From the NCBI GenBank assembly GCA_964016885.1, contig OZ024745.1:19158001-19222000 (forward strand): a stretch of DNA of 64,000 nt. Direction: 5' to 3'. Shown in pieces: positions 1 through 64,000 of this stretch. The notes beneath the pieces were generated by a model that worked only from the letters and a program-made list of their open reading frames with translations, had not been told where the DNA came from and ran no database searches. The position numbers were made by a program, and so were the translations under genes. Origin of the DNA: Eledone cirrhosa. Taxonomy: Eukaryota. How positions within the stretch are numbered: position 1 is the first letter of the stretch; each line of letters starts with the position of its first letter.

Positions 1-140
1 GCTGCTATAGGGAGACGGCTGCTATAGGGAGACGGCAGCTATAGGGAGACAGTTGCTATAGGAAGACAGTTGCTATAGGAAGATGGCTGCACAATAAGAT
101 GGCTGCAATAGGAAGACAGTTTCAATAGGAAGATAACTGC
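1..140. repeat. 18-bp minisatellite (gctgctatagggagacgg-like), decaying rightwards
   Basis: About 7 visible copies of gctatagg(g/a)agac. Confidence 0.85.
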
Positions 141-300
141 ATTCAAACATATAATGAGATCTCTCTGATGTTGAATGACTGTGAGTGAGAATCCAAAAGT
201 ATGACAATAATTGACAAGTTTAATTATAATCTCTATTTTATAGATAATTATAGTTGTAATCAACATCTATATAATTTGTTCTTCCCTATATTTCTGTCAG

Positions 301-458
301 GTCTGGTAACTGTGAATAAACGAATCGATTTTGAAGCTATTGAAAAGCTCTCATTCTTAGCCTATGCCTGGGATAATGTTCCACCAAAAATGACTGCTAC
401 TGCCACTGTTTTTGTCACTGTTAAGAACATTAACGATAACAATCCTTTATTCCAGGCT
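301..458 (+). CDS. Cadherin exon A (first visible; end of an EC repeat)
   Basis: tttctgtcag| acceptor, |gtaagt donor; GLVTVNKRIDFEAIEKLSFLAYAWD...VTVKNINDNNPLF has DFE and NDNxP motifs; phase 1 to 0. Confidence 0.93.
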
Positions 459-944
459 GTAAGTTATCTTTTTATTCTGTTAGAAATTCTCATATTTCAA
501 TATATCATTTGTCATTTATTTTTTCATATATGTTTCTACAAATTTTTCATATATCACCACCATCCTTATCATTGTATTTCAACTTCCCATGTTTGACTTG
601 GGAAGCCCTTGCAGTCTGCGTAAGTCCTTTTTTAGAGTTACTACCTTCCTAAATTGATCAGAGGACCATGACTTTCTCATACATTCCATTTTGGCATGTT
701 TTCTATAATTGGATGCCTCTAACAACAACTGCTTTACAGAGTGTACTTGTTGCATTTTATTGTAGTACAAGCACAAAAGAAGTTATGTCCATAGCAATAC
801 TAAAGGGATTATTTCAACCCTACATTGACACTCTTCTTTTGCAGAATGCCCTCGGTGCATTTTATCATAACACATTAGTTTCAATGTCATTTTCATGTGT
901 AATTTCATAAATTTTTCTATAAATATTTCCATATATATATTTAA

Positions 945-1072
945 TATATGTTACTGTATATGTTTCCGTATATTTCCAATATAAGTTTTATATATGTTAC
1001 TGTATATGTTTCCATATATTTCCAATATAAGTTTTATATATGTTACTGTATATGTTTCCGTATATTTCCAAT
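945..1072. repeat. 46-bp tandem repeat, about 2.8 copies
   Basis: ttactgtatatgtttcc at 951, 997 and 1043. Confidence 0.9.
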
Positions 1073-1134
1073 GATAAGCTGGTTACATTGTATATAAACT
1101 AAACGCTCTATGTATAGTAAATACTGTATATATC

Positions 1135-2436
1135 ATCCTCATCACCACACATCCATTTTCCATGCTAGGATGGGTTAGACAGGTTGTCCTATTATGAAAC
1201 AAGTCAGATCAGATGACAATGTCTTGCTCATGCACAACTGTTTCTGGCTTAGTTTCTATGGCTGATGCCCTTCTTAACAATGTGAACTGGGTGATTTTTA
1301 TCATGGCGCCAAAATGACCACTTCAGTGTGTGTGGGACACTTTCTGTCAGGTCACTAACATGACCACTTTACACTGTGGACTGAACACTTTTTGTCATGT
1401 CACCAAAACAACCCTTTTGCGGTGTGGATTGGGTGCTTTTTATCATGACACGAATACAACCACTTTACAGTCTGGAATGCTTGCTTTTTATCATGTCATC
1501 AACATGACCACTTTACAATGTGGATTGGGTGCTTTTTGTTGTGGTACCAAAATTACCACCTTATAGTGTAGACTGGCCACTTTTTGTCATGTCACTAACA
1601 TGATCACTTTACAGGTTGTTCTGGATGCTTTTGTTGTGTCACCATCATGACCATTTTACAGCGTGGACGAAGTTTATTATCATGCAATGTCATGTAGCTA
1701 ACACAACCACACTACAGGATAGACTGATTACTTTTTGGAACACCCACCTCTACTGCTAATTTGATCACACAGATGCCAGAAACTATCAGCTGTTTCTATA
1801 GAGCCCTCTGGGCATTTAAAGGAGATAGTATTCTGTGAGCTAATGCTACTTACTGCACCTGTGCATCAGCCACATATAAAACCTACATTCCTAACTAAAC
1901 TTCCTGAGATTCCACTACATCTCTTATGTAACCATAGTTTGCATTTGGGACATAGGATGAAATTTCTACCTATTCCTTTTCTACACACTGAACAAGGCCA
2001 TTTACCTGAGGGAATCTGATCCTTTATTTCCTTTCTACATACTAGATCTTTAATTTTTGTCAAGTTGACTTTAAGACTTTTTGATTCTAAGCCATACATT
2101 CAGGTTTGGAATTTTTTCTCTAATTCTGACATAGATTCAGCTACAAGTGTTAGATTATCTGCATACAGAAGTTTCCATGGGCAGCCAGTCTTAAATACTT
2201 CTATTATAGCCTGTAGGGCAATAATAAACAGGAGAGGACTAAGAATGGAGCACTGTTAGACTCCTATCCACATGCTAAATTCTTCACTATAGTCATTGTT
2301 AATTTTAACCTTGCTGACTGTTCCTCTATACATAGTTTGTACTGCCTTCACAAGCTACTCATCTACTCCTAGTTTTCTAAGAATCCACCAGATATTGGAA
2401 CGGGGTACTGTCAAAAGCTTTCTCCAGTTCAACAGA
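1135..2436 (-). mobile_element. Decayed RTE-clade LINE: RT/zinc-finger fragment plus 3' UTR containing a degenerate ~47-bp tandem array (about 1290-1735)
   Basis: Minus-strand GLESKSLKVNLTKIK...GKWPCSVCRKG and KAFD remnants match the copy at 15331; 3' UTR motifs ccatgctaggatgggttagac and gatgcccttc. Confidence 0.85.
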
Positions 2437-2593
2437 TGTCTACTATAATTAAATCTCTTTAGCCCATTTTTGTTCATAGCACTCTACCTCTCTCATCTCA
2501 TTGCCTCTATAATAGAGGGATGGTGATGCATTAGATATGGGTTTTTTTTAACACCATCTTGCCATCATCCATCTCTCTCACGCTGTCTCTCTC

Positions 2594-2599
2594 TATATA

Positions 2600-2674
<75 letters not shown>
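2594..2674. repeat. (TA)n microsatellite
   Basis: Direct reading. Confidence 0.95.
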
Positions 2675-2678
<4 letters not shown>

Positions 2679-3160
2679 TGTATGTATAGTATATTTGGCA
2701 ATATACCATATGTTTAATTAAAAACATTTTGAAGACCTTGCGCTATCATTTTAAAGTAGTGACTATGTCACTTACTTCTTTTTTCGTCAAAGGTAGGGAG
2801 AGAAGCTGACAGATTCTGTTTCACACTGTTGAGGGTCATCAATTAGGTCGAAAATTATAGAGGCTGGATAGCACCAATCCTAATTTTTTTATTTTTGCTG
2901 GACCGGTAATCGCTCTGTGTAATCAGTTCCTGATTATTACTGGAATTCTATAAGAATCCAACCTCTATAATTTTCAGTGGAGCCAGGGAGTACGTTGCTC
3001 TGAGGTACACCAACAGTGTGAAACAGAATCTGTCAGCTTCTCTCCCTTCTTTGCCGAAAAAAGAAGTGACATAGTCACTACTTTAAAATGATAGCGCAAG
3101 GTCTTCAAAATATTTTTAATTAAACATGGTATATTGCCAAATATACTATACATACATTCA
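2675..3160. mobile_element. MITE/foldback-like element with ~155-bp terminal inverted repeats
   Basis: 2675-2831 is the near-perfect reverse complement of 3011-3160; a further inner IR aaaattatagagg / cctctataatttt; no coding capacity. Confidence 0.85.
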
Positions 3161-3216
3161 TGTATACATCGCTATTTCAGAGCACCAATCCTAATATATA
3201 TATATACATATACATC

Positions 3217-3262
<46 letters not shown>

Positions 3263-3911
3263 CTGTTCATTATTTCCACTACTATCTCTCTCTCTCTCCC
3301 ATTATTTAAAATTAGAATTACACATGCAACGAAGGAGAGAGAACATCAACAGAAGGGCTGATATTAACTTAATCTGATCTATGGCAAGGATGATGGCAAC
3401 TTTGGTATTATCAAAACTGATGGTTAGCAGGCTATCACTCCCCATTTTACATTGCCAACCATGTTTGCTTTGAAAAAAATGGAGATAGTGTATAGGAGAG
3501 GGGGATAATTAGCATTACAGGAGCAAGACAACCTCTTTAGTGTTGGTGCCAAGATAAAATACATCACGTAGACCTTGCAAATTAGTTGGTGATCAACCAA
3601 AAAACCAAAAACAATGTAGTGTAAAGAGGATTCTATAGCCATATCAAGGATATGAGAACATTTCTAGTACTGGTACCACAATAAACTACACAGTTTACTT
3701 CATCAATCCTGTTATTGGTGTTAGAAAGAGCAACCATACTAAAAATCAAATGTAATAGTAAGCTATGATCCTTTGACCCATCTTAGTGTAACTCACAGTT
3801 AGAACTGATGATAATCATGGCAATAACAATAATAGTAGTGGTAGTGATGACAACAATGTTTTCACTTCTTTTATTGGAACCTGATATTTTGATATTTTTA
3901 TTCATTTTCAG

Positions 3912-4061
3912 TCAATCTACAATTTCAATACTGAAGAAAACACCAGCAAAGGCCAGATAATTGGAACTGTATCAGCAACTGATATTGACAAAGGAACATA
4001 TGGTTCTGTATTGTATACAATTGAAAGTAATGCAGGAATTTTCGACATAAATACAATAACA
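3912..4061 (+). CDS. Cadherin exon B
   Basis: ttttcag| and |gtaaga; SIYNFNTEENTSKGQIIGTVSATDIDKGTYGSVLYTIESNAGIFDINTIT (ATDxD motif); 150 nt, phase 0 to 0. Confidence 0.93.
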
Positions 4062-5606
4062 GTAAGAATTTACATTCATTTGAAGGTTTATTTCTGCCTG
4101 GAGTTGCAACAGGTAAAGAGTATCAGCAATATAAAGACCATTGTTTCCTTAGTCCGATTCAATGAGTTCCACCCTACTCCACAAGCAAATGAAGTCTGGG
4201 ATCTCTATCAAACTCTATATCTATGCTAAGGTTTATTAGGGAGAAAAATCTGACATTCTTACCTTTCTCAAGAACATTTGTGGCAAAGAGTTTTTTTTCT
4301 TTTACACCTGTTAATTCTTTTTTGTTTTTGTTTTTACAAAATACCAATCAAATCTCCCTCAATATCACACCCCATTGTCTTCAAGAGGGATACATTGAAT
4401 AATGTGGTCCTACATTCCCTGCACATAGGAAAACTATACAATGGTCATAGCTGGAATAGATGTCTTCTCAGCAAGAGCTGATTTGGTATTAAATAACAAC
4501 AGTAGCAATAATTTCTTTCTTTGTAGTAAGTCTGGTTAATTGGTGCTGACTTGGGTCCTAAAAAACAACAATAAAAACTTTATTTTTTCCAAGGTAGGAG
4601 CCTCTACACAATTACTTGACCTGCTAAATATAGCAGCAAAAGCTTCGACATAATACAACATCCTCTCTTCAAAAAGGACACACTAGGTAATGTAGTTCTA
4701 GATACAATGTTTGAAAATATTGAAAAGGAAAATGGGGTGGTCATGCCTGGAACGCTTTCAATCATTGGTCTACTGGGCCAGGGTTAGGGTTATAATTAAG
4801 GTTAGGGTTAAGGTTAGGCTGGATCAAGGCTGACTTCTGACACAACAACAACTCTTCTGTTTGTGAATATTGAACAATAGAAATACAGGTGAATATTAAA
4901 CACAGAGTTAATTAAACAGAGATAGATGAATATATAACTAGTAAGTGAAGAGATAATCATTAAATAGGCAAAACTGTAGATTGCTTGGTGAACAGTGCAG
5001 ATGTAAGTTGGCATGAAACTGTAGACAGCTCAGGTTAATATCAAACTGTAAATACCTTGGTGAACAATGCTGAGGTAGATTAACCTTTTTGATACCTACC
5101 TGGCCAAAACTGGCTCTGGTTCTATGAAACAAAGCCACCCATTTCAAAGAGTTCTCATTCAAATTCAAATCTTTCAGTGTAATTTTATATAAGAACCATA
5201 TGTTAAATTACTATCTTAGTAATGAAATAATGAATAACTTTAGTAAATCCTTCAAAATTCTTCATTAACCCTTTCATTACCAACCCAGCTAAAAACATCC
5301 ATTATAAAGAGTTCCTGTTCAAATTAAAATCTTTCAACATTTTATAAAAACCACATATTAAGTTTCTATATATGTATGTAAGTGTATATATGTATTATGT
5401 ATATATATCTTAATGAGACAATAATTTTAGTAAATCCTTCAATATGTTTCATTAATTAATTGAAATAGACCTACATAAGGGTTAGCATAAAAGTGTACTG
5501 ATCTATAATAATTTTAACCCTTCCCATTAATAAAACAAGTTTCTGTAAAACCTTTTGTTTTATTAGAACATCATCATCATCATCAACAAACAAATCAAAT
5601 ATAATT

Positions 5607-5730
5607 GTTCTGAATTCAAATCCCACCGAGGTTAACTTTGATTTTCATCCTTACGGGCTTGATAAAATAGAGCACCAGTAATGCACTGGGGTTATTGCTG
5701 GCCTTGTGCTAAAAATAGAAACAATTATTA
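5607..5730 (+). mobile_element. tRNA-derived SINE, partial (family A)
   Basis: ttcaaatcccaccgaggttaactttg...gccttgtgctaaaaatagaaacaatta matches the copy at 27817. Confidence 0.8.
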
Positions 5731-5782
5731 TTTGATATAAAACTCACAAAGACACTTTTTCTTTTATGTTCTGATCATTTAG

Positions 5783-5905
5783 GGGGAAATGATGGTTTTA
5801 AATTCCACTGCTTTAGATCGGGAAACTGTGGAAGAAATTCGTGTGACAGTCACAGCTTTTGATTCTCCTAATGATGCATCTGTTCGAAGAAGCTCAGTTG
5901 TACCC
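5783..5905 (+). CDS. Cadherin exon C
   Basis: catttag| and |gtaagt; GEMMVLNSTALDRETVEEIRVTVTAFDSPNDASVRRSSVVP (LDRE motif); 123 nt. Confidence 0.93.
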
Positions 5906-6504
5906 GTAAGTATTATTAATTTACCCCCACCCCCCACCAAATTTGAGTACTTTGTACCTTGTGGTGATTATTGTTATTATTAAACTTTCATTGAATTCCG
6001 CTTCTTTCTCATATCTTGTGAAAATTTTGGTAATACACACATTTAACAATCAATCGAAACAATCAGGTGATACTTCATAGTAACAACACTCACAACTTAG
6101 CCATAATAAATGAATATTGAAACTCTACTTTAGTACTGAGTACTCTTTACTCTCATCCAACAACTACACAAAGATCCTTCTTTAGGGTGAAAGCAGAAAT
6201 TGTTTGCTTACATTTTTAATCTGTTATATATATATAAACGGAAAAAATGAAACGAAATTTCATTTCTTACTCTTAGTACGGCTGTTGTATGTATAAGTAT
6301 GTATACGTACATAGATATATGTATACAGATGTACAGTAGTATATATACATACATGCACACATATATATATGTACGTATGGATTCACCGAACATTTATTAT
6401 AATGCTTGGTGTGTTTGTAAACAAACATCCCGAATTAAGCCGTACAGTGTCTAGCAACCATCAAAGGAACGCTGGAATGGACCCCAGTCCTATCATCTCA
6501 TTTC

Positions 6505-6638
6505 TACAGCTGAGTAAACTGGAGCAATGTGAAATAAAGTGTCTTGCTCAAGGAAACAACACATCACCCGGTCCGAGAATTGAACTCACAACCTTTCGAT
6601 TGCAAGCCCAATGCTCTAACCACTAAGCCATGTGCCTA
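6505..6638 (-). mobile_element. tRNA-derived SINE head (family B)
   Basis: Reverse complement has A-box tggcttagtggttag, B-box gttcaattc and core ccttgagcaagacac; related copy at about 26340-26450. Confidence 0.75.
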
Positions 6639-6639
6639 A

Positions 6640-6912
6640 AAAGTCAATCTGTGAACGCAGAAGTAAATATTTTAAAAAACGTTGCAATCGGAGGAAGACA
6701 GGAAGACGATACTTTGGTTCGTGGAAACGTTCCCTGGCAAAGAAAGGGAAAAAAAATGAAGATAATAAAACAATTATTAGGTTGTTCATGGAAACGTTTT
6801 TTGAAATATTTACTTCTGTGTTCACAGATTGACTTTTTTAGTTTCAGAAGATCCCGTTAAGGGTGAAAGCAGCGATTCTTTGCTTAAACTTTAATCTGTT
6901 ATTTTAATAAAT
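6640..6912. mobile_element. Non-autonomous element fragment with an internal inverted repeat
   Basis: aagtcaatctgtgaacgcagaagtaaatattt (about 6641) is inverted at about 6800-6836; homologous copy at about 19550-19960. Confidence 0.65.
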
Positions 6913-7293
6913 ATATATATATATTGTTATACTTGGGGAAGATCATATTGTTGTAATAATATTGCCAGAAATAATAACTTATTCTCCTCATTTAGTGACA
7001 CTTCCAAGCTGCCTTCTTATCAGTATCAGTGATGGCAAGTATACCATCATCATTACGGACACACTTCTCTCCAACAATATCACGGTTTTCCTTGACACAT
7101 TGTCTAGCAATCCTGAACACTTCACGTTTTTGGTCCTCGTGTTATAGAACATGCTTGAACTTTCTTTCCTCTGTTTCCCTTCTTGCAAAGTACACTTGTC
7201 TCCTAGCTTCCCTCCTGGCGACTTCATAGTGTTCTCTACTTCCCCCATCCTGCCATACTTTCCAAGCATATATATATATATGTATGTATATAA

Positions 7294-8190
7294 ATATATT
7301 AATATCAAAAACACCAAAGATTCAAATCATTATCAAACTGACATGTTCTACTGGCTTAAAATTTCCACACTTGCGCCATAATATTATAATTCTAAAATTC
7401 TAAAATTTTATAATTTTATAACTTAACCCACAGGTGTTGATTTAGAATCATCATCATCATCATCATCGTTTAACGTCCATCTTCCACGCTTGCATCAGAG
7501 TTTATTAAATTCTTCATCAATATTTCACATATATTAAAAGTTCATTGCATTATGATAACAGCTTATAGAAACTTTCGAAAACTTTAACAATTCTAAAAAT
7601 AAAAATTTTTTTTTTATAATTTTAACAAATGATTAAAAAAAAAACATCCTAAAACAGTTTAATTATAGCAATGCTGGAGGGATGACTACGTGTGTGAGAG
7701 TTAGAGAGAATCTTATTTGGGGTTACAATTACAGAGGATCAGTAGACGGTCTGAGTTCAAATCCTGTCGAGGTTAACTTTGCCTTTCATTCTTACGGGGT
7801 CGATAAAATAAAATACCAGTAATGTACTGGGTAATTGCTAGCCTTGTGCCAAAAGTAGAAACAACTATTACAGAGGGTCTTATATTGAAAGATCGTATTT
7901 ATACGTTTAGAGTCATTATTAAAAGAAGTTTCTCAGTAATGAAACCGTAAGTATATATCTTGAGACGTGCCATGTTCAGTATTGTTGTTGGGTTCAGAGG
8001 TGTCAATGGTTGCATGTAATTGGATATTTTTAAGATTCTAAATCAACACCTGTGGGTTAAATTATAAAATTATAAAATTTAAAAATTTTAGAATTATAAT
8101 ATTATGGCCCAAGTGTGGACATTTTAAGCCAGCAGAAACATGTCAGTTTGATTATGATTTGAATCTTTGGTGTTTTTTATATTAATATAT
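7294..8190. mobile_element. MITE-like element with ~155-bp TIRs and nested SINE fragments
   Basis: 7294-7449 is the reverse complement of 8034-8190; internal RTE-tail fragment at about 7450-7495 and family A SINE at about 7735-7870. Confidence 0.85.
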
Positions 8191-8406
8191 GACAGCTCTG
8201 CATGACCCCCATTGTAGTGAGCTTTTAATCAATTGGTAAAGGAGTTCAACTACTCCAGTTAATAACATTAATATTATTATTATTATTTGTGTATATATAA
8301 ATCCATACAAGAGCATAAAATACGTACACAAACCATAAACCTGTATACATGCTTGACTATACAAGACATGAGTTTTCATATATATGTGATTTATATGTCT
8401 TTGCAG

Positions 8407-8584
8407 GTTTATATCACCCTGACAGACAAAAATGATAATGCCCCTGTATTTTCGCAATCTTACTTTGCGACAATTGAGGAAGATGCCCCCTTTGGCTTGA
8501 GTATCTTAAAAGTGTCAGCTAATGATAATGACATTGGAGTGAATGCCATTGTTAGATATATTAAATCTACAGGTGAACCTCAAG
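8407..8584 (+). CDS. Cadherin exon D
   Basis: ttgcag| and |gtgagt; VYITLTDKNDNAPVFSQSY...EEDAP...VSANDNDIGVNAIVRY; phase 0 to 1. Confidence 0.94.
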
Positions 8585-8861
8585 GTGAGTTCTGTACTTT
8601 TTGTAAGGTGTGTAGATAAATTGAACAGGTAACAATCCTAACGGACAGTTGGCGAGGTATGTAGACAGACAGTTCAACAGACTAGCAGATGTGTAGACAA
8701 ACAGGTGGACATATAGAAAGGTAGCATCAACTCTACTACTATCACTGCCAACTCTACTACTGCCAACACTACTACTACTGCCAACACTACTCCTATTGCC
8801 AAAACTACTACTACTACTACTAGTACTGCCAACACTATTACTGCAATTACTACCACCACCA

Positions 8862-10370
8862 TAATAATGAATAATGAAAATATTGTGTACAGTGCTGAGG
8901 TGCACTACAACTCATCAAAAGTGTATGTATAGTACATAGGGTAATGTACAAACGTCAGAAAAATGAACAGTGCATGAGTCATGATATACACATGTGTGCA
9001 TGTGTATGGAAGGGGTACATCAGGTGTAGTTTTGGCGAATTTGGGGAAGTATGGGGGTTTTAAAGGATGCAGTGTCTCGGCAGCTAACAACTGACGCAGG
9101 CAGTTTATTCCATGCTTCAACAACTCTGAGCGTGAAAAAATGTTTCCAAAAGTCATGGAAGCTGTTCTGTTTTCTGACTTTGTAGGCATGTCCATGTGTG
9201 TTAGACACATGGAGATCAAAAAGGTACTCAGGGTTGTTGTTGGCAAGATGGTTAATAACTTTGTGGGTGTTTACCAAGTCCATTGCCAGACGTCGGAGCT
9301 TCAATGAATCCATGCCCAGGGAAGCAAGGCGTTCAGAGTATGGTAGGTGTCTGATGGAGGGTATGCACTTGGTTGCACGAGTTTCCAGGAGGTCAATGTT
9401 CTGAGCAAGATAGGGGTTCCAGACTGATGATGCGAATTCCAAGTGTGGTCGTACCATAGCTGTATACAGTTTTAAATAGATGGCTGGAGAGCGGCTAACA
9501 AAGGTTTTGCTGAGTGATGCCAAGACACCCTTGGCCTTCTTGACAATCTTAGAGACGTGCTTTGTCCAACGCAAATCGCTGCTCACAGTAATGCCCAGGA
9601 CTTCTTGATATCAGTGTTGTGGAGGGAGTATGTGGACGCTGGATTTTTCCTCCCAAAATGCATGGTGGTACACTTGTCCACAGCCAGCTTCAGTTGCCAA
9701 TCTGTGATCCATTGCTGCATTGTGTCCAGGTCTGATTGTAGGAAAGAGTTGTAGATTTCAGGATCAGTCCTTTTGATTTCAAGGTACAGCTTGATGTCAT
9801 CTGAATATTTCAGTACCGTGGCATTCTTTAAGTTGGCATCTATGTCATTAATATATGCCACAAACAAAAGGGGACCAAGAACCGATCCCTGTGGTACACC
9901 AGATGACATCTCATATGGTGAAGAATGCTGTCGTAGAACCATGACTACCTCTTTTCGGCTGAGAATGAAGGATTTCAACTAGTTAAAATGATCATCCCTC
10001 ACACCCATTGCAGAGAGTTTTGCCATAAGTCTTTTGTGTGGCACAGAATTAAAAGCCTTAGCAAAGTGAAGGTAAACAACATCCATCCATGAGCCGCTGT
10101 CAGTGATCCGGGTAATGTCTTCAAGGAACTCGATAAGCTGATCACAGCAGCTGGAGTTAGGGATAAATCCAAACTGCGAGGGCCGCATGAGGCTGTGAGA
10201 GCTCCAGAAGTTCCAAAGTGTTTCTCTGACACAGGATTCCATCAGTTTGGCAATACAGCTAGTAAGACTAACTGGACGATAGTTGACAGGTGACGTGCTG
10301 TCGCCCTTTTTGAACAGAGGAATGACACTGGCAGTTTTCCACTGCTCCGGCGTAGCACCATTGTTGAGAC
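8862..10370 (-). mobile_element. 5'-truncated, decayed CR1/L2-group LINE (RT pseudogene)
   Basis: QFGF, KAFNSVPH, SGVPQGSVLGPLLF, YSDD, VRPHLEFASSVWNPY and FFTLRVVEAWNKLP over three broken ORFs; 3' end next to a (TAA)n-like tail. Confidence 0.92.
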
Positions 10371-10399
10371 AGTATTGAAAGAAGAAAGAAAGCTGGTGC

Positions 10400-10620
10400 C
10401 ACTGATACCACCACTACTACCACCACTATTACCACTACTGCCACCCCTACTATTATTACCACTACTACTACAACTACTACCACCATCACCACTACTAATA
10501 CTACCACAAATACCACTACTACCATGACTACCATAATACTACTATAATACTACTATGACCACAACTACTAATACTACCACTACCTCCAACACTACCAGCT
10601 CAGCTACTCACACTATCCTC
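10400..10620. repeat. (ACT/ACC)n low-complexity tract
   Basis: Direct reading; a similar tract at 8730-8860 flanks the other end of the LINE. Confidence 0.85.
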
Positions 10621-10640
10621 CTCCTTCTCTACTGCCACAG

Positions 10641-10879
10641 GTCTGTTCTCAGTATCTTCTGATGGGGTTATTAGTGTAAGTAGAAGTCTACTCAACAAGA
10701 CTGGTCGCTACAACTTCTTGGTGACTGCGATCAGTGATGGCAAATCTAGTTCTCACAGAAACCAAAATGTCTTTTTGAGCTCACAGGTGAACGTAACTAT
10801 TAATGTGGTTAAAGGTATAAGTGCTGCCCCATTGTGGATAGCTCCAGCTACTGACAATGAAGTTCTTAATGTTCTTGAG
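10641..10879 (+). CDS. Cadherin exon E
   Basis: ccacag| and |gtaagt; (G)LFSVSSDGVISVSRSLLNKTGRYNFLVTAISDG...VNVTINVVKGISAAPLWIAPATDNEVLNVLE; phase 1 to 0 matches both neighbours. Confidence 0.9.
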
Positions 10880-10904
10880 GTAAGTATTACACAAAAGGTT
10901 TCCC

Positions 10905-11165
10905 TCTTTTTATTATTGACCACTGGCTAAATTTGTGATTTGACTAGAGTTGTGTAAGGTGACATGGGGATTAAGTACTTCTTTTTCTGTTATCGACCAC
11001 TGGCTAACTTTGGGATTGGCTTAGAGTTTTGTAAGTTGACATGAGGACTAAGTACTTCTTTTTCTGTTATTGACCACTGGCTAACTTTGGGGTTGGCTTA
11101 GAGTTGTGTAAGTTGACATGAGGACTAAGTACTTCTTTTTCTGTTATTGACCGCTGGCTAAATGT
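10905..11165. repeat. 77-bp tandem repeat, about 3.2 copies
   Basis: gacc(a/g)ctggctaa at 10918, 10995, 11072 and 11149. Confidence 0.9.
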
Positions 11166-11174
11166 TTTTTGGTC

Positions 11175-11340
11175 GATAAAATATACCCCAGTGTATTACT
11201 GGTATTTTATTTTATTGACCCTGTAAGGATGAAAGGCAAAGCTAACCTTGGCAGAATTTGAACTCAGAATTAAAGGGATGTAACTATATGCCACAAAGCA
11301 TGTTGTCTGACGCTCTACTGATTACGGCCAATCCACCACC
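11175..11340 (-). mobile_element. tRNA-derived SINE (family A)
   Basis: ggatgaaaggcaaag...atttgaactcaga...gccaatccacc is the reverse complement of the 27817 consensus. Confidence 0.8.
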
Positions 11341-11396
11341 AATTAATAATAACTGATATTTAATAATCATTTAAAAATTTGTTTTTAATATTTCAG

Positions 11397-11591
11397 AGCC
11401 AATACAAAGGAATGTTTGTCTACCGAGCTAGGGCAGTTAGTTCAGACTTAGGACCAAATGGTCGAATAAAGTATATGTTCCTTCGAGAAACATTTTATTC
11501 TCAAACAACCAAAGAATTTTATATCAATCCTATAACGGGTGTAATTTCAGCATTCAGAATATTTGACAGAGAAGAAAAAGACACTTACACT
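11397..11591 (+). CDS. Cadherin exon F
   Basis: tttcag| and |gtaaga; SQYKGMFVYRARAVSSDLGPNGRIKY...FYINPITGVISAFRIFDREEKDTYT; 195 nt. Confidence 0.93.
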
Positions 11592-12352
11592 GTAAGAAAC
11601 CATTTCCTAATTTTTCATTGTAAGAATTCTTATTTGAAGAACAAACTAGAGTGCAGAGATTAAATAAATAAATAAGTAAATGTTCTCTCTCTTTCACTCA
11701 TAGCCTCCGTCTCCCTCACTCTCCCCATCTCTCCCTGTTATAAGCAAATGGGGTCCCACGAGCTGGCTGCCCCACGGCTCCAGCGGACAGAACAGAGAAG
11801 GAATTTCCCTGGAGGATGATGGCGGTGACATGCTGGAAGAGCCATTCCAGCTTGTGAGGCTCACACTTGTCGATAACCAACTCCATCGTGATGGTGGTGA
11901 GTAAGGAGGTGGTCCTTAGTTGTCTAGCTACTTCCTCTTTACACCGATCACCATCAGGACCTCAGACATACTCAGACCATGGATAGCTGACTACCTCCAT
12001 AAAATCAGATCAATGGCAGCCCATCTGAGGAAGGAGTCCCTCATGGTGGGCTCACTGTTGCAGCGTGTGTCACTGGTCATTGTCTGCAGAAATGCCTTTG
12101 CCAGTTTGTTCGCAGGGTACAGCCAAAACACCGCTTTGACCTAGGGATACAGTGTATCACCCTCTCCCTTTCCCCTTTTCTTCTTTCCTTTGATTAATAG
12201 TCCTTCCTCTTTCTCTCCTTTTCCTCTTATTTACAGCATTCATAGTACTTTCTAATGCTGCTCTCTTTTTCCGTATGTTTAACCAAATAAAAATGAAATA
12301 AAATTTAAAAAGCATCATTGGGTTAATATTCACAAATGTCTTTATATTACAG

Positions 12353-12460
12353 CTGGATCTGATAGCTGAAGACAGTAACACCATTCCTCAGAAATCTGAA
12401 CGACGTTTAATTATCAAGATCCTTGATGTTAATGACAATAAACCAGCATTTTCTGTTTCT
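12353..12460 (+). CDS. Cadherin exon G
   Basis: attacag| and |gtaagt; LDLIAEDSNTIPQKSERRLIIKILDVNDNKPAFSVS (DVNDNxP); too short to appear in the ORF track. Confidence 0.92.
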
Positions 12461-12509
12461 GTAAGTTTATTCTTGTTATAGATTTTATATTTTATTAAAG
12501 ATTACACAA

Positions 12510-12870
12510 TTGATAATAAATAATAATAATAATAATAATAATGAAATTATTGTGTACAGTGCTCAGGTGCACTACAACTCATCAAAGGTACATGTATAGT
12601 ACATAGAATAATGTACAAATATCAGGAAAATGAACAGTGTATAAGTCATGATATACATGTGTACGTGTGTATGGAGGGGGATATCAGGTGTAGTGTTAGC
12701 AAATCTCAGGAAGCATGGAGGTTTTAAAGGATGCAGGGACCCGACAACTAACAACTGATGCAGGTAGTTTGTTCCTTGCTTCAGCAACTCTGAGTGTGAA
12801 AAAATGTTTCCGAAAATCATGGGAGCTGTGCTGTTTTCTGACTTTGTAGACATGCCCATGTCTGTTAGAA
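12510..12870 (-). mobile_element. 3' fragment of the same CR1/L2-group LINE with (TAA)n tail
   Basis: Close match to 8862-9205 (tattgtgtacagtgct...ggtgcactacaactcatcaaa). Confidence 0.88.
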
Positions 12871-13194
12871 TCAGTAGATTATCAGAATTGGTAGAACGTT
12901 GATAATATATGTGTATTTCTATCAACTTCGCTCAAAGCGTCAAACTGACATCACTTAATAGGCATCATTCAAAATGCACATAATTTTAACTTCACTCAAA
13001 ATGACTTTGCTCAAATGACTGAACATGATATATAAGTGTGTGTGTGTGTATATATATTTTTCTTTTTTTAATTTAATTACATAATAAACAATGCAATATA
13101 ATTATTTCATTACTGAAGGTTTCAAGAAACTAAATGATTCTTGCAGAAACATCTAACTCATTCGTCAGACAAAAAATTATATATATATATATAT

Positions 13195-13362
13195 CTGTAA
13201 ATGAGGTTGGTGTTAGGAAGGGCATCCAGCTGTAGAAATCAAGCTAAAATCAGTTCCCGTATGAGCAAGACAAGGTCATCCTACCTGGCTTTGCCCACAA
13301 CAGGACAACCTGTCTAACCCATGCTAGCGTGGAAGAATGGACGTAAAACAGTGATGATGATT
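13195..13362 (+). mobile_element. RTE 3' UTR fragment with (GAT)n tail
   Basis: ggttggtgttaggaagggcatccagctgtagaa...ctaacccatgctagcgtggaagaa matches 16770-16913. Confidence 0.8.
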
Positions 13363-13479
13363 ATATATATATATACACGAGGTGGGTTCTAATACAGTCA
13401 CTCATTGATCAGATGATCTCTCCAAGTGACATTCAAAGCAATACTTAGCAGGCAAGTGTAGGCTCCATGTAATCTTCTT

Positions 13480-14306
13480 TCCAGTTTGGAGCTAAGGGGT
13501 CCACGCTGAGCAGCCATATAATAGAACAGAGGTAACAGTTTCTTGAAAGAGACTCCTTTTCATGTTGTCTGGACATCTAGATTTCCACACTAGAGATTTG
13601 TGAGGACATAAGCTACAATCCCTCTGATCTGCTGAATATGATGAACAATAGATTGGCTGCTGACAGAGAGTCAAAAGAATCCATGCAAGCAGTGAAACAT
13701 GTTGATTGATTGATTGATAAAATCATGAAATTATGCTAACTAGAGGCATAATATGTATGAGTTTAACCCATTAGCATTTAAACCTACCATATCCAGCCAG
13801 AATTTTCTCACCTCTTTCTGTTCAAATCGGTCATAACCAGCCACTCATACTGATGTTAAGGTATTGTTCTCAAATTAAATAATATCAAAATCTCGTCGAT
13901 TCAATATTATGTGAAATAATTGAGAGATAAAGCCTTTATTGTGAAAATACAATAGTAAATATAGAGACTCTCTGATCTTTGGGCTCTATTATTATAAACA
14001 GAGTGTCACTCCAGGTAGGACCACTGCTTCTTTAAGTTGAGAGATCACAGCTTTGATATTATGAGTATGTGGTTAGAATGGCTCAGGAAAGAATCACTGG
14101 ACAGATTTTATGAGAAAATCCAACAGGTAGGAGACCCAGGGGTAGACCCCGAGCAAGATGGTTGGATAATATCCATGAGCTTGGCTGGTCTTGCTTGGGG
14201 ATCCAGCCGGATCAGTTGGAGACAGTTGCTCTGACAGAACCCGCTGGATAGAGTGTTTGAAGACTGTGCCCCTCCGTCTCAGAAATAAGTGGGTGAAGAA
14301 GAAGAA
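13480..14306. mobile_element. Two old RTE-like C-terminal fragments (about 13480-13620 minus, about 14000-14306 plus)
   Basis: SVLLYGCSAWT (minus) and RPRGRPRARWLDNI (plus) followed by (GAA)n. Confidence 0.55.
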
Positions 14307-14537
14307 AATATATATATAAATGCTAAAAGGTTAAGTTACAGTAGAACTGTGGGTATATTGATATGATAGTTGAGATATCAATAGTGTTTTATCATGTCAC
14401 TGCTGCTACATTCGGATGTTTCTAATGAGCTACATTTTCAATAAGCCCACAAATGTGCTGTTTCCTCTCCCTGTGTCATTTACCAAAACTAACACCTTTA
14501 AAACAATTTCTTAAGTTTCAATAATTCCTATTTGCAG

Positions 14538-14658
14538 AAAGGTTTGGTTATTCCATACACATTCCAAGTATATGAAGATGTAAAACCCCCTTTCTATATT
14601 GGAAGTATTCTTGCTAAAGATAGAGATGAGAACGCAAAGGTTTATTACAACATTCTGT
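14538..14658 (+). CDS. Cadherin exon H
   Basis: tttgcag| and |gtaagt; KGLVIPYTFQVYEDVKPPFYIGSILAKDRDENAKVYYNIL; phase 0 to 1. Confidence 0.92.
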
Positions 14659-14939
14659 GTAAGTAAATTTTCTTATATTATTTTGCTGGTTTCAGTCACT
14701 AGGCTGTGGCCATGCTGGGGCATCACCTTCAGCATGAGTTTTTAGCAATATTAATCAGATTAGTAAAAGTACCAGTCTATTACTGAGGTGAATTCTTCCT
14801 CTGTATCTCTTTCTCACTTCCATTCTCTCAATTTCTATCCTTTTCTGTATATATATATTCATATATATCCCAAAGTATAACAATATCGGTTTCAACACAC
14901 GATTTCAGATAAAGAATATTGCTAAACAAATTCAGAAAC

Positions 14940-15330
14940 GAAATATATATATATACTTATATGTATATATATATATATTTATTTGTATATTTATATATGT
15001 ATATATATATATTTATTTGTATATTTATATTTATATATATTTATATATGTATATATATATTTATTTGTATATTTATATTTATATATATTTATATATGTAT
15101 ATATATATATTTATTTGTATATTTATATTTATATATATTTATATATGTATATATATATTTATTTGTATATTTATATGTATATATATTTATATATGTATAT
15201 ATATATTTATTTGTATATTTATATGTATATATATCTATATGTGTATATATATATATGTGTGTATATATTTATATATATGCATTTATATATATATATCCAC
15301 GGGTTTTTATATATATATTTATATATATAA
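14940..15330. repeat. AT-rich compound minisatellite (tatttatttgtatatttata...)
   Basis: Repeating ~46-bp TA-rich unit. Confidence 0.85.
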
Positions 15331-16913
15331 ACTAGATGAGATGCAATTTGGGTTTGTTCCAGGAAGAGGCACCACTGATGCTCTTTTCCTTGTGAGGCAG
15401 TTACAGGAAAAGTACCTAGCTAAAAGTAAGCCGCTCTACCTGGCATTCGTCAATCTCAAGAAAGCCTTTGACAGAGTTCCCCGTGCTATAATTTGGTGGG
15501 CTCTTAGAAAACTAGAAGTAGATGAATGGCTTGTGAAAGCTGTACAAGCCATGTATAAAGGAGCAGTCAGCAAAGTTAGGATTAGCAATGACTATAGCGA
15601 GGAATTAAGCATACAGGTCGATCTCCACCAGGGCTCTGTTCTTAGCCCTCTCCTGTTCATAGTCCTGCAGGCAATAACGGAGGAGTTTAAGACCGGATGC
15701 CCATGGGAACTCCTGTATGCAAATGACCTCACACTTATAGCTGAATCTATAGTAGAACTAGAGAAAAAATTCCAAACTTGTAAGCAGGGACTAGAAAGAA
15801 AGGGTCTCAAAGTCAACATGACAAAGACTAAGGTCTTTGTAGGTAGATGAGAAAACAGAACTCAGATCCCCGCAGGGAAATGGCCTTGCTCAGTATGTAG
15901 GAAAGGTGTAGGTAGGAACTCCATTCTCTGCCCCTTATGCAAACAATGGGTACACAAGAGATGTAGCGGGATCTGAGGAAGCTTAACTAAGAATGTAGGC
16001 TTCACATGTAGCAGCTATGCTGGGACAGCCAGCAGCAAACAGTCACAGGAAACAAGTACCACCAAACTCTGGGAGGGCTCTGTAGAAACAGTAGACAACT
16101 TCTGCTACCTAGGTGACTGAATTAGCAGTGGAGGTGGGTGTTCGGAAAGTACAATAACTAGGGTAAGAACGGGATGGAAGAAGTTCAGGGAGCTACTACC
16201 ACTGCTAGCTGCAAAAGGCTTTGCCCTCAAAATGAAAGGCAGACTGTATGATGGGTGTATACAAACAGCAATGTTACATGGTAGTGAGACCTGGGAGCTG
16301 TTTGTGAAAGACTTGGGTAGATTAGAAAGAAACGAAGCCTGCATGCTCTGATGGATGTGTAATAGTAATATACGCGAACAGCAAAGCATAAATGAATTGA
16401 GAGAGAGAGACTGAGCATAAGATAAATCAAATGCTGTGTGCAGGAGAGGCAGTTGCATTGATATGGACATGTGATGCGTATGAAGGATGACAGCTGCATA
16501 AAAAGGTGCAGAGCACTAGAAGTCGATGGAAACCACGGAGTGGGGAGACCCAAGAAGACCTGGGATGAGGTGATAAAAGCCGACCTTACCCAAATACACC
16601 TCTCAAAGGCGATGACACACGGCCGTGACCTCTGTCATCACGCAGTAATACAGAAGACCCAACCTCTCATGAGTACAAGCTCAAGCTGAAGCATATAGAC
16701 AATAAGCCCCACACCCTCCCACTGTAAAGTGGACGTGTAGGCGCCACGGAAAAAACACCCAGCACTCACTGTAAATGAGGTTGGTGTTAGGAAGGGGAGA
16801 ATCAGTTCCCGTATGAGCAAGGCATGGTCAGCCAACCGGACACTGCCCACAACAGGACAACCCGTCTAACCCATGCTAGCGTGGAAGAACGGACGTAAAA
16901 CGGTGATGATGAT
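15331..16913 (+). mobile_element. 5'-truncated RTE-clade LINE with PHD-like finger, 3' UTR and (GAT)n tail; decayed
   Basis: [62 protein letters not shown]; stops and frameshifts present. Confidence 0.93.
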
Positions 16914-16960
16914 GAATCATTATTGAACCCTCTTCGGATTTTAGTTTTCATATTTATTAT

Positions 16961-17024
<64 letters not shown>

Positions 17025-17132
17025 ATAATATAATATACATATAACATATATTTTAATAACATATATATATATATCATCATCATTTTACATCCGCTTTTCC
17101 CTGCTTGCATATATATATATATATATATATTA

Positions 17133-17312
17133 ATAATTGTTTCTACTTTAGGCACAAGGCCAGCAATTACCCAGTGCATTACTGGTACTTTATTTTATCG
17201 ACCCCGTAAGGATGAAAGGCAAAGTCAACCTCGGCGGGATTTGAACTCAGATCGTAAAGGGACGTAACTATGCTGGAAAGCATGGTGTCCGACCCTCTAC
17301 CGATACTGCCAA
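17133..17312 (-). mobile_element. tRNA-derived SINE (family A)
   Basis: Near-identical reverse complement of 27817-28003. Confidence 0.88.
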
Positions 17313-17335
17313 TAATGTAATATATATATATATAT

Positions 17336-17466
17336 CAGGGGCGAAGGGTGCGTGCATGCAACGCATGCAGTGCATGCGTTATAGAATCTTGAGTTGATCA
17401 ATTGCGTCGGTTGAAGCAAGCAGAAGTTTGGCTGCTTACTAAAATGTATAGACACATAAAAAGCTA

Positions 17467-17499
<33 letters not shown>

Positions 17500-17770
17500 A
17501 ACACACACACACAAACACATACACACAAACACATACACACACACACACACACACGGCAGCGTTGGAGCAAGCAGAATTTTGACTGCTTACTAAATCGTAG
17601 ACACATAAAAAGATAACACACACACACACACTAGATAACACTACATGCGGCTTTGACCGGGAGGGTCATTTAGAGAGAATTGGGGGGCGGGGAGTAAGGC
17701 TGCACAGCCCCACTTTCCGCCATGGCGATTGGACTGCATGCCCTGCTTTCCAGGTTACCCTTCGCCACTG
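17336..17770. mobile_element. hAT-like MITE with 14-bp TIRs, inserted in (TA)n
   Basis: caggggcgaagggt ... acccttcgccactg; atatatat on both flanks; internal duplication and (CA)n. Confidence 0.7.
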
Positions 17771-17830
17771 ATATATATATATATATATATATTAATAATA
17801 TAATATAATTATATATATTAGTAATATAAT

Positions 17831-18135
17831 ATCATCATCATCATCATCATCAACGTTTAACGTCCGTGTTCCACGCTTGCATGGGTTTGGACGGGGGTAT
17901 TCCCACTTAAGGCAAGAGTGATTGTCTTGCTCGCATAGGACTGTCTGGCGTGTTTTCTACAGCTGGATGCCCTTCCTAACACCAACCACATTTACAGTGT
18001 GGGTCTGGGAGGTTTTTACCGTGTTGCCTACATGGCCACATTACAGCGTGGACTGTGTGTTTTTTGTCGTGACACCTACACGATCTCATTTGTTTCGGCC
18101 TGGATGGCGTGGCACCGACATAACTTTACATAGAA
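17831..18135 (-). mobile_element. RTE 3' UTR fragment (SINE-like)
   Basis: (CAT)n tail, ggatgcccttcctaacaccaacc, then 2-3 copies of the satellite-type unit. Confidence 0.85.
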
Positions 18136-18177
18136 GGGGGTGGTGTGGATGGGGGGGGGGTATAATATATATATATT

Positions 18178-18358
18178 AATAATTGTTTCTACTTTTGGCA
18201 CAAGGCCAGCAGTTACCCAGTACATTACTGGTACTTTATTTTATCGACCCCGTAAAGATGAAAAGCAAAGTTAACCTCGGCGGGATTTGAACTCGGTCCA
18301 TAAAGGGACGTAACTGGGCTGCAAAGCATGGTGTTATACCCTCTACCGATACTGCCAA
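18178..18358 (-). mobile_element. tRNA-derived SINE (family A)
   Basis: Reverse complement of the family A consensus. Confidence 0.85.
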
Positions 18359-18519
18359 TAATATATATATATAAATAATATAATGTATCATCATCATCAT
18401 CATCATCATTTATATATGTATATATATATATTAATAATATAATATATATATATTAATAATATAATATATATAACATATATATATAGTAATAATATAATAT
18501 ATAGAGAGAGAGAGTAATA

Positions 18520-19355
18520 TATCATCATAGTTTAATGTCTATCTTCCACGTTAGCATGGGGGAGATGGGAGTTGTCCCACTTGAGGCAAGATTGGTCGGG
18601 TGACCGTGTCTCGCTCGTATAGGACTATCTAGCAGGTTTTCTATGGCTGGATGCCCTTCGTAACACCAACCACATTTACAGTGTGGACTGGGAGCTTTTT
18701 TCCGTGTTACCTACACGACCACATTACAGCGTGGACTGTGATTTTTGTTGTGACACCTACACAACCTCATTAGTTTGAACTGGATGTTGTGGTACCAACA
18801 TAACTTTATAGAGAAAGGGTGGTGTTGGCGGGAGTGGGAGAATGTAGTAGAGTAGTGAGTTGGGTGTATGTTTGGTTTAGAGGGGCCTACTGACTGTAGG
18901 TTAACTTTGCACATAGGGAAGGCGGGTCTTCTGTATTACAGCATGGCACCAGAGATCTCAATCCAGTGACATTGTGTTAGAGAGGTGCAAGTGTGCAAGG
19001 TCGGAATTTATCATGTTGTCCCAGGTTTTTCTGGGTCTAACTGCTCCGCAACTTCCATCAATTTTGATCGCCCTGCACTTTTTTATACAGCTGTTGTCTT
19101 TCATGCGCATCACGTGACCATACCAATGTAATCTTCTCTCAAATAAACAGCATCTGATCCATCTTATTCCTAATTTCTCACTTAGTTCATTTATGTTTTG
19201 CCATTTGTGTATATTACTATTACACATCCAACGGAGCATGCATGCTTCGTTCTTCTCCAGTCTGCGCAGGTCCTCTGCACACAATACCCATGTCTCACTG
19301 CCATATAGCATTGCTGTTTGTATACAAGCATCATACAATCTGCCTTTCATTTTTA
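18520..19355 (-). mobile_element. RTE LINE 3' end (ORF C-terminus plus 3' UTR)
   Basis: MKGRLYDACIQTAMLYGSETW...RRLHWYGHVMR...RPRKTW; homologous to 16230-16913. Confidence 0.9.
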
Positions 19356-19397
19356 GAGAGAAATAGTAATAATATATATATATATATTTAGTAATAG

Positions 19398-19433
<36 letters not shown>

Positions 19434-19459
19434 GTAATAATATGTATATATATATATAT

Positions 19460-20020
19460 AGTAATAATAATAAATTTGAAGACTAAAATCCAAAGAGGGC
19501 TCGATAAGGATAAATATATATCAAATATATAAGAAATGTAGAGAAAATATTTATTAAAATAACAGATTAAAGTTTAAGCAAAGAATCGCTTAACGGGATC
19601 TTCTGAAACTAACAAAGTCAATCTGAAAACGCAGAAGTGAATATTTCAAAAAACGTTGCAACCGGAGGAAGACGGGAAGACGATACTTTGGTTCGTGGAA
19701 ACGTTCCCTGGCAAAGAACGGGAAAAAACGAATATAATACGTCATTAATAGGAGCAGTGAAAAACAATTACACGCAAAGACAAAACCACGTTTATGGTAT
19801 AAAAGAAGTCGTAGACTAATATTCTCTTAGGTGGTTCATAGAGACGTTCTCTGGCAATGAACGGAAAAAACGAAGATAATACGTCATATGTGGAGCGTGG
19901 AGAACAATTGCACGCAAAGACAAAACCACATAAATGGTATAGCTGAAGTCGTAGACTAAAATTCTAACTAGGAAACCGAATGAATCTCCGCTTCAGAGTT
20001 AAGAATAAAGTAAATAAAAT
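19460..20020. mobile_element. Unclassified repeat related to 6640-6912, with an internal ~140-bp duplication
   Basis: Shares gcaaccggaggaagacgggaagacgatactttggttcgtggaaacg; caaagacaaaaccac...gtcgtagactaa occurs twice. Confidence 0.6.
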
Positions 20021-20399
20021 ACAGAGGTAAATGAAATTAAATAAATACATACACGCATCCATATACGTACATACACAAGCATACGCGGAAACACTCGCCA
20101 TAGGTATACAAATACACGCACATATAAATAAGTGTGTGTGTGTGTGTGCGTGTATACAAATAATTAAATAAATGTATATAAATAAATAAATATGTATATA
20201 ACAAGCGCACACACATACCTACATGTAAATACACAAATGTTCGGAGACCAACGTCAACCAAAACACGAAGTACACATATACACACACCCTACATACATAC
20301 AAACCCGCGTACTCACACAGACGCAAAACTCACGTATACACATAACCAAAAGCATATGTATAGTAATAATATATATATGTATTGCTTTTTGTTTTTCAG

Positions 20400-20663
20400 C
20401 TGGAAATTCTGATAATATGTTCAGTTTGAATCTAGATACTGGAGCTTTATACCTGCAAAAACCAGTTGACCGGGAAAATACCAGTTCTTTCTCGTTGAAT
20501 ATAGAGGCAACGGACAGTCGTATTAACTATGACCTTTTAACCCCAAATCATATAAGGAGATTGGAGAGAAAGTGGGCTGATCTGAGTATTGCACATGTTG
20601 ATATAAATATTGCTGATGTGAATGATGAAATACCAAAGTTTACTCAATCGGAGTATTATGGAT
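20400..20663 (+). CDS. Cadherin exon I
   Basis: tttttcag| and |gtaagt; (S)GNSDNMFSLNLDTGALYLQKPVDRENTSSFSLNIEATD...IADVNDEIPKFTQSEYYG; phase 1 to 1. Confidence 0.94.
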
Positions 20664-20719
20664 GTAAGTACCAGTTATATACAACCTATGATGGTCATAT
20701 ACCAACTTATAACAATGAT

Positions 20720-21510
20720 ATACTAGAAATATAACAGCTTATGACAGTGATATACCAGTATTGGTAATGTAGTGATAATATATTAAATTATGACATTAAT
20801 ATATCAGAAATATACCAGCTTATGACAAGAGTATACCAGCTTATGACAAGAGTATGCCAGCTCATGACAAGAGTATACCAGCTCATGACAAGAGTATACC
20901 AGCTTATGACAAGAGTATACCAGCTTATGACAATAGTTTACCAGCTTATGACAATAGTTTACCAGCTTATGACAATAGTTTACCAGCTTATGACAATAGT
21001 TTACCAGCTTATGACAATAGTATACTAGCTTATGACAATAGTTTACCAGCTTATGGCAATAGTTTACCAGCTTATGACAATAGTTTACCAGCTTATGATA
21101 ATTGTTTACCAGCTTATGACAATTGTTTACCAGCTTATGACAATTGTTTACCAGCTTATGATAATAGTTTACCAGCTTATGGCAATAGTTTACTAGCTTA
21201 TGACAATTGTTTACCAGCTTATGATAATAGTTTACCAGCTTATGAAAATTGTTTACCAGCTTATGATAATAGTTTACCAGCTTATGACAATTGTTTACCA
21301 GCTTATGACAATAGTATACTAGCTTATGACAATAGTTTACCAGCTTATGACAATAGTTTACCAGCTTATGACAATAGTATACTAGCTTATGACAATAGTA
21401 TACTAGCTTATGACAATAGTATACTAGCTTATGACAATAGTATACTAGCTTATGACAATAGTTTACCAGCTTATGGCATTAGTTTACCAGCTTATGACAA
21501 TTGTTTACCA
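20720..21510. repeat. 21-bp minisatellite (tttaccagcttatgacaatag), about 35 copies
   Basis: Direct reading; explains the (DNSLPAY)n ORF. Confidence 0.95.
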
Positions 21511-21913
21511 TGAAGCTTGTCACCAGGCCCACAAGATTAAACTCTGTTTTAGCAGGGAACATAATCTTAAAATATACATTGTTGTATTATCTTTGTCTTG
21601 GGCTCACAACATTAACCTTTGTTTTAGCAGGGAATATGACCTTAACCCTTAAGCATTCACATTACTCTATATTTACTATTGCATTTTCACAGAAAAGGCT
21701 TTACCTCACATAATTATCTCACATAATATTGAATCTGTGATTTTGATATTATTTATTTTGAGAACAATACCTATGTCGATGTGAGCAGCCAATTATGACC
21801 TGTTTGAACTGAAAGAGGTGAAAAAACTCTGGCTGGATATGGCCTGTTTAAATGTTAAAGGGTTAAAATGTTCATTGTTCAATTTTTATTTTGTCTATAT
21901 TTACTTGAAACAG

Positions 21914-22185
21914 GTATTTCCACTGCTGATGGCATCATGAAAACCATCGTTACTGTGAAGGCTATTGATGCAGACATAAACTCAAATTCCCTAGAATATA
22001 CTATTGCCAATGTCCAGAAACAAGGAGGTTCAGCTATTAAGGAAAAGATATTAAGCATTGGAAAGAAAACTGGTATAATTCAGAACCAGGAGTTGATGTC
22101 AAAATATAAAGATGATGTGTTCCTCATTGATATCGTAGCTAATGATACCACAGCTAAAGGTGCAACTGATACAGCTAAAGGTCTG
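21914..22185 (+). CDS. Cadherin exon J (last EC repeat)
   Basis: aacag| and |gtaagt; (C)ISTADGIMKTIVTVKAIDADINSNSLEYTI...IGKKTGII...DIVANDT...DTAKGL; phase 1 to 0. Confidence 0.92.
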
Positions 22186-22395
22186 GTAAGTTACTGCTGC
22201 TGTTGCTGATGATCACTTCCCCTCTCCCAAAAATTGTTGACCTTGTGTATAAATCAGAAGCCATCATCATCACCACGACCACTACTATGACTACCACCCC
22301 CACCTTCACCACTACCATCACTGCCCCCCCCCCCACCACCACCACCACCACCGCCGCCACCACCACCATCATCATCAATATGTTTTCTTTTCCAG

Positions 22396-22484
22396 GTGTT
22401 TGTAACAGAGAAAAAACAAGCTGTGAAATTAGTGTTAACTCAACCATCAACCGATGTTCATTATTTTGTACCTCAGATAAAGAA
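22396..22484 (+). CDS. Cadherin exon K (start of membrane-adjacent domain)
   Basis: ttttccag| and |gtaagt; VFVTEKKQAVKLVLTQPSTDVHYFVPQIK; phase 0 to 2, needed to bridge exons J and L. Confidence 0.88.
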
Positions 22485-22799
22485 GTAAGTGTCCACTTGT
22501 TTGTTGTCCTTCTGTCACACTATATTATGACATGCTGGTTGTGACATGGGCTGTCACAACAGGCACAATACAGGCTGTAACAATGTTTGTGATAATGGGT
22601 GTGACAGAGGATATGAAACTGAAAATTAGTGTGACATTGGCTATGACACGAAGTATGCTACTTTGTCACAATTGGTGCAACAGAGGATGTGATACTATGT
22701 GTAACAGTGGGATATGGGCTATGACATGCGGTTTGATACTTTGTCACAATTGGTGTGACATAGGATGTGATACTGTGTGACAATGAGTGTGACATTGAC

Positions 22800-23400
22800 T
22801 ATCATCATCATCGTCATTGTTTTGTCAGTTTTTTCTATACTTGCTTAAGTTGGATTAACTGTTCCAGTGAAGCATTCTTCTACTTGTATCCTTTCATTAT
22901 TTTGTCTGTGAGGTTCAGAAATTAAAGATCAAAGATCAGCTTTCATCACACCTGCCCAGGTGTTTCTTGGTCTTCCTCTTCTGCAGTTTGCTGCCACTGG
23001 TATTTCTTGGAACTTCTTCACTTGTGCATCCCATGTCCATATCAGTGCAATCTTCTCTCTTGCACACTGCATCTGATTCCTCTTATGTTGAGTTTTTCTC
23101 TCAGCTCGTGCTTCATTTTTTATTCACATTAACATTACACATCCAGCCTTCACTTATCTTCTGTATTTACTTCCCATGTCTTACTACCATGCAGCATCAC
23201 ACTTCATACACAGGCATCATATAATCTACTCTTGACTCAGTGAGAAACAGAGTTAATAGCTCTCTAAACTGTTTTTCACTCTACTCTCATTCTGACTACT
23301 ATGCTTTTAGACCAACCGCCTTCTTTGCTAATTAGGTCACTTAGGTAACAGAAGCTATCAACTACTTCTATGGAACTTTCTCTGCCACATACAAGGTGTA
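22800..23400 (-). mobile_element. Strongly decayed RTE 3' fragment
   Basis: Reverse complement gagaagattgcactgatatggacatg and ggaagaccaagaaacacctgg (RRL.WYGH, GRP.KTW); (CAT)n tail at about 22800. Confidence 0.65.
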
Positions 23401-23455
23401 TATTTCCTGATTGTCTGATTCTCTATTTGGATTATTTCTTCTGTTTTCTTTACAG

Positions 23456-23545
23456 ATTACTCTCACAAAAGAGTGACAATAGCTACATATGTGTATCAGA
23501 TATACGTGAACATATTCTACCCAATGGATTAGTGAATCCACATTG
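23456..23545 (+). CDS. Cadherin exon L
   Basis: ttctttacag| and |gtaagt; LLSQKSDNSYICVSDIREHILPNGLVNPH(W); only the phase 2 frame is open, matching its neighbours. Confidence 0.88.
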
Positions 23546-23781
23546 GTAAGTGGCAACACTATTTATTTGTATGGAAGAACATATCCTTCTGCTTTTGTTT
23601 AACTCTGAGCAAGGAGACCTCTGATCAAAAAGGTTTCAATTGGGGTCAACCTGTTTTTCTGAAGACAAAGGAGCACATTGTCAAATATCTACTGTTCTTG
23701 TTTAAACAATGTTAATCCTGATGTTAACTGTCAGGCCTGTATAAACACAGTAACACTGCATCAGCTATATTAGCCCACAGC

Positions 23782-25074
23782 TACAGTTTTGAAACTTTTA
23801 TCAGAGAGACATTTATTCAACTCAGATCAACACAAGACTCTTGTCTTCTTCAAAGTAGGATTCCCCAACTTCAATGCACTTGTTGTGTTGCTCCATCCAC
23901 TTCTGAAAGGCCCTGTTGTAGTCCTCTAAAATGAAGGTGTCCAGAGCACTTCTCACAGCCTCCTTCATCTCCTCCACATCCTCAAAGGAGATACTCCTGA
24001 GCTTCTCCTTCAGCTTCAGGAACATCCAGAAAAGACATGGAACTAAGTCAGGACAGTATGGAGGATTGATTCTCATATCAGTCAAGTAGTTAGTCACCAG
24101 GATGGATTGTGGCAAGGGGTATTGTCCTGGTGCAGGTGCCACTGACCAGACTTGAAGAGTTCTGGTTTCTTGTGATGAATTCTCTTTCTGGGCTGCCTCA
24201 AAACCTCTATATAGTACACTTTGTTAACTGTCCAGCTATGGGGGACCCAGTGGATAGATGATGCCCTTGCTGTCAAATAATAGGATCATCATGAGCTTCC
24301 CAGTAGACCTGCTTTACCTGGGTCTTCGGCAAGTCAAAATGTTTCCACTGGGCACTCTGTCTCTAGGTCTCTGCTGAATCATAACAGTAGACCCAGCTCT
24401 CGTCACAGGTTACCAGAGACTCAAGAGCACTTGGATTCGAAGTGATCCACTCAGCCATCTCCCTGCTGTCATCAATGCACCTCTGCCTTTGATATTCATT
24501 GAGCACCTTCGGAACAAACTTTGCACATGTTCAGATCATCATAAATAACTCTGTGCACAGTGCTCTTAGCCACTTCAGATTGTTTAGCAATCATCAGAAA
24601 AGATGCATGACAGTTCTCGTCCAGAAATTTGTGAATTTTGTCAACCAGCTTTAGCGTCCTGATGTCCCTTTCCTTGCCACACCTTTTGTCATCTCTCACC
24701 TGTTCCCTGCCCTCCTGGAACCTCTTGTGCCAGTGGAAAACAGTCACCCGAGTCATGAAAATTGGTCTGTAAGCAGTTTTTATCATTTCATAGGTTTCTG
24801 CAGCATTTTTGCTGAGCTTGACACAAAATTTTATTCCATATCGACCTTCCAAGTTGTACTCATGTCCTGAGTGCATTGTCGAACAAGTCATCTGTGAGAA
24901 AACATGTATGATGGGTAGTTTTTAAAGTACTGTAGCAGCTCAAACCTTCAACCTAGACAAAGAAAGGTTTGGCATGTTAGCTTATTATAACCATATCAAG
25001 GATGTATTAGAGTGACAGTTACATGGGCCAATTAGAAGTGCCTGAAAAGAAAAAGTCTCAAAGTTTTGAATGTA
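23782..25074 (-). mobile_element. Decayed mariner (Tc1/mariner) transposon, about 1.3 kb
   Basis: HTH RYGIKFCVKL...WHKRFQEGREQVRDD, DESWVYCYD remnant, LHQDNTPCH, PPYCPDLVP (YSPDLAP); degenerate TIRs; frameshifted. Confidence 0.9.
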
Positions 25075-25129
25075 TCTAATATATTAACTCCCTAACAGCC
25101 TTAGCCTAAATGACACTGTCCAGCATTGC

Positions 25130-25588
25130 TATCCCAGTACACTTATCCCAGTACACTTATCTCAGTACACTTACCACCAGTACACTTACTACCAGTACAC
25201 TTATCACCAGTACACTTATCACCAGTACACTTATCACCAGAACACTTATTACCAGAACACTTATCACCAGAACACTTATCACCAGAACACTTACTACCAG
25301 AACACTTACTACCAGAACACTTACCTCCAGTACACTTATCACCAGAACACTTACCACAACTGCACTTATCTCCACTACTCTTATCTCCAGTACACTTATC
25401 TCCACTACACTTATCTCCACTACACTTATCTCCACTACACTTACCTCCACTACACTTACCACCAGTATACTTACCACCAGTACACTTACCACCAGTACAC
25501 TTACCACCAGTACACTTACCACCAGTACACTTACTACCAGTACACTTACCTCCAGTACACTTACCTCCAATACACTTATCACCAGAAA
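25130..25588. repeat. 15-bp minisatellite (accagtacacttacc), about 30 copies
   Basis: Direct reading; ends about 60 bp before the exon M acceptor. Confidence 0.95.
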
Positions 25589-25645
25589 ACACAGCCAAAA
25601 ATTATTTATTTATTTTCCAATATTATTTTTTTTTCCTCACTCAAG

Positions 25646-25787
25646 GTCTGATATGTTTGTTTATGTAATCGGAAATAAAGATGGGAAATACAAAGTCGAT
25701 GGCGCTGATAGTGCAGTAGCTAAACTAAACAGCGAGAAGGCAACAGATGAACCATCATTTAGTGGTATTTACATCCAGAAAATAAAG
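25646..25787 (+). CDS. Cadherin exon M (last visible; TM exon expected beyond the window)
   Basis: polypyrimidine tract plus caag| and |gtatgt; (W)SDMFVYVIGNKDGKYKVDGADSAVAKLNSEKATDEPSFSGIYIQKIK; phase 2 to 0. Confidence 0.85.
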
Positions 25788-27816
25788 GTATGTGTCTGAA
25801 TAACTCAGGTGATTTCATTAGAACAGTCGTATTTATATATAGAAAATATAGGTATGTGTCTGAATAACTCAGGTGATTTCATTAGAACAAACCTGTGCTT
25901 AAATTAACAAAAAGAAAAACATAAATTAGTTAACATTGGAGCCTCTGTATGGTTTCTAGAAATAGCAGTCAAATCTCATTTAAATTACACCCTACTGTCT
26001 TAAAACATGAAGGACACATTAATGTAATCCTAGATACCCTAAAAGAATGAAAGGGTCTTGGTGAGAATGTCTTTGAACATAGGTTTATTCAATTATGGTT
26101 GATCTAAAGCTAAACAACAATTAACAGAAAACACTCAGGTGTGACTCAAGGTCAATTTGTTAGTCAATCTGGTTCATATGATTCACTTATGATTAAGGTG
26201 TTCTAATTGTCACTATCCTACTTTTTATCATACATAGTATATCTAGGTTTACCTTATATAATATGTCTTTCCTTTGTTAAAAATGTTGGGTGTTATTTCA
26301 GGAAAATTTGGCAACTATTTTTGACTGATTAACCATAGGGTAACAATGAAGTGTTTTGTTCAAGAACATAACGCACAACCTGGTCCTAGAATCGAACCCA
26401 CAACATTATAATCATAAGTCGAACACCCTTACTACTAGGCTATGCATTCTTTATTAATTAACCATACCACTCTCTAAAAATTAAAAACCTTGTAATTATA
26501 TATATATCAACATTATTATATATATATCAACATTATTATATATATATCAGCATTATTATATATATATATCAACATTATTATATATATATATATCAACATT
26601 ATTATATATATATCAGCATTATTATATATATATCAACATTATTATATATATATCAACATTATTATATATATATATCAACATTATTATATATATATATATA
26701 TCAACATTATTATATATATATCAGCATTATTATATATATATATCAACATTATTATATATATATATCAGCATTATTATATATATATATCAACATTATTATA
26801 TATATATCAGCATTATTATATATATATATCAACATTATTATATATATATCAACATTATTATATATATATCAGCATTATTATATATATATCAGCATTATTA
26901 TATATATATCAGCATTATTATATATATATATCAACATTATTATATATATATCAGCATTATTATATATATATCAGCATTATTATATATATATCAACATTAT
27001 TATATATATATATCAACATTATTATATATATATCAGCTTTATTATATATATATCAACATTATTATATATATATCAACATTATTATATATCAACATTATTA
27101 TATATATATCAACATTATTATATATCAACATTATTATATATATATCAACATTATTATATATATATCAGCATTATTATATATATATCAACATTATTATATA
27201 TATATATCAACATTATATATATATATCAGCATTATTATATATATATCAACATTATTATATGTATATATCAACATTATTATATATATATCAGCATTATTAT
27301 ATATATATCAGCATTATTATATATATATATATCAACATTATTATATATATATATATCAACATTGTTATATATATATCAGCATTATTATATATATATCAAC
27401 ATTATTATATATATATCAACATTATTATATATATATCAACATTATTATATATATATCAACATTATTATATATATATCAACATTATATATATATATCAACA
27501 TTATTATATATATATCAGCATTATTATTATATATATATCAACATTATATATATATCAACATTATTATATATATATCAGCATTATTATATATATATCAATA
27601 TTATTATATATATATCAACATTATTATATATATATCAACATTATTATATATATATCAACATTATATATATATCAGCATTATTATATATATATCAACATTA
27701 TTATATATATATCAACATTATTATATATATATCAACATTATTATATATATATCAGCATGATTATATATATATCAACATTATTATATATATATCAACATTA
27801 TTATATATATATATCA

Positions 27817-28003
27817 GCGGTGGATTGGCAGTATCGGTAGAGGGTCGGACGCCATGCTTTCCAGCATAGTTACGTCCCTTTACGATCTGAGTTCAAATCC
27901 CGCCGAGGTTAACTTTGCCTTTCATCCTTATGGGGTCGATAAAATAAAGTACCAGTAATGTACTGGGTAATTGCTGGCCTTGTGCCTAAAGTAGAAACAA
28001 TTA
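27817..28003 (+). mobile_element. Near full-length tRNA-derived SINE (family A)
   Basis: A-box tggcagtatcgg, B-box gttcaaatcc, core gcctttcatcctt..ggggtcgataaaataaagtaccag resembling the Nin-type SINE domain. Confidence 0.88.
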
Positions 28004-28275
28004 TATATATATATCAGCATTATTATATATATATCAACATTATTATATATATATCAACATTATTATATATATATCAGCTTTATTATATATATATCAACAT
28101 TATTATATATATATCAACATTATTATATATATATCAACATTATTGTATATATATCAGCATTATTATATATATATTAGCATTATTATATATATATCAACAT
28201 TATTATATATATATCAACATTATTATATATATATCAGCATTATTATATATATATTAGCATTATTATATATATATT

Positions 28276-28627
28276 AAAAAAAACACACAGTCCACGCTGT
28301 AATGTGGCCGTGTAGGCAACATGGTAAAAACCTCCCAGCCCCACACTGTAAATGTGTTTGGTGTTAGGAAGGGCATCCGGCTGTAGAAAACCCGCCAGAC
28401 AGTCCACGCTGTAATGTGGCCGTGTAGGCAACATGTTAAAAACCTCCCAGCCCCACACTGTAAATGTGGTTGGTGTTACGAAGGGCATCCGGCTGTAGAA
28501 AACACGCCAGACAGTCCTATGCGAGCAAGACAATCACTCTTGCCTCAAGTGGGAAACCCCCCGTCCAATCCCATGCAAGCGTGGAACACGGACGTTAAAC
28601 GTTGATGATGATGATGATGATGATGAT
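28276..28627 (+). mobile_element. RTE 3' UTR fragment, copy 1 of 3
   Basis: Internal ~113-bp duplication and (GAT)n tail; reverse complement of 17831-18065. Confidence 0.85.
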
Positions 28628-28839
28628 ATCAACATTATTATATATATATATCAACATTATTATATTTATATCAACATTATTATATATATATCAACATTAT
28701 TATATATATATCAGCATTATTATATATATATCAGCATTATTATATATATATATCAACATTATTATATATATATCAACATTATTATATATATATCAACATT
28801 ATTATATATATATCAACATTATTATATATATATCAACAA

Positions 28840-29027
28840 GGCGGTGGATTGGCAGTATCGGTAGAGGGTCGGACGCCATGCTTTCCAGCATAGTTATGTC
28901 CCTTTACAATCTGAGTTCAAATCCCGCCGAGGTTGACTTTGCCTTTCATCCTTACGGGGTCGATAAAATAAAGTACCAGTAATGCACTGGGGTAATTGCT
29001 GGCCTTGTGCCTAAAGTAGAAACAATT
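28840..29027 (+). mobile_element. tRNA-derived SINE (family A), second copy in the minisatellite
   Basis: Near-identical to 27817-28003. Confidence 0.88.
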
Positions 29028-30631
29028 ATATATATATCAACATTATTATATATATATCAACATTATTATATATATATATATCAACATTATTATATATATA
29101 TCAACATTATTATATATATATCAACATTATTATATATATATCAACATTATTATATATATATATCAACATTATTATATATATATATCAACATTATTATATA
29201 TATATATCAACATTATTATATATATATCAACATTATTATATATATATCAACATTATTATATATATATATCAACATTATTATATATATATATCAACATTAT
29301 TATATATATATCAACATTATTATATATATATATCAACATTATTATATATATATATCAACATTATTATATATATATCAACATTATTATATATATATATCAA
29401 CATTATTATATATATATCAACATTATAATATATATATATCAATATTATATATATATATCAACATTATTATATATATATCAACATTATTATATATATATCA
29501 GCTTTATTATATATATATCAACATTATTATATATATATCAACATTATTATATATCAACATTATTATATATATATCAACATTATTATATATCAACATTATT
29601 ATACATATATCAACATTATTATATATATATCAGCATTATTATATATATATCAACATTATTATATATATATATCAACATTATATATATATATCAGCATTAT
29701 TATATATATATCAACATTATTATATATATATATCAACATTATTATATATATATCAGCATTATTATATATATATCAGCATTATTATATATATATCAACATT
29801 ATTATATATATATCAACATTATTATATATATATATCAGCATTATTATATATATATCAACATTATTATATATATATCAACATTATTATATATATATCAACA
29901 TTATTATATATATATCAACATTATTATATATATATCAACATTATATATATATATATCAACATTATTATATATATATCAACATTATATATATATCAACATT
30001 ATATATATATCAACATTATTATATATATATCAGCATTATTATATATATATCAACATTATTATATATATATCAACATTATTATATATATATCAACATTATT
30101 ATATATATATCAACATTATATATATATCAGCATTATTATATATATATCAACATTATTATATATATATATCAACATTATTATATATATATCAACATTATTA
30201 TATATATATCAGCATTATTATATATATATCAACATTATTATATATATATCAACATTATTATATATATATCAACATTATTATATATATATCAACATTATAT
30301 ATATATCAGCATTATTATATATATATCAGCATTATTATATATATATCAACATTATTATATATATATCAACATTATTATATATATATCAGCATTATTATAT
30401 ATATATCAACATTATTATATATATATCAACATTATTATATATATATCAACATTATTATATATATATCAACATTATTATATATATATATATCAGCATTATT
30501 ATATATATATCAACATTATTATATATATATCAACATTATTATATATATATCAGCTTTATTATATATATATCAACATTATTATATATATATCAACATTATT
30601 GTATATATATCAGCATTATTATATATATATT

Positions 30632-30977
30632 AAAAAAAACACACAGTCCACGCTGTAATGTGGCCGTGTAGGCAACATGGTAAAAACCTCCCAGCCCCAC
30701 ACTGTAAATGTGTTTGGTGTTAGGAAGGGCATCCGGCTGTAGAAAACCCGCCAGACAGTTCACGCTGTAATGTGGCCGTGTAGGCAACATGTTAAAAACC
30801 TCCCAGCCCCACACTGTAAATGTGGTTGGTGTTACGAAGGGCATCCGGCTGTAGAAAACACGCCAGACAGTCCTATGCGAGCAAGACAATCACTCTTGCC
30901 TCAAGTGGGAAACCCCCCGTCCAATCCCATGCAAGCGTGGAACACGGACGTTAAACGTTGATGATGATGATGATGAT
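30632..30977 (+). mobile_element. RTE 3' UTR fragment, copy 2 of 3
   Basis: Near-identical to copy 1, including the left junction. Confidence 0.85.
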
Positions 30978-31778
30978 ATCAACATTATTATATATATATC
31001 AACATTATTATATATATATCAACATTATTATACATATATCAACATTATTATATATATATCAGCATTATTATATATATATCAGCATTATTATATATATATC
31101 AACATTATTATATATATATCAGCATTATTATATATATATATCAACATTATTATATATATATCAACATTATTATATATATATCAACATTATTATATATATA
31201 TCAACATTATTATATATATATCAACATTATTATATATATATCAACATTATTATATATATATATCAACATTATTATATATATATCAACATTATTATATATA
31301 TATCAACATTATTATATATATATCAACATTATTATATATATATATCAACATTATTATATATATATCAACATTATTATATATATATCAACATTATTATATA
31401 TATATATCAACATTATTATATATATATATCAACATTATTATATATATATCAACATTATTATATATATATATCAACATTATTATATATATATATCAACATT
31501 ATTATATATATATCAACATTATTATATATATATATCAACATTATTATATATATATCAACATTATTATATATATATCAACATTATTATATATATATCAGCT
31601 TTATTATATATATATCAACATTATTATATATATATCAAGATTATTATATATATATCAACATTATTATATATATATATCAACATTATTATATATATATCAA
31701 CATTATTATATATATATCAACATTATTATATATATATCAGCATTATTATATATATATTAGCATTATTATATATATATT

Positions 31779-32124
31779 AAAAAAAACACACAGTCCACGC
31801 TGTAATGTGGCCGTGTAGGCAACATGGTAAAAACCTCCCAGCCCCACACTGTAAATGTGTTTGGTGTTAGGAAGGGCATCCGGCTGTAGAAAACCCGCCA
31901 GACAGTCCACGCTGTAATGTGGCCGTGTAGGCAACATGTTAAAAACCTCCCAGCCCCACACTGTAAATGTGGTTGGTGTTACGAAGGGCATCCGGCTGTA
32001 GAAAACACGCCAGACAGTCCTATGCGAGCAAGACAATCACTCTTGCCTCAAGTGGGAAACCCCCCGTCCAATCCCATGCAGGCGTGGAACACGGACGTTA
32101 AACGTTGATGATGATGATGATGAT
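31779..32124 (+). mobile_element. RTE 3' UTR fragment, copy 3 of 3
   Basis: Near-identical to copies 1 and 2. Confidence 0.85.
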
Positions 32125-33012
32125 ATCAACATTATTATATATATATCAACATTATTATATATATATCAACATTATTATACATATATCAACATTATTATAT
32201 ATATATATCAGCATTATTATATATATATCAGCATTATTATATATATATCAACATTATTATATATATATCAGCATTATTATATATATATATCAACATTATT
32301 ATATATATATCAACATTATTATATATATATCAACATTATTATATATATATCAACATTATTATATATATATCAACATTATTATATATATATCAACATTATT
32401 ATATATATATCAACATTATTATATATATATATCAACATTATTATATATATATCAACATTATTATATATATATATCAACATTATTATATATATATCAACAT
32501 TATTATATATATATCAACATTATTATATATATATATCAACATTATTATATATATATATCAACATTATTATATATATATCAACATTATTATATATATATAT
32601 CAACATTATTATATATATATATCAACATTATTATATATATATCAACATTATTATATATATATCAACATTATATATATATATCAACATTATTATATATATA
32701 TCAACATTATATATATATATCAACATTATTATATATATATCAACATTATATATATATATCAACATTATTATATATATATCAACATTAAGGTAGCATAGTG
32801 CGGGACTAAGAGATGGTAATATATTTTTGATGTTATAAGGAGGATGTTGTTAATGATGATGGTTATGATGATATTGTTGATCATGATGATGTTAATGTTG
32901 TTAATGATGATGACGATGATGATGTTGTTGATGTTGTTGATAATATAAGGATGATGATGATGATGATGATGATGATATAAGGATGTTGTTAATGATGATG
33001 AAAATGATGATA

Positions 33013-33200
33013 ATCATCATCATCATTGTTTAACATTCATTTTTCCATGCTCGCATGGGTTGGACGAATTATCCTGTTGTGTGCAATGACAGGTCAATGA
33101 CCTTGTCATGCTCATACAGAACTAATTTTGGTTTGGATTCTACAGCTGGATGCCCTTCCTAGTACGAATCTCATTTACAGTAAGTACTGGGTACTTTTTT
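33013..33200 (-). mobile_element. RTE 3' UTR terminus that leads directly into the satellite
   Basis: (CAT)n tail, ttttccatgctcgcatgggttggacg, ctacagctggatgcccttcct, as in the other 3' UTR copies. Confidence 0.85.
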
Positions 33201-36200
33201 GCCGTGACACAACCACTTTACAGTGTGGGCTGGGTCCTTTATTGCCATGACACCTAGACAACCACTTTACAGCATAGGCTGGGTCCTTTTTTGCCATGAC
33301 ACCTAGACAACCACTTTACAATGTGGGCTGGGTCCTTTTTTGCCATGACACCTAGACAACCACTTTACAGTGTGGGCTGGGTCCTTTTTGCCGTGAGACC
33401 TAGACAACCACTTTACAGTGTGGGCTTGGTCCTTTTTGCCGTGAGACCTAGACAACCACTTTACAGCATGGGCTGGGTCCTTTTTGCCGTGAGACCTAGA
33501 CAACCACTTTACAGTGTGGGCTGGGTCCTTTTTGCCGTGAGACCTAGACAACCACTTCACAGTGTGCGCTGGGTCCTTTTTGCCGTGACACCTAGACAAC
33601 CACTTTACAGTGTGGGCTGGGTCCTTTTTTGACATGACACCCAGACAACCACTTTACAGTGTGGGCTTGGTCCTTTTTGCCGTGAGACCTAGACAACCAC
33701 TTTACAGTGTGGGCTGGGTCCTTTTTTGCCGTGACACCTAGACAACCACTTTACAGTGTGGGCTGGGTCCTTTTTTGCCATGACACCTAGACAACCACTT
33801 TACAGTGTGGGCTGGGTCCTTTTTTGCCATGACACCTAGACAACAACTTTACAGCATGGGCTGGCCCTTTTGCCATGACACCTAGACAACCACTTTACAG
33901 CGTGGACTGGGTTGTTTTTTGCCATGACACTTAGATAACCACTTTACAGTGTGGGCTGGGTCCTTTTTGCCGTGAGACCTAGATAACCACTTTACAGCAT
34001 GGGCTTGGTCCTTTTTGCCGTGAGACCTAGACAACCACTTTACAGTGTGCGCTGGGTCCTTTTTGCCGTGAGACCTAGACAACCACTTTACAGTGTGCGC
34101 TGGGTCCTTTTTGCCGTGACACCTAGACAACCACTTTACAGTGTGCGCTGGGTTCTTTTTGCCGTGAGACCTGGACAACCACTTTACAGTGTGGGCTGGG
34201 TCCTTTTTTGCCATGACACCTAGACAACCACTTTACAGTGTGGGCTGGGTCCTTTTTTGCCATGACACCTAGACAACCACTTTACAGTGTGAGCTAGGTC
34301 CTTTTTGCCGTGAGACCGACACAATCACTTTACAGTGTGGGCTGGGTCCTTTTTTGCCATGGCACCTAGACAACCACTTTACAGTGTGGGCTGGGTCCTT
34401 TTTTGCTATGACACCTAGACAACAACTTTACAGCATGGGCTGGCCCTTTTTGCCATGACAACTAGACAACCACTTTACAGCATGGGCTGGGTCCTTTTTG
34501 CCATGACACCTAGACAACCACTTTACAGTGTGGGCTGGGTCCTTTTTTGCCATGAAACCTAGACAACCACTTTACAGTGTGGGCTGGGTACTTTTTTGCC
34601 ATGACACCTAGACAACCACTTTACGGTGTGAGCTGGGTCCTTTTTGCCGTGAGACCTAGACAACTACTTTACAGTGTGGGCAGGGCCCTTTTTTGCCATG
34701 ACACCTATACAACCACTTTACAGTGTGGGCTGGGTCCTTTTTTGCTATGACACCTAGACAACCACTTTGCAGCATGGGCTGGGTCCTTTTTTGCCATGAA
34801 ACCTATACAACCACTTTACAGTGTGGGCTGGGTCCTTTTTTGCTATGACACCTAGACAACCACTTTACAGTGTGGACTGGGTCCTTTTTTGCCATGACAC
34901 CTAGACACCCACTTTACTGTGTGGGCTAGGCCCTTTTTTGCGATGACACCTAGACAACCACTTTACAGTGTGGGCTGGGCTCTTTTTGCCATTACACCTA
35001 GGCAAACACTTTACAGTGTGGGCTGGGTCCTTTTTTGCCATGGCACCTAGACAACCACTTTACAGTGTGGGCTGGGTCCTTTTTTGCCATGACACCTAGA
35101 CAACCACTTTACAGTTGTGGGCTGGGCTCTTTTTGCCATTACAACTAGACAACCACTTTACAGCATGGGTTGGGTCCTTTTTTGCCATGACATCTATACA
35201 ACCACTTTACAGTGTCGGCTGGGCCCTTTTTGCCATGACACCAAGACAACCAATTTACAGTGTGGGCTGGGGCCTTTTTTGCCATGACACCTAGACAACC
35301 ACTTTACAGCATGGGCTGGGCCCTTTTTGCCATGACACCCAGACAACCACTTTACAGCATGGGCTGGGTCCTTTTTGCCATGACACCTACACAACCACTT
35401 TACAGTGTGGGCTGGGTCCTTTTTCGCCATGACACCTAGACAACCACTTTACAGCATGGGCTGGGCCCTTTTTGCCATGACACCTAGACAACCACTTTAC
35501 AGTGTGGGCTGGGCCCTTTTTGCCATGACACATAGACAACCACTTTACAGAATGGGCTGGGTACTTTTTGCCGTGACACCTAAACAACCACTTTATAGTG
35601 TGGGCTGGGTCCTTTTTGCCGTGACACCTAGACAACCACTTTACAGCATGGTCTGGGTCCTTTTTTGCCATGACACCTAGACAACCACTTTACAGTGTGG
35701 GCTGGGCCCTTTTTGCCATGACACCTAGACAACCACTTTACAGTGTGAGCTGGGTACTTTTTGCCATGACACCTAGACAACCACTTTACAGTGTGGGCTG
35801 GGCACTTTTTGCCATGACACCTAGACAACCACTTTACAGTGTGAGCTGGGTACTTTTTGCCATGACACCTAGACAACCACTTTACAGTGTGAGCTGGGTA
35901 CTTTTTGCCATGACACCTAGACAACCACTTTACAGTGTGAGCTGGGTACTTTTTGCCATGACACCTAGACAACCACTTTACAGTGTGGGCTGGGCCCTTT
36001 TTGCCATGACACCTAGACAACCACTTTACAGTGTGGGCTGGGTCCTTTTTTGCCATGACACCTAGACAACCACTTTACAGTGTGGGCTAGGTCCTTTTTG
36101 CCGTGAGACCGAGACAATCACTTTACAATGTGAGCTGGGTCCTTTTTTGCCATGACACCTAGACAACCATTTTACAGTGTGGGCTGGGTCCTTTTTTGCC

Positions 36201-39200
36201 ATGACACCTAGACAACAACTTTACAGCATGGGCTGGGCCCTTTTTGCCATGACAGCTAGAGAACCACTTTACAGTGTGGGCTGGGCCCTATTTGCCATGA
36301 CAGCTAGACAACCACTTTACAGTGTGGGCTGGGTCCTTTTTTGCCATGACACCTAGACAACCACTTTACAGTGTGGGCTGGGTCCTTTTTTGCCATGACA
36401 CCTAGACAACCACTTTACAGTGTGGGCTGGGCCCTTTTTTGCCATGACACCTATACAACCACTTTACAGTGTGGGCTGGGTCCTTTTATGCTATGACACC
36501 TAGACAACCACTTTGCAGCATGGGCTGGGTTCTTTTTTGCCATGAAACCTATACAACCACTTTACAGTGTGGGCTGGGTCCTTTTTTGCCATGACACCTA
36601 GACAACCACTTTACAGTGTGGTCTGGGTCCTTTTTTGCCATGACACCTAGACACCCACTTTACTGTGTGGGCTGGGCCCTTTTTTGCGATGACACCTAGA
36701 CAACCACTTTACAGTGTGGGCTGGGCTCTTTTTGCCATTACACCTAGACAACCACTTTACAGTGTGGGCTGGGTCCTTTTTTGCCATGACACCTAGACAA
36801 CCACTTTACAGTGTGGGCTGGGTCCTTTTTTGCCATGACACCTAGACAACCACTTTACAGCATGGGCTGGGTCCTTTTTTGCCATGACACCTACACAACC
36901 ACTTTACAGCATGGGCTGGGTCCTTTTTTGCCATGACACCTATACAACCACTTTACAGTGTCGGCTGGGCCCTTTTTGCCATGACACCTAGACAACCAAT
37001 TTACAGTGTGGGCTGGGTCCTTTTTTGCCATGACACCTAGACAACCACTTTACAGCATGGGCTGGGCCCTTTTTGCCATGACACCCAGACAACCACTTTA
37101 CAGCATGGGCTGGGTCCTTTTTGCCATGACACCTACACAACCACTTTACAGTGTGGGCTGGGGCCATGACACCTAGACAACCACTTTACAGCATGGGCTG
37201 GGCCCTTTTTGCCATGACACCTAGACAACCACTTTACAGTGTGGGCTGGGCCCTTTTTGCCATGACACATAGACAACCACTTTACAGAATGGGCTGGGTA
37301 ATTTTTGCCGTGACACCTAAACAACCACTTTATAGTGTGGGCTGGGTCCTTTTTGCCGTGACACCTAGACAACCACTTTACAGCATGGGCTGGGTCCTTT
37401 TTTGCCATGACACCTAGACAACCACTTTACAGTGTGGGCTGGGCCCTTTTTGCCATGACACCTAGACAACCACTTTACAGTGTGAGCTGGGTACTTTTTG
37501 CCATGACACCTAGACAACCACTTTACAGTGTGGGCTGGGCACTTTTTGCCATGACACCTAGACAACCACTTTACAGTGTGAGCTGGGTACTTTTTGCCAT
37601 GACACCTAGACAACCACTTTACAGTGTGAGCTGGGTACTTTTTGCCATGACACCTAGACAACCACTTTACAGTGTGAGCTGGGTACTTTTTGCCATGACA
37701 CCTACACAACCACTTTACAGTGTGGGCTGGGCCCTTTTTGCCATGACACCTAGACAACCACTTTACAGTGTGGGCTGGGTCCTTTTTTGCCATGACACCT
37801 AGACAACCACTTTACAGTGTGGGCTAGGTCCTTTTTGCCGTGAGACCGAGACAATCACTTTACAATGTGAGCTGGGTCCTTTTTTGCCATGACACCTAGA
37901 CAACCATTTTACAGTGTGGGCTGGGTCCTTTTTTGCCATGACACCTAGACAACAACTTTACAGCATGGGCTGGGCGCTTTTTGCCATGACAGCTAGAGAA
38001 CCACTTTACAGTGTGGGCTGGGCCCTATTAGCCATGACACCTAGACAACCACTTTACAGTGTGGGCTGGGTCCTTTTTTGCCATGACACCTAGACAACCA
38101 CTTTACAGTGTGGGCTGGGTCCTTTTTTGCCATGACACCTAGACAACCACTTTACAGCATGGGCTGGGCCCTTTTTGCCATGACACCTAGACAACCACTT
38201 TACAGCATGGGCTAGGTCCTATTTGCCATAACACCTAGACAACCCCTTTACAGTGTGGGCTGGGTCCTTTTTCGCCTTGACACCTAGACAACCACTTTAC
38301 AGCATGGGCTGGGCACTTTTTGCCATGACACCTACACAACCACTTTACAGCATGGGCTGGGCACTTTTTGCCATGACACCTAGACAACCACTTTACAGCA
38401 TGGGCTGGGCCCTTTTTGCCATGACACCTAGACAACCACTTCACAGTGTGGGCTGGGCCCTTTTTGCCATGACACCTAGACAACCAATTTACAGTGTGGG
38501 CTGGGGCCTTTTTTGCCATGACACCTAGACAACCACTTTACAGCATGGGCTGGGCCCTTTTTGCCATGACACCTAGACAACCACTTTACAGTGTCGGCTG
38601 GGCCCTTTTTGCCATGACACCTAGACAACCAATTTACAGTGTGGGCTGGGGCCTTTTTTGCCATGACACCTAGACAACCACTTTACAGCATGGGCTGGGC
38701 CCTTTTTGCCATGACACCTAGACAACCACTTTACAGTGTCGGCTGGGCCCTTTTTGCCATGACACCTAGACAACCACTTTACAGCATGGGCTGGGTCCTT
38801 TTTGCCATGACACCTACACAACCACTTTACAGTGTGGGCTGGGGCCTTTTTTGCCATGACACCTAAACAACCACTTTACAGCATGGGCTGGGCCCTTTTT
38901 GCCATGACACCTAGACAACCACTTTACAGTGTGGGCTGGACCCATATTGACATGACACCTAGTCAACCACTTTACAGTGTGGGCTGGGTCCTTTTTGCCA
39001 TGACACCTACACAACCACTTTACAGTGTGGGCTGGGGCCTTTTTTGCCATGTCACCTAGACAACCACTTTACAGCATGGGCTGGGCCCTTTTTGCCATGA
39101 CACCTAGTCAACCACTTTACAGCGTGGACTGGGTTGTTTTTTGCCATGACACCTACACAACCACTTTACAGTGTGGGCTGGGCCCTTTTTGCCATGACAC

Positions 39201-42200
39201 CTAGACAACCACTTTACAGCATGGGCTGGGTCCTTTTTTGCCATGACACCTACACAACCACTTTACAGCATGGGCTGGGTCCTTTTTTGCCATGACACCT
39301 ATACAACCACTTTACAGTGTCGGCTGGGCCCTTTTTGCCATGACACCTAGACAACCAATTTACAGTGTGGGCTGGGTCCTTTTTTGCCATGACACCTAGA
39401 CAACCACTTTACAGCATGGGCTGGGCCCTTTTTGCCATGACACCCAGACAACCACTTTACAGCATGGGCTGGGTCCTTTTTGCCATGACACCTACACAAC
39501 CACTTTACAGTGTGGGCTGGGTCCTTTTTCGCCTTGACACCTAGACAACCACTTTACAGCATGGGCTGGGCACTTTTTACCATGACACCTACACAACCAC
39601 TTTACAGCATGGGCTGGGCACTTTTTGCCATGACACCTAGACAACCACTTTACAGCATGGGCTGGGCCCTTTTTGCCATGACACCTAGACAACCACTTCA
39701 CAGTGTGGGCTGGGCCCTTTTTGCCATGACACCTAGACAACCAATTTACAGTGTGGGCTGGGGCCTTTTTTGCCATGACACCTAGACAACCACTTTACAG
39801 CATGGGCTGGGCCCTTTTTGCCATGACACCTAGACAACCACTTTACAGTGTCGGCTGGGCCCTTTTTGCCATGACACCTAGACAACCAATTTACAGTGTG
39901 GGCTGGGGCCTTTTTTGCCATGACACCTAGACAACCACTTTACAGCATGGGCTGGGCCCTTTTTGCCATGACACCTAGACAACCACTTTCCAGTGTCGGC
40001 TGGGCCCTTTTTGCCATGACACCTAGACAACCACTTTACAGCATGGGCTGGGTCCTTTTTGCCATGACACCTACATAACCACTTTACAGTGTGGGCTGGG
40101 GCCTTTTTGGCCATGACACCTAAACAACCACTTTACAGCATGGGCTGGGCCCTTTTTGCCATGACACCTAGACAACCACTTTACAGTGTGGGCTGGACCC
40201 ATATTGACATGACACCTAGTCAACCACTTTACAGTGTGGGCTGGGTCCTTTTTGCCATGACACCTACACAACCACTTTACAGTGTGGGCTGGGGCCTTTT
40301 TTGCCATGTCACCTAGACAACCACTTTACAGCATGGGCTGGGCCCTTTTTGCCATGACACCTAGTCAACCACTTTACAGCGTGGACTGGGTTGTTTTTTG
40401 CCATGACACCTACACAACCACTTTACAGTGTGGGCTGGGCCCTTTTTGCCATGACACCTAGACAAACACTTTACAGCATGGGCTGGGCCCTTTTTGCCAT
40501 GACACCCAGACAACCACTTTACAGCATGGGCTGGGTCCTTTTTGCCATGACACCTAGAAAACCACTTTACAGTGTGGGCTGGGTACTTTTTGCCATGACA
40601 CCTAGACAACCGATTTACAGCATGGGCTGGGTCCTTTTTTGCCATGACACCTAGACAACCACTTTACAGTGTGGGCTGGGCCCTTTTTGCCATGACACCT
40701 AGACAACCACTTTACAGTGTGGGCTGGGTCCTTTTTCGCCATGACACCTAGACAACCACTTTACAGCATGGGCTGGGCCCTTTTTGCCATGACACCTAGA
40801 CAACCACTTTACAGTGTGGGCTGGGCCCTTTTTGCCATGACACATAGACAACCACTTTACAGAATGGGCTGGGTACTTTTTGCCGTGACACCTAAACAAC
40901 CACTTTATAGTGTGGGCTGGGTCCTTTTTGCCGTGACACCTAGACAACCACTTTACAGCATGGTCTGGGTCCTTTTTTGCCATGACACCTAGACAACCAC
41001 TTTACAGTGTGGGCTGGGCCCTTTTTGCCATGACACCTAGACAACCACTTTACAGTGTGAGCTGGGTACTTTTTGCCATGACACCTAGACAACCACTTTA
41101 CAGTGTGGGCTGGGCACTTTTTGCCATGACACCTAGACAACCACTTTACAGTGTGAGCTGGGTACTTTTTGCCATGACACCTAGACAACCACTTTACAGT
41201 GTGAGCTGGGTACTTTTTGCCATGACACCTAGACAACCACTTTACAGTGTGAGCTGGGTACTTTTTGCCATGACACCTAGACAACCACTTTACAGTGTGG
41301 GCTGGGCCCTTTTTGCCATGACACCTAGACAACCACTTTACAGTGTGGGCTGGGTCCTTTTTTGCCATGACACCTAGACAACCACTTTACAGTGTGGGCT
41401 AGGTCCTTTTTGCCGTGAGACCGAGACAATCACTTTACAATGTGAGCTGGGTCCTTTTTTGCCATGACACCTAGACAACCATTTTACAGTGTGGGCTGGG
41501 TCCTTTTTTGCCATGACACCTAGACAACAACTTTACAGCATGGGCTGGGCCCTTTTTGCCATGACAGCTAGAGAACCACTTTACAGTGTGGGCTGGGCCC
41601 TATTTGCCATGACAGCTAGACAACCACTTTACAGTGTGGGCTGGGTCCTTTTTTGCCATGACACCTAGACAACCACTTTACAGCATGGGCTGGGTCCTTT
41701 TTTGCCATGACACCTAGACAACCACTTTACAGTGTGGGCTGGGCCCTTTTTTGCCATGACACCTATACAACCACTTTACAGTGTGGGCTGGGTCCTTTTA
41801 TGCTATGACACCTAGACAACCACTTTGCAGCATGGGCTGGGTTCTTTTTTGCCATGAAACCTATACAACCACTTTACAGTGTGGGCTGGGTCCTTTTTTG
41901 CCATGACACCTAGACAACCACTTTACAGTGTGGTCTGGGTCCTTTTTTGCCATGACACCTAGACACCCACTTTACTGTGTGGGCTGGGCCCTTTTTTGCG
42001 ATGACACCTAGACAACCACTTTACAGTGTGGGCTGGGCTCTTTTTGCCATTACACCTAGACAACCACTTTACAGTGTGGGCTGGGTCCTTTTTTGCCATG
42101 ACACCTAGACAACCACTTTACAGTGTGGGCTGGGTCCTTTTTTGCCATGACACCTAGACAACCACTTTACAGCATGGGCTGGGTCCTTTTTTGCCATGAC

Positions 42201-45200
42201 ACCTACACAACCACTTTACAGCATGGGCTGGGTCCTTTTTTGCCATGACACCTATACAACCACTTTACAGTGTCGGCTGGGCCCTTTTTGCCATGACACC
42301 TAGACAACCAATTTACAGTGTGGGCTGGGTCCTTTTTTGCCATGACACCTAGACAACCACTTTACAGCATGGGCTGGGCCCTTTTTGCCATGACACCCAG
42401 ACAACCACTTTACAGCATGGGCTGGGTCCTTTTTGCCATGACACCTACACAACCACTTTACAGTGTGGGCTGGGGCCATGACACCTAGACAACCACTTTA
42501 CAGCATGGGCTGGGCCCTTTTTGCCATGACACCTAGACAACCACTTTACAGTGTGGGCTGGGCCCTTTTTGCCATGACACATAGACAACCACTTTACAGA
42601 ATGGGCTGGGTAATTTTTGCCGTGACACCTAAACAACCACTTTATAGTGTGGGCTGGGTCCTTTTTGCCGTGACACCTAGACAACCACTTTACAGCATGG
42701 GCTGGGTCCTTTTTTGCCATGACACCTAGACAACCACTTTACAGTGTGGGCTGGGCCCTTTTTGCCATGACACCTAGACAACCACTTTACAGTGTGAGCT
42801 GGGTACTTTTTGCCATGACACCTAGACAACCACTTTACAGTGTGGGCTGGGCACTTTTTGCCATGACACCTAGACAACCACTTTACAGTGTGAGCTGGGT
42901 ACTTTTTGCCATGACACCTAGACAACCACTTTACAGTGTGAGCTGGGTACTTTTTGCCATGACACCTAGACAACCACTTTACAGTGTGAGCTGGGTACTT
43001 TTTGCCATGACACCTACACAACCACTTTACAGTGTGGGCTGGGCCCTTTTTGCCATGACACCTAGACAACCACTTTACAGTGTGGGCTGGGTCCTTTTTT
43101 GCCATGACACCTAGACAACCACTTTACAGTGTGGGCTAGGTCCTTTTTGCCGTGAGACCGAGACAATCACTTTACAATGTGAGCTGGGTCCTTTTTTGCC
43201 ATGACACCTAGACAACCATTTTACAGTGTGGGCTGGGTCCTTTTTTGCCATGACACCTAGACAACAACTTTACAGCATGGGCTGGGCGCTTTTTGCCATG
43301 ACAGCTAGAGAACCACTTTACAGTGTGGGCTGGGCCCTATTAGCCATGACACCTAGACAACCACTTTACAGTGTGGGCTGGGTCCTTTTTTGCCATGACA
43401 CCTAGACAACCACTTTACAGTGTGGGCTGGGTCCTTTTTTGCCATGACACCTAGACAACCACTTTACAGCATGGGCTGGGCCCTTTTTGCCATGACACCT
43501 AGACAACCACTTTACAGCATGGGCTAGGTCCTATTTGCCATAACACCTAGACAACCCCTTTACAGTGTGGGCTGGGTCCTTTTTCGCCTTGACACCTAGA
43601 CAACCACTTTACAGCATGGGCTGGGCACTTTTTGCCATGACACCTACACAACCACTTTACAGCATGGGCTGGGCACTTTTTGCCATGACACCTAGACAAC
43701 CACTTTACAGCATGGGCTGGGCCCTTTTTGCCATGACACCTAGACAACCACTTCACAGTGTGGGCTGGGCCCTTTTTGCCATGACACCTAGACAACCAAT
43801 TTACAGTGTGGGCTGGGGCCTTTTTTGCCATGACACCTAGACAACCACTTTACAGCATGGGCTGGGCCCTTTTTGCCATGACACCTAGACAACCACTTTA
43901 CAGTGTCGGCTGGGCCCTTTTTGCCATGACACCTAGACAACCAATTTACAGTGTGGGCTGGGGCCTTTTTTGCCATGACACCTAGACAACCACTTTACAG
44001 CATGGGCTGGGCCCTTTTTGCCATGACACCTAGACAACCACTTTACAGTGTCGGCTGGGCCCTTTTTGCCATGACACCTAGACAACCACTTTACAGCATG
44101 GGCTGGGTCCTTTTTGCCATGACACCTACACAACCACTTTACAGTGTGGGCTGGGGCCTTTTTTGCCATGACACCTAAACAACCACTTTACAGCATGGGC
44201 TGGGCCCTTTTTGCCATGACACCTAGACAACCACTTTACAGTGTGGGCTGGACCCATATTGACATGACACCTAGTCAACCACTTTACAGTGTGGGCTGGG
44301 TCCTTTTTGCCATGACACCTACACAACCACTTTACAGTGTGGGCTGGGGCCTTTTTTGCCATGTCACCTAGACAACCACTTTACAGCATGGGCTGGGCCC
44401 TTTTTGCCATGACACCTAGTCAACCACTTTACAGCGTGGACTGGGTTGTTTTTTGCCATGACACCTACACAACCACTTTACAGTGTGGGCTGGGCCCTTT
44501 TTGCCATGACACCTAGACAACCACTTTACAGCATGGGCTGGGTCCTTTTTTGCCATGACACCTACACAACTACTTTACAGCATGGGCTGGGTCCTTTTTT
44601 GCCATGACACCTATACAACCACTTTACAGTGTCGGCTGGGCCCTTTTTGCCATGACACCTAGACAACCAATTTACAGTGTGGGCTGGGTCCTTTTTTGCC
44701 ATGACACCTAGACAACCACTTTACAGCATGGGCTGGGCCCTTTTTGCCATGACACCCAGACAACCACTTTACAGCATGGGCTGGGTCCTTTTTGCCATGA
44801 CACCTACACAACCACTTTACAGTGTGGGCTGGGTCCTTTTTCGCCTTGACACCTAGACAACCACTTTACAGCATGGGCTGGGCACTTTTTACCATGACAC
44901 CTACACAACCACTTTACAGCATGGGCTGGGCACTTTTTGCCATGACACCTAGACAACCACTTTACAGCATGGGCTGGGCCATTTTTGCCATGACACCTAG
45001 ACAACCACTTCACAGTGTGGGCTGGGCCCTTTTTGCCATGACACCTAGACAACCAATTTACAGTGTGGGCTGGGGCCTTTTTTGCCATGACACCTAGACA
45101 ACCACTTTACAGCATGGGCTGGGCCCTTTTTGCCATGACACCTAGACAACCACTTTACAGTGTCGGCTGGGCCCTTTTTGCCATGACACCTAGACAACCA

Positions 45201-48200
45201 ATTTACAGTGTGGGCTGGGGCCTTTTTTGCCATGACACCTAGACAACCACTTTACAGCATGGGCTGGGCCCTTTTTGCCATGACACCTAGACAACCACTT
45301 TCCAGTGTCGGCTGGGCCCTTTTTGCCATGACACCTAGACAACCACTTTACAGCATGGGCTGGGTCCTTTTTGCCATGACACCTACATAACCACTTTACA
45401 GTGTGGGCTGGGGCCTTTTTGGCCATGACACCTAAACAACCACTTTACAGCATGGGCTGGGCCCTTTTTGCCATGACACCTAGACAACCACTTTACAGTG
45501 TGGGCTGGACCCATATTGACATGACACCTAGTCAACCACTTTACAGTGTGGGCTGGGTCCTTTTTGCCATGACACCTACACAACCACTTTACAGTGTGGG
45601 CTGGGGCCTTTTTTGCCATGTCACCTAGACAACCACTTTACAGCATGGGCTGGGCCCTTTTTGCCATGACACCTAGTCAACCACTTTACAGCGTGGACTG
45701 GGTTGTTTTTTGCCATGACACCTACACAACCACTTTACAGTGTGGGCTGGGCCCTTTTTGCCATGACACCTAGACAACCACTTTACAGCATGGGCTGGGC
45801 CCTTTTTGCCATGACACCCAGACAACCACTTTACAGCATGGGCTGGGTCCTTTTTGCCATGACACCTAGAAAACCACTTTACAGTGTGGGCTGGGTACTT
45901 TTTGCCATGACACCTAGACAACCGATTTACAGCATGGGCTGGGTCCTTTTTTGCCATGACACCTAGACAACCACTTTACAGTGTGGGCTGGGCCCTTTTT
46001 GCCATGACACCTAGACAACCACTTTACAGTGTGGGCTGGGTACTTTTTGCCATGACACCTAGACAACCACTTTACAGTGTGGGCTGGGTCCTTTTTTGCC
46101 ATGACACCTAGACAACCACTTTACAGTGTGGGCTAGGTCCTTTTTGCCGTGAGACCGAGACAATCACTTTACAGTGTGGGCTGGGTCCTTTTTTGCCATG
46201 ACACCTAGACAACCATTTTACAGTGTAGGCTGGGTCCTTTTTTGCCATGACACCTAGACAAACACTTTAAAGTGTGGGCTGGGTCCTTTTTTGCCATGAC
46301 ACCTAGACAACCACTTTACAGTGTGGGCTGGGTACTTTTTGCCATGACACCTAGACAACCACTTTACAGTGTGGGCTGGGTACTTTTTTACCATGACACC
46401 TAGACAACCACTTTACCGCATGGGCTGGGTCCTTTTTGCCATGACACCCAGACAACCACTTTACAGTGTGGGCTGGGTACTTTTTGCCGTGACACCTAGA
46501 CAACCACTTTACAGTGTGGGCTGGGTCCTTTTTTGCCATGACACCTAGACAACCACTTTACAGTGTGGGCTGGGTCTTTTTTTGCCATGACACCCAGACA
46601 ACCACTTTAGAGCATGGGCTGGGTCCTTTTTGCCATGACACCTAGACTACCACTTTACAATGTGGGCTGGGTCCTTTTTCGCCTTGACACCTAGACAACC
46701 ACTTTACAGCATAGGCTGGGCACTTTTTGCCGTGACACCTAGACAACCACTTTACAGCATGGGCTGGGTCCTTTGTGCCATGACACCTAGACAACCACTT
46801 TATAGTGTGGGCCTGGCCCTTTTTGCCATGACACCTAGACAACCACTTTACAGTGTGGGCTGGGTCCTTTTTTGCCATGAAACCTAGACAACCACTTTTC
46901 AGTGTGGGCTGGGTCCTTTTTTTCCATGAGACCTAGACAACCACTTTACCACATGGGCTGGTCCCTTTTTGCCATGACACCCAGACAACCACTTTAGAGC
47001 ATGGGCTGGGTCCTTTTTGCCATGACACCTAGACTACCACTTTACAATGTGGGCTGGGTCCTTTTTCGCCTTGACACCTAGACAACCACTTTACAGCATA
47101 GGCTGGGCACTTTTTGCCATGACACCTAGACAACCACTTTACAGCATGAGCTGGGTCCTTTTTGCCATGACACCTACACAACCACTTTACAGAGTGGGCT
47201 GGGTCCTTTTTTGCCATGACACCTAGACAACCACTTTACAGCATGGGCTGGGCCCTTTTTGCCATGACACCTAGACAACCACTTTACAGTGTGGGCTAGG
47301 TCCTTTTTGCCGTGAGACCAAGACAATCAATTTACAATGTGAGCTGGGTCCTTTTTTGCCATGACACCTAGACAACCATTTTACAGTGTGGGCTGGGTCC
47401 TTTTTTGTCATGACACCTAGACAACAACTTTACAGCATGGGCTCGGCTCTTTTTACCATGACAGCTAGAGAACCACTTTACAGTGTGGGCTGGGCCCTAT
47501 TAGCCATGACACCTAGACAACCACTTTACAGTGTGGGCTGGGTCCTTTTTTTGCCATGACACCTAGACAACCACTTTACAGTGTGGGCTGGGTCCTTTTT
47601 TGCCATGACACCTAGACAACCACTTTACAGCATGGGCTGGGTCCTTTTTTGCCATGACACCTATACAACCACTTTACAGTGTGGGGTGGGTCCTTTTTTG
47701 CCATAACACCTAGACAACCACTTTACAGTGTGGGCTGGGTCCTTTTTTGCCATGACACCTAGACAACCACTTTACAGCATGGGCTGGGCCCTTTTTGCCA
47801 TGACACCTAGACAACCACTTTACAGCATGGGCTGGGTCCTTTTTGCCATGACACCTACACAACCACTTTACAGTGTGGGCTGGGTCCTTTTTCGCCTTGA
47901 CACCTAGACAACCACTTTACAGCATGGGCTGGGCACTTTTTGCCATGACACCTAGACAACCACTTTACAGCATGGGCTGGGTCCTTTTTGCCATGACACC
48001 TACACAACCACTTTACAGTGTGGGCTGGGGCCTTTTTTGCCATGACACCTAGACAACCACTTTACAGCATGGGCTGGGCCCTTTTTGCCATGACACCTAG
48101 ACAACCACTTTACAGTGTGGGCTGGGCCCTTTTTGCCATGACACCTAGACAACCACTTTACAGTGTCGGCTGGGCCCTTTTTGCCATGACACCTAGACAA

Positions 48201-51200
48201 CCAATTTACAGTGTGGGCTGGGGCCTTTTTTGCCATGACACCTAGACAACCACTTTACAGCATGGGCTGGGCCCTTTTTGCCATGACACCTATACAACCA
48301 CTTTACAGTGTCGGCTGGGCCCTTTTTGCCATGACACCTAGACAACCACTTTACAGCATGGGCTGGGTCCTTTTTGCCATGACACCTACACAACCACTTT
48401 ACAGTGTGGGCTGGGGCCTTTTTTGCCATGACACCTAGACAACCACTTTACAGCATGGGCTGGGCCCTTTTTGCCATGACACCTAGACAACCACTTTACA
48501 GTGTGGGCTGGACCCATATTGACATGACACCTAGACAACCACTTTACAGTGTGGGCTGGGTCCTTTTTTGCCATGACACCTAGACAACCACTTTACAGCA
48601 TGGGCTGGGCCCTTTTTGCCATGACACCTAGACAACCACTTTACAGTGTGGGCTGGGCCCTTTTTGCCATGACACATAGACAACCACTTTACAGAATGGG
48701 CTGGGTAATTTTTGCCGTGACACCTAGACAACCACTTTACAGCATGGGCTGGGCCCTTTTTGCCATGACACCTAGACAACCACTTTACAGTGTGGGCTGG
48801 ACCCATATTGACATGACACCTAGACAACCACTTTACAGTGTGGGCTGGGTACTTTTTTCCATGACACCTAGACAACCACTTTAGAGTGTGGGCTGGGCCC
48901 TTTTTGCCATGACACCTAGACAACCGCTTTACAGTGTGAGCTGGGTACTTTTTGCCATGACACCTAGACAACCACTTTACAGTGTGGGCTGGGCCCTTTT
49001 TGCCATGACACCTAGACAACCACTTTACAGTGTGAGCTGGGTACTTTTTGCCATGACACCTAGACAACCACTTTACAGTGTGAGCTGGGTACTTTTTGCC
49101 ATGACACCTAGACAACCACTTTACAGTGTGGGCTGGGCCCTTTTTGCCATGACACCTAGACAACCACTTTACAGTGTGGGCTGGGTCCTTTTTTGCCATG
49201 ACACCTAGACAACCACTTTACAGTGTGGGCTAGGTCCTTTTTGCCGTGAGACCGAGACAATCACTTTACAATGTGAGCTGGGTCCTTTTTTGCCATGACA
49301 CCTAGACAACCATTTTACAGTGTGGGCTGGGTCCTTTTTTGCCATGACACCTAGACAACCACTTTACAGTGTGGGCTGGGTCCTTTTTTGCCATGACACC
49401 TAGACAACCACTTTACAGCATGGGCTGGGTCCTTTTTTGCCATGACACCTACACAACCACTTTACAGCATGGGCTGGGTCCTTTTTTGCCATGACACCTA
49501 TACAACCACTTTACAGTGTCGGCTGGGCCCTTTTTGCCATGACACCTAGACAACCAATTTACAGTGTGGGCTGGGTCCTTTTTTGCCATGACACCTAGAC
49601 AACCACTTTACAGCATGGGCTGGGCCCTTTTTGCCATGACACCCAGACAACCACTTTACAGCATGGGCTGGGTCCTTTTTGCCATGACACCTACACAACC
49701 ACTTTACAGTGTGGGCTGGGGCCATGACACCTAGACAACCACTTTACAGCATGGGCTGGGCCCTTTTTGCCATGACACCTAGACAACCACTTTACAGTGT
49801 GGGCTGGGCCCTTTTTGCCATGACACATAGACAACCACTTTACAGAATGGGCTGGGTAATTTTTGCCGTGACACCTAAACAACCACTTTATAGTGTGGGC
49901 TGGGTCCTTTTTGCCGTGACACCTAGACAACCACTTTACAGCATGGGCTGGGTCCTTTTTTGCCATGACACCTAGACAACCACTTTACAGTGTGGGCTGG
50001 GCCCTTTTTGCCATGACACCTAGACAACCACTTTACAGTGTGAGCTGGGTACTTTTTGCCATGACACCTAGACAACCACTTTACAGTGTGGGCTGGGCAC
50101 TTTTTGCCATGACACCTAGACAACCACTTTACAGTGTGAGCTGGGTACTTTTTGCCATGACACCTAGACAACCACTTTACAGTGTGAGCTGGGTACTTTT
50201 TGCCATGACACCTAGACAACCACTTTACAGTGTGAGCTGGGTACTTTTTGCCATGACACCTACACAACCACTTTACAGTGTGGGCTGGGCCCTTTTTGCC
50301 ATGACACCTAGACAACCACTTTACAGTGTGGGCTGGGTCCTTTTTTGCCATGACACCTAGACAACCACTTTACAGTGTGGGCTAGGTCCTTTTTGCCGTG
50401 AGACCGAGACAATCACTTTACAATGTGAGCTGGGTCCTTTTTTGCCATGACACCTAGACAACCATTTTACAGTGTGGGCTGGGTCCTTTTTTGCCATGAC
50501 ACCTAGACAACAACTTTACAGCATGGGCTGGGCGCTTTTTGCCATGACAGCTAGAGAACCACTTTACAGTGTGGGCTGGGCCCTATTAGCCATGACACCT
50601 AGACAACCACTTTACAGTGTGGGCTGGGTCCTTTTTTGCCATGACACCTAGACAACCACTTTACAGTGTGGGCTGGGTCCTTTTTTGCCATGACACCTAG
50701 ACAACCACTTTACAGCATGGGCTGGGCCCTTTTTGCCATGACACCTAGACAACCACTTTACAGCATGGGCTAGGTCCTATTTGCCATAACACCTAGACAA
50801 CCCCTTTACAGTGTGGGCTGGGTCCTTTTTCGCCTTGACACCTAGACAACCACTTTACAGCATGGGCTGGGCACTTTTTGCCATGACACCTACACAACCA
50901 CTTTACAGCATGGGCTGGGCACTTTTTGCCATGACACCTAGACAACCACTTTACAGCATGGGCTGGGCCCTTTTTGCCATGACACCTAGACAACCACTTC
51001 ACAGTGTGGGCTGGGCCCTTTTTGCCATGACACCTAGACAACCAATTTACAGTGTGGGCTGGGGCCTTTTTTGCCATGACACCTAGACAACCACTTTACA
51101 GCATGGGCTGGGCCCTTTTTGCCATGACACCTAGACAACCACTTTACAGTGTCGGCTGGGCCCTTTTTGCCATGACACCTAGACAACCAATTTACAGTGT

Positions 51201-54200
51201 GGGCTGGGGCCTTTTTTGCCATGACACCTAGACAACCACTTTACAGCATGGGCTGGGCCCTTTTTGCCATGACACCTAGACAACCACTTTACAGTGTCGG
51301 CTGGGCCCTTTTTGCCATGACACCTAGACAACCACTTTACAGCATGGGCTGGGACCTTTTTGCCATGACACCTACACAACCACTTTACAGTGTGGGCTGG
51401 GGCCTTTTTTGCCATGACACCTAAACAACCACTTTACAGCATGGGCTGGGCCCTTTTTGCCATGACACCTAGACAACCACTTTACAGTGTGGGCTGGACC
51501 CATATTGACATGACACCTAGTCAACCACTTTACAGTGTGGGCTGGGTCCTTTTTGCCATGACACCTACACAACCACTTTACAGTGTGGGCTGGGGCCTTT
51601 TTTGCCATGTCACCTAGACAACCACTTTACAGCATGGGCTGGGCCCTTTTTGCCATGACACCTAGTCAACCACTTTACAGCGTGGACTGGGTTGTTTTTT
51701 GCCATGACACCTACACAACCACTTTACAGTGTGGGCTGGGCCCTTTTTGCCATGACACCTAGACAACCACTTTACAGCATGGGCTGGGTCCTTTTTTGCC
51801 ATGACACCTACACAACCACTTTACAGCATGGGCTGGGTCCTTTTTTGCCATGACACCTATACAACCACTTTACAGTGTCGGCTGGGCCCTTTTTGCCATG
51901 ACACCTAGACAACCAATTTACAGTGTGGGCTGGGTCCTTTTTTGCCATGACACCTAGACAACCACTTTACAGCATGGGCTGGGCCCTTTTTGCCATGACA
52001 CCCAGACAACCACTTTACAGCATGGGCTGGGTCCTTTTTGCCATGACACCTACACAACCACTTTACAGTGTGGGCTGGGTCCTTTTTCGCCTTGACACCT
52101 AGACAACCACTTTACAGCATGGGCTGGGCACTTTTTACCATGACACCTACACAACCACTTTACAGCATGGGCTGGGCACTTTTTGCCATGACACCTAGAC
52201 AACCACTTTACAGCATGGGCTGGGCCCTTTTTGCCATGACACCTAGACAACCACTTCACAGTGTGGGCTGGGCCCTTTTTGCCATGACACCTAGACAACC
52301 AATTTACAGTGTGGGCTGGGGCCTTTTTTGCCATGACACCTAGACAACCACTTTACAGCATGGGCTGGGCCCTTTTTGCCATGACACCTAGACAACCACT
52401 TTACAGTGTCGGCTGGGCCCTTTTTGCCATGACACCTAGACAACCAATTTACAGTGTGGGCTGGGGCCTTTTTTGCCATGACACCTAGACAACCACTTTA
52501 CAGCATGGGCTGGGCCCTTTTTGCCATGACACCTAGACAACCACTTTCCAGTGTCGGCTGGGCCCTTTTTGCCATGACACCTAGACAACCACTTTACAGC
52601 ATGGGCTGGGTCCTTTTTGCCATGACACCTACATAACCACTTTACAGTGTGGGCTGGGGCCTTTTTGGCCATGACACCTAAACAACCACTTTACAGCATG
52701 GGCTGGGCCCTTTTTGCCATGACACCTAGACAACCACTTTACAGTGTGGGCTGGACCCATATTGACATGACACCTAGTCAACCACTTTACAGTGTGGGCT
52801 GGGTCCTTTTTGCCATGACACCTACACAACCACTTTACAGTGTGGGCTGGGGCCTTTTTTGCCATGTCACCTAGACAACCACTTTACAGCATGGGCTGGG
52901 CCCTTTTTGCCATGACACCTAGTCAACCACTTTACAGCGTGGACTGGGTTGTTTTTTGCCATGACACCTACACAACCACTTTACAGTGTGGGCTGGGCCC
53001 TTTTTGCCATGACACCTAGACAACCACTTTACAGCATGGGCTGGGCCCTTTTTGCCATGACACCCAGACAACCACTTTACAGCATGGGCTGGGTCCTTTT
53101 TGCCATGACACCTAGAAAACCACTTTACAGTGTGGGCTGGGTACTTTTTGCCATGACACCTAGACAACCGATTTACAGCATGGGCTGGGTCCTTTTTTGC
53201 CATGACACCTAGACAACCACTTTACAGTGTGGGCTGGGCCCTTTTTGCCATGACACCTAGACAACCACTTTACAGTGTGGGCTGGGTACTTTTTGCCATG
53301 ACACCTAGACAACCACTTTACAGTGTGGGCTGGGTCCTTTTTTGCCATGACACCTAGACAACCACTTTACAGTGTGGGCTAGGTCCTTTTTGCCGTGAGA
53401 CCGAGACAATCACTTTACAGTGTGGGCTGGGTCCTTTTTTGCCATGACACCTAGACAACCATTTTACAGTGTAGGCTGGGTCCTTTTTTGCCATGACACC
53501 TAGACAAACACTTTAAAGTGTGGGCTGGGTCCTTTTTTGCCATGACACCTAGACAACCACTTTACAGTGTGGGCTGGGTACTTTTTGCCATGACACCTAG
53601 ACAACCACTTTACAGTGTGGGCTGGGTACTTTTTTACCATGACACCTAGACAACCACTTTACCGCATGGGCTGGGTCCTTTTTGCCATGACACCCAGACA
53701 ACCACTTTACAGTGTGGGCTGGGTACTTTTTGCCGTGACACCTAGACAACCACTTTACAGTGTGGGCTGGGTCCTTTTTTGCCATGACACCTAGACAACC
53801 ACTTTACAGTGTGGGCTGGGTCTTTTTTTGCCATGACACCCAGACAACCACTTTAGAGCATGGGCTGGGTCCTTTTTGCCATGACACCTAGACTACCACT
53901 TTACAATGTGGGCTGGGTCCTTTTTCGCCTTGACACCTAGACAACCACTTTACAGCATAGGCTGGGCACTTTTTGCCGTGACACCTAGACAACCACTTTA
54001 CAGCATGGGCTGGGTCCTTTGTGCCATGACACCTAGACAACCACTTTATAGTGTGGGCCTGGCCCTTTTTGCCATGACACCTAGACAACCACTTTACAGT
54101 GTGGGCTGGGTCCTTTTTTGCCATGAAACCTAGACAACCACTTTTCAGTGTGGGCTGGGTCCTTTTTTTCCATGACACCTAGACAACCACTTTACCACAT

Positions 54201-57200
54201 GGGCTGGTCCCTTTTTGCCATGACACCCAGACAACCACTTTAGAGCATGGGCTGGGTCCTTTTTGCCATGACACCTAGACTACCACTTTACAATGTGGGC
54301 TGGGTCCTTTTTCGCCTTGACACCTAGACAACCACTTTACAGCATAGGCTGGGCACTTTTTGCCATGACACCTAGACAACCACTTTACAGCATGAGCTGG
54401 GTCCTTTTTGCCATGACACCTACACAACCACTTTACAGAGTGGGCTGGGTCCTTTTTTGCCATGACACCTAGACAACCACTTTACAGCATGGGCTGGGCC
54501 CTTTTTGCCATGACACCTAGACAACCACTTTACAGTGTGGGCTAGGTCCTTTTTGCCGTGAGACCAAGACAATCAATTTACAATGTGAGCTGGGTCCTTT
54601 TTTGCCATGACACCTAGACAACCATTTTACAGTGTGGGCTGGGTCCTTTTTTGTCATGACACCTAGACAACAACTTTACAGCATGGGCTCGGCTCTTTTT
54701 ACCATGACAGCTAGAGAACCACTTTACAGTGTGGGCTGGGCCCTATTAGCCATGACACCTAGACAACCACTTTACAGTGTGGGCTGGGTCCTTTTTTTGC
54801 CATGACACCTAGACAACCACTTTACAGTGTGGGCTGGGTCCTTTTTTGCCATGACACCTAGACAACCACTTTACAGCATGGGCTGGGTCCTTTTTTGCCA
54901 TGACACCTATACAACCACTTTACAGTGTGGGGTGGGTCCTTTTTTGCCATAACACCTAGACAACCACTTTACAGTGTGGGCTGGGTCCTTTTTTGCCATG
55001 ACACCTAGACAACCACTTTACAGCATGGGCTGGGCCCTTTTTGCCATGACACCTAGACAACCACTTTACAGCATGGGCTGGGTCCTTTTTGCCATGACAC
55101 CTACACAACCACTTTACAGTGTGGGCTGGGTCCTTTTTCGCCTTGACACCTAGACAACCACTTTACAGCATGGGCTGGGCACTTTTTGCCATGACACCTA
55201 GACAACCACTTTACAGCATGGGCTGGGTCCTTTTTGCCATGACACCTACACAACCACTTTACAGTGTGGGCTGGGGCCTTTTTTGCCATGACACCTAGAC
55301 AACCACTTTACAGCATGGGCTGGGCCCTTTTTGCCATGACACCCAGACAACCACTTTACAGTGTGGGCTGGGCCCTTTTTGCCATGACACCTAGACAACC
55401 ACTTTACAGTGTCGGCTGGGCCCTTTTTGCCATGACACCTAGACAACCAATTTACAGTGTGGGCTGGGGCCTTTTTTGCCATGACACCTAGACAACCACT
55501 TTACAGCATGGGCTGGGCCCTTTTTGCCATGACACCTATACAACCACTTTACAGTGTCGGCTGGGCCCTTTTTGCCATGACACCTAGACAACCACTTTAC
55601 AGCATGGGCTGGGTCCTTTTTGCCATGACACCTACACAACCACTTTACAGTGTGGGCTGGGGCCTTTTTTGCCATGACACCTAGACAACCACTTTACAGC
55701 ATGGGCTGGGCCCTTTTTGCCATGACACCTAGACAACCACTTTACAGTGTGGGCTGGACCCATATTGACATGACACCTAGACAACCACTTTACAGTGTGG
55801 GCTGGGTCCTTTTTTGCCATGACACCTAGACAACCACTTTACAGCATGGGCTGGGCCCTTTTTGCCATGACACCTAGACAACCACTTTACAGTGTGGGCT
55901 GGGCCCTTTTTGCCATGACACATAGACAACCACTTTACAGAATGGGCTGGGTAATTTTTGCCGTGACACCTAGACAACCACTTTACAGCATGGGCTGGGC
56001 CCTTTTTGCCATGACACCTAGACAACCACTTTACAGTGTGGGCTGGACCCATATTGACATGACACCTAGACAACCACTTTACAGTGTGGGCTGGGTACTT
56101 TTTTCCATGACACCTAGACAACCACTTTAGAGTGTGGGCTGGGCCCTTTTTGCCATGACACCTAGACAACCGCTTTACAGTGTGAGCTGGGTACTTTTTG
56201 CCATGACACCTAGACAACCACTTTACAGTGTGGGCTGGGCCCTTTTTGCCATGACACCTAGACAACCACTTTACAGTGTGAGCTGGGTACTTTTTGCCAT
56301 GACACCTAGACAACCACTTTACAGTGTGAGCTGGGTACTTTTTGCCATGACACCTAGACAACCACTTTACAGTGTGGGCTGGGCCCTTTTTGCCATGACA
56401 CCTAGACAACCACTTTACAGTGTGGGCTGGGTCCTTTTTTGCCATGACACCTAGACAACCACTTTACAGTGTGGGCTAGGTCCTTTTTGCCGTGAGACCG
56501 AGACAATCACTTTACAATGTGAGCTGGGTCCTTTTTTGCCATGACACCTAGACAACCATTTTACAGTGTGGGCTGTGTCCTTTTTTGCCATGACACCTAG
56601 ACAACAACTTTACAGCATGGGCTGGGCCCTTTTTGCCATGACAGCTAGAGAACCACTTTACAGTGTGGGCTGGGCCCTATTAGCCATGACACCTAGACAA
56701 CCACTTTACAGTGTGGGCTGGGTCCTTTTTTGCCATGACACCTAGACAACCACTTTACAGTGTGGGCTGGGTCCTTTTTTGCCATGACACCTAGACAACC
56801 ACTTTACAGCATGGGCTGGGCCCTTTTTGCCATGACACCTAGACAACCACTTTACAGCATGGGCTGGGTCCTTTTTGCCATGACACCTAGACAACCCCTT
56901 TAAAGTGTGGGCTGGGTCCTTTTTCGCCTTGACACCTAGACAACCACTTTACAGCATGGGCTGGGCACTTTTTGCCATGACACCTACACAACCACTTTAC
57001 AGCATGGGCTGGGCACTTTTTGCCATGACACCTAGACAACCACTTTACAGCATGGGCTGGGCCCTTTTTGCCATGACACCTAGACAACCACTTCACAGTG
57101 TGGGCTGGGCCCTTTTTGGCATGACACCTAGACAACCAATTTACAGTGTGGGCTGGGGCCTTTTTTGCCATGACACCTAGACAATCACTTTACAGCATGG

Positions 57201-60200
57201 GCTGGGCCCTTTTTGCCATGACACCTAGACAACCACTTTACAGTGTCGGCTGGGCCCTTTTTGCCATGACACCTAGACAACCAATTTACAGTGTGGGCTG
57301 GGGCCTTTTTTGCCATGACACCTAGACAACCACTTTACAGCATGGGCTGGGCCCTTTTTGCCATGACACCTAGACAACCACTTTACAGTGTCGGCTGGGC
57401 CCTTTTTGCCATGACACCTAGACAACCACTTTACAGCATGGGCTGGGTCCTTTTTGCCATGACACCTACACAACCACTTTACAGTGTGGGCTGGGGCCTT
57501 TTTTGCCATGACACCTAGACAACCACTTTACAGTGTGGGCTGGACCCATATTGACATGACACCTAGTCAACCACTTTACAGTGTGGACTGGGTCCTTTTT
57601 GCCATGACACCTACACAACCACTTTACAGTGTGGGCTGGGGCCTTTTTTGCCATGTCACCTAGACAACCACTTTACAGCATGGGCTGGGCTCTTTTTGCC
57701 ATGACACCTAGTCAACCACTTTACAGCGTGGACTGGGTTGTTTTTTGCCATGACACCTACACAACCACTTTACAGTGTGGGCTGGGCCCTTTTTGCCATG
57801 ACACCTAGACAACCACTTTACAGCATGGGCTGGGCCCTTTTTGCCATGACACCGAGACAACCACTTTACAGCATGGGCTGGGTCCTTTTTGCCATGACAC
57901 CTTGAAAACCACTTTACAGTGTGGGCTGGGTACTTTTTGCTGTGACACCTAGACAACCACTTTACAGCATGGGCTGGGTCCTTTTTTGCCATGGCACCTA
58001 GACAACCACTTTACAGTGTGGGCTGGGCCCTTTTTGCCATGGCACCTAGACAACCATTTTACAGTGTGGGCTGGGTACTTTTTGCCATGACACCTAGACA
58101 ACCACTTTACAGTGTGGGCTGGGTCCTTTTTTGCCATGACACCTAGACAACCACTTTACAGTGTGGGCTAGGTCCTTTTTGCCGTGAGACCGAGACAATC
58201 ACTTTACAGTGTGGGCTGGGTCCTTTTTTGCCATGACACCTAGACAACCATTTTACAGTGTGGGCTGGGTCCTTTTTTGCCATGACACCTAGACAAACAC
58301 TTTACAGTGTGGGCTGGGTCCTTTTTTGCCATGACACCTAGACAACCACTTTACAGTGTGGGCTGGGTCCTTTTTGTCATGACACCTAGACAACCACTTT
58401 ACAGTGTGGGCTGGGTACTTTTTTACCATGACACCTAGACAACCACTTTACCGCATGGGTTGGGCCCTTTTTGCCATGACACCCAGACAACCACTTTACA
58501 GTGTGGGCTGGGTACTTTTTGCCGTGACACCTAGACAACCACTTTACAGTGTGGGCATGGGTCCTTTTTTGCCATGACACCTAGACAACCACTTTACAGT
58601 GTGGGCTGGGTCTTTTTTTGCCATGACACCTAGATAACCACTTTACAGTGTGGGCTGGGTCCTTTTTTGCCATGAAACCTAGACAACCACTTTACAGTGT
58701 GGGCTGGGTCCTTTTTTTCCATGACACCTAGACAAAAACTTTACCGCATGGGCTGGGCCCTTTTTGCCATGACACCCAGACAACCATTTTAGATCATGGG
58801 CTGGGTCCTTTTTGCCATGACACCTAGACTACCACTTTACAATGTGGGCTGGGTCCTTTTTCGCCTTGACACCTAGACAACCATTTTACAGCATAGGCTG
58901 GGCACTTTTTGCCGTGACACCTAGACAACCACTTTACAGCATGGGCTGGGTCCTTTTTGCCATGACACCTAGACAACCACTTTACACTGTGGGCCTGGCC
59001 CTTTTTGCCATGACACCTAGACAACCACTTTACAGTATGGGCTGGGTACTTTTTACCATGACACCTAGACAACCACTTTACAGTGTGGGCTAGGTCCTTT
59101 TTGCCGTGAGACCGAGACAATCACTTTACAGTGTGGGCTGGGTACTTTTTTGCCATGACACCTAGACAACCACTTTACAGCGTGGGCTGGGTTCTTTTTT
59201 GCCATGACACCTAGACAACAACTTTACAGCATGGGCTGGGCCCTTTTTGCCATGACACCTAGACAACCACTTTACAGCATGGGCTGGGTCCTTTTTGCCA
59301 TGACACCTAGTCAACCACTTTACAGTGTGGGCTGGGTCCTTTTTTGCCATGACACCTAGACAACAACTTTACAGCATGGGCTGGGCCCTTTTTGCCATGA
59401 CACCTAGACAACCACTTTACAGTGTGGGCTGGGTACTTTTTTGCCATGATACCTAGACAACCACTTTACAGTGTGAGCTGGGTCCTTTTTGCCGTGAGAC
59501 TTAGACAACTACTTTACAGTGTGGGCTGGGTACTTTTTTGCAATGACACCTAGACACCCACTTTACCGTGTGGGCTGGGCCCTTTTTGCCATGACACCTA
59601 GACAACCACTTTACAGCATGGGCTGGGCCCTTTTTGCCATGACACCCAGACAACCACTTTACAGCATGGGCTGGATACTTTTTGCCATGACACCTAGAAA
59701 ACGACTTTACAGTGTGGGCTGGGTACTTTTTGCCATGACACCTAGACAACCACTTTACAGCATGGGCTGGGTCCTTTTTTGCCATGACACCTAGACAACC
59801 ACTTTACAGTGTGGGCTGGGCCCTTTTTGCCATGACACCTAGTCAACCACTATACAGTGTGGGCTGGGTACTTTTTGCCATGACACCTAGACAACCACTT
59901 TACAGTGTGGGCTGGGTCCTTTTTTGCCATGACACCTAGACAAACACTTTACAGTGTGGGCTGGATCCTTTTTTGCCATGACACATAGACAACCACTTTA
60001 CAGCATGGGCTGTTTACTTTTTGCCTTGACACCTAGACAACCACTTTATAGTGTGGGCTGGGTCCTTTTTGCCGTGACACCTAGACAACCACTTTACAGT
60101 GTGGGCTGGGTCCTTTTTGCCGTGACACCTAGACAACCACTTTACAGTGTGGGCTGGGTCTTTTTTTGCCATGACACCTAGACAACCACTTTACAGTGTG

Positions 60201-63200
60201 GGCTGGGTCCTTTTTTGCCATGAAACCTAGACAACCACTTTTCAGTGTGGGCTGGGTCCTTTTTTTCCATGACACCTAGACAACCACTTTACCACATGGG
60301 CTGGGCCCTTTTTGCCATGACACCCAGACAACCACTTTAGAGCATGGGCTGGGTCCTTTTTGCCATGACACCTAGACTACCACTTTACAATGTGGGCTGG
60401 GTCGTTTTTCGCCTTGACACCTAGACAACCACTTTACAGCATAGGCTGGGCACTTTTTGCCATGACACCTAGACAACCACTTTACAGCATGGGCTGGGTC
60501 CTTTTTGCCATGACACCTACACAACCACTTTACAGTGTGGGCTGGGTGCTGTTTTGCCATGACACCTAGACAACCACTTTACAGTGTGGGCTAGGTCCTT
60601 TTTGCCGTGAGACCGAGACAATCACTTTACAGTGTGGGCTGGGTCCTTTTTTGCCATGACACCTAGACAACCACTTTACAGTGTGGGCTGGGTACTTTTT
60701 GTCATGACACCTAGACAACCACTTTACAGTGTGGGCTGGGTACTTTTTTACCATGACACCTAGACAACCACTTTACCGCATGGGCTGGGCCCTTTTTGCC
60801 ATGACACCCAGACAACCACTTTACAGTGTGGGCTGGGTACTTTTTACCATGACACCTAGACAACCACTTTACAGTGTGGGCTAGGTCCCTTTTCCCGTGA
60901 GACCGAGACAATCACTTTACAGTGTGGGCTGGGTACTTTTTTGCCATGACACCTAGACAACCACTTTACAGTGTGGGCTGGGTTCTTTTTTGCCATGACA
61001 CCTAGACAACCACTTTACAGCATGGGCTGGGTCCTTTTTGCCATGACACCTAGTCAACCACTTTACAGTGTGGGCTGGGTCCTTTTTTGCCATGACACCT
61101 AGACACCCACTTTACCATGTGGGCTGGGCCCTTTTTGCCATGACACCTAGACAACCACTTTACAGCATGGGCTGGGCCCTTTTTGCCATGACACCCAGAC
61201 AACCACTTTACAGCATGGGCTGGATCCTTTTTGCCATGACACCTAAAAACGACTTTACAGTGTGGGCTGGGTACTTTTTGCCATGACACCTAGACAACCA
61301 CTTTACAGCATGGGCTGGGTCCTTTTTTGCCATGACACCTAGACAACCACTTTACAGTGTGGGCTGGGCCCTTTTTGCCATGACACCTAGACAACCACTA
61401 TACAGTGTGGGCTGGGTATTTTTGCCATGACACCTAGACAACCACTTTACAGTGTGGGCTGGGTCCTTTTTTGCCATGACACCTAGACAAACACTTTACA
61501 GTGTGGGCTGGATCCTTTTTTGCCATGACACATAGACAACCACTTTACAGCATGGGCTGGGTACTTTTTGCCATGACACCTAGACAACCACTTTACAGTG
61601 TGAGCTGGGTCTTTTTTGCCGTGAGACTTAGACAACTACTTTACAGTGTGGGCTGGGTACTTTTTTGCAATGACACCTAGACACCCACTTTACCGTGTGG
61701 GCTGGGCCCTTTTTGCCATGACACCTAGACAACCACTTTACAGCATGGGCTGGGCCCTTTTTGCCATGACGCCCAGACAACCACTTTACAGCATGGGCTG
61801 GATCCTTTTTGCCATGACACCTAGAAAACGACTTTACAGTGTGGGCTGGGTACTTTTTGCCATGACACCTAGGCAACCACTTTACAGCATGGGCTGGGTC
61901 CTTTTTTGACATGACACCTAGACAACCACTTTACAGTGTGGGCTGGGCCCTTTTTGCCATGACACCTAGACAACCACTATACAGTGTGGGCTGGGCATTT
62001 TTGCCATGACACCTAGACAACCACTTTACAGTGTGGGCTGGGTCCTTTTTTGCCATGACACCTAGACAAACACTTTACAGTGTGGGCTGGATCCTTTTTT
62101 GCCATGACACATAGACAACCACTTTACAGCATGGGCTGGGTACTTTTTGCCATGACACCTAGAGAACCACTTTACAGTGTGGGCTGGGTCCTTTTTGCCG
62201 TGACACCTAGACAACCACTTTACAGTGTGGGCTGGGTCCTTTTTGCCGTGACACCTAGACAACCACTTTACAGTGTGGGCTGGGTCTTTTTTTGCCATGA
62301 CACCTAGACAACCACTTTACAGTGTGGGCTGGGTCCTTTTTTGCCATGAAACCTAGACAACCACTTTTCAGTGTGGGCTGGGTCCTTTTTTTCCATGACA
62401 CCTAGACAACCACTTTACCACATGGGCTGGGCCCTTTTTGCCATGACACCCAGACAACCACTTTAGAGCATGGGCTGGGTCCTTTTTGCCATGACACCTA
62501 GACTACCACTTTACAATGTGGGCTGGGTCCTTTTTCGCCTTGACACCTAGACAACCACTTTACAGCATAGGCTGGGCACTTTTTGCCGTGACACCTAGAC
62601 AACCACTTTACAGCATTGGCTGGGTCCTTTTTGCCATGACACCTACACAACCACTTTACAGTGTGGGCTGGGTGCTTTTTTGCCATGACACCTAGACAAC
62701 CACTTTACAGTGTGGGCTAGGTCCTTTTTGCCGTGAGACCGAGACAATCACTTTACAGTGTGGGCTGGGTCCTTTTTTGCCATGACACCTAGACAACCAC
62801 TTTACAGTGTGGGCTGGGTACGTTTTGTCATGACACCTAGACAACCACTTTACAGTGTGGGCTGGGTACTTTTTTACCATGACACCTAGACAACCACATT
62901 ACCGCATGGGCTGGGCCCTTTTTGCCATGACACCCAGACAACCACTTTACAGTGTGGGCTGGGTACTTTTTGCCGTGACACCTAGACAACCACTTTACAG
63001 TGTGGGCTGGGTCCTTTTTTGCCATGACACCTAGACAACCACTTTACAGTGTGGGCTGGGTCTTTTTTTGCCATGACACCTAGATAACCACTTTACAGTG
63101 TGGGCTGGGTCCTTTTTTGCCATGAAACCTAGTAACCACTTTACAGTGTGGGCTGGGTCCTTTTTTTCCATGACACCTAGACAACCACTTTACCGCATGG

Positions 63201-64000
63201 GCTGGGCCCTTTTTGCCATGACACCCAGACAACCACTTTAGAGCATGGGCTGGGTCCTTTTTGCCATGACACCTAGACAACCACTTTACAGTGTGGGCCT
63301 GGCCCTTTTTGCCATGACACCTAGACAACCACTTTACAGTATGGGCTGGGTACTTTTTACCATGACACCTAGACAACCACTTTACAGTGTGGGCTAGGTC
63401 CTTTTTGCCGTGAGACCGAGACAATCACTTTACAGTGTGGGCTGGGTACTTTTTTGCCATGACACCTAGACAACCACTTTACAGTGTGGGCTGGGTTCTT
63501 TTTTGACATGACACCTAGACAACAACTTTACAGCATGGGCTGGGCCCTTTTTGCCATGACACCTAGACAACCACTTTACAGTGTGGGCTAGCTACTTTTT
63601 TGCCATGACACCTAGACAACCACTTTACAGTGTGAGCTGGGTCCTTTTTGCCATGAGACTTAGACAACTACTTTACAGTGTGGGCTGGGTACTTTTTTGC
63701 AATGACACCTAGACACCCACTTTACCATGTGGGCTGGGCCCTTTTTGCCATGACACCTAGACAACCACTTTACAGCATGGGCTGGGCCCTTTTTGCCATG
63801 ACACCCAGACAACCACTTTACAGCATGGGCTGGATCCTTTTTGCCATGACACCTAGAAAACGACTTTACAGTGTGGGCTGGGTACTTTTTGCCATGACAC
63901 CTAGACAACCACTTTACAGCATGGGCTGGGTCCTTTTTTGCCATGACACCTAGACAACCACTTTACAGTGTGGGCTGGGCCCTTTTTGCCATGACACCTA
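33200..64000. repeat. 48/49-bp satellite array, roughly 640 monomers, open at the window end
   Basis: Consensus gccatgacacctagacaaccactttacagtgtgggctgggtccttttt(t); copy number estimated as length divided by about 48.3. Confidence 0.98.

What the first reader, a model, noticed from the sequence alone, without database searches (positions are those of the whole stretch)
33013..64000. >30 kb satellite grown out of an RTE LINE 3' UTR, with the junction preserved
Seen: the array starts right after an RTE 3' terminus ((CAT)n...ggatgcccttcct), at the position where ordinary copies carry 2-3 units of accac(a)tttacagtgtgg..ctggg..tttt.ccgtgacacctac (17985-18085, 18668-18765; reverse complement at 16715-16780 downstream of the RT ORF). 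Inference: the monomer is this UTR sub-repeat amplified several hundred-fold in place. TE-derived satellites are known in general; whether this family is described I cannot tell.
Basis: partly seen in the sequence, partly recalled or inferred. Interest (0 to 1): 0.8.

Follow-up and report, generated by a model that had tools for sequence, protein, structure and literature searches.

The report
Retrotransposon tail ballooned into 68-kb array
A 48-base repeat that occurs two or three times in the tail of a common jumping gene is present about 1,400 times (68 kb) in one copy that still has both original ends and sits inside an intron of a cell-adhesion (cadherin) gene, most likely because it was duplicated on the spot after insertion, which gives a clear snapshot of how satellite-like DNA can be born.

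Summary
Confirmed and extended. The array starts directly after the 3' tail of an RTE-type LINE (33,015-33,167, minus strand) and runs 37 kb past the window: about 1,406 units of 48/49 bp, 68 kb. Its far end rejoins the upstream part of the same 3' UTR and stops at the position of the ORF's stop codon, so both junctions survive and no ORF is attached. Copies picked by their ORF carry 2-3 units (35 of 38). Other genomic arrays of 5-509 units mostly also begin at the tail (33 of 39), and each long array has its own homogenised variant; a 35-mer typical of this array occurs only here (32 of 32). Nested 1.3-7.2 kb duplications (98.6-99.7% identical) point to stepwise growth after insertion. The copy fills 90% of a 75.5-kb intron of an octopod cadherin gene, just before the transmembrane exon. 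Short-read contigs bridge the left junction and support many hundreds of units; the far junction was not bridged. Satellites from transposon 3' UTRs are known (Ogre elements; SINE-derived satellites). I found no report for an RTE LINE. A real and unusually complete example of a known process.

The parts
33015..33026 (-). (ATG)n 3' tail of the array-bearing RTE copy, read as (CAT)4 on +
   Evidence: sequence; intact copies end in (GAT)n 284 bp after the stop
33027..33167 (-). conserved 3'-terminal UTR block, with GGATGCCCTTCCT at 33,148-33,160
   Evidence: 84-89% identical to five of six ordinary copies compared, 73% to the sixth, which has deletions; 4,621 first-look candidates genome-wide; read contigs cover 33,033-33,154 and 33,132-33,233 with no difference
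33170..33212 (-). terminal-type first unit (43 bp, CTCATTTACAGT form), the unit type that ordinary copies carry next to the tail
33213..64000 (-). tandem array of 48/49-bp UTR units. It continues beyond the window to G000:C5:19,259,129 (about 1,406 units, 68 kb), then about 100 bp of upstream 3' UTR ending at the stop-codon position C5:19,259,254-256, then (GAT)n and the cadherin transmembrane exon at C5:19,259,342
32853..33011 (+). degenerate (GAT)n microsatellite on the left flank; a similar tract lies on the right flank, so this is likely the insertion site
   Evidence: a target-site duplication cannot be resolved in low-complexity DNA
25647..25787 (+). last extracellular exon of the host cadherin gene; its donor opens the 75,554-bp intron that holds the array
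   Evidence: tblastn of P0001 residues 1115-1162, 73% identity; residues 1161-1203 map beyond the array; phase-0 join reading KIK|VAESS
15332..16915 (+). ordinary broken, 5'-truncated RTE copy: RT, PHD finger, stop at about 16,687, 3' UTR with two units and a (GAT)n tail
17833..18090 (-). ordinary UTR-only copy with two units
18525..18780 (-). ordinary UTR-only copy with two units
1135..1668 (-). older copy with 7-8 diverged units after the tail, an intermediate stage

Best explanation
One 5'-truncated copy of an RTE-type LINE lies antisense in a (GAT)n tract of a cadherin intron, and the 48-bp sub-repeat of its 3' UTR now stands at about 1,400 units between the two preserved ends of that UTR, most likely through stepwise DNA-level duplication after insertion. 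Shown: the tail-units-upstream-UTR anatomy, 2-3 units in ORF-bearing copies, a private monomer variant, nested kilobase block duplications, the intronic position, and the same pattern at dozens of other loci. Inferred: insertion by target-primed reverse transcription as a short copy; an early increase to several units by slippage; then unequal exchange or gene conversion between sisters or homologues that duplicated blocks of 26-150 units and spread locally arisen mutations through the array. No function is implied: the array is most likely tolerated neutral growth.
For: Far junction 74-82% identical to the upstream UTR of six ordinary copies and ending at the stop position. Of 40 ORF-selected copies fetched, 38 were scorable and 35 of those have 2-3 unit anchors. 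Tail present at 33 of 39 arrays from loci fetched with array-only queries. Private variant: a 35-mer matches 32 times genome-wide, all here; a 24-mer matches 691 times, 645 here; no exact monomer is shared with 2,334 monomers of other arrays. Across 31 arrays of 14 or more units, mean edit distance is 3.7 within and 7.2 between, with 27 distinct majority monomers. Block duplications of 1.3-7.2 kb at 98.6-99.7% identity sit on monomers that differ by 10% on average, and rare variants are shared mainly between neighbouring blocks. Read contigs bridge the left junction, and 15 array pieces show 5.5-8.2 depth units per assembled copy against 7.1-13.6 for single-copy pieces.
Against: Only 7 of the 39 array-query loci score for the upstream UTR at the far end (12 of all 46), so most arrays stop inside the repeat and some multi-unit seeds may have formed before or during insertion. 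Three of 39 arrays show no tail at all. No target-site duplication is resolvable. Read depth per assembled copy is lower than the highest single-copy value, so the exact length may differ between haplotypes or from the assembly. The exchange mechanism itself was not observed.
Confidence: 0.87

Rival explanations
1. A pre-existing satellite was captured into the LINE 3' UTR, or this locus was seeded or converted from a master array elsewhere.
For: Three of 39 arrays lack a tail; 46 of 691 matches to a 24-mer typical of this array lie at other loci, among them a run on C4.
Against: 33 of 39 arrays start at the tail. Each long array has its own variant. Two common family variants total only 1,301 and 607 exact matches in the assembly, so no large master block of those variants is assembled. 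The terminal-type first unit and the upstream UTR are in register at both ends.
Confidence: 0.04
2. The long array was made at the RNA stage, by repeated template slippage of the reverse transcriptase, and inserted at nearly its present size.
For: Most other arrays end inside the repeat block, as a truncation in a multi-unit template would.
Against: 68 kb is about 20 times the length of the whole ORF. Block duplications differ in identity (98.6-99.7%) and overlie 10% monomer divergence, which implies several rounds over time. It may explain seeds of 5-15 units.
Confidence: 0.03
3. The array is real but its length is inflated or its ends are mis-joined by the assembler.
For: The 7.2- and 5.3-kb blocks are 99.7% identical; read depth per assembled copy is about 50-100% of single-copy depth.
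Against: No N in 264 kb; 408 distinct monomers; duplicate blocks differ at 16-19 sites; read depth tracks assembled multiplicity from 11 to 506 copies; cadherin exons continue in order and in phase across the array.
Confidence: 0.06

Closest known systems
Satellites from 3' UTR tandem repeats of Ogre LTR retrotransposons (Lathyrus, PMC7004042; PisTR-A of pea as cited there and in PMC9659126)
   Same: Short tandem repeats in a retrotransposon 3' UTR are dispersed by the element and occasionally expand, with intermediate lengths in one genome.
   Different: The parent here is a non-LTR RTE-type LINE in an animal. The long array is intronic and resolved at a single locus with both ends, whereas the Ogre-derived arrays expand mainly in primary constrictions.
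SINE-derived satellites of squamates (sSat; PMC10702118)
   Same: Tandem repeats of part of a non-LTR element, with a longer terminal unit at one end or, in minor variants, both; up to 1,000 units per locus.
   Different: The parent is an autonomous LINE with an existing UTR sub-repeat, not a tRNA-derived SINE. Long arrays here differ between loci, whereas long sSat loci are described as homogeneous within and between loci.
LINE-derived satellites listed in the review PMC9659126 (cetacean common satellite from the L1 3' end; chicken HinfI/SCR1 from CR1; HeT-A-derived 18HT)
   Same: A LINE 3' region is the source of tandem DNA.
   Different: In the passages seen, those monomers resemble portions of the element; here an internal 48-bp sub-repeat grew inside one copy. 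The word RTE does not occur in that review's main text.
RTE elements that spread microsatellites (PMC2887409) and octopus RTE-2_OV (PMC9115989)
   Same: Single ORF with endonuclease and RT, a simple-repeat 3' end, and frequent 3' partial copies.
   Different: Those reports concern microsatellite tails, not a 48-bp unit or multi-kilobase arrays. RTE-2_OV is described with a 1,109-aa ORF and UTRs of about 600 nt, against an open frame of about 1,040 aa and a 284-bp 3' UTR here; identity with it was not established.

Membership tests
RTE-clade non-LTR retrotransposon | single long ORF with an apurinic-type endonuclease and RT | tested here: met
   open frames of 1,040-1,048 aa in 3 of 3 long copies fetched; Exo_endo_phos, RVT_1 and PHD; feature as in the PMC2887409 abstract
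RTE-clade non-LTR retrotransposon | short 3' UTR ending in simple repeats; frequent 5' truncation | tested here: met
   284-bp UTR and (GAT)n tail; truncated copies
RTE-clade non-LTR retrotransposon | RT phylogeny groups with named RTE elements | not tested
   the 120 listed homologues carry no clade names; the clade label rests on architecture and recalled motifs
RTE-clade non-LTR retrotransposon | target-site duplication around the array-bearing copy | tested here: inconclusive
   both flanks are degenerate (GAT)n; a 15-mer is shared but does not abut the ends
Satellite DNA (definition in PMC10702118) | long head-to-tail array | tested here: met
   about 1,406 units, 68 kb
Satellite DNA (definition in PMC10702118) | association with centromeric or telomeric heterochromatin | not testable with these tools
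   no chromatin data; the array lies in a gene intron 19 Mb into a 135-Mb contig
Ogre-type 3' UTR-derived satellites | hypervariable tandem repeats in the 3' UTR with occasional expansion | tested here: met
   from 2-3 units to 1,406
Ogre-type 3' UTR-derived satellites | parent is a Ty3/gypsy LTR element | tested here: not met
   the parent has endonuclease-RT architecture and a simple-repeat tail; it works alike but is not a member
SINE-derived satellites (sSat) | terminal units that retain the parent element's ends | tested here: met
   both ends retained
SINE-derived satellites (sSat) | parent is a tRNA-derived SINE | tested here: not met
   the 5' end of the copy is the LINE's stop-codon position and the UTR is joined to RT ORFs in other copies
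SINE-derived satellites (sSat) | long arrays homogeneous between loci | tested here: not met
   27 distinct majority monomers among 31 arrays

The most novel reading that the evidence does not exclude
This LINE has sown many thousands of near-identical minisatellite seeds across an octopod genome, and each grows independently at a rate set by local recombination. Long arrays favour small chromosomes (4 of 28 on the four largest contigs, against 26 of 39 ordinary tail hits). The 68-kb array would be a length-polymorphic, still-growing element that alters splicing or transcription at the transmembrane exon of a cadherin. The family would then be a natural, replicated experiment on where and how fast satellites are born.
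Probability: 0.25. Interest if true: 0.75.

Novelty: new variant of a known kind. Interest (0 to 1): 0.5.

Why it matters
The origin of a satellite is usually inferred from partial similarity after the flanks are lost. Here the parent element is still present with intact ORFs, every stage from 2 to about 1,400 units exists in one genome, and the largest array found keeps both junctions at a mappable single-copy site in a gene. This makes expansion rate, mechanism and dependence on chromosomal position directly measurable. It also shows one way to inflate a roughly 1-kb intron to 75 kb in a large cephalopod genome.

Tried and rejected
Far junction in reads: run X1 has no cover at L014:7150-7171 and the three RAD runs do not cover the unique part, so this is inconclusive. 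No RNA holder was listed, so expression and splicing are untested. Hairpin-driven instability: unit dimers fold no better than shuffles (z +0.8 to +1.5). No Rfam family at gathering score in 15,000-36,000. A first homologue search with the 40-aa exon found nothing; a longer exon found P0001. My first array census mis-scored several tails because the anchor matched inside the tail; it was redone and only the redone counts are used. Earlier scan findings: none by words, sequence or place. One supplementary file of PMC9115989 was searched for the element name and two motifs with no hit; seven other readable files were not searched and two were unreadable, so identity with RTE-2_OV is open. Dfam and Repbase were not available. 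An ORF beyond the array was looked for and is absent.

Full report
Location and observation. The window is G000:C5:19,158,001-19,222,000 of a 3.0-Gb assembly. Tandem Repeats Finder reports a period-48 array from 33,209 to the window end, 637 copies, 89% matches. Directly before it the sequence reads (CAT)4 at 33,015, a 140-bp block with GGATGCCCTTCCT at 33,148, and a first unit at 33,170.

The parent element. The window copy at 15,332-16,915 has an RT (RVT_1, E 3.6e-21) and a PHD finger. A search with that RT gave 102,648 first-look candidates, of which 150 were scored. Three of three long copies fetched have one open frame of 1,040-1,048 aa; the one scanned has Exo_endo_phos, RVT_1 and PHD domains. 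The frame ends in TGA, followed by a 284-bp UTR and (GAT)n. The repeat lies after the stop, so it is a true 3' UTR sub-repeat. Of 40 ORF-selected copies fetched, 2 lacked my ORF-end marker; of the other 38, 20 had two anchors, 15 had three, 1 had one and 2 had four (both with insertions in the stretch). This sample favours young copies. The label RTE rests on this architecture (as in the abstract of PMC2887409) and on recalled motifs; no tree with named references was made, because the listed homologues carry no clade names.

The far end. I fetched the next 200 kb; it holds no N. The array continues to C5:19,259,129: 1,406 anchors, 408 distinct monomers, almost all 48 or 49 bp. It then passes into about 100 bp that align at 74-82% to the upstream UTR of six ordinary copies, the same copies whose tails match the left end at 84-89% (five) and 73% (one). 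The copy stops one base beyond the position of the stop codon and is followed by (GAT)n. So the whole 68.2-kb object is one 3' UTR with its internal repeat multiplied; no ORF is attached. Both flanks are degenerate (GAT)n and a target-site duplication cannot be resolved.

Host gene. Cadherin-like exons lie on the + strand throughout the left half of the window. One exon found P0001, a 1,546-aa cadherin-domain protein named from Octopus bimaculoides, at 76% identity, which marks the genome as octopod (inference). tblastn maps its residues 462-1162 in order to 300-25,790, and residues 1161-1203 (transmembrane) just beyond the array, with further cytoplasmic hits downstream. The donor at 25,787 and the acceptor about 85 bp past the element join in phase across a 75,554-bp intron; the 12 other introns measured are about 0.2-5.7 kb. 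Splicing itself is untested.

Family-wide pattern. Two array-only DNA searches (38 of 1,211 and 39 of 408 candidates scored) gave loci that I fetched. With all stored loci, 46 arrays of five or more units were scored: 40 have the tail and 12 have both ends. Leaving out 7 rows from the window or from tail-query loci, 33 of 39 have the tail and 7 of 39 the upstream UTR. Of the six misses, one is the distal part of an array split by a different LINE, two show a degenerate tail motif by eye, and three have none. Other long arrays hold 509, 455, 21+255 and 148 units. This is not a census, and longer arrays may exist.

Independent, local growth. Among 31 arrays of 14 or more units, mean edit distance is 3.7 within and 7.2 between arrays, with 27 distinct majority monomers; none of this array's monomers recurs exactly among 2,334 from other arrays. 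Whole-genome exact counts agree: a 35-mer occurs 32 times, all here; a 24-mer 691 times, 645 here. Two common family variants total 1,301 and 607 matches. Inside the array, monomers differ by 10% on average with no short higher-order period, yet blocks of 1.3-7.2 kb are duplicated at 98.6-99.7% identity, and rare variants are shared mostly between neighbouring blocks. I infer repeated unequal exchange or conversion over a long time, continuing recently. Unit dimers have no unusual secondary structure.

Is it an assembly artefact? Contigs of run X1 cover 33,033-33,154 and 33,132-33,233 with no difference, bridging tail and first units. For 15 array pieces from X1-X3, depth divided by assembled multiplicity (11 to 506) is 5.5-8.2, against 7.1-10.2 at the junction and 13.6 at the transmembrane exon in X1. 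The tool warns that depth is not copy number, and X1-X3 are one sample that may be the assembly's source, so this supports many hundreds of units but not the exact length or presence in other individuals. The far junction was not bridged (inconclusive).

Position of long arrays. Four of 28 arrays of 14 or more units lie on the four largest contigs (54% of the assembly), against 26 of 39 tail hits and 113 of 150 RT hits (Fisher p 2e-5 and 1e-9, comparison rows counted by hand). The sampling of candidates is unknown, subfamily and age are not matched, and searches show further arrays on C1-C4, so this is a lead only.

Comparison with print. Satellites from retrotransposon 3' UTR repeats are established for Ogre elements (PMC7004042: abstract and Discussion read). 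SINE-derived satellites with terminal units at one or both ends and up to 1,000 units are described in squamates (PMC10702118: abstract, Background, Discussion). A review lists L1-, CR1- and HeT-A-derived satellites and has no occurrence of RTE (PMC9659126: passages and part of a table). Octopus RTE elements are described without such arrays in what I saw (PMC9115989: passages, one supplement searched; PMC13282606: first third of the text). PMC2887409 was seen as abstract only; Macas 2009 only as cited. Eight searches listed no paper on an RTE 3' UTR-derived array or on this family; the library lacks most subscription papers, and Repbase and Dfam could not be checked.

Verdict. It works like Ogre-derived and SINE-derived satellites but is a member of neither. 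It is a new variant of a known process, valuable for its completeness rather than for a new mechanism. Interest 0.5.

Noticed in passing
window 26,495-32,787: A second, unrelated AT-rich array (about 20-bp unit, 304 copies) in the same intron. It carries three copies of an RTE tail (about 28,280, 30,640, 31,785) that are over 99% identical to each other and about 95% identical to the inverted copy at 17,833-18,090, plus two SINE-like pieces (27,817, 28,840) that resemble 17,130-17,310. Two independent expansions in one intron suggest a locally unstable region.
   Followed up: partly
window 25,761-25,889: A 64-bp tandem duplication includes the splice donor of the exon before the giant intron, giving a second potential GT donor.
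   Followed up: no
G000:C28:100,544,000-100,547,250 (L086): A different LINE of about 3.2 kb is inserted inside a unit array and splits it into 21 and 255 units; it could date that expansion.
   Followed up: partly
G000:C2:389,752,467-389,777,047 (L080-L082): A second giant array, about 509 units, with both the tail and the upstream UTR plus ORF end preserved.
   Followed up: partly
L121:674-3820, L122, L123: The LINE carries a PHD finger just after the RT in a single ORF; many unnamed homologues at 40-55% identity share this layout.
   Followed up: partly
L004, L005, L008, L010, L065, L070 and the far end of the array: A subfamily has an extra block of about 60 bp in the 3' UTR that looks like an old duplication of the ORF end; the array-bearing copy belongs to it.
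   Followed up: partly
G000:C4:91,567,844-91,573,627; C2:413,310,792-413,316,202: Further multi-kilobase arrays appear in pattern hits and were not fetched.
   Followed up: no
window 20,813-21,510 and 25,134-25,585: Unrelated intronic minisatellites of 21 bp (33 copies) and 15 bp (30 copies) in the same gene.
   Followed up: no
window 24,530-24,900 (minus strand): Sequence that looks by eye like a decayed mariner-type transposase; not tested.
   Followed up: no
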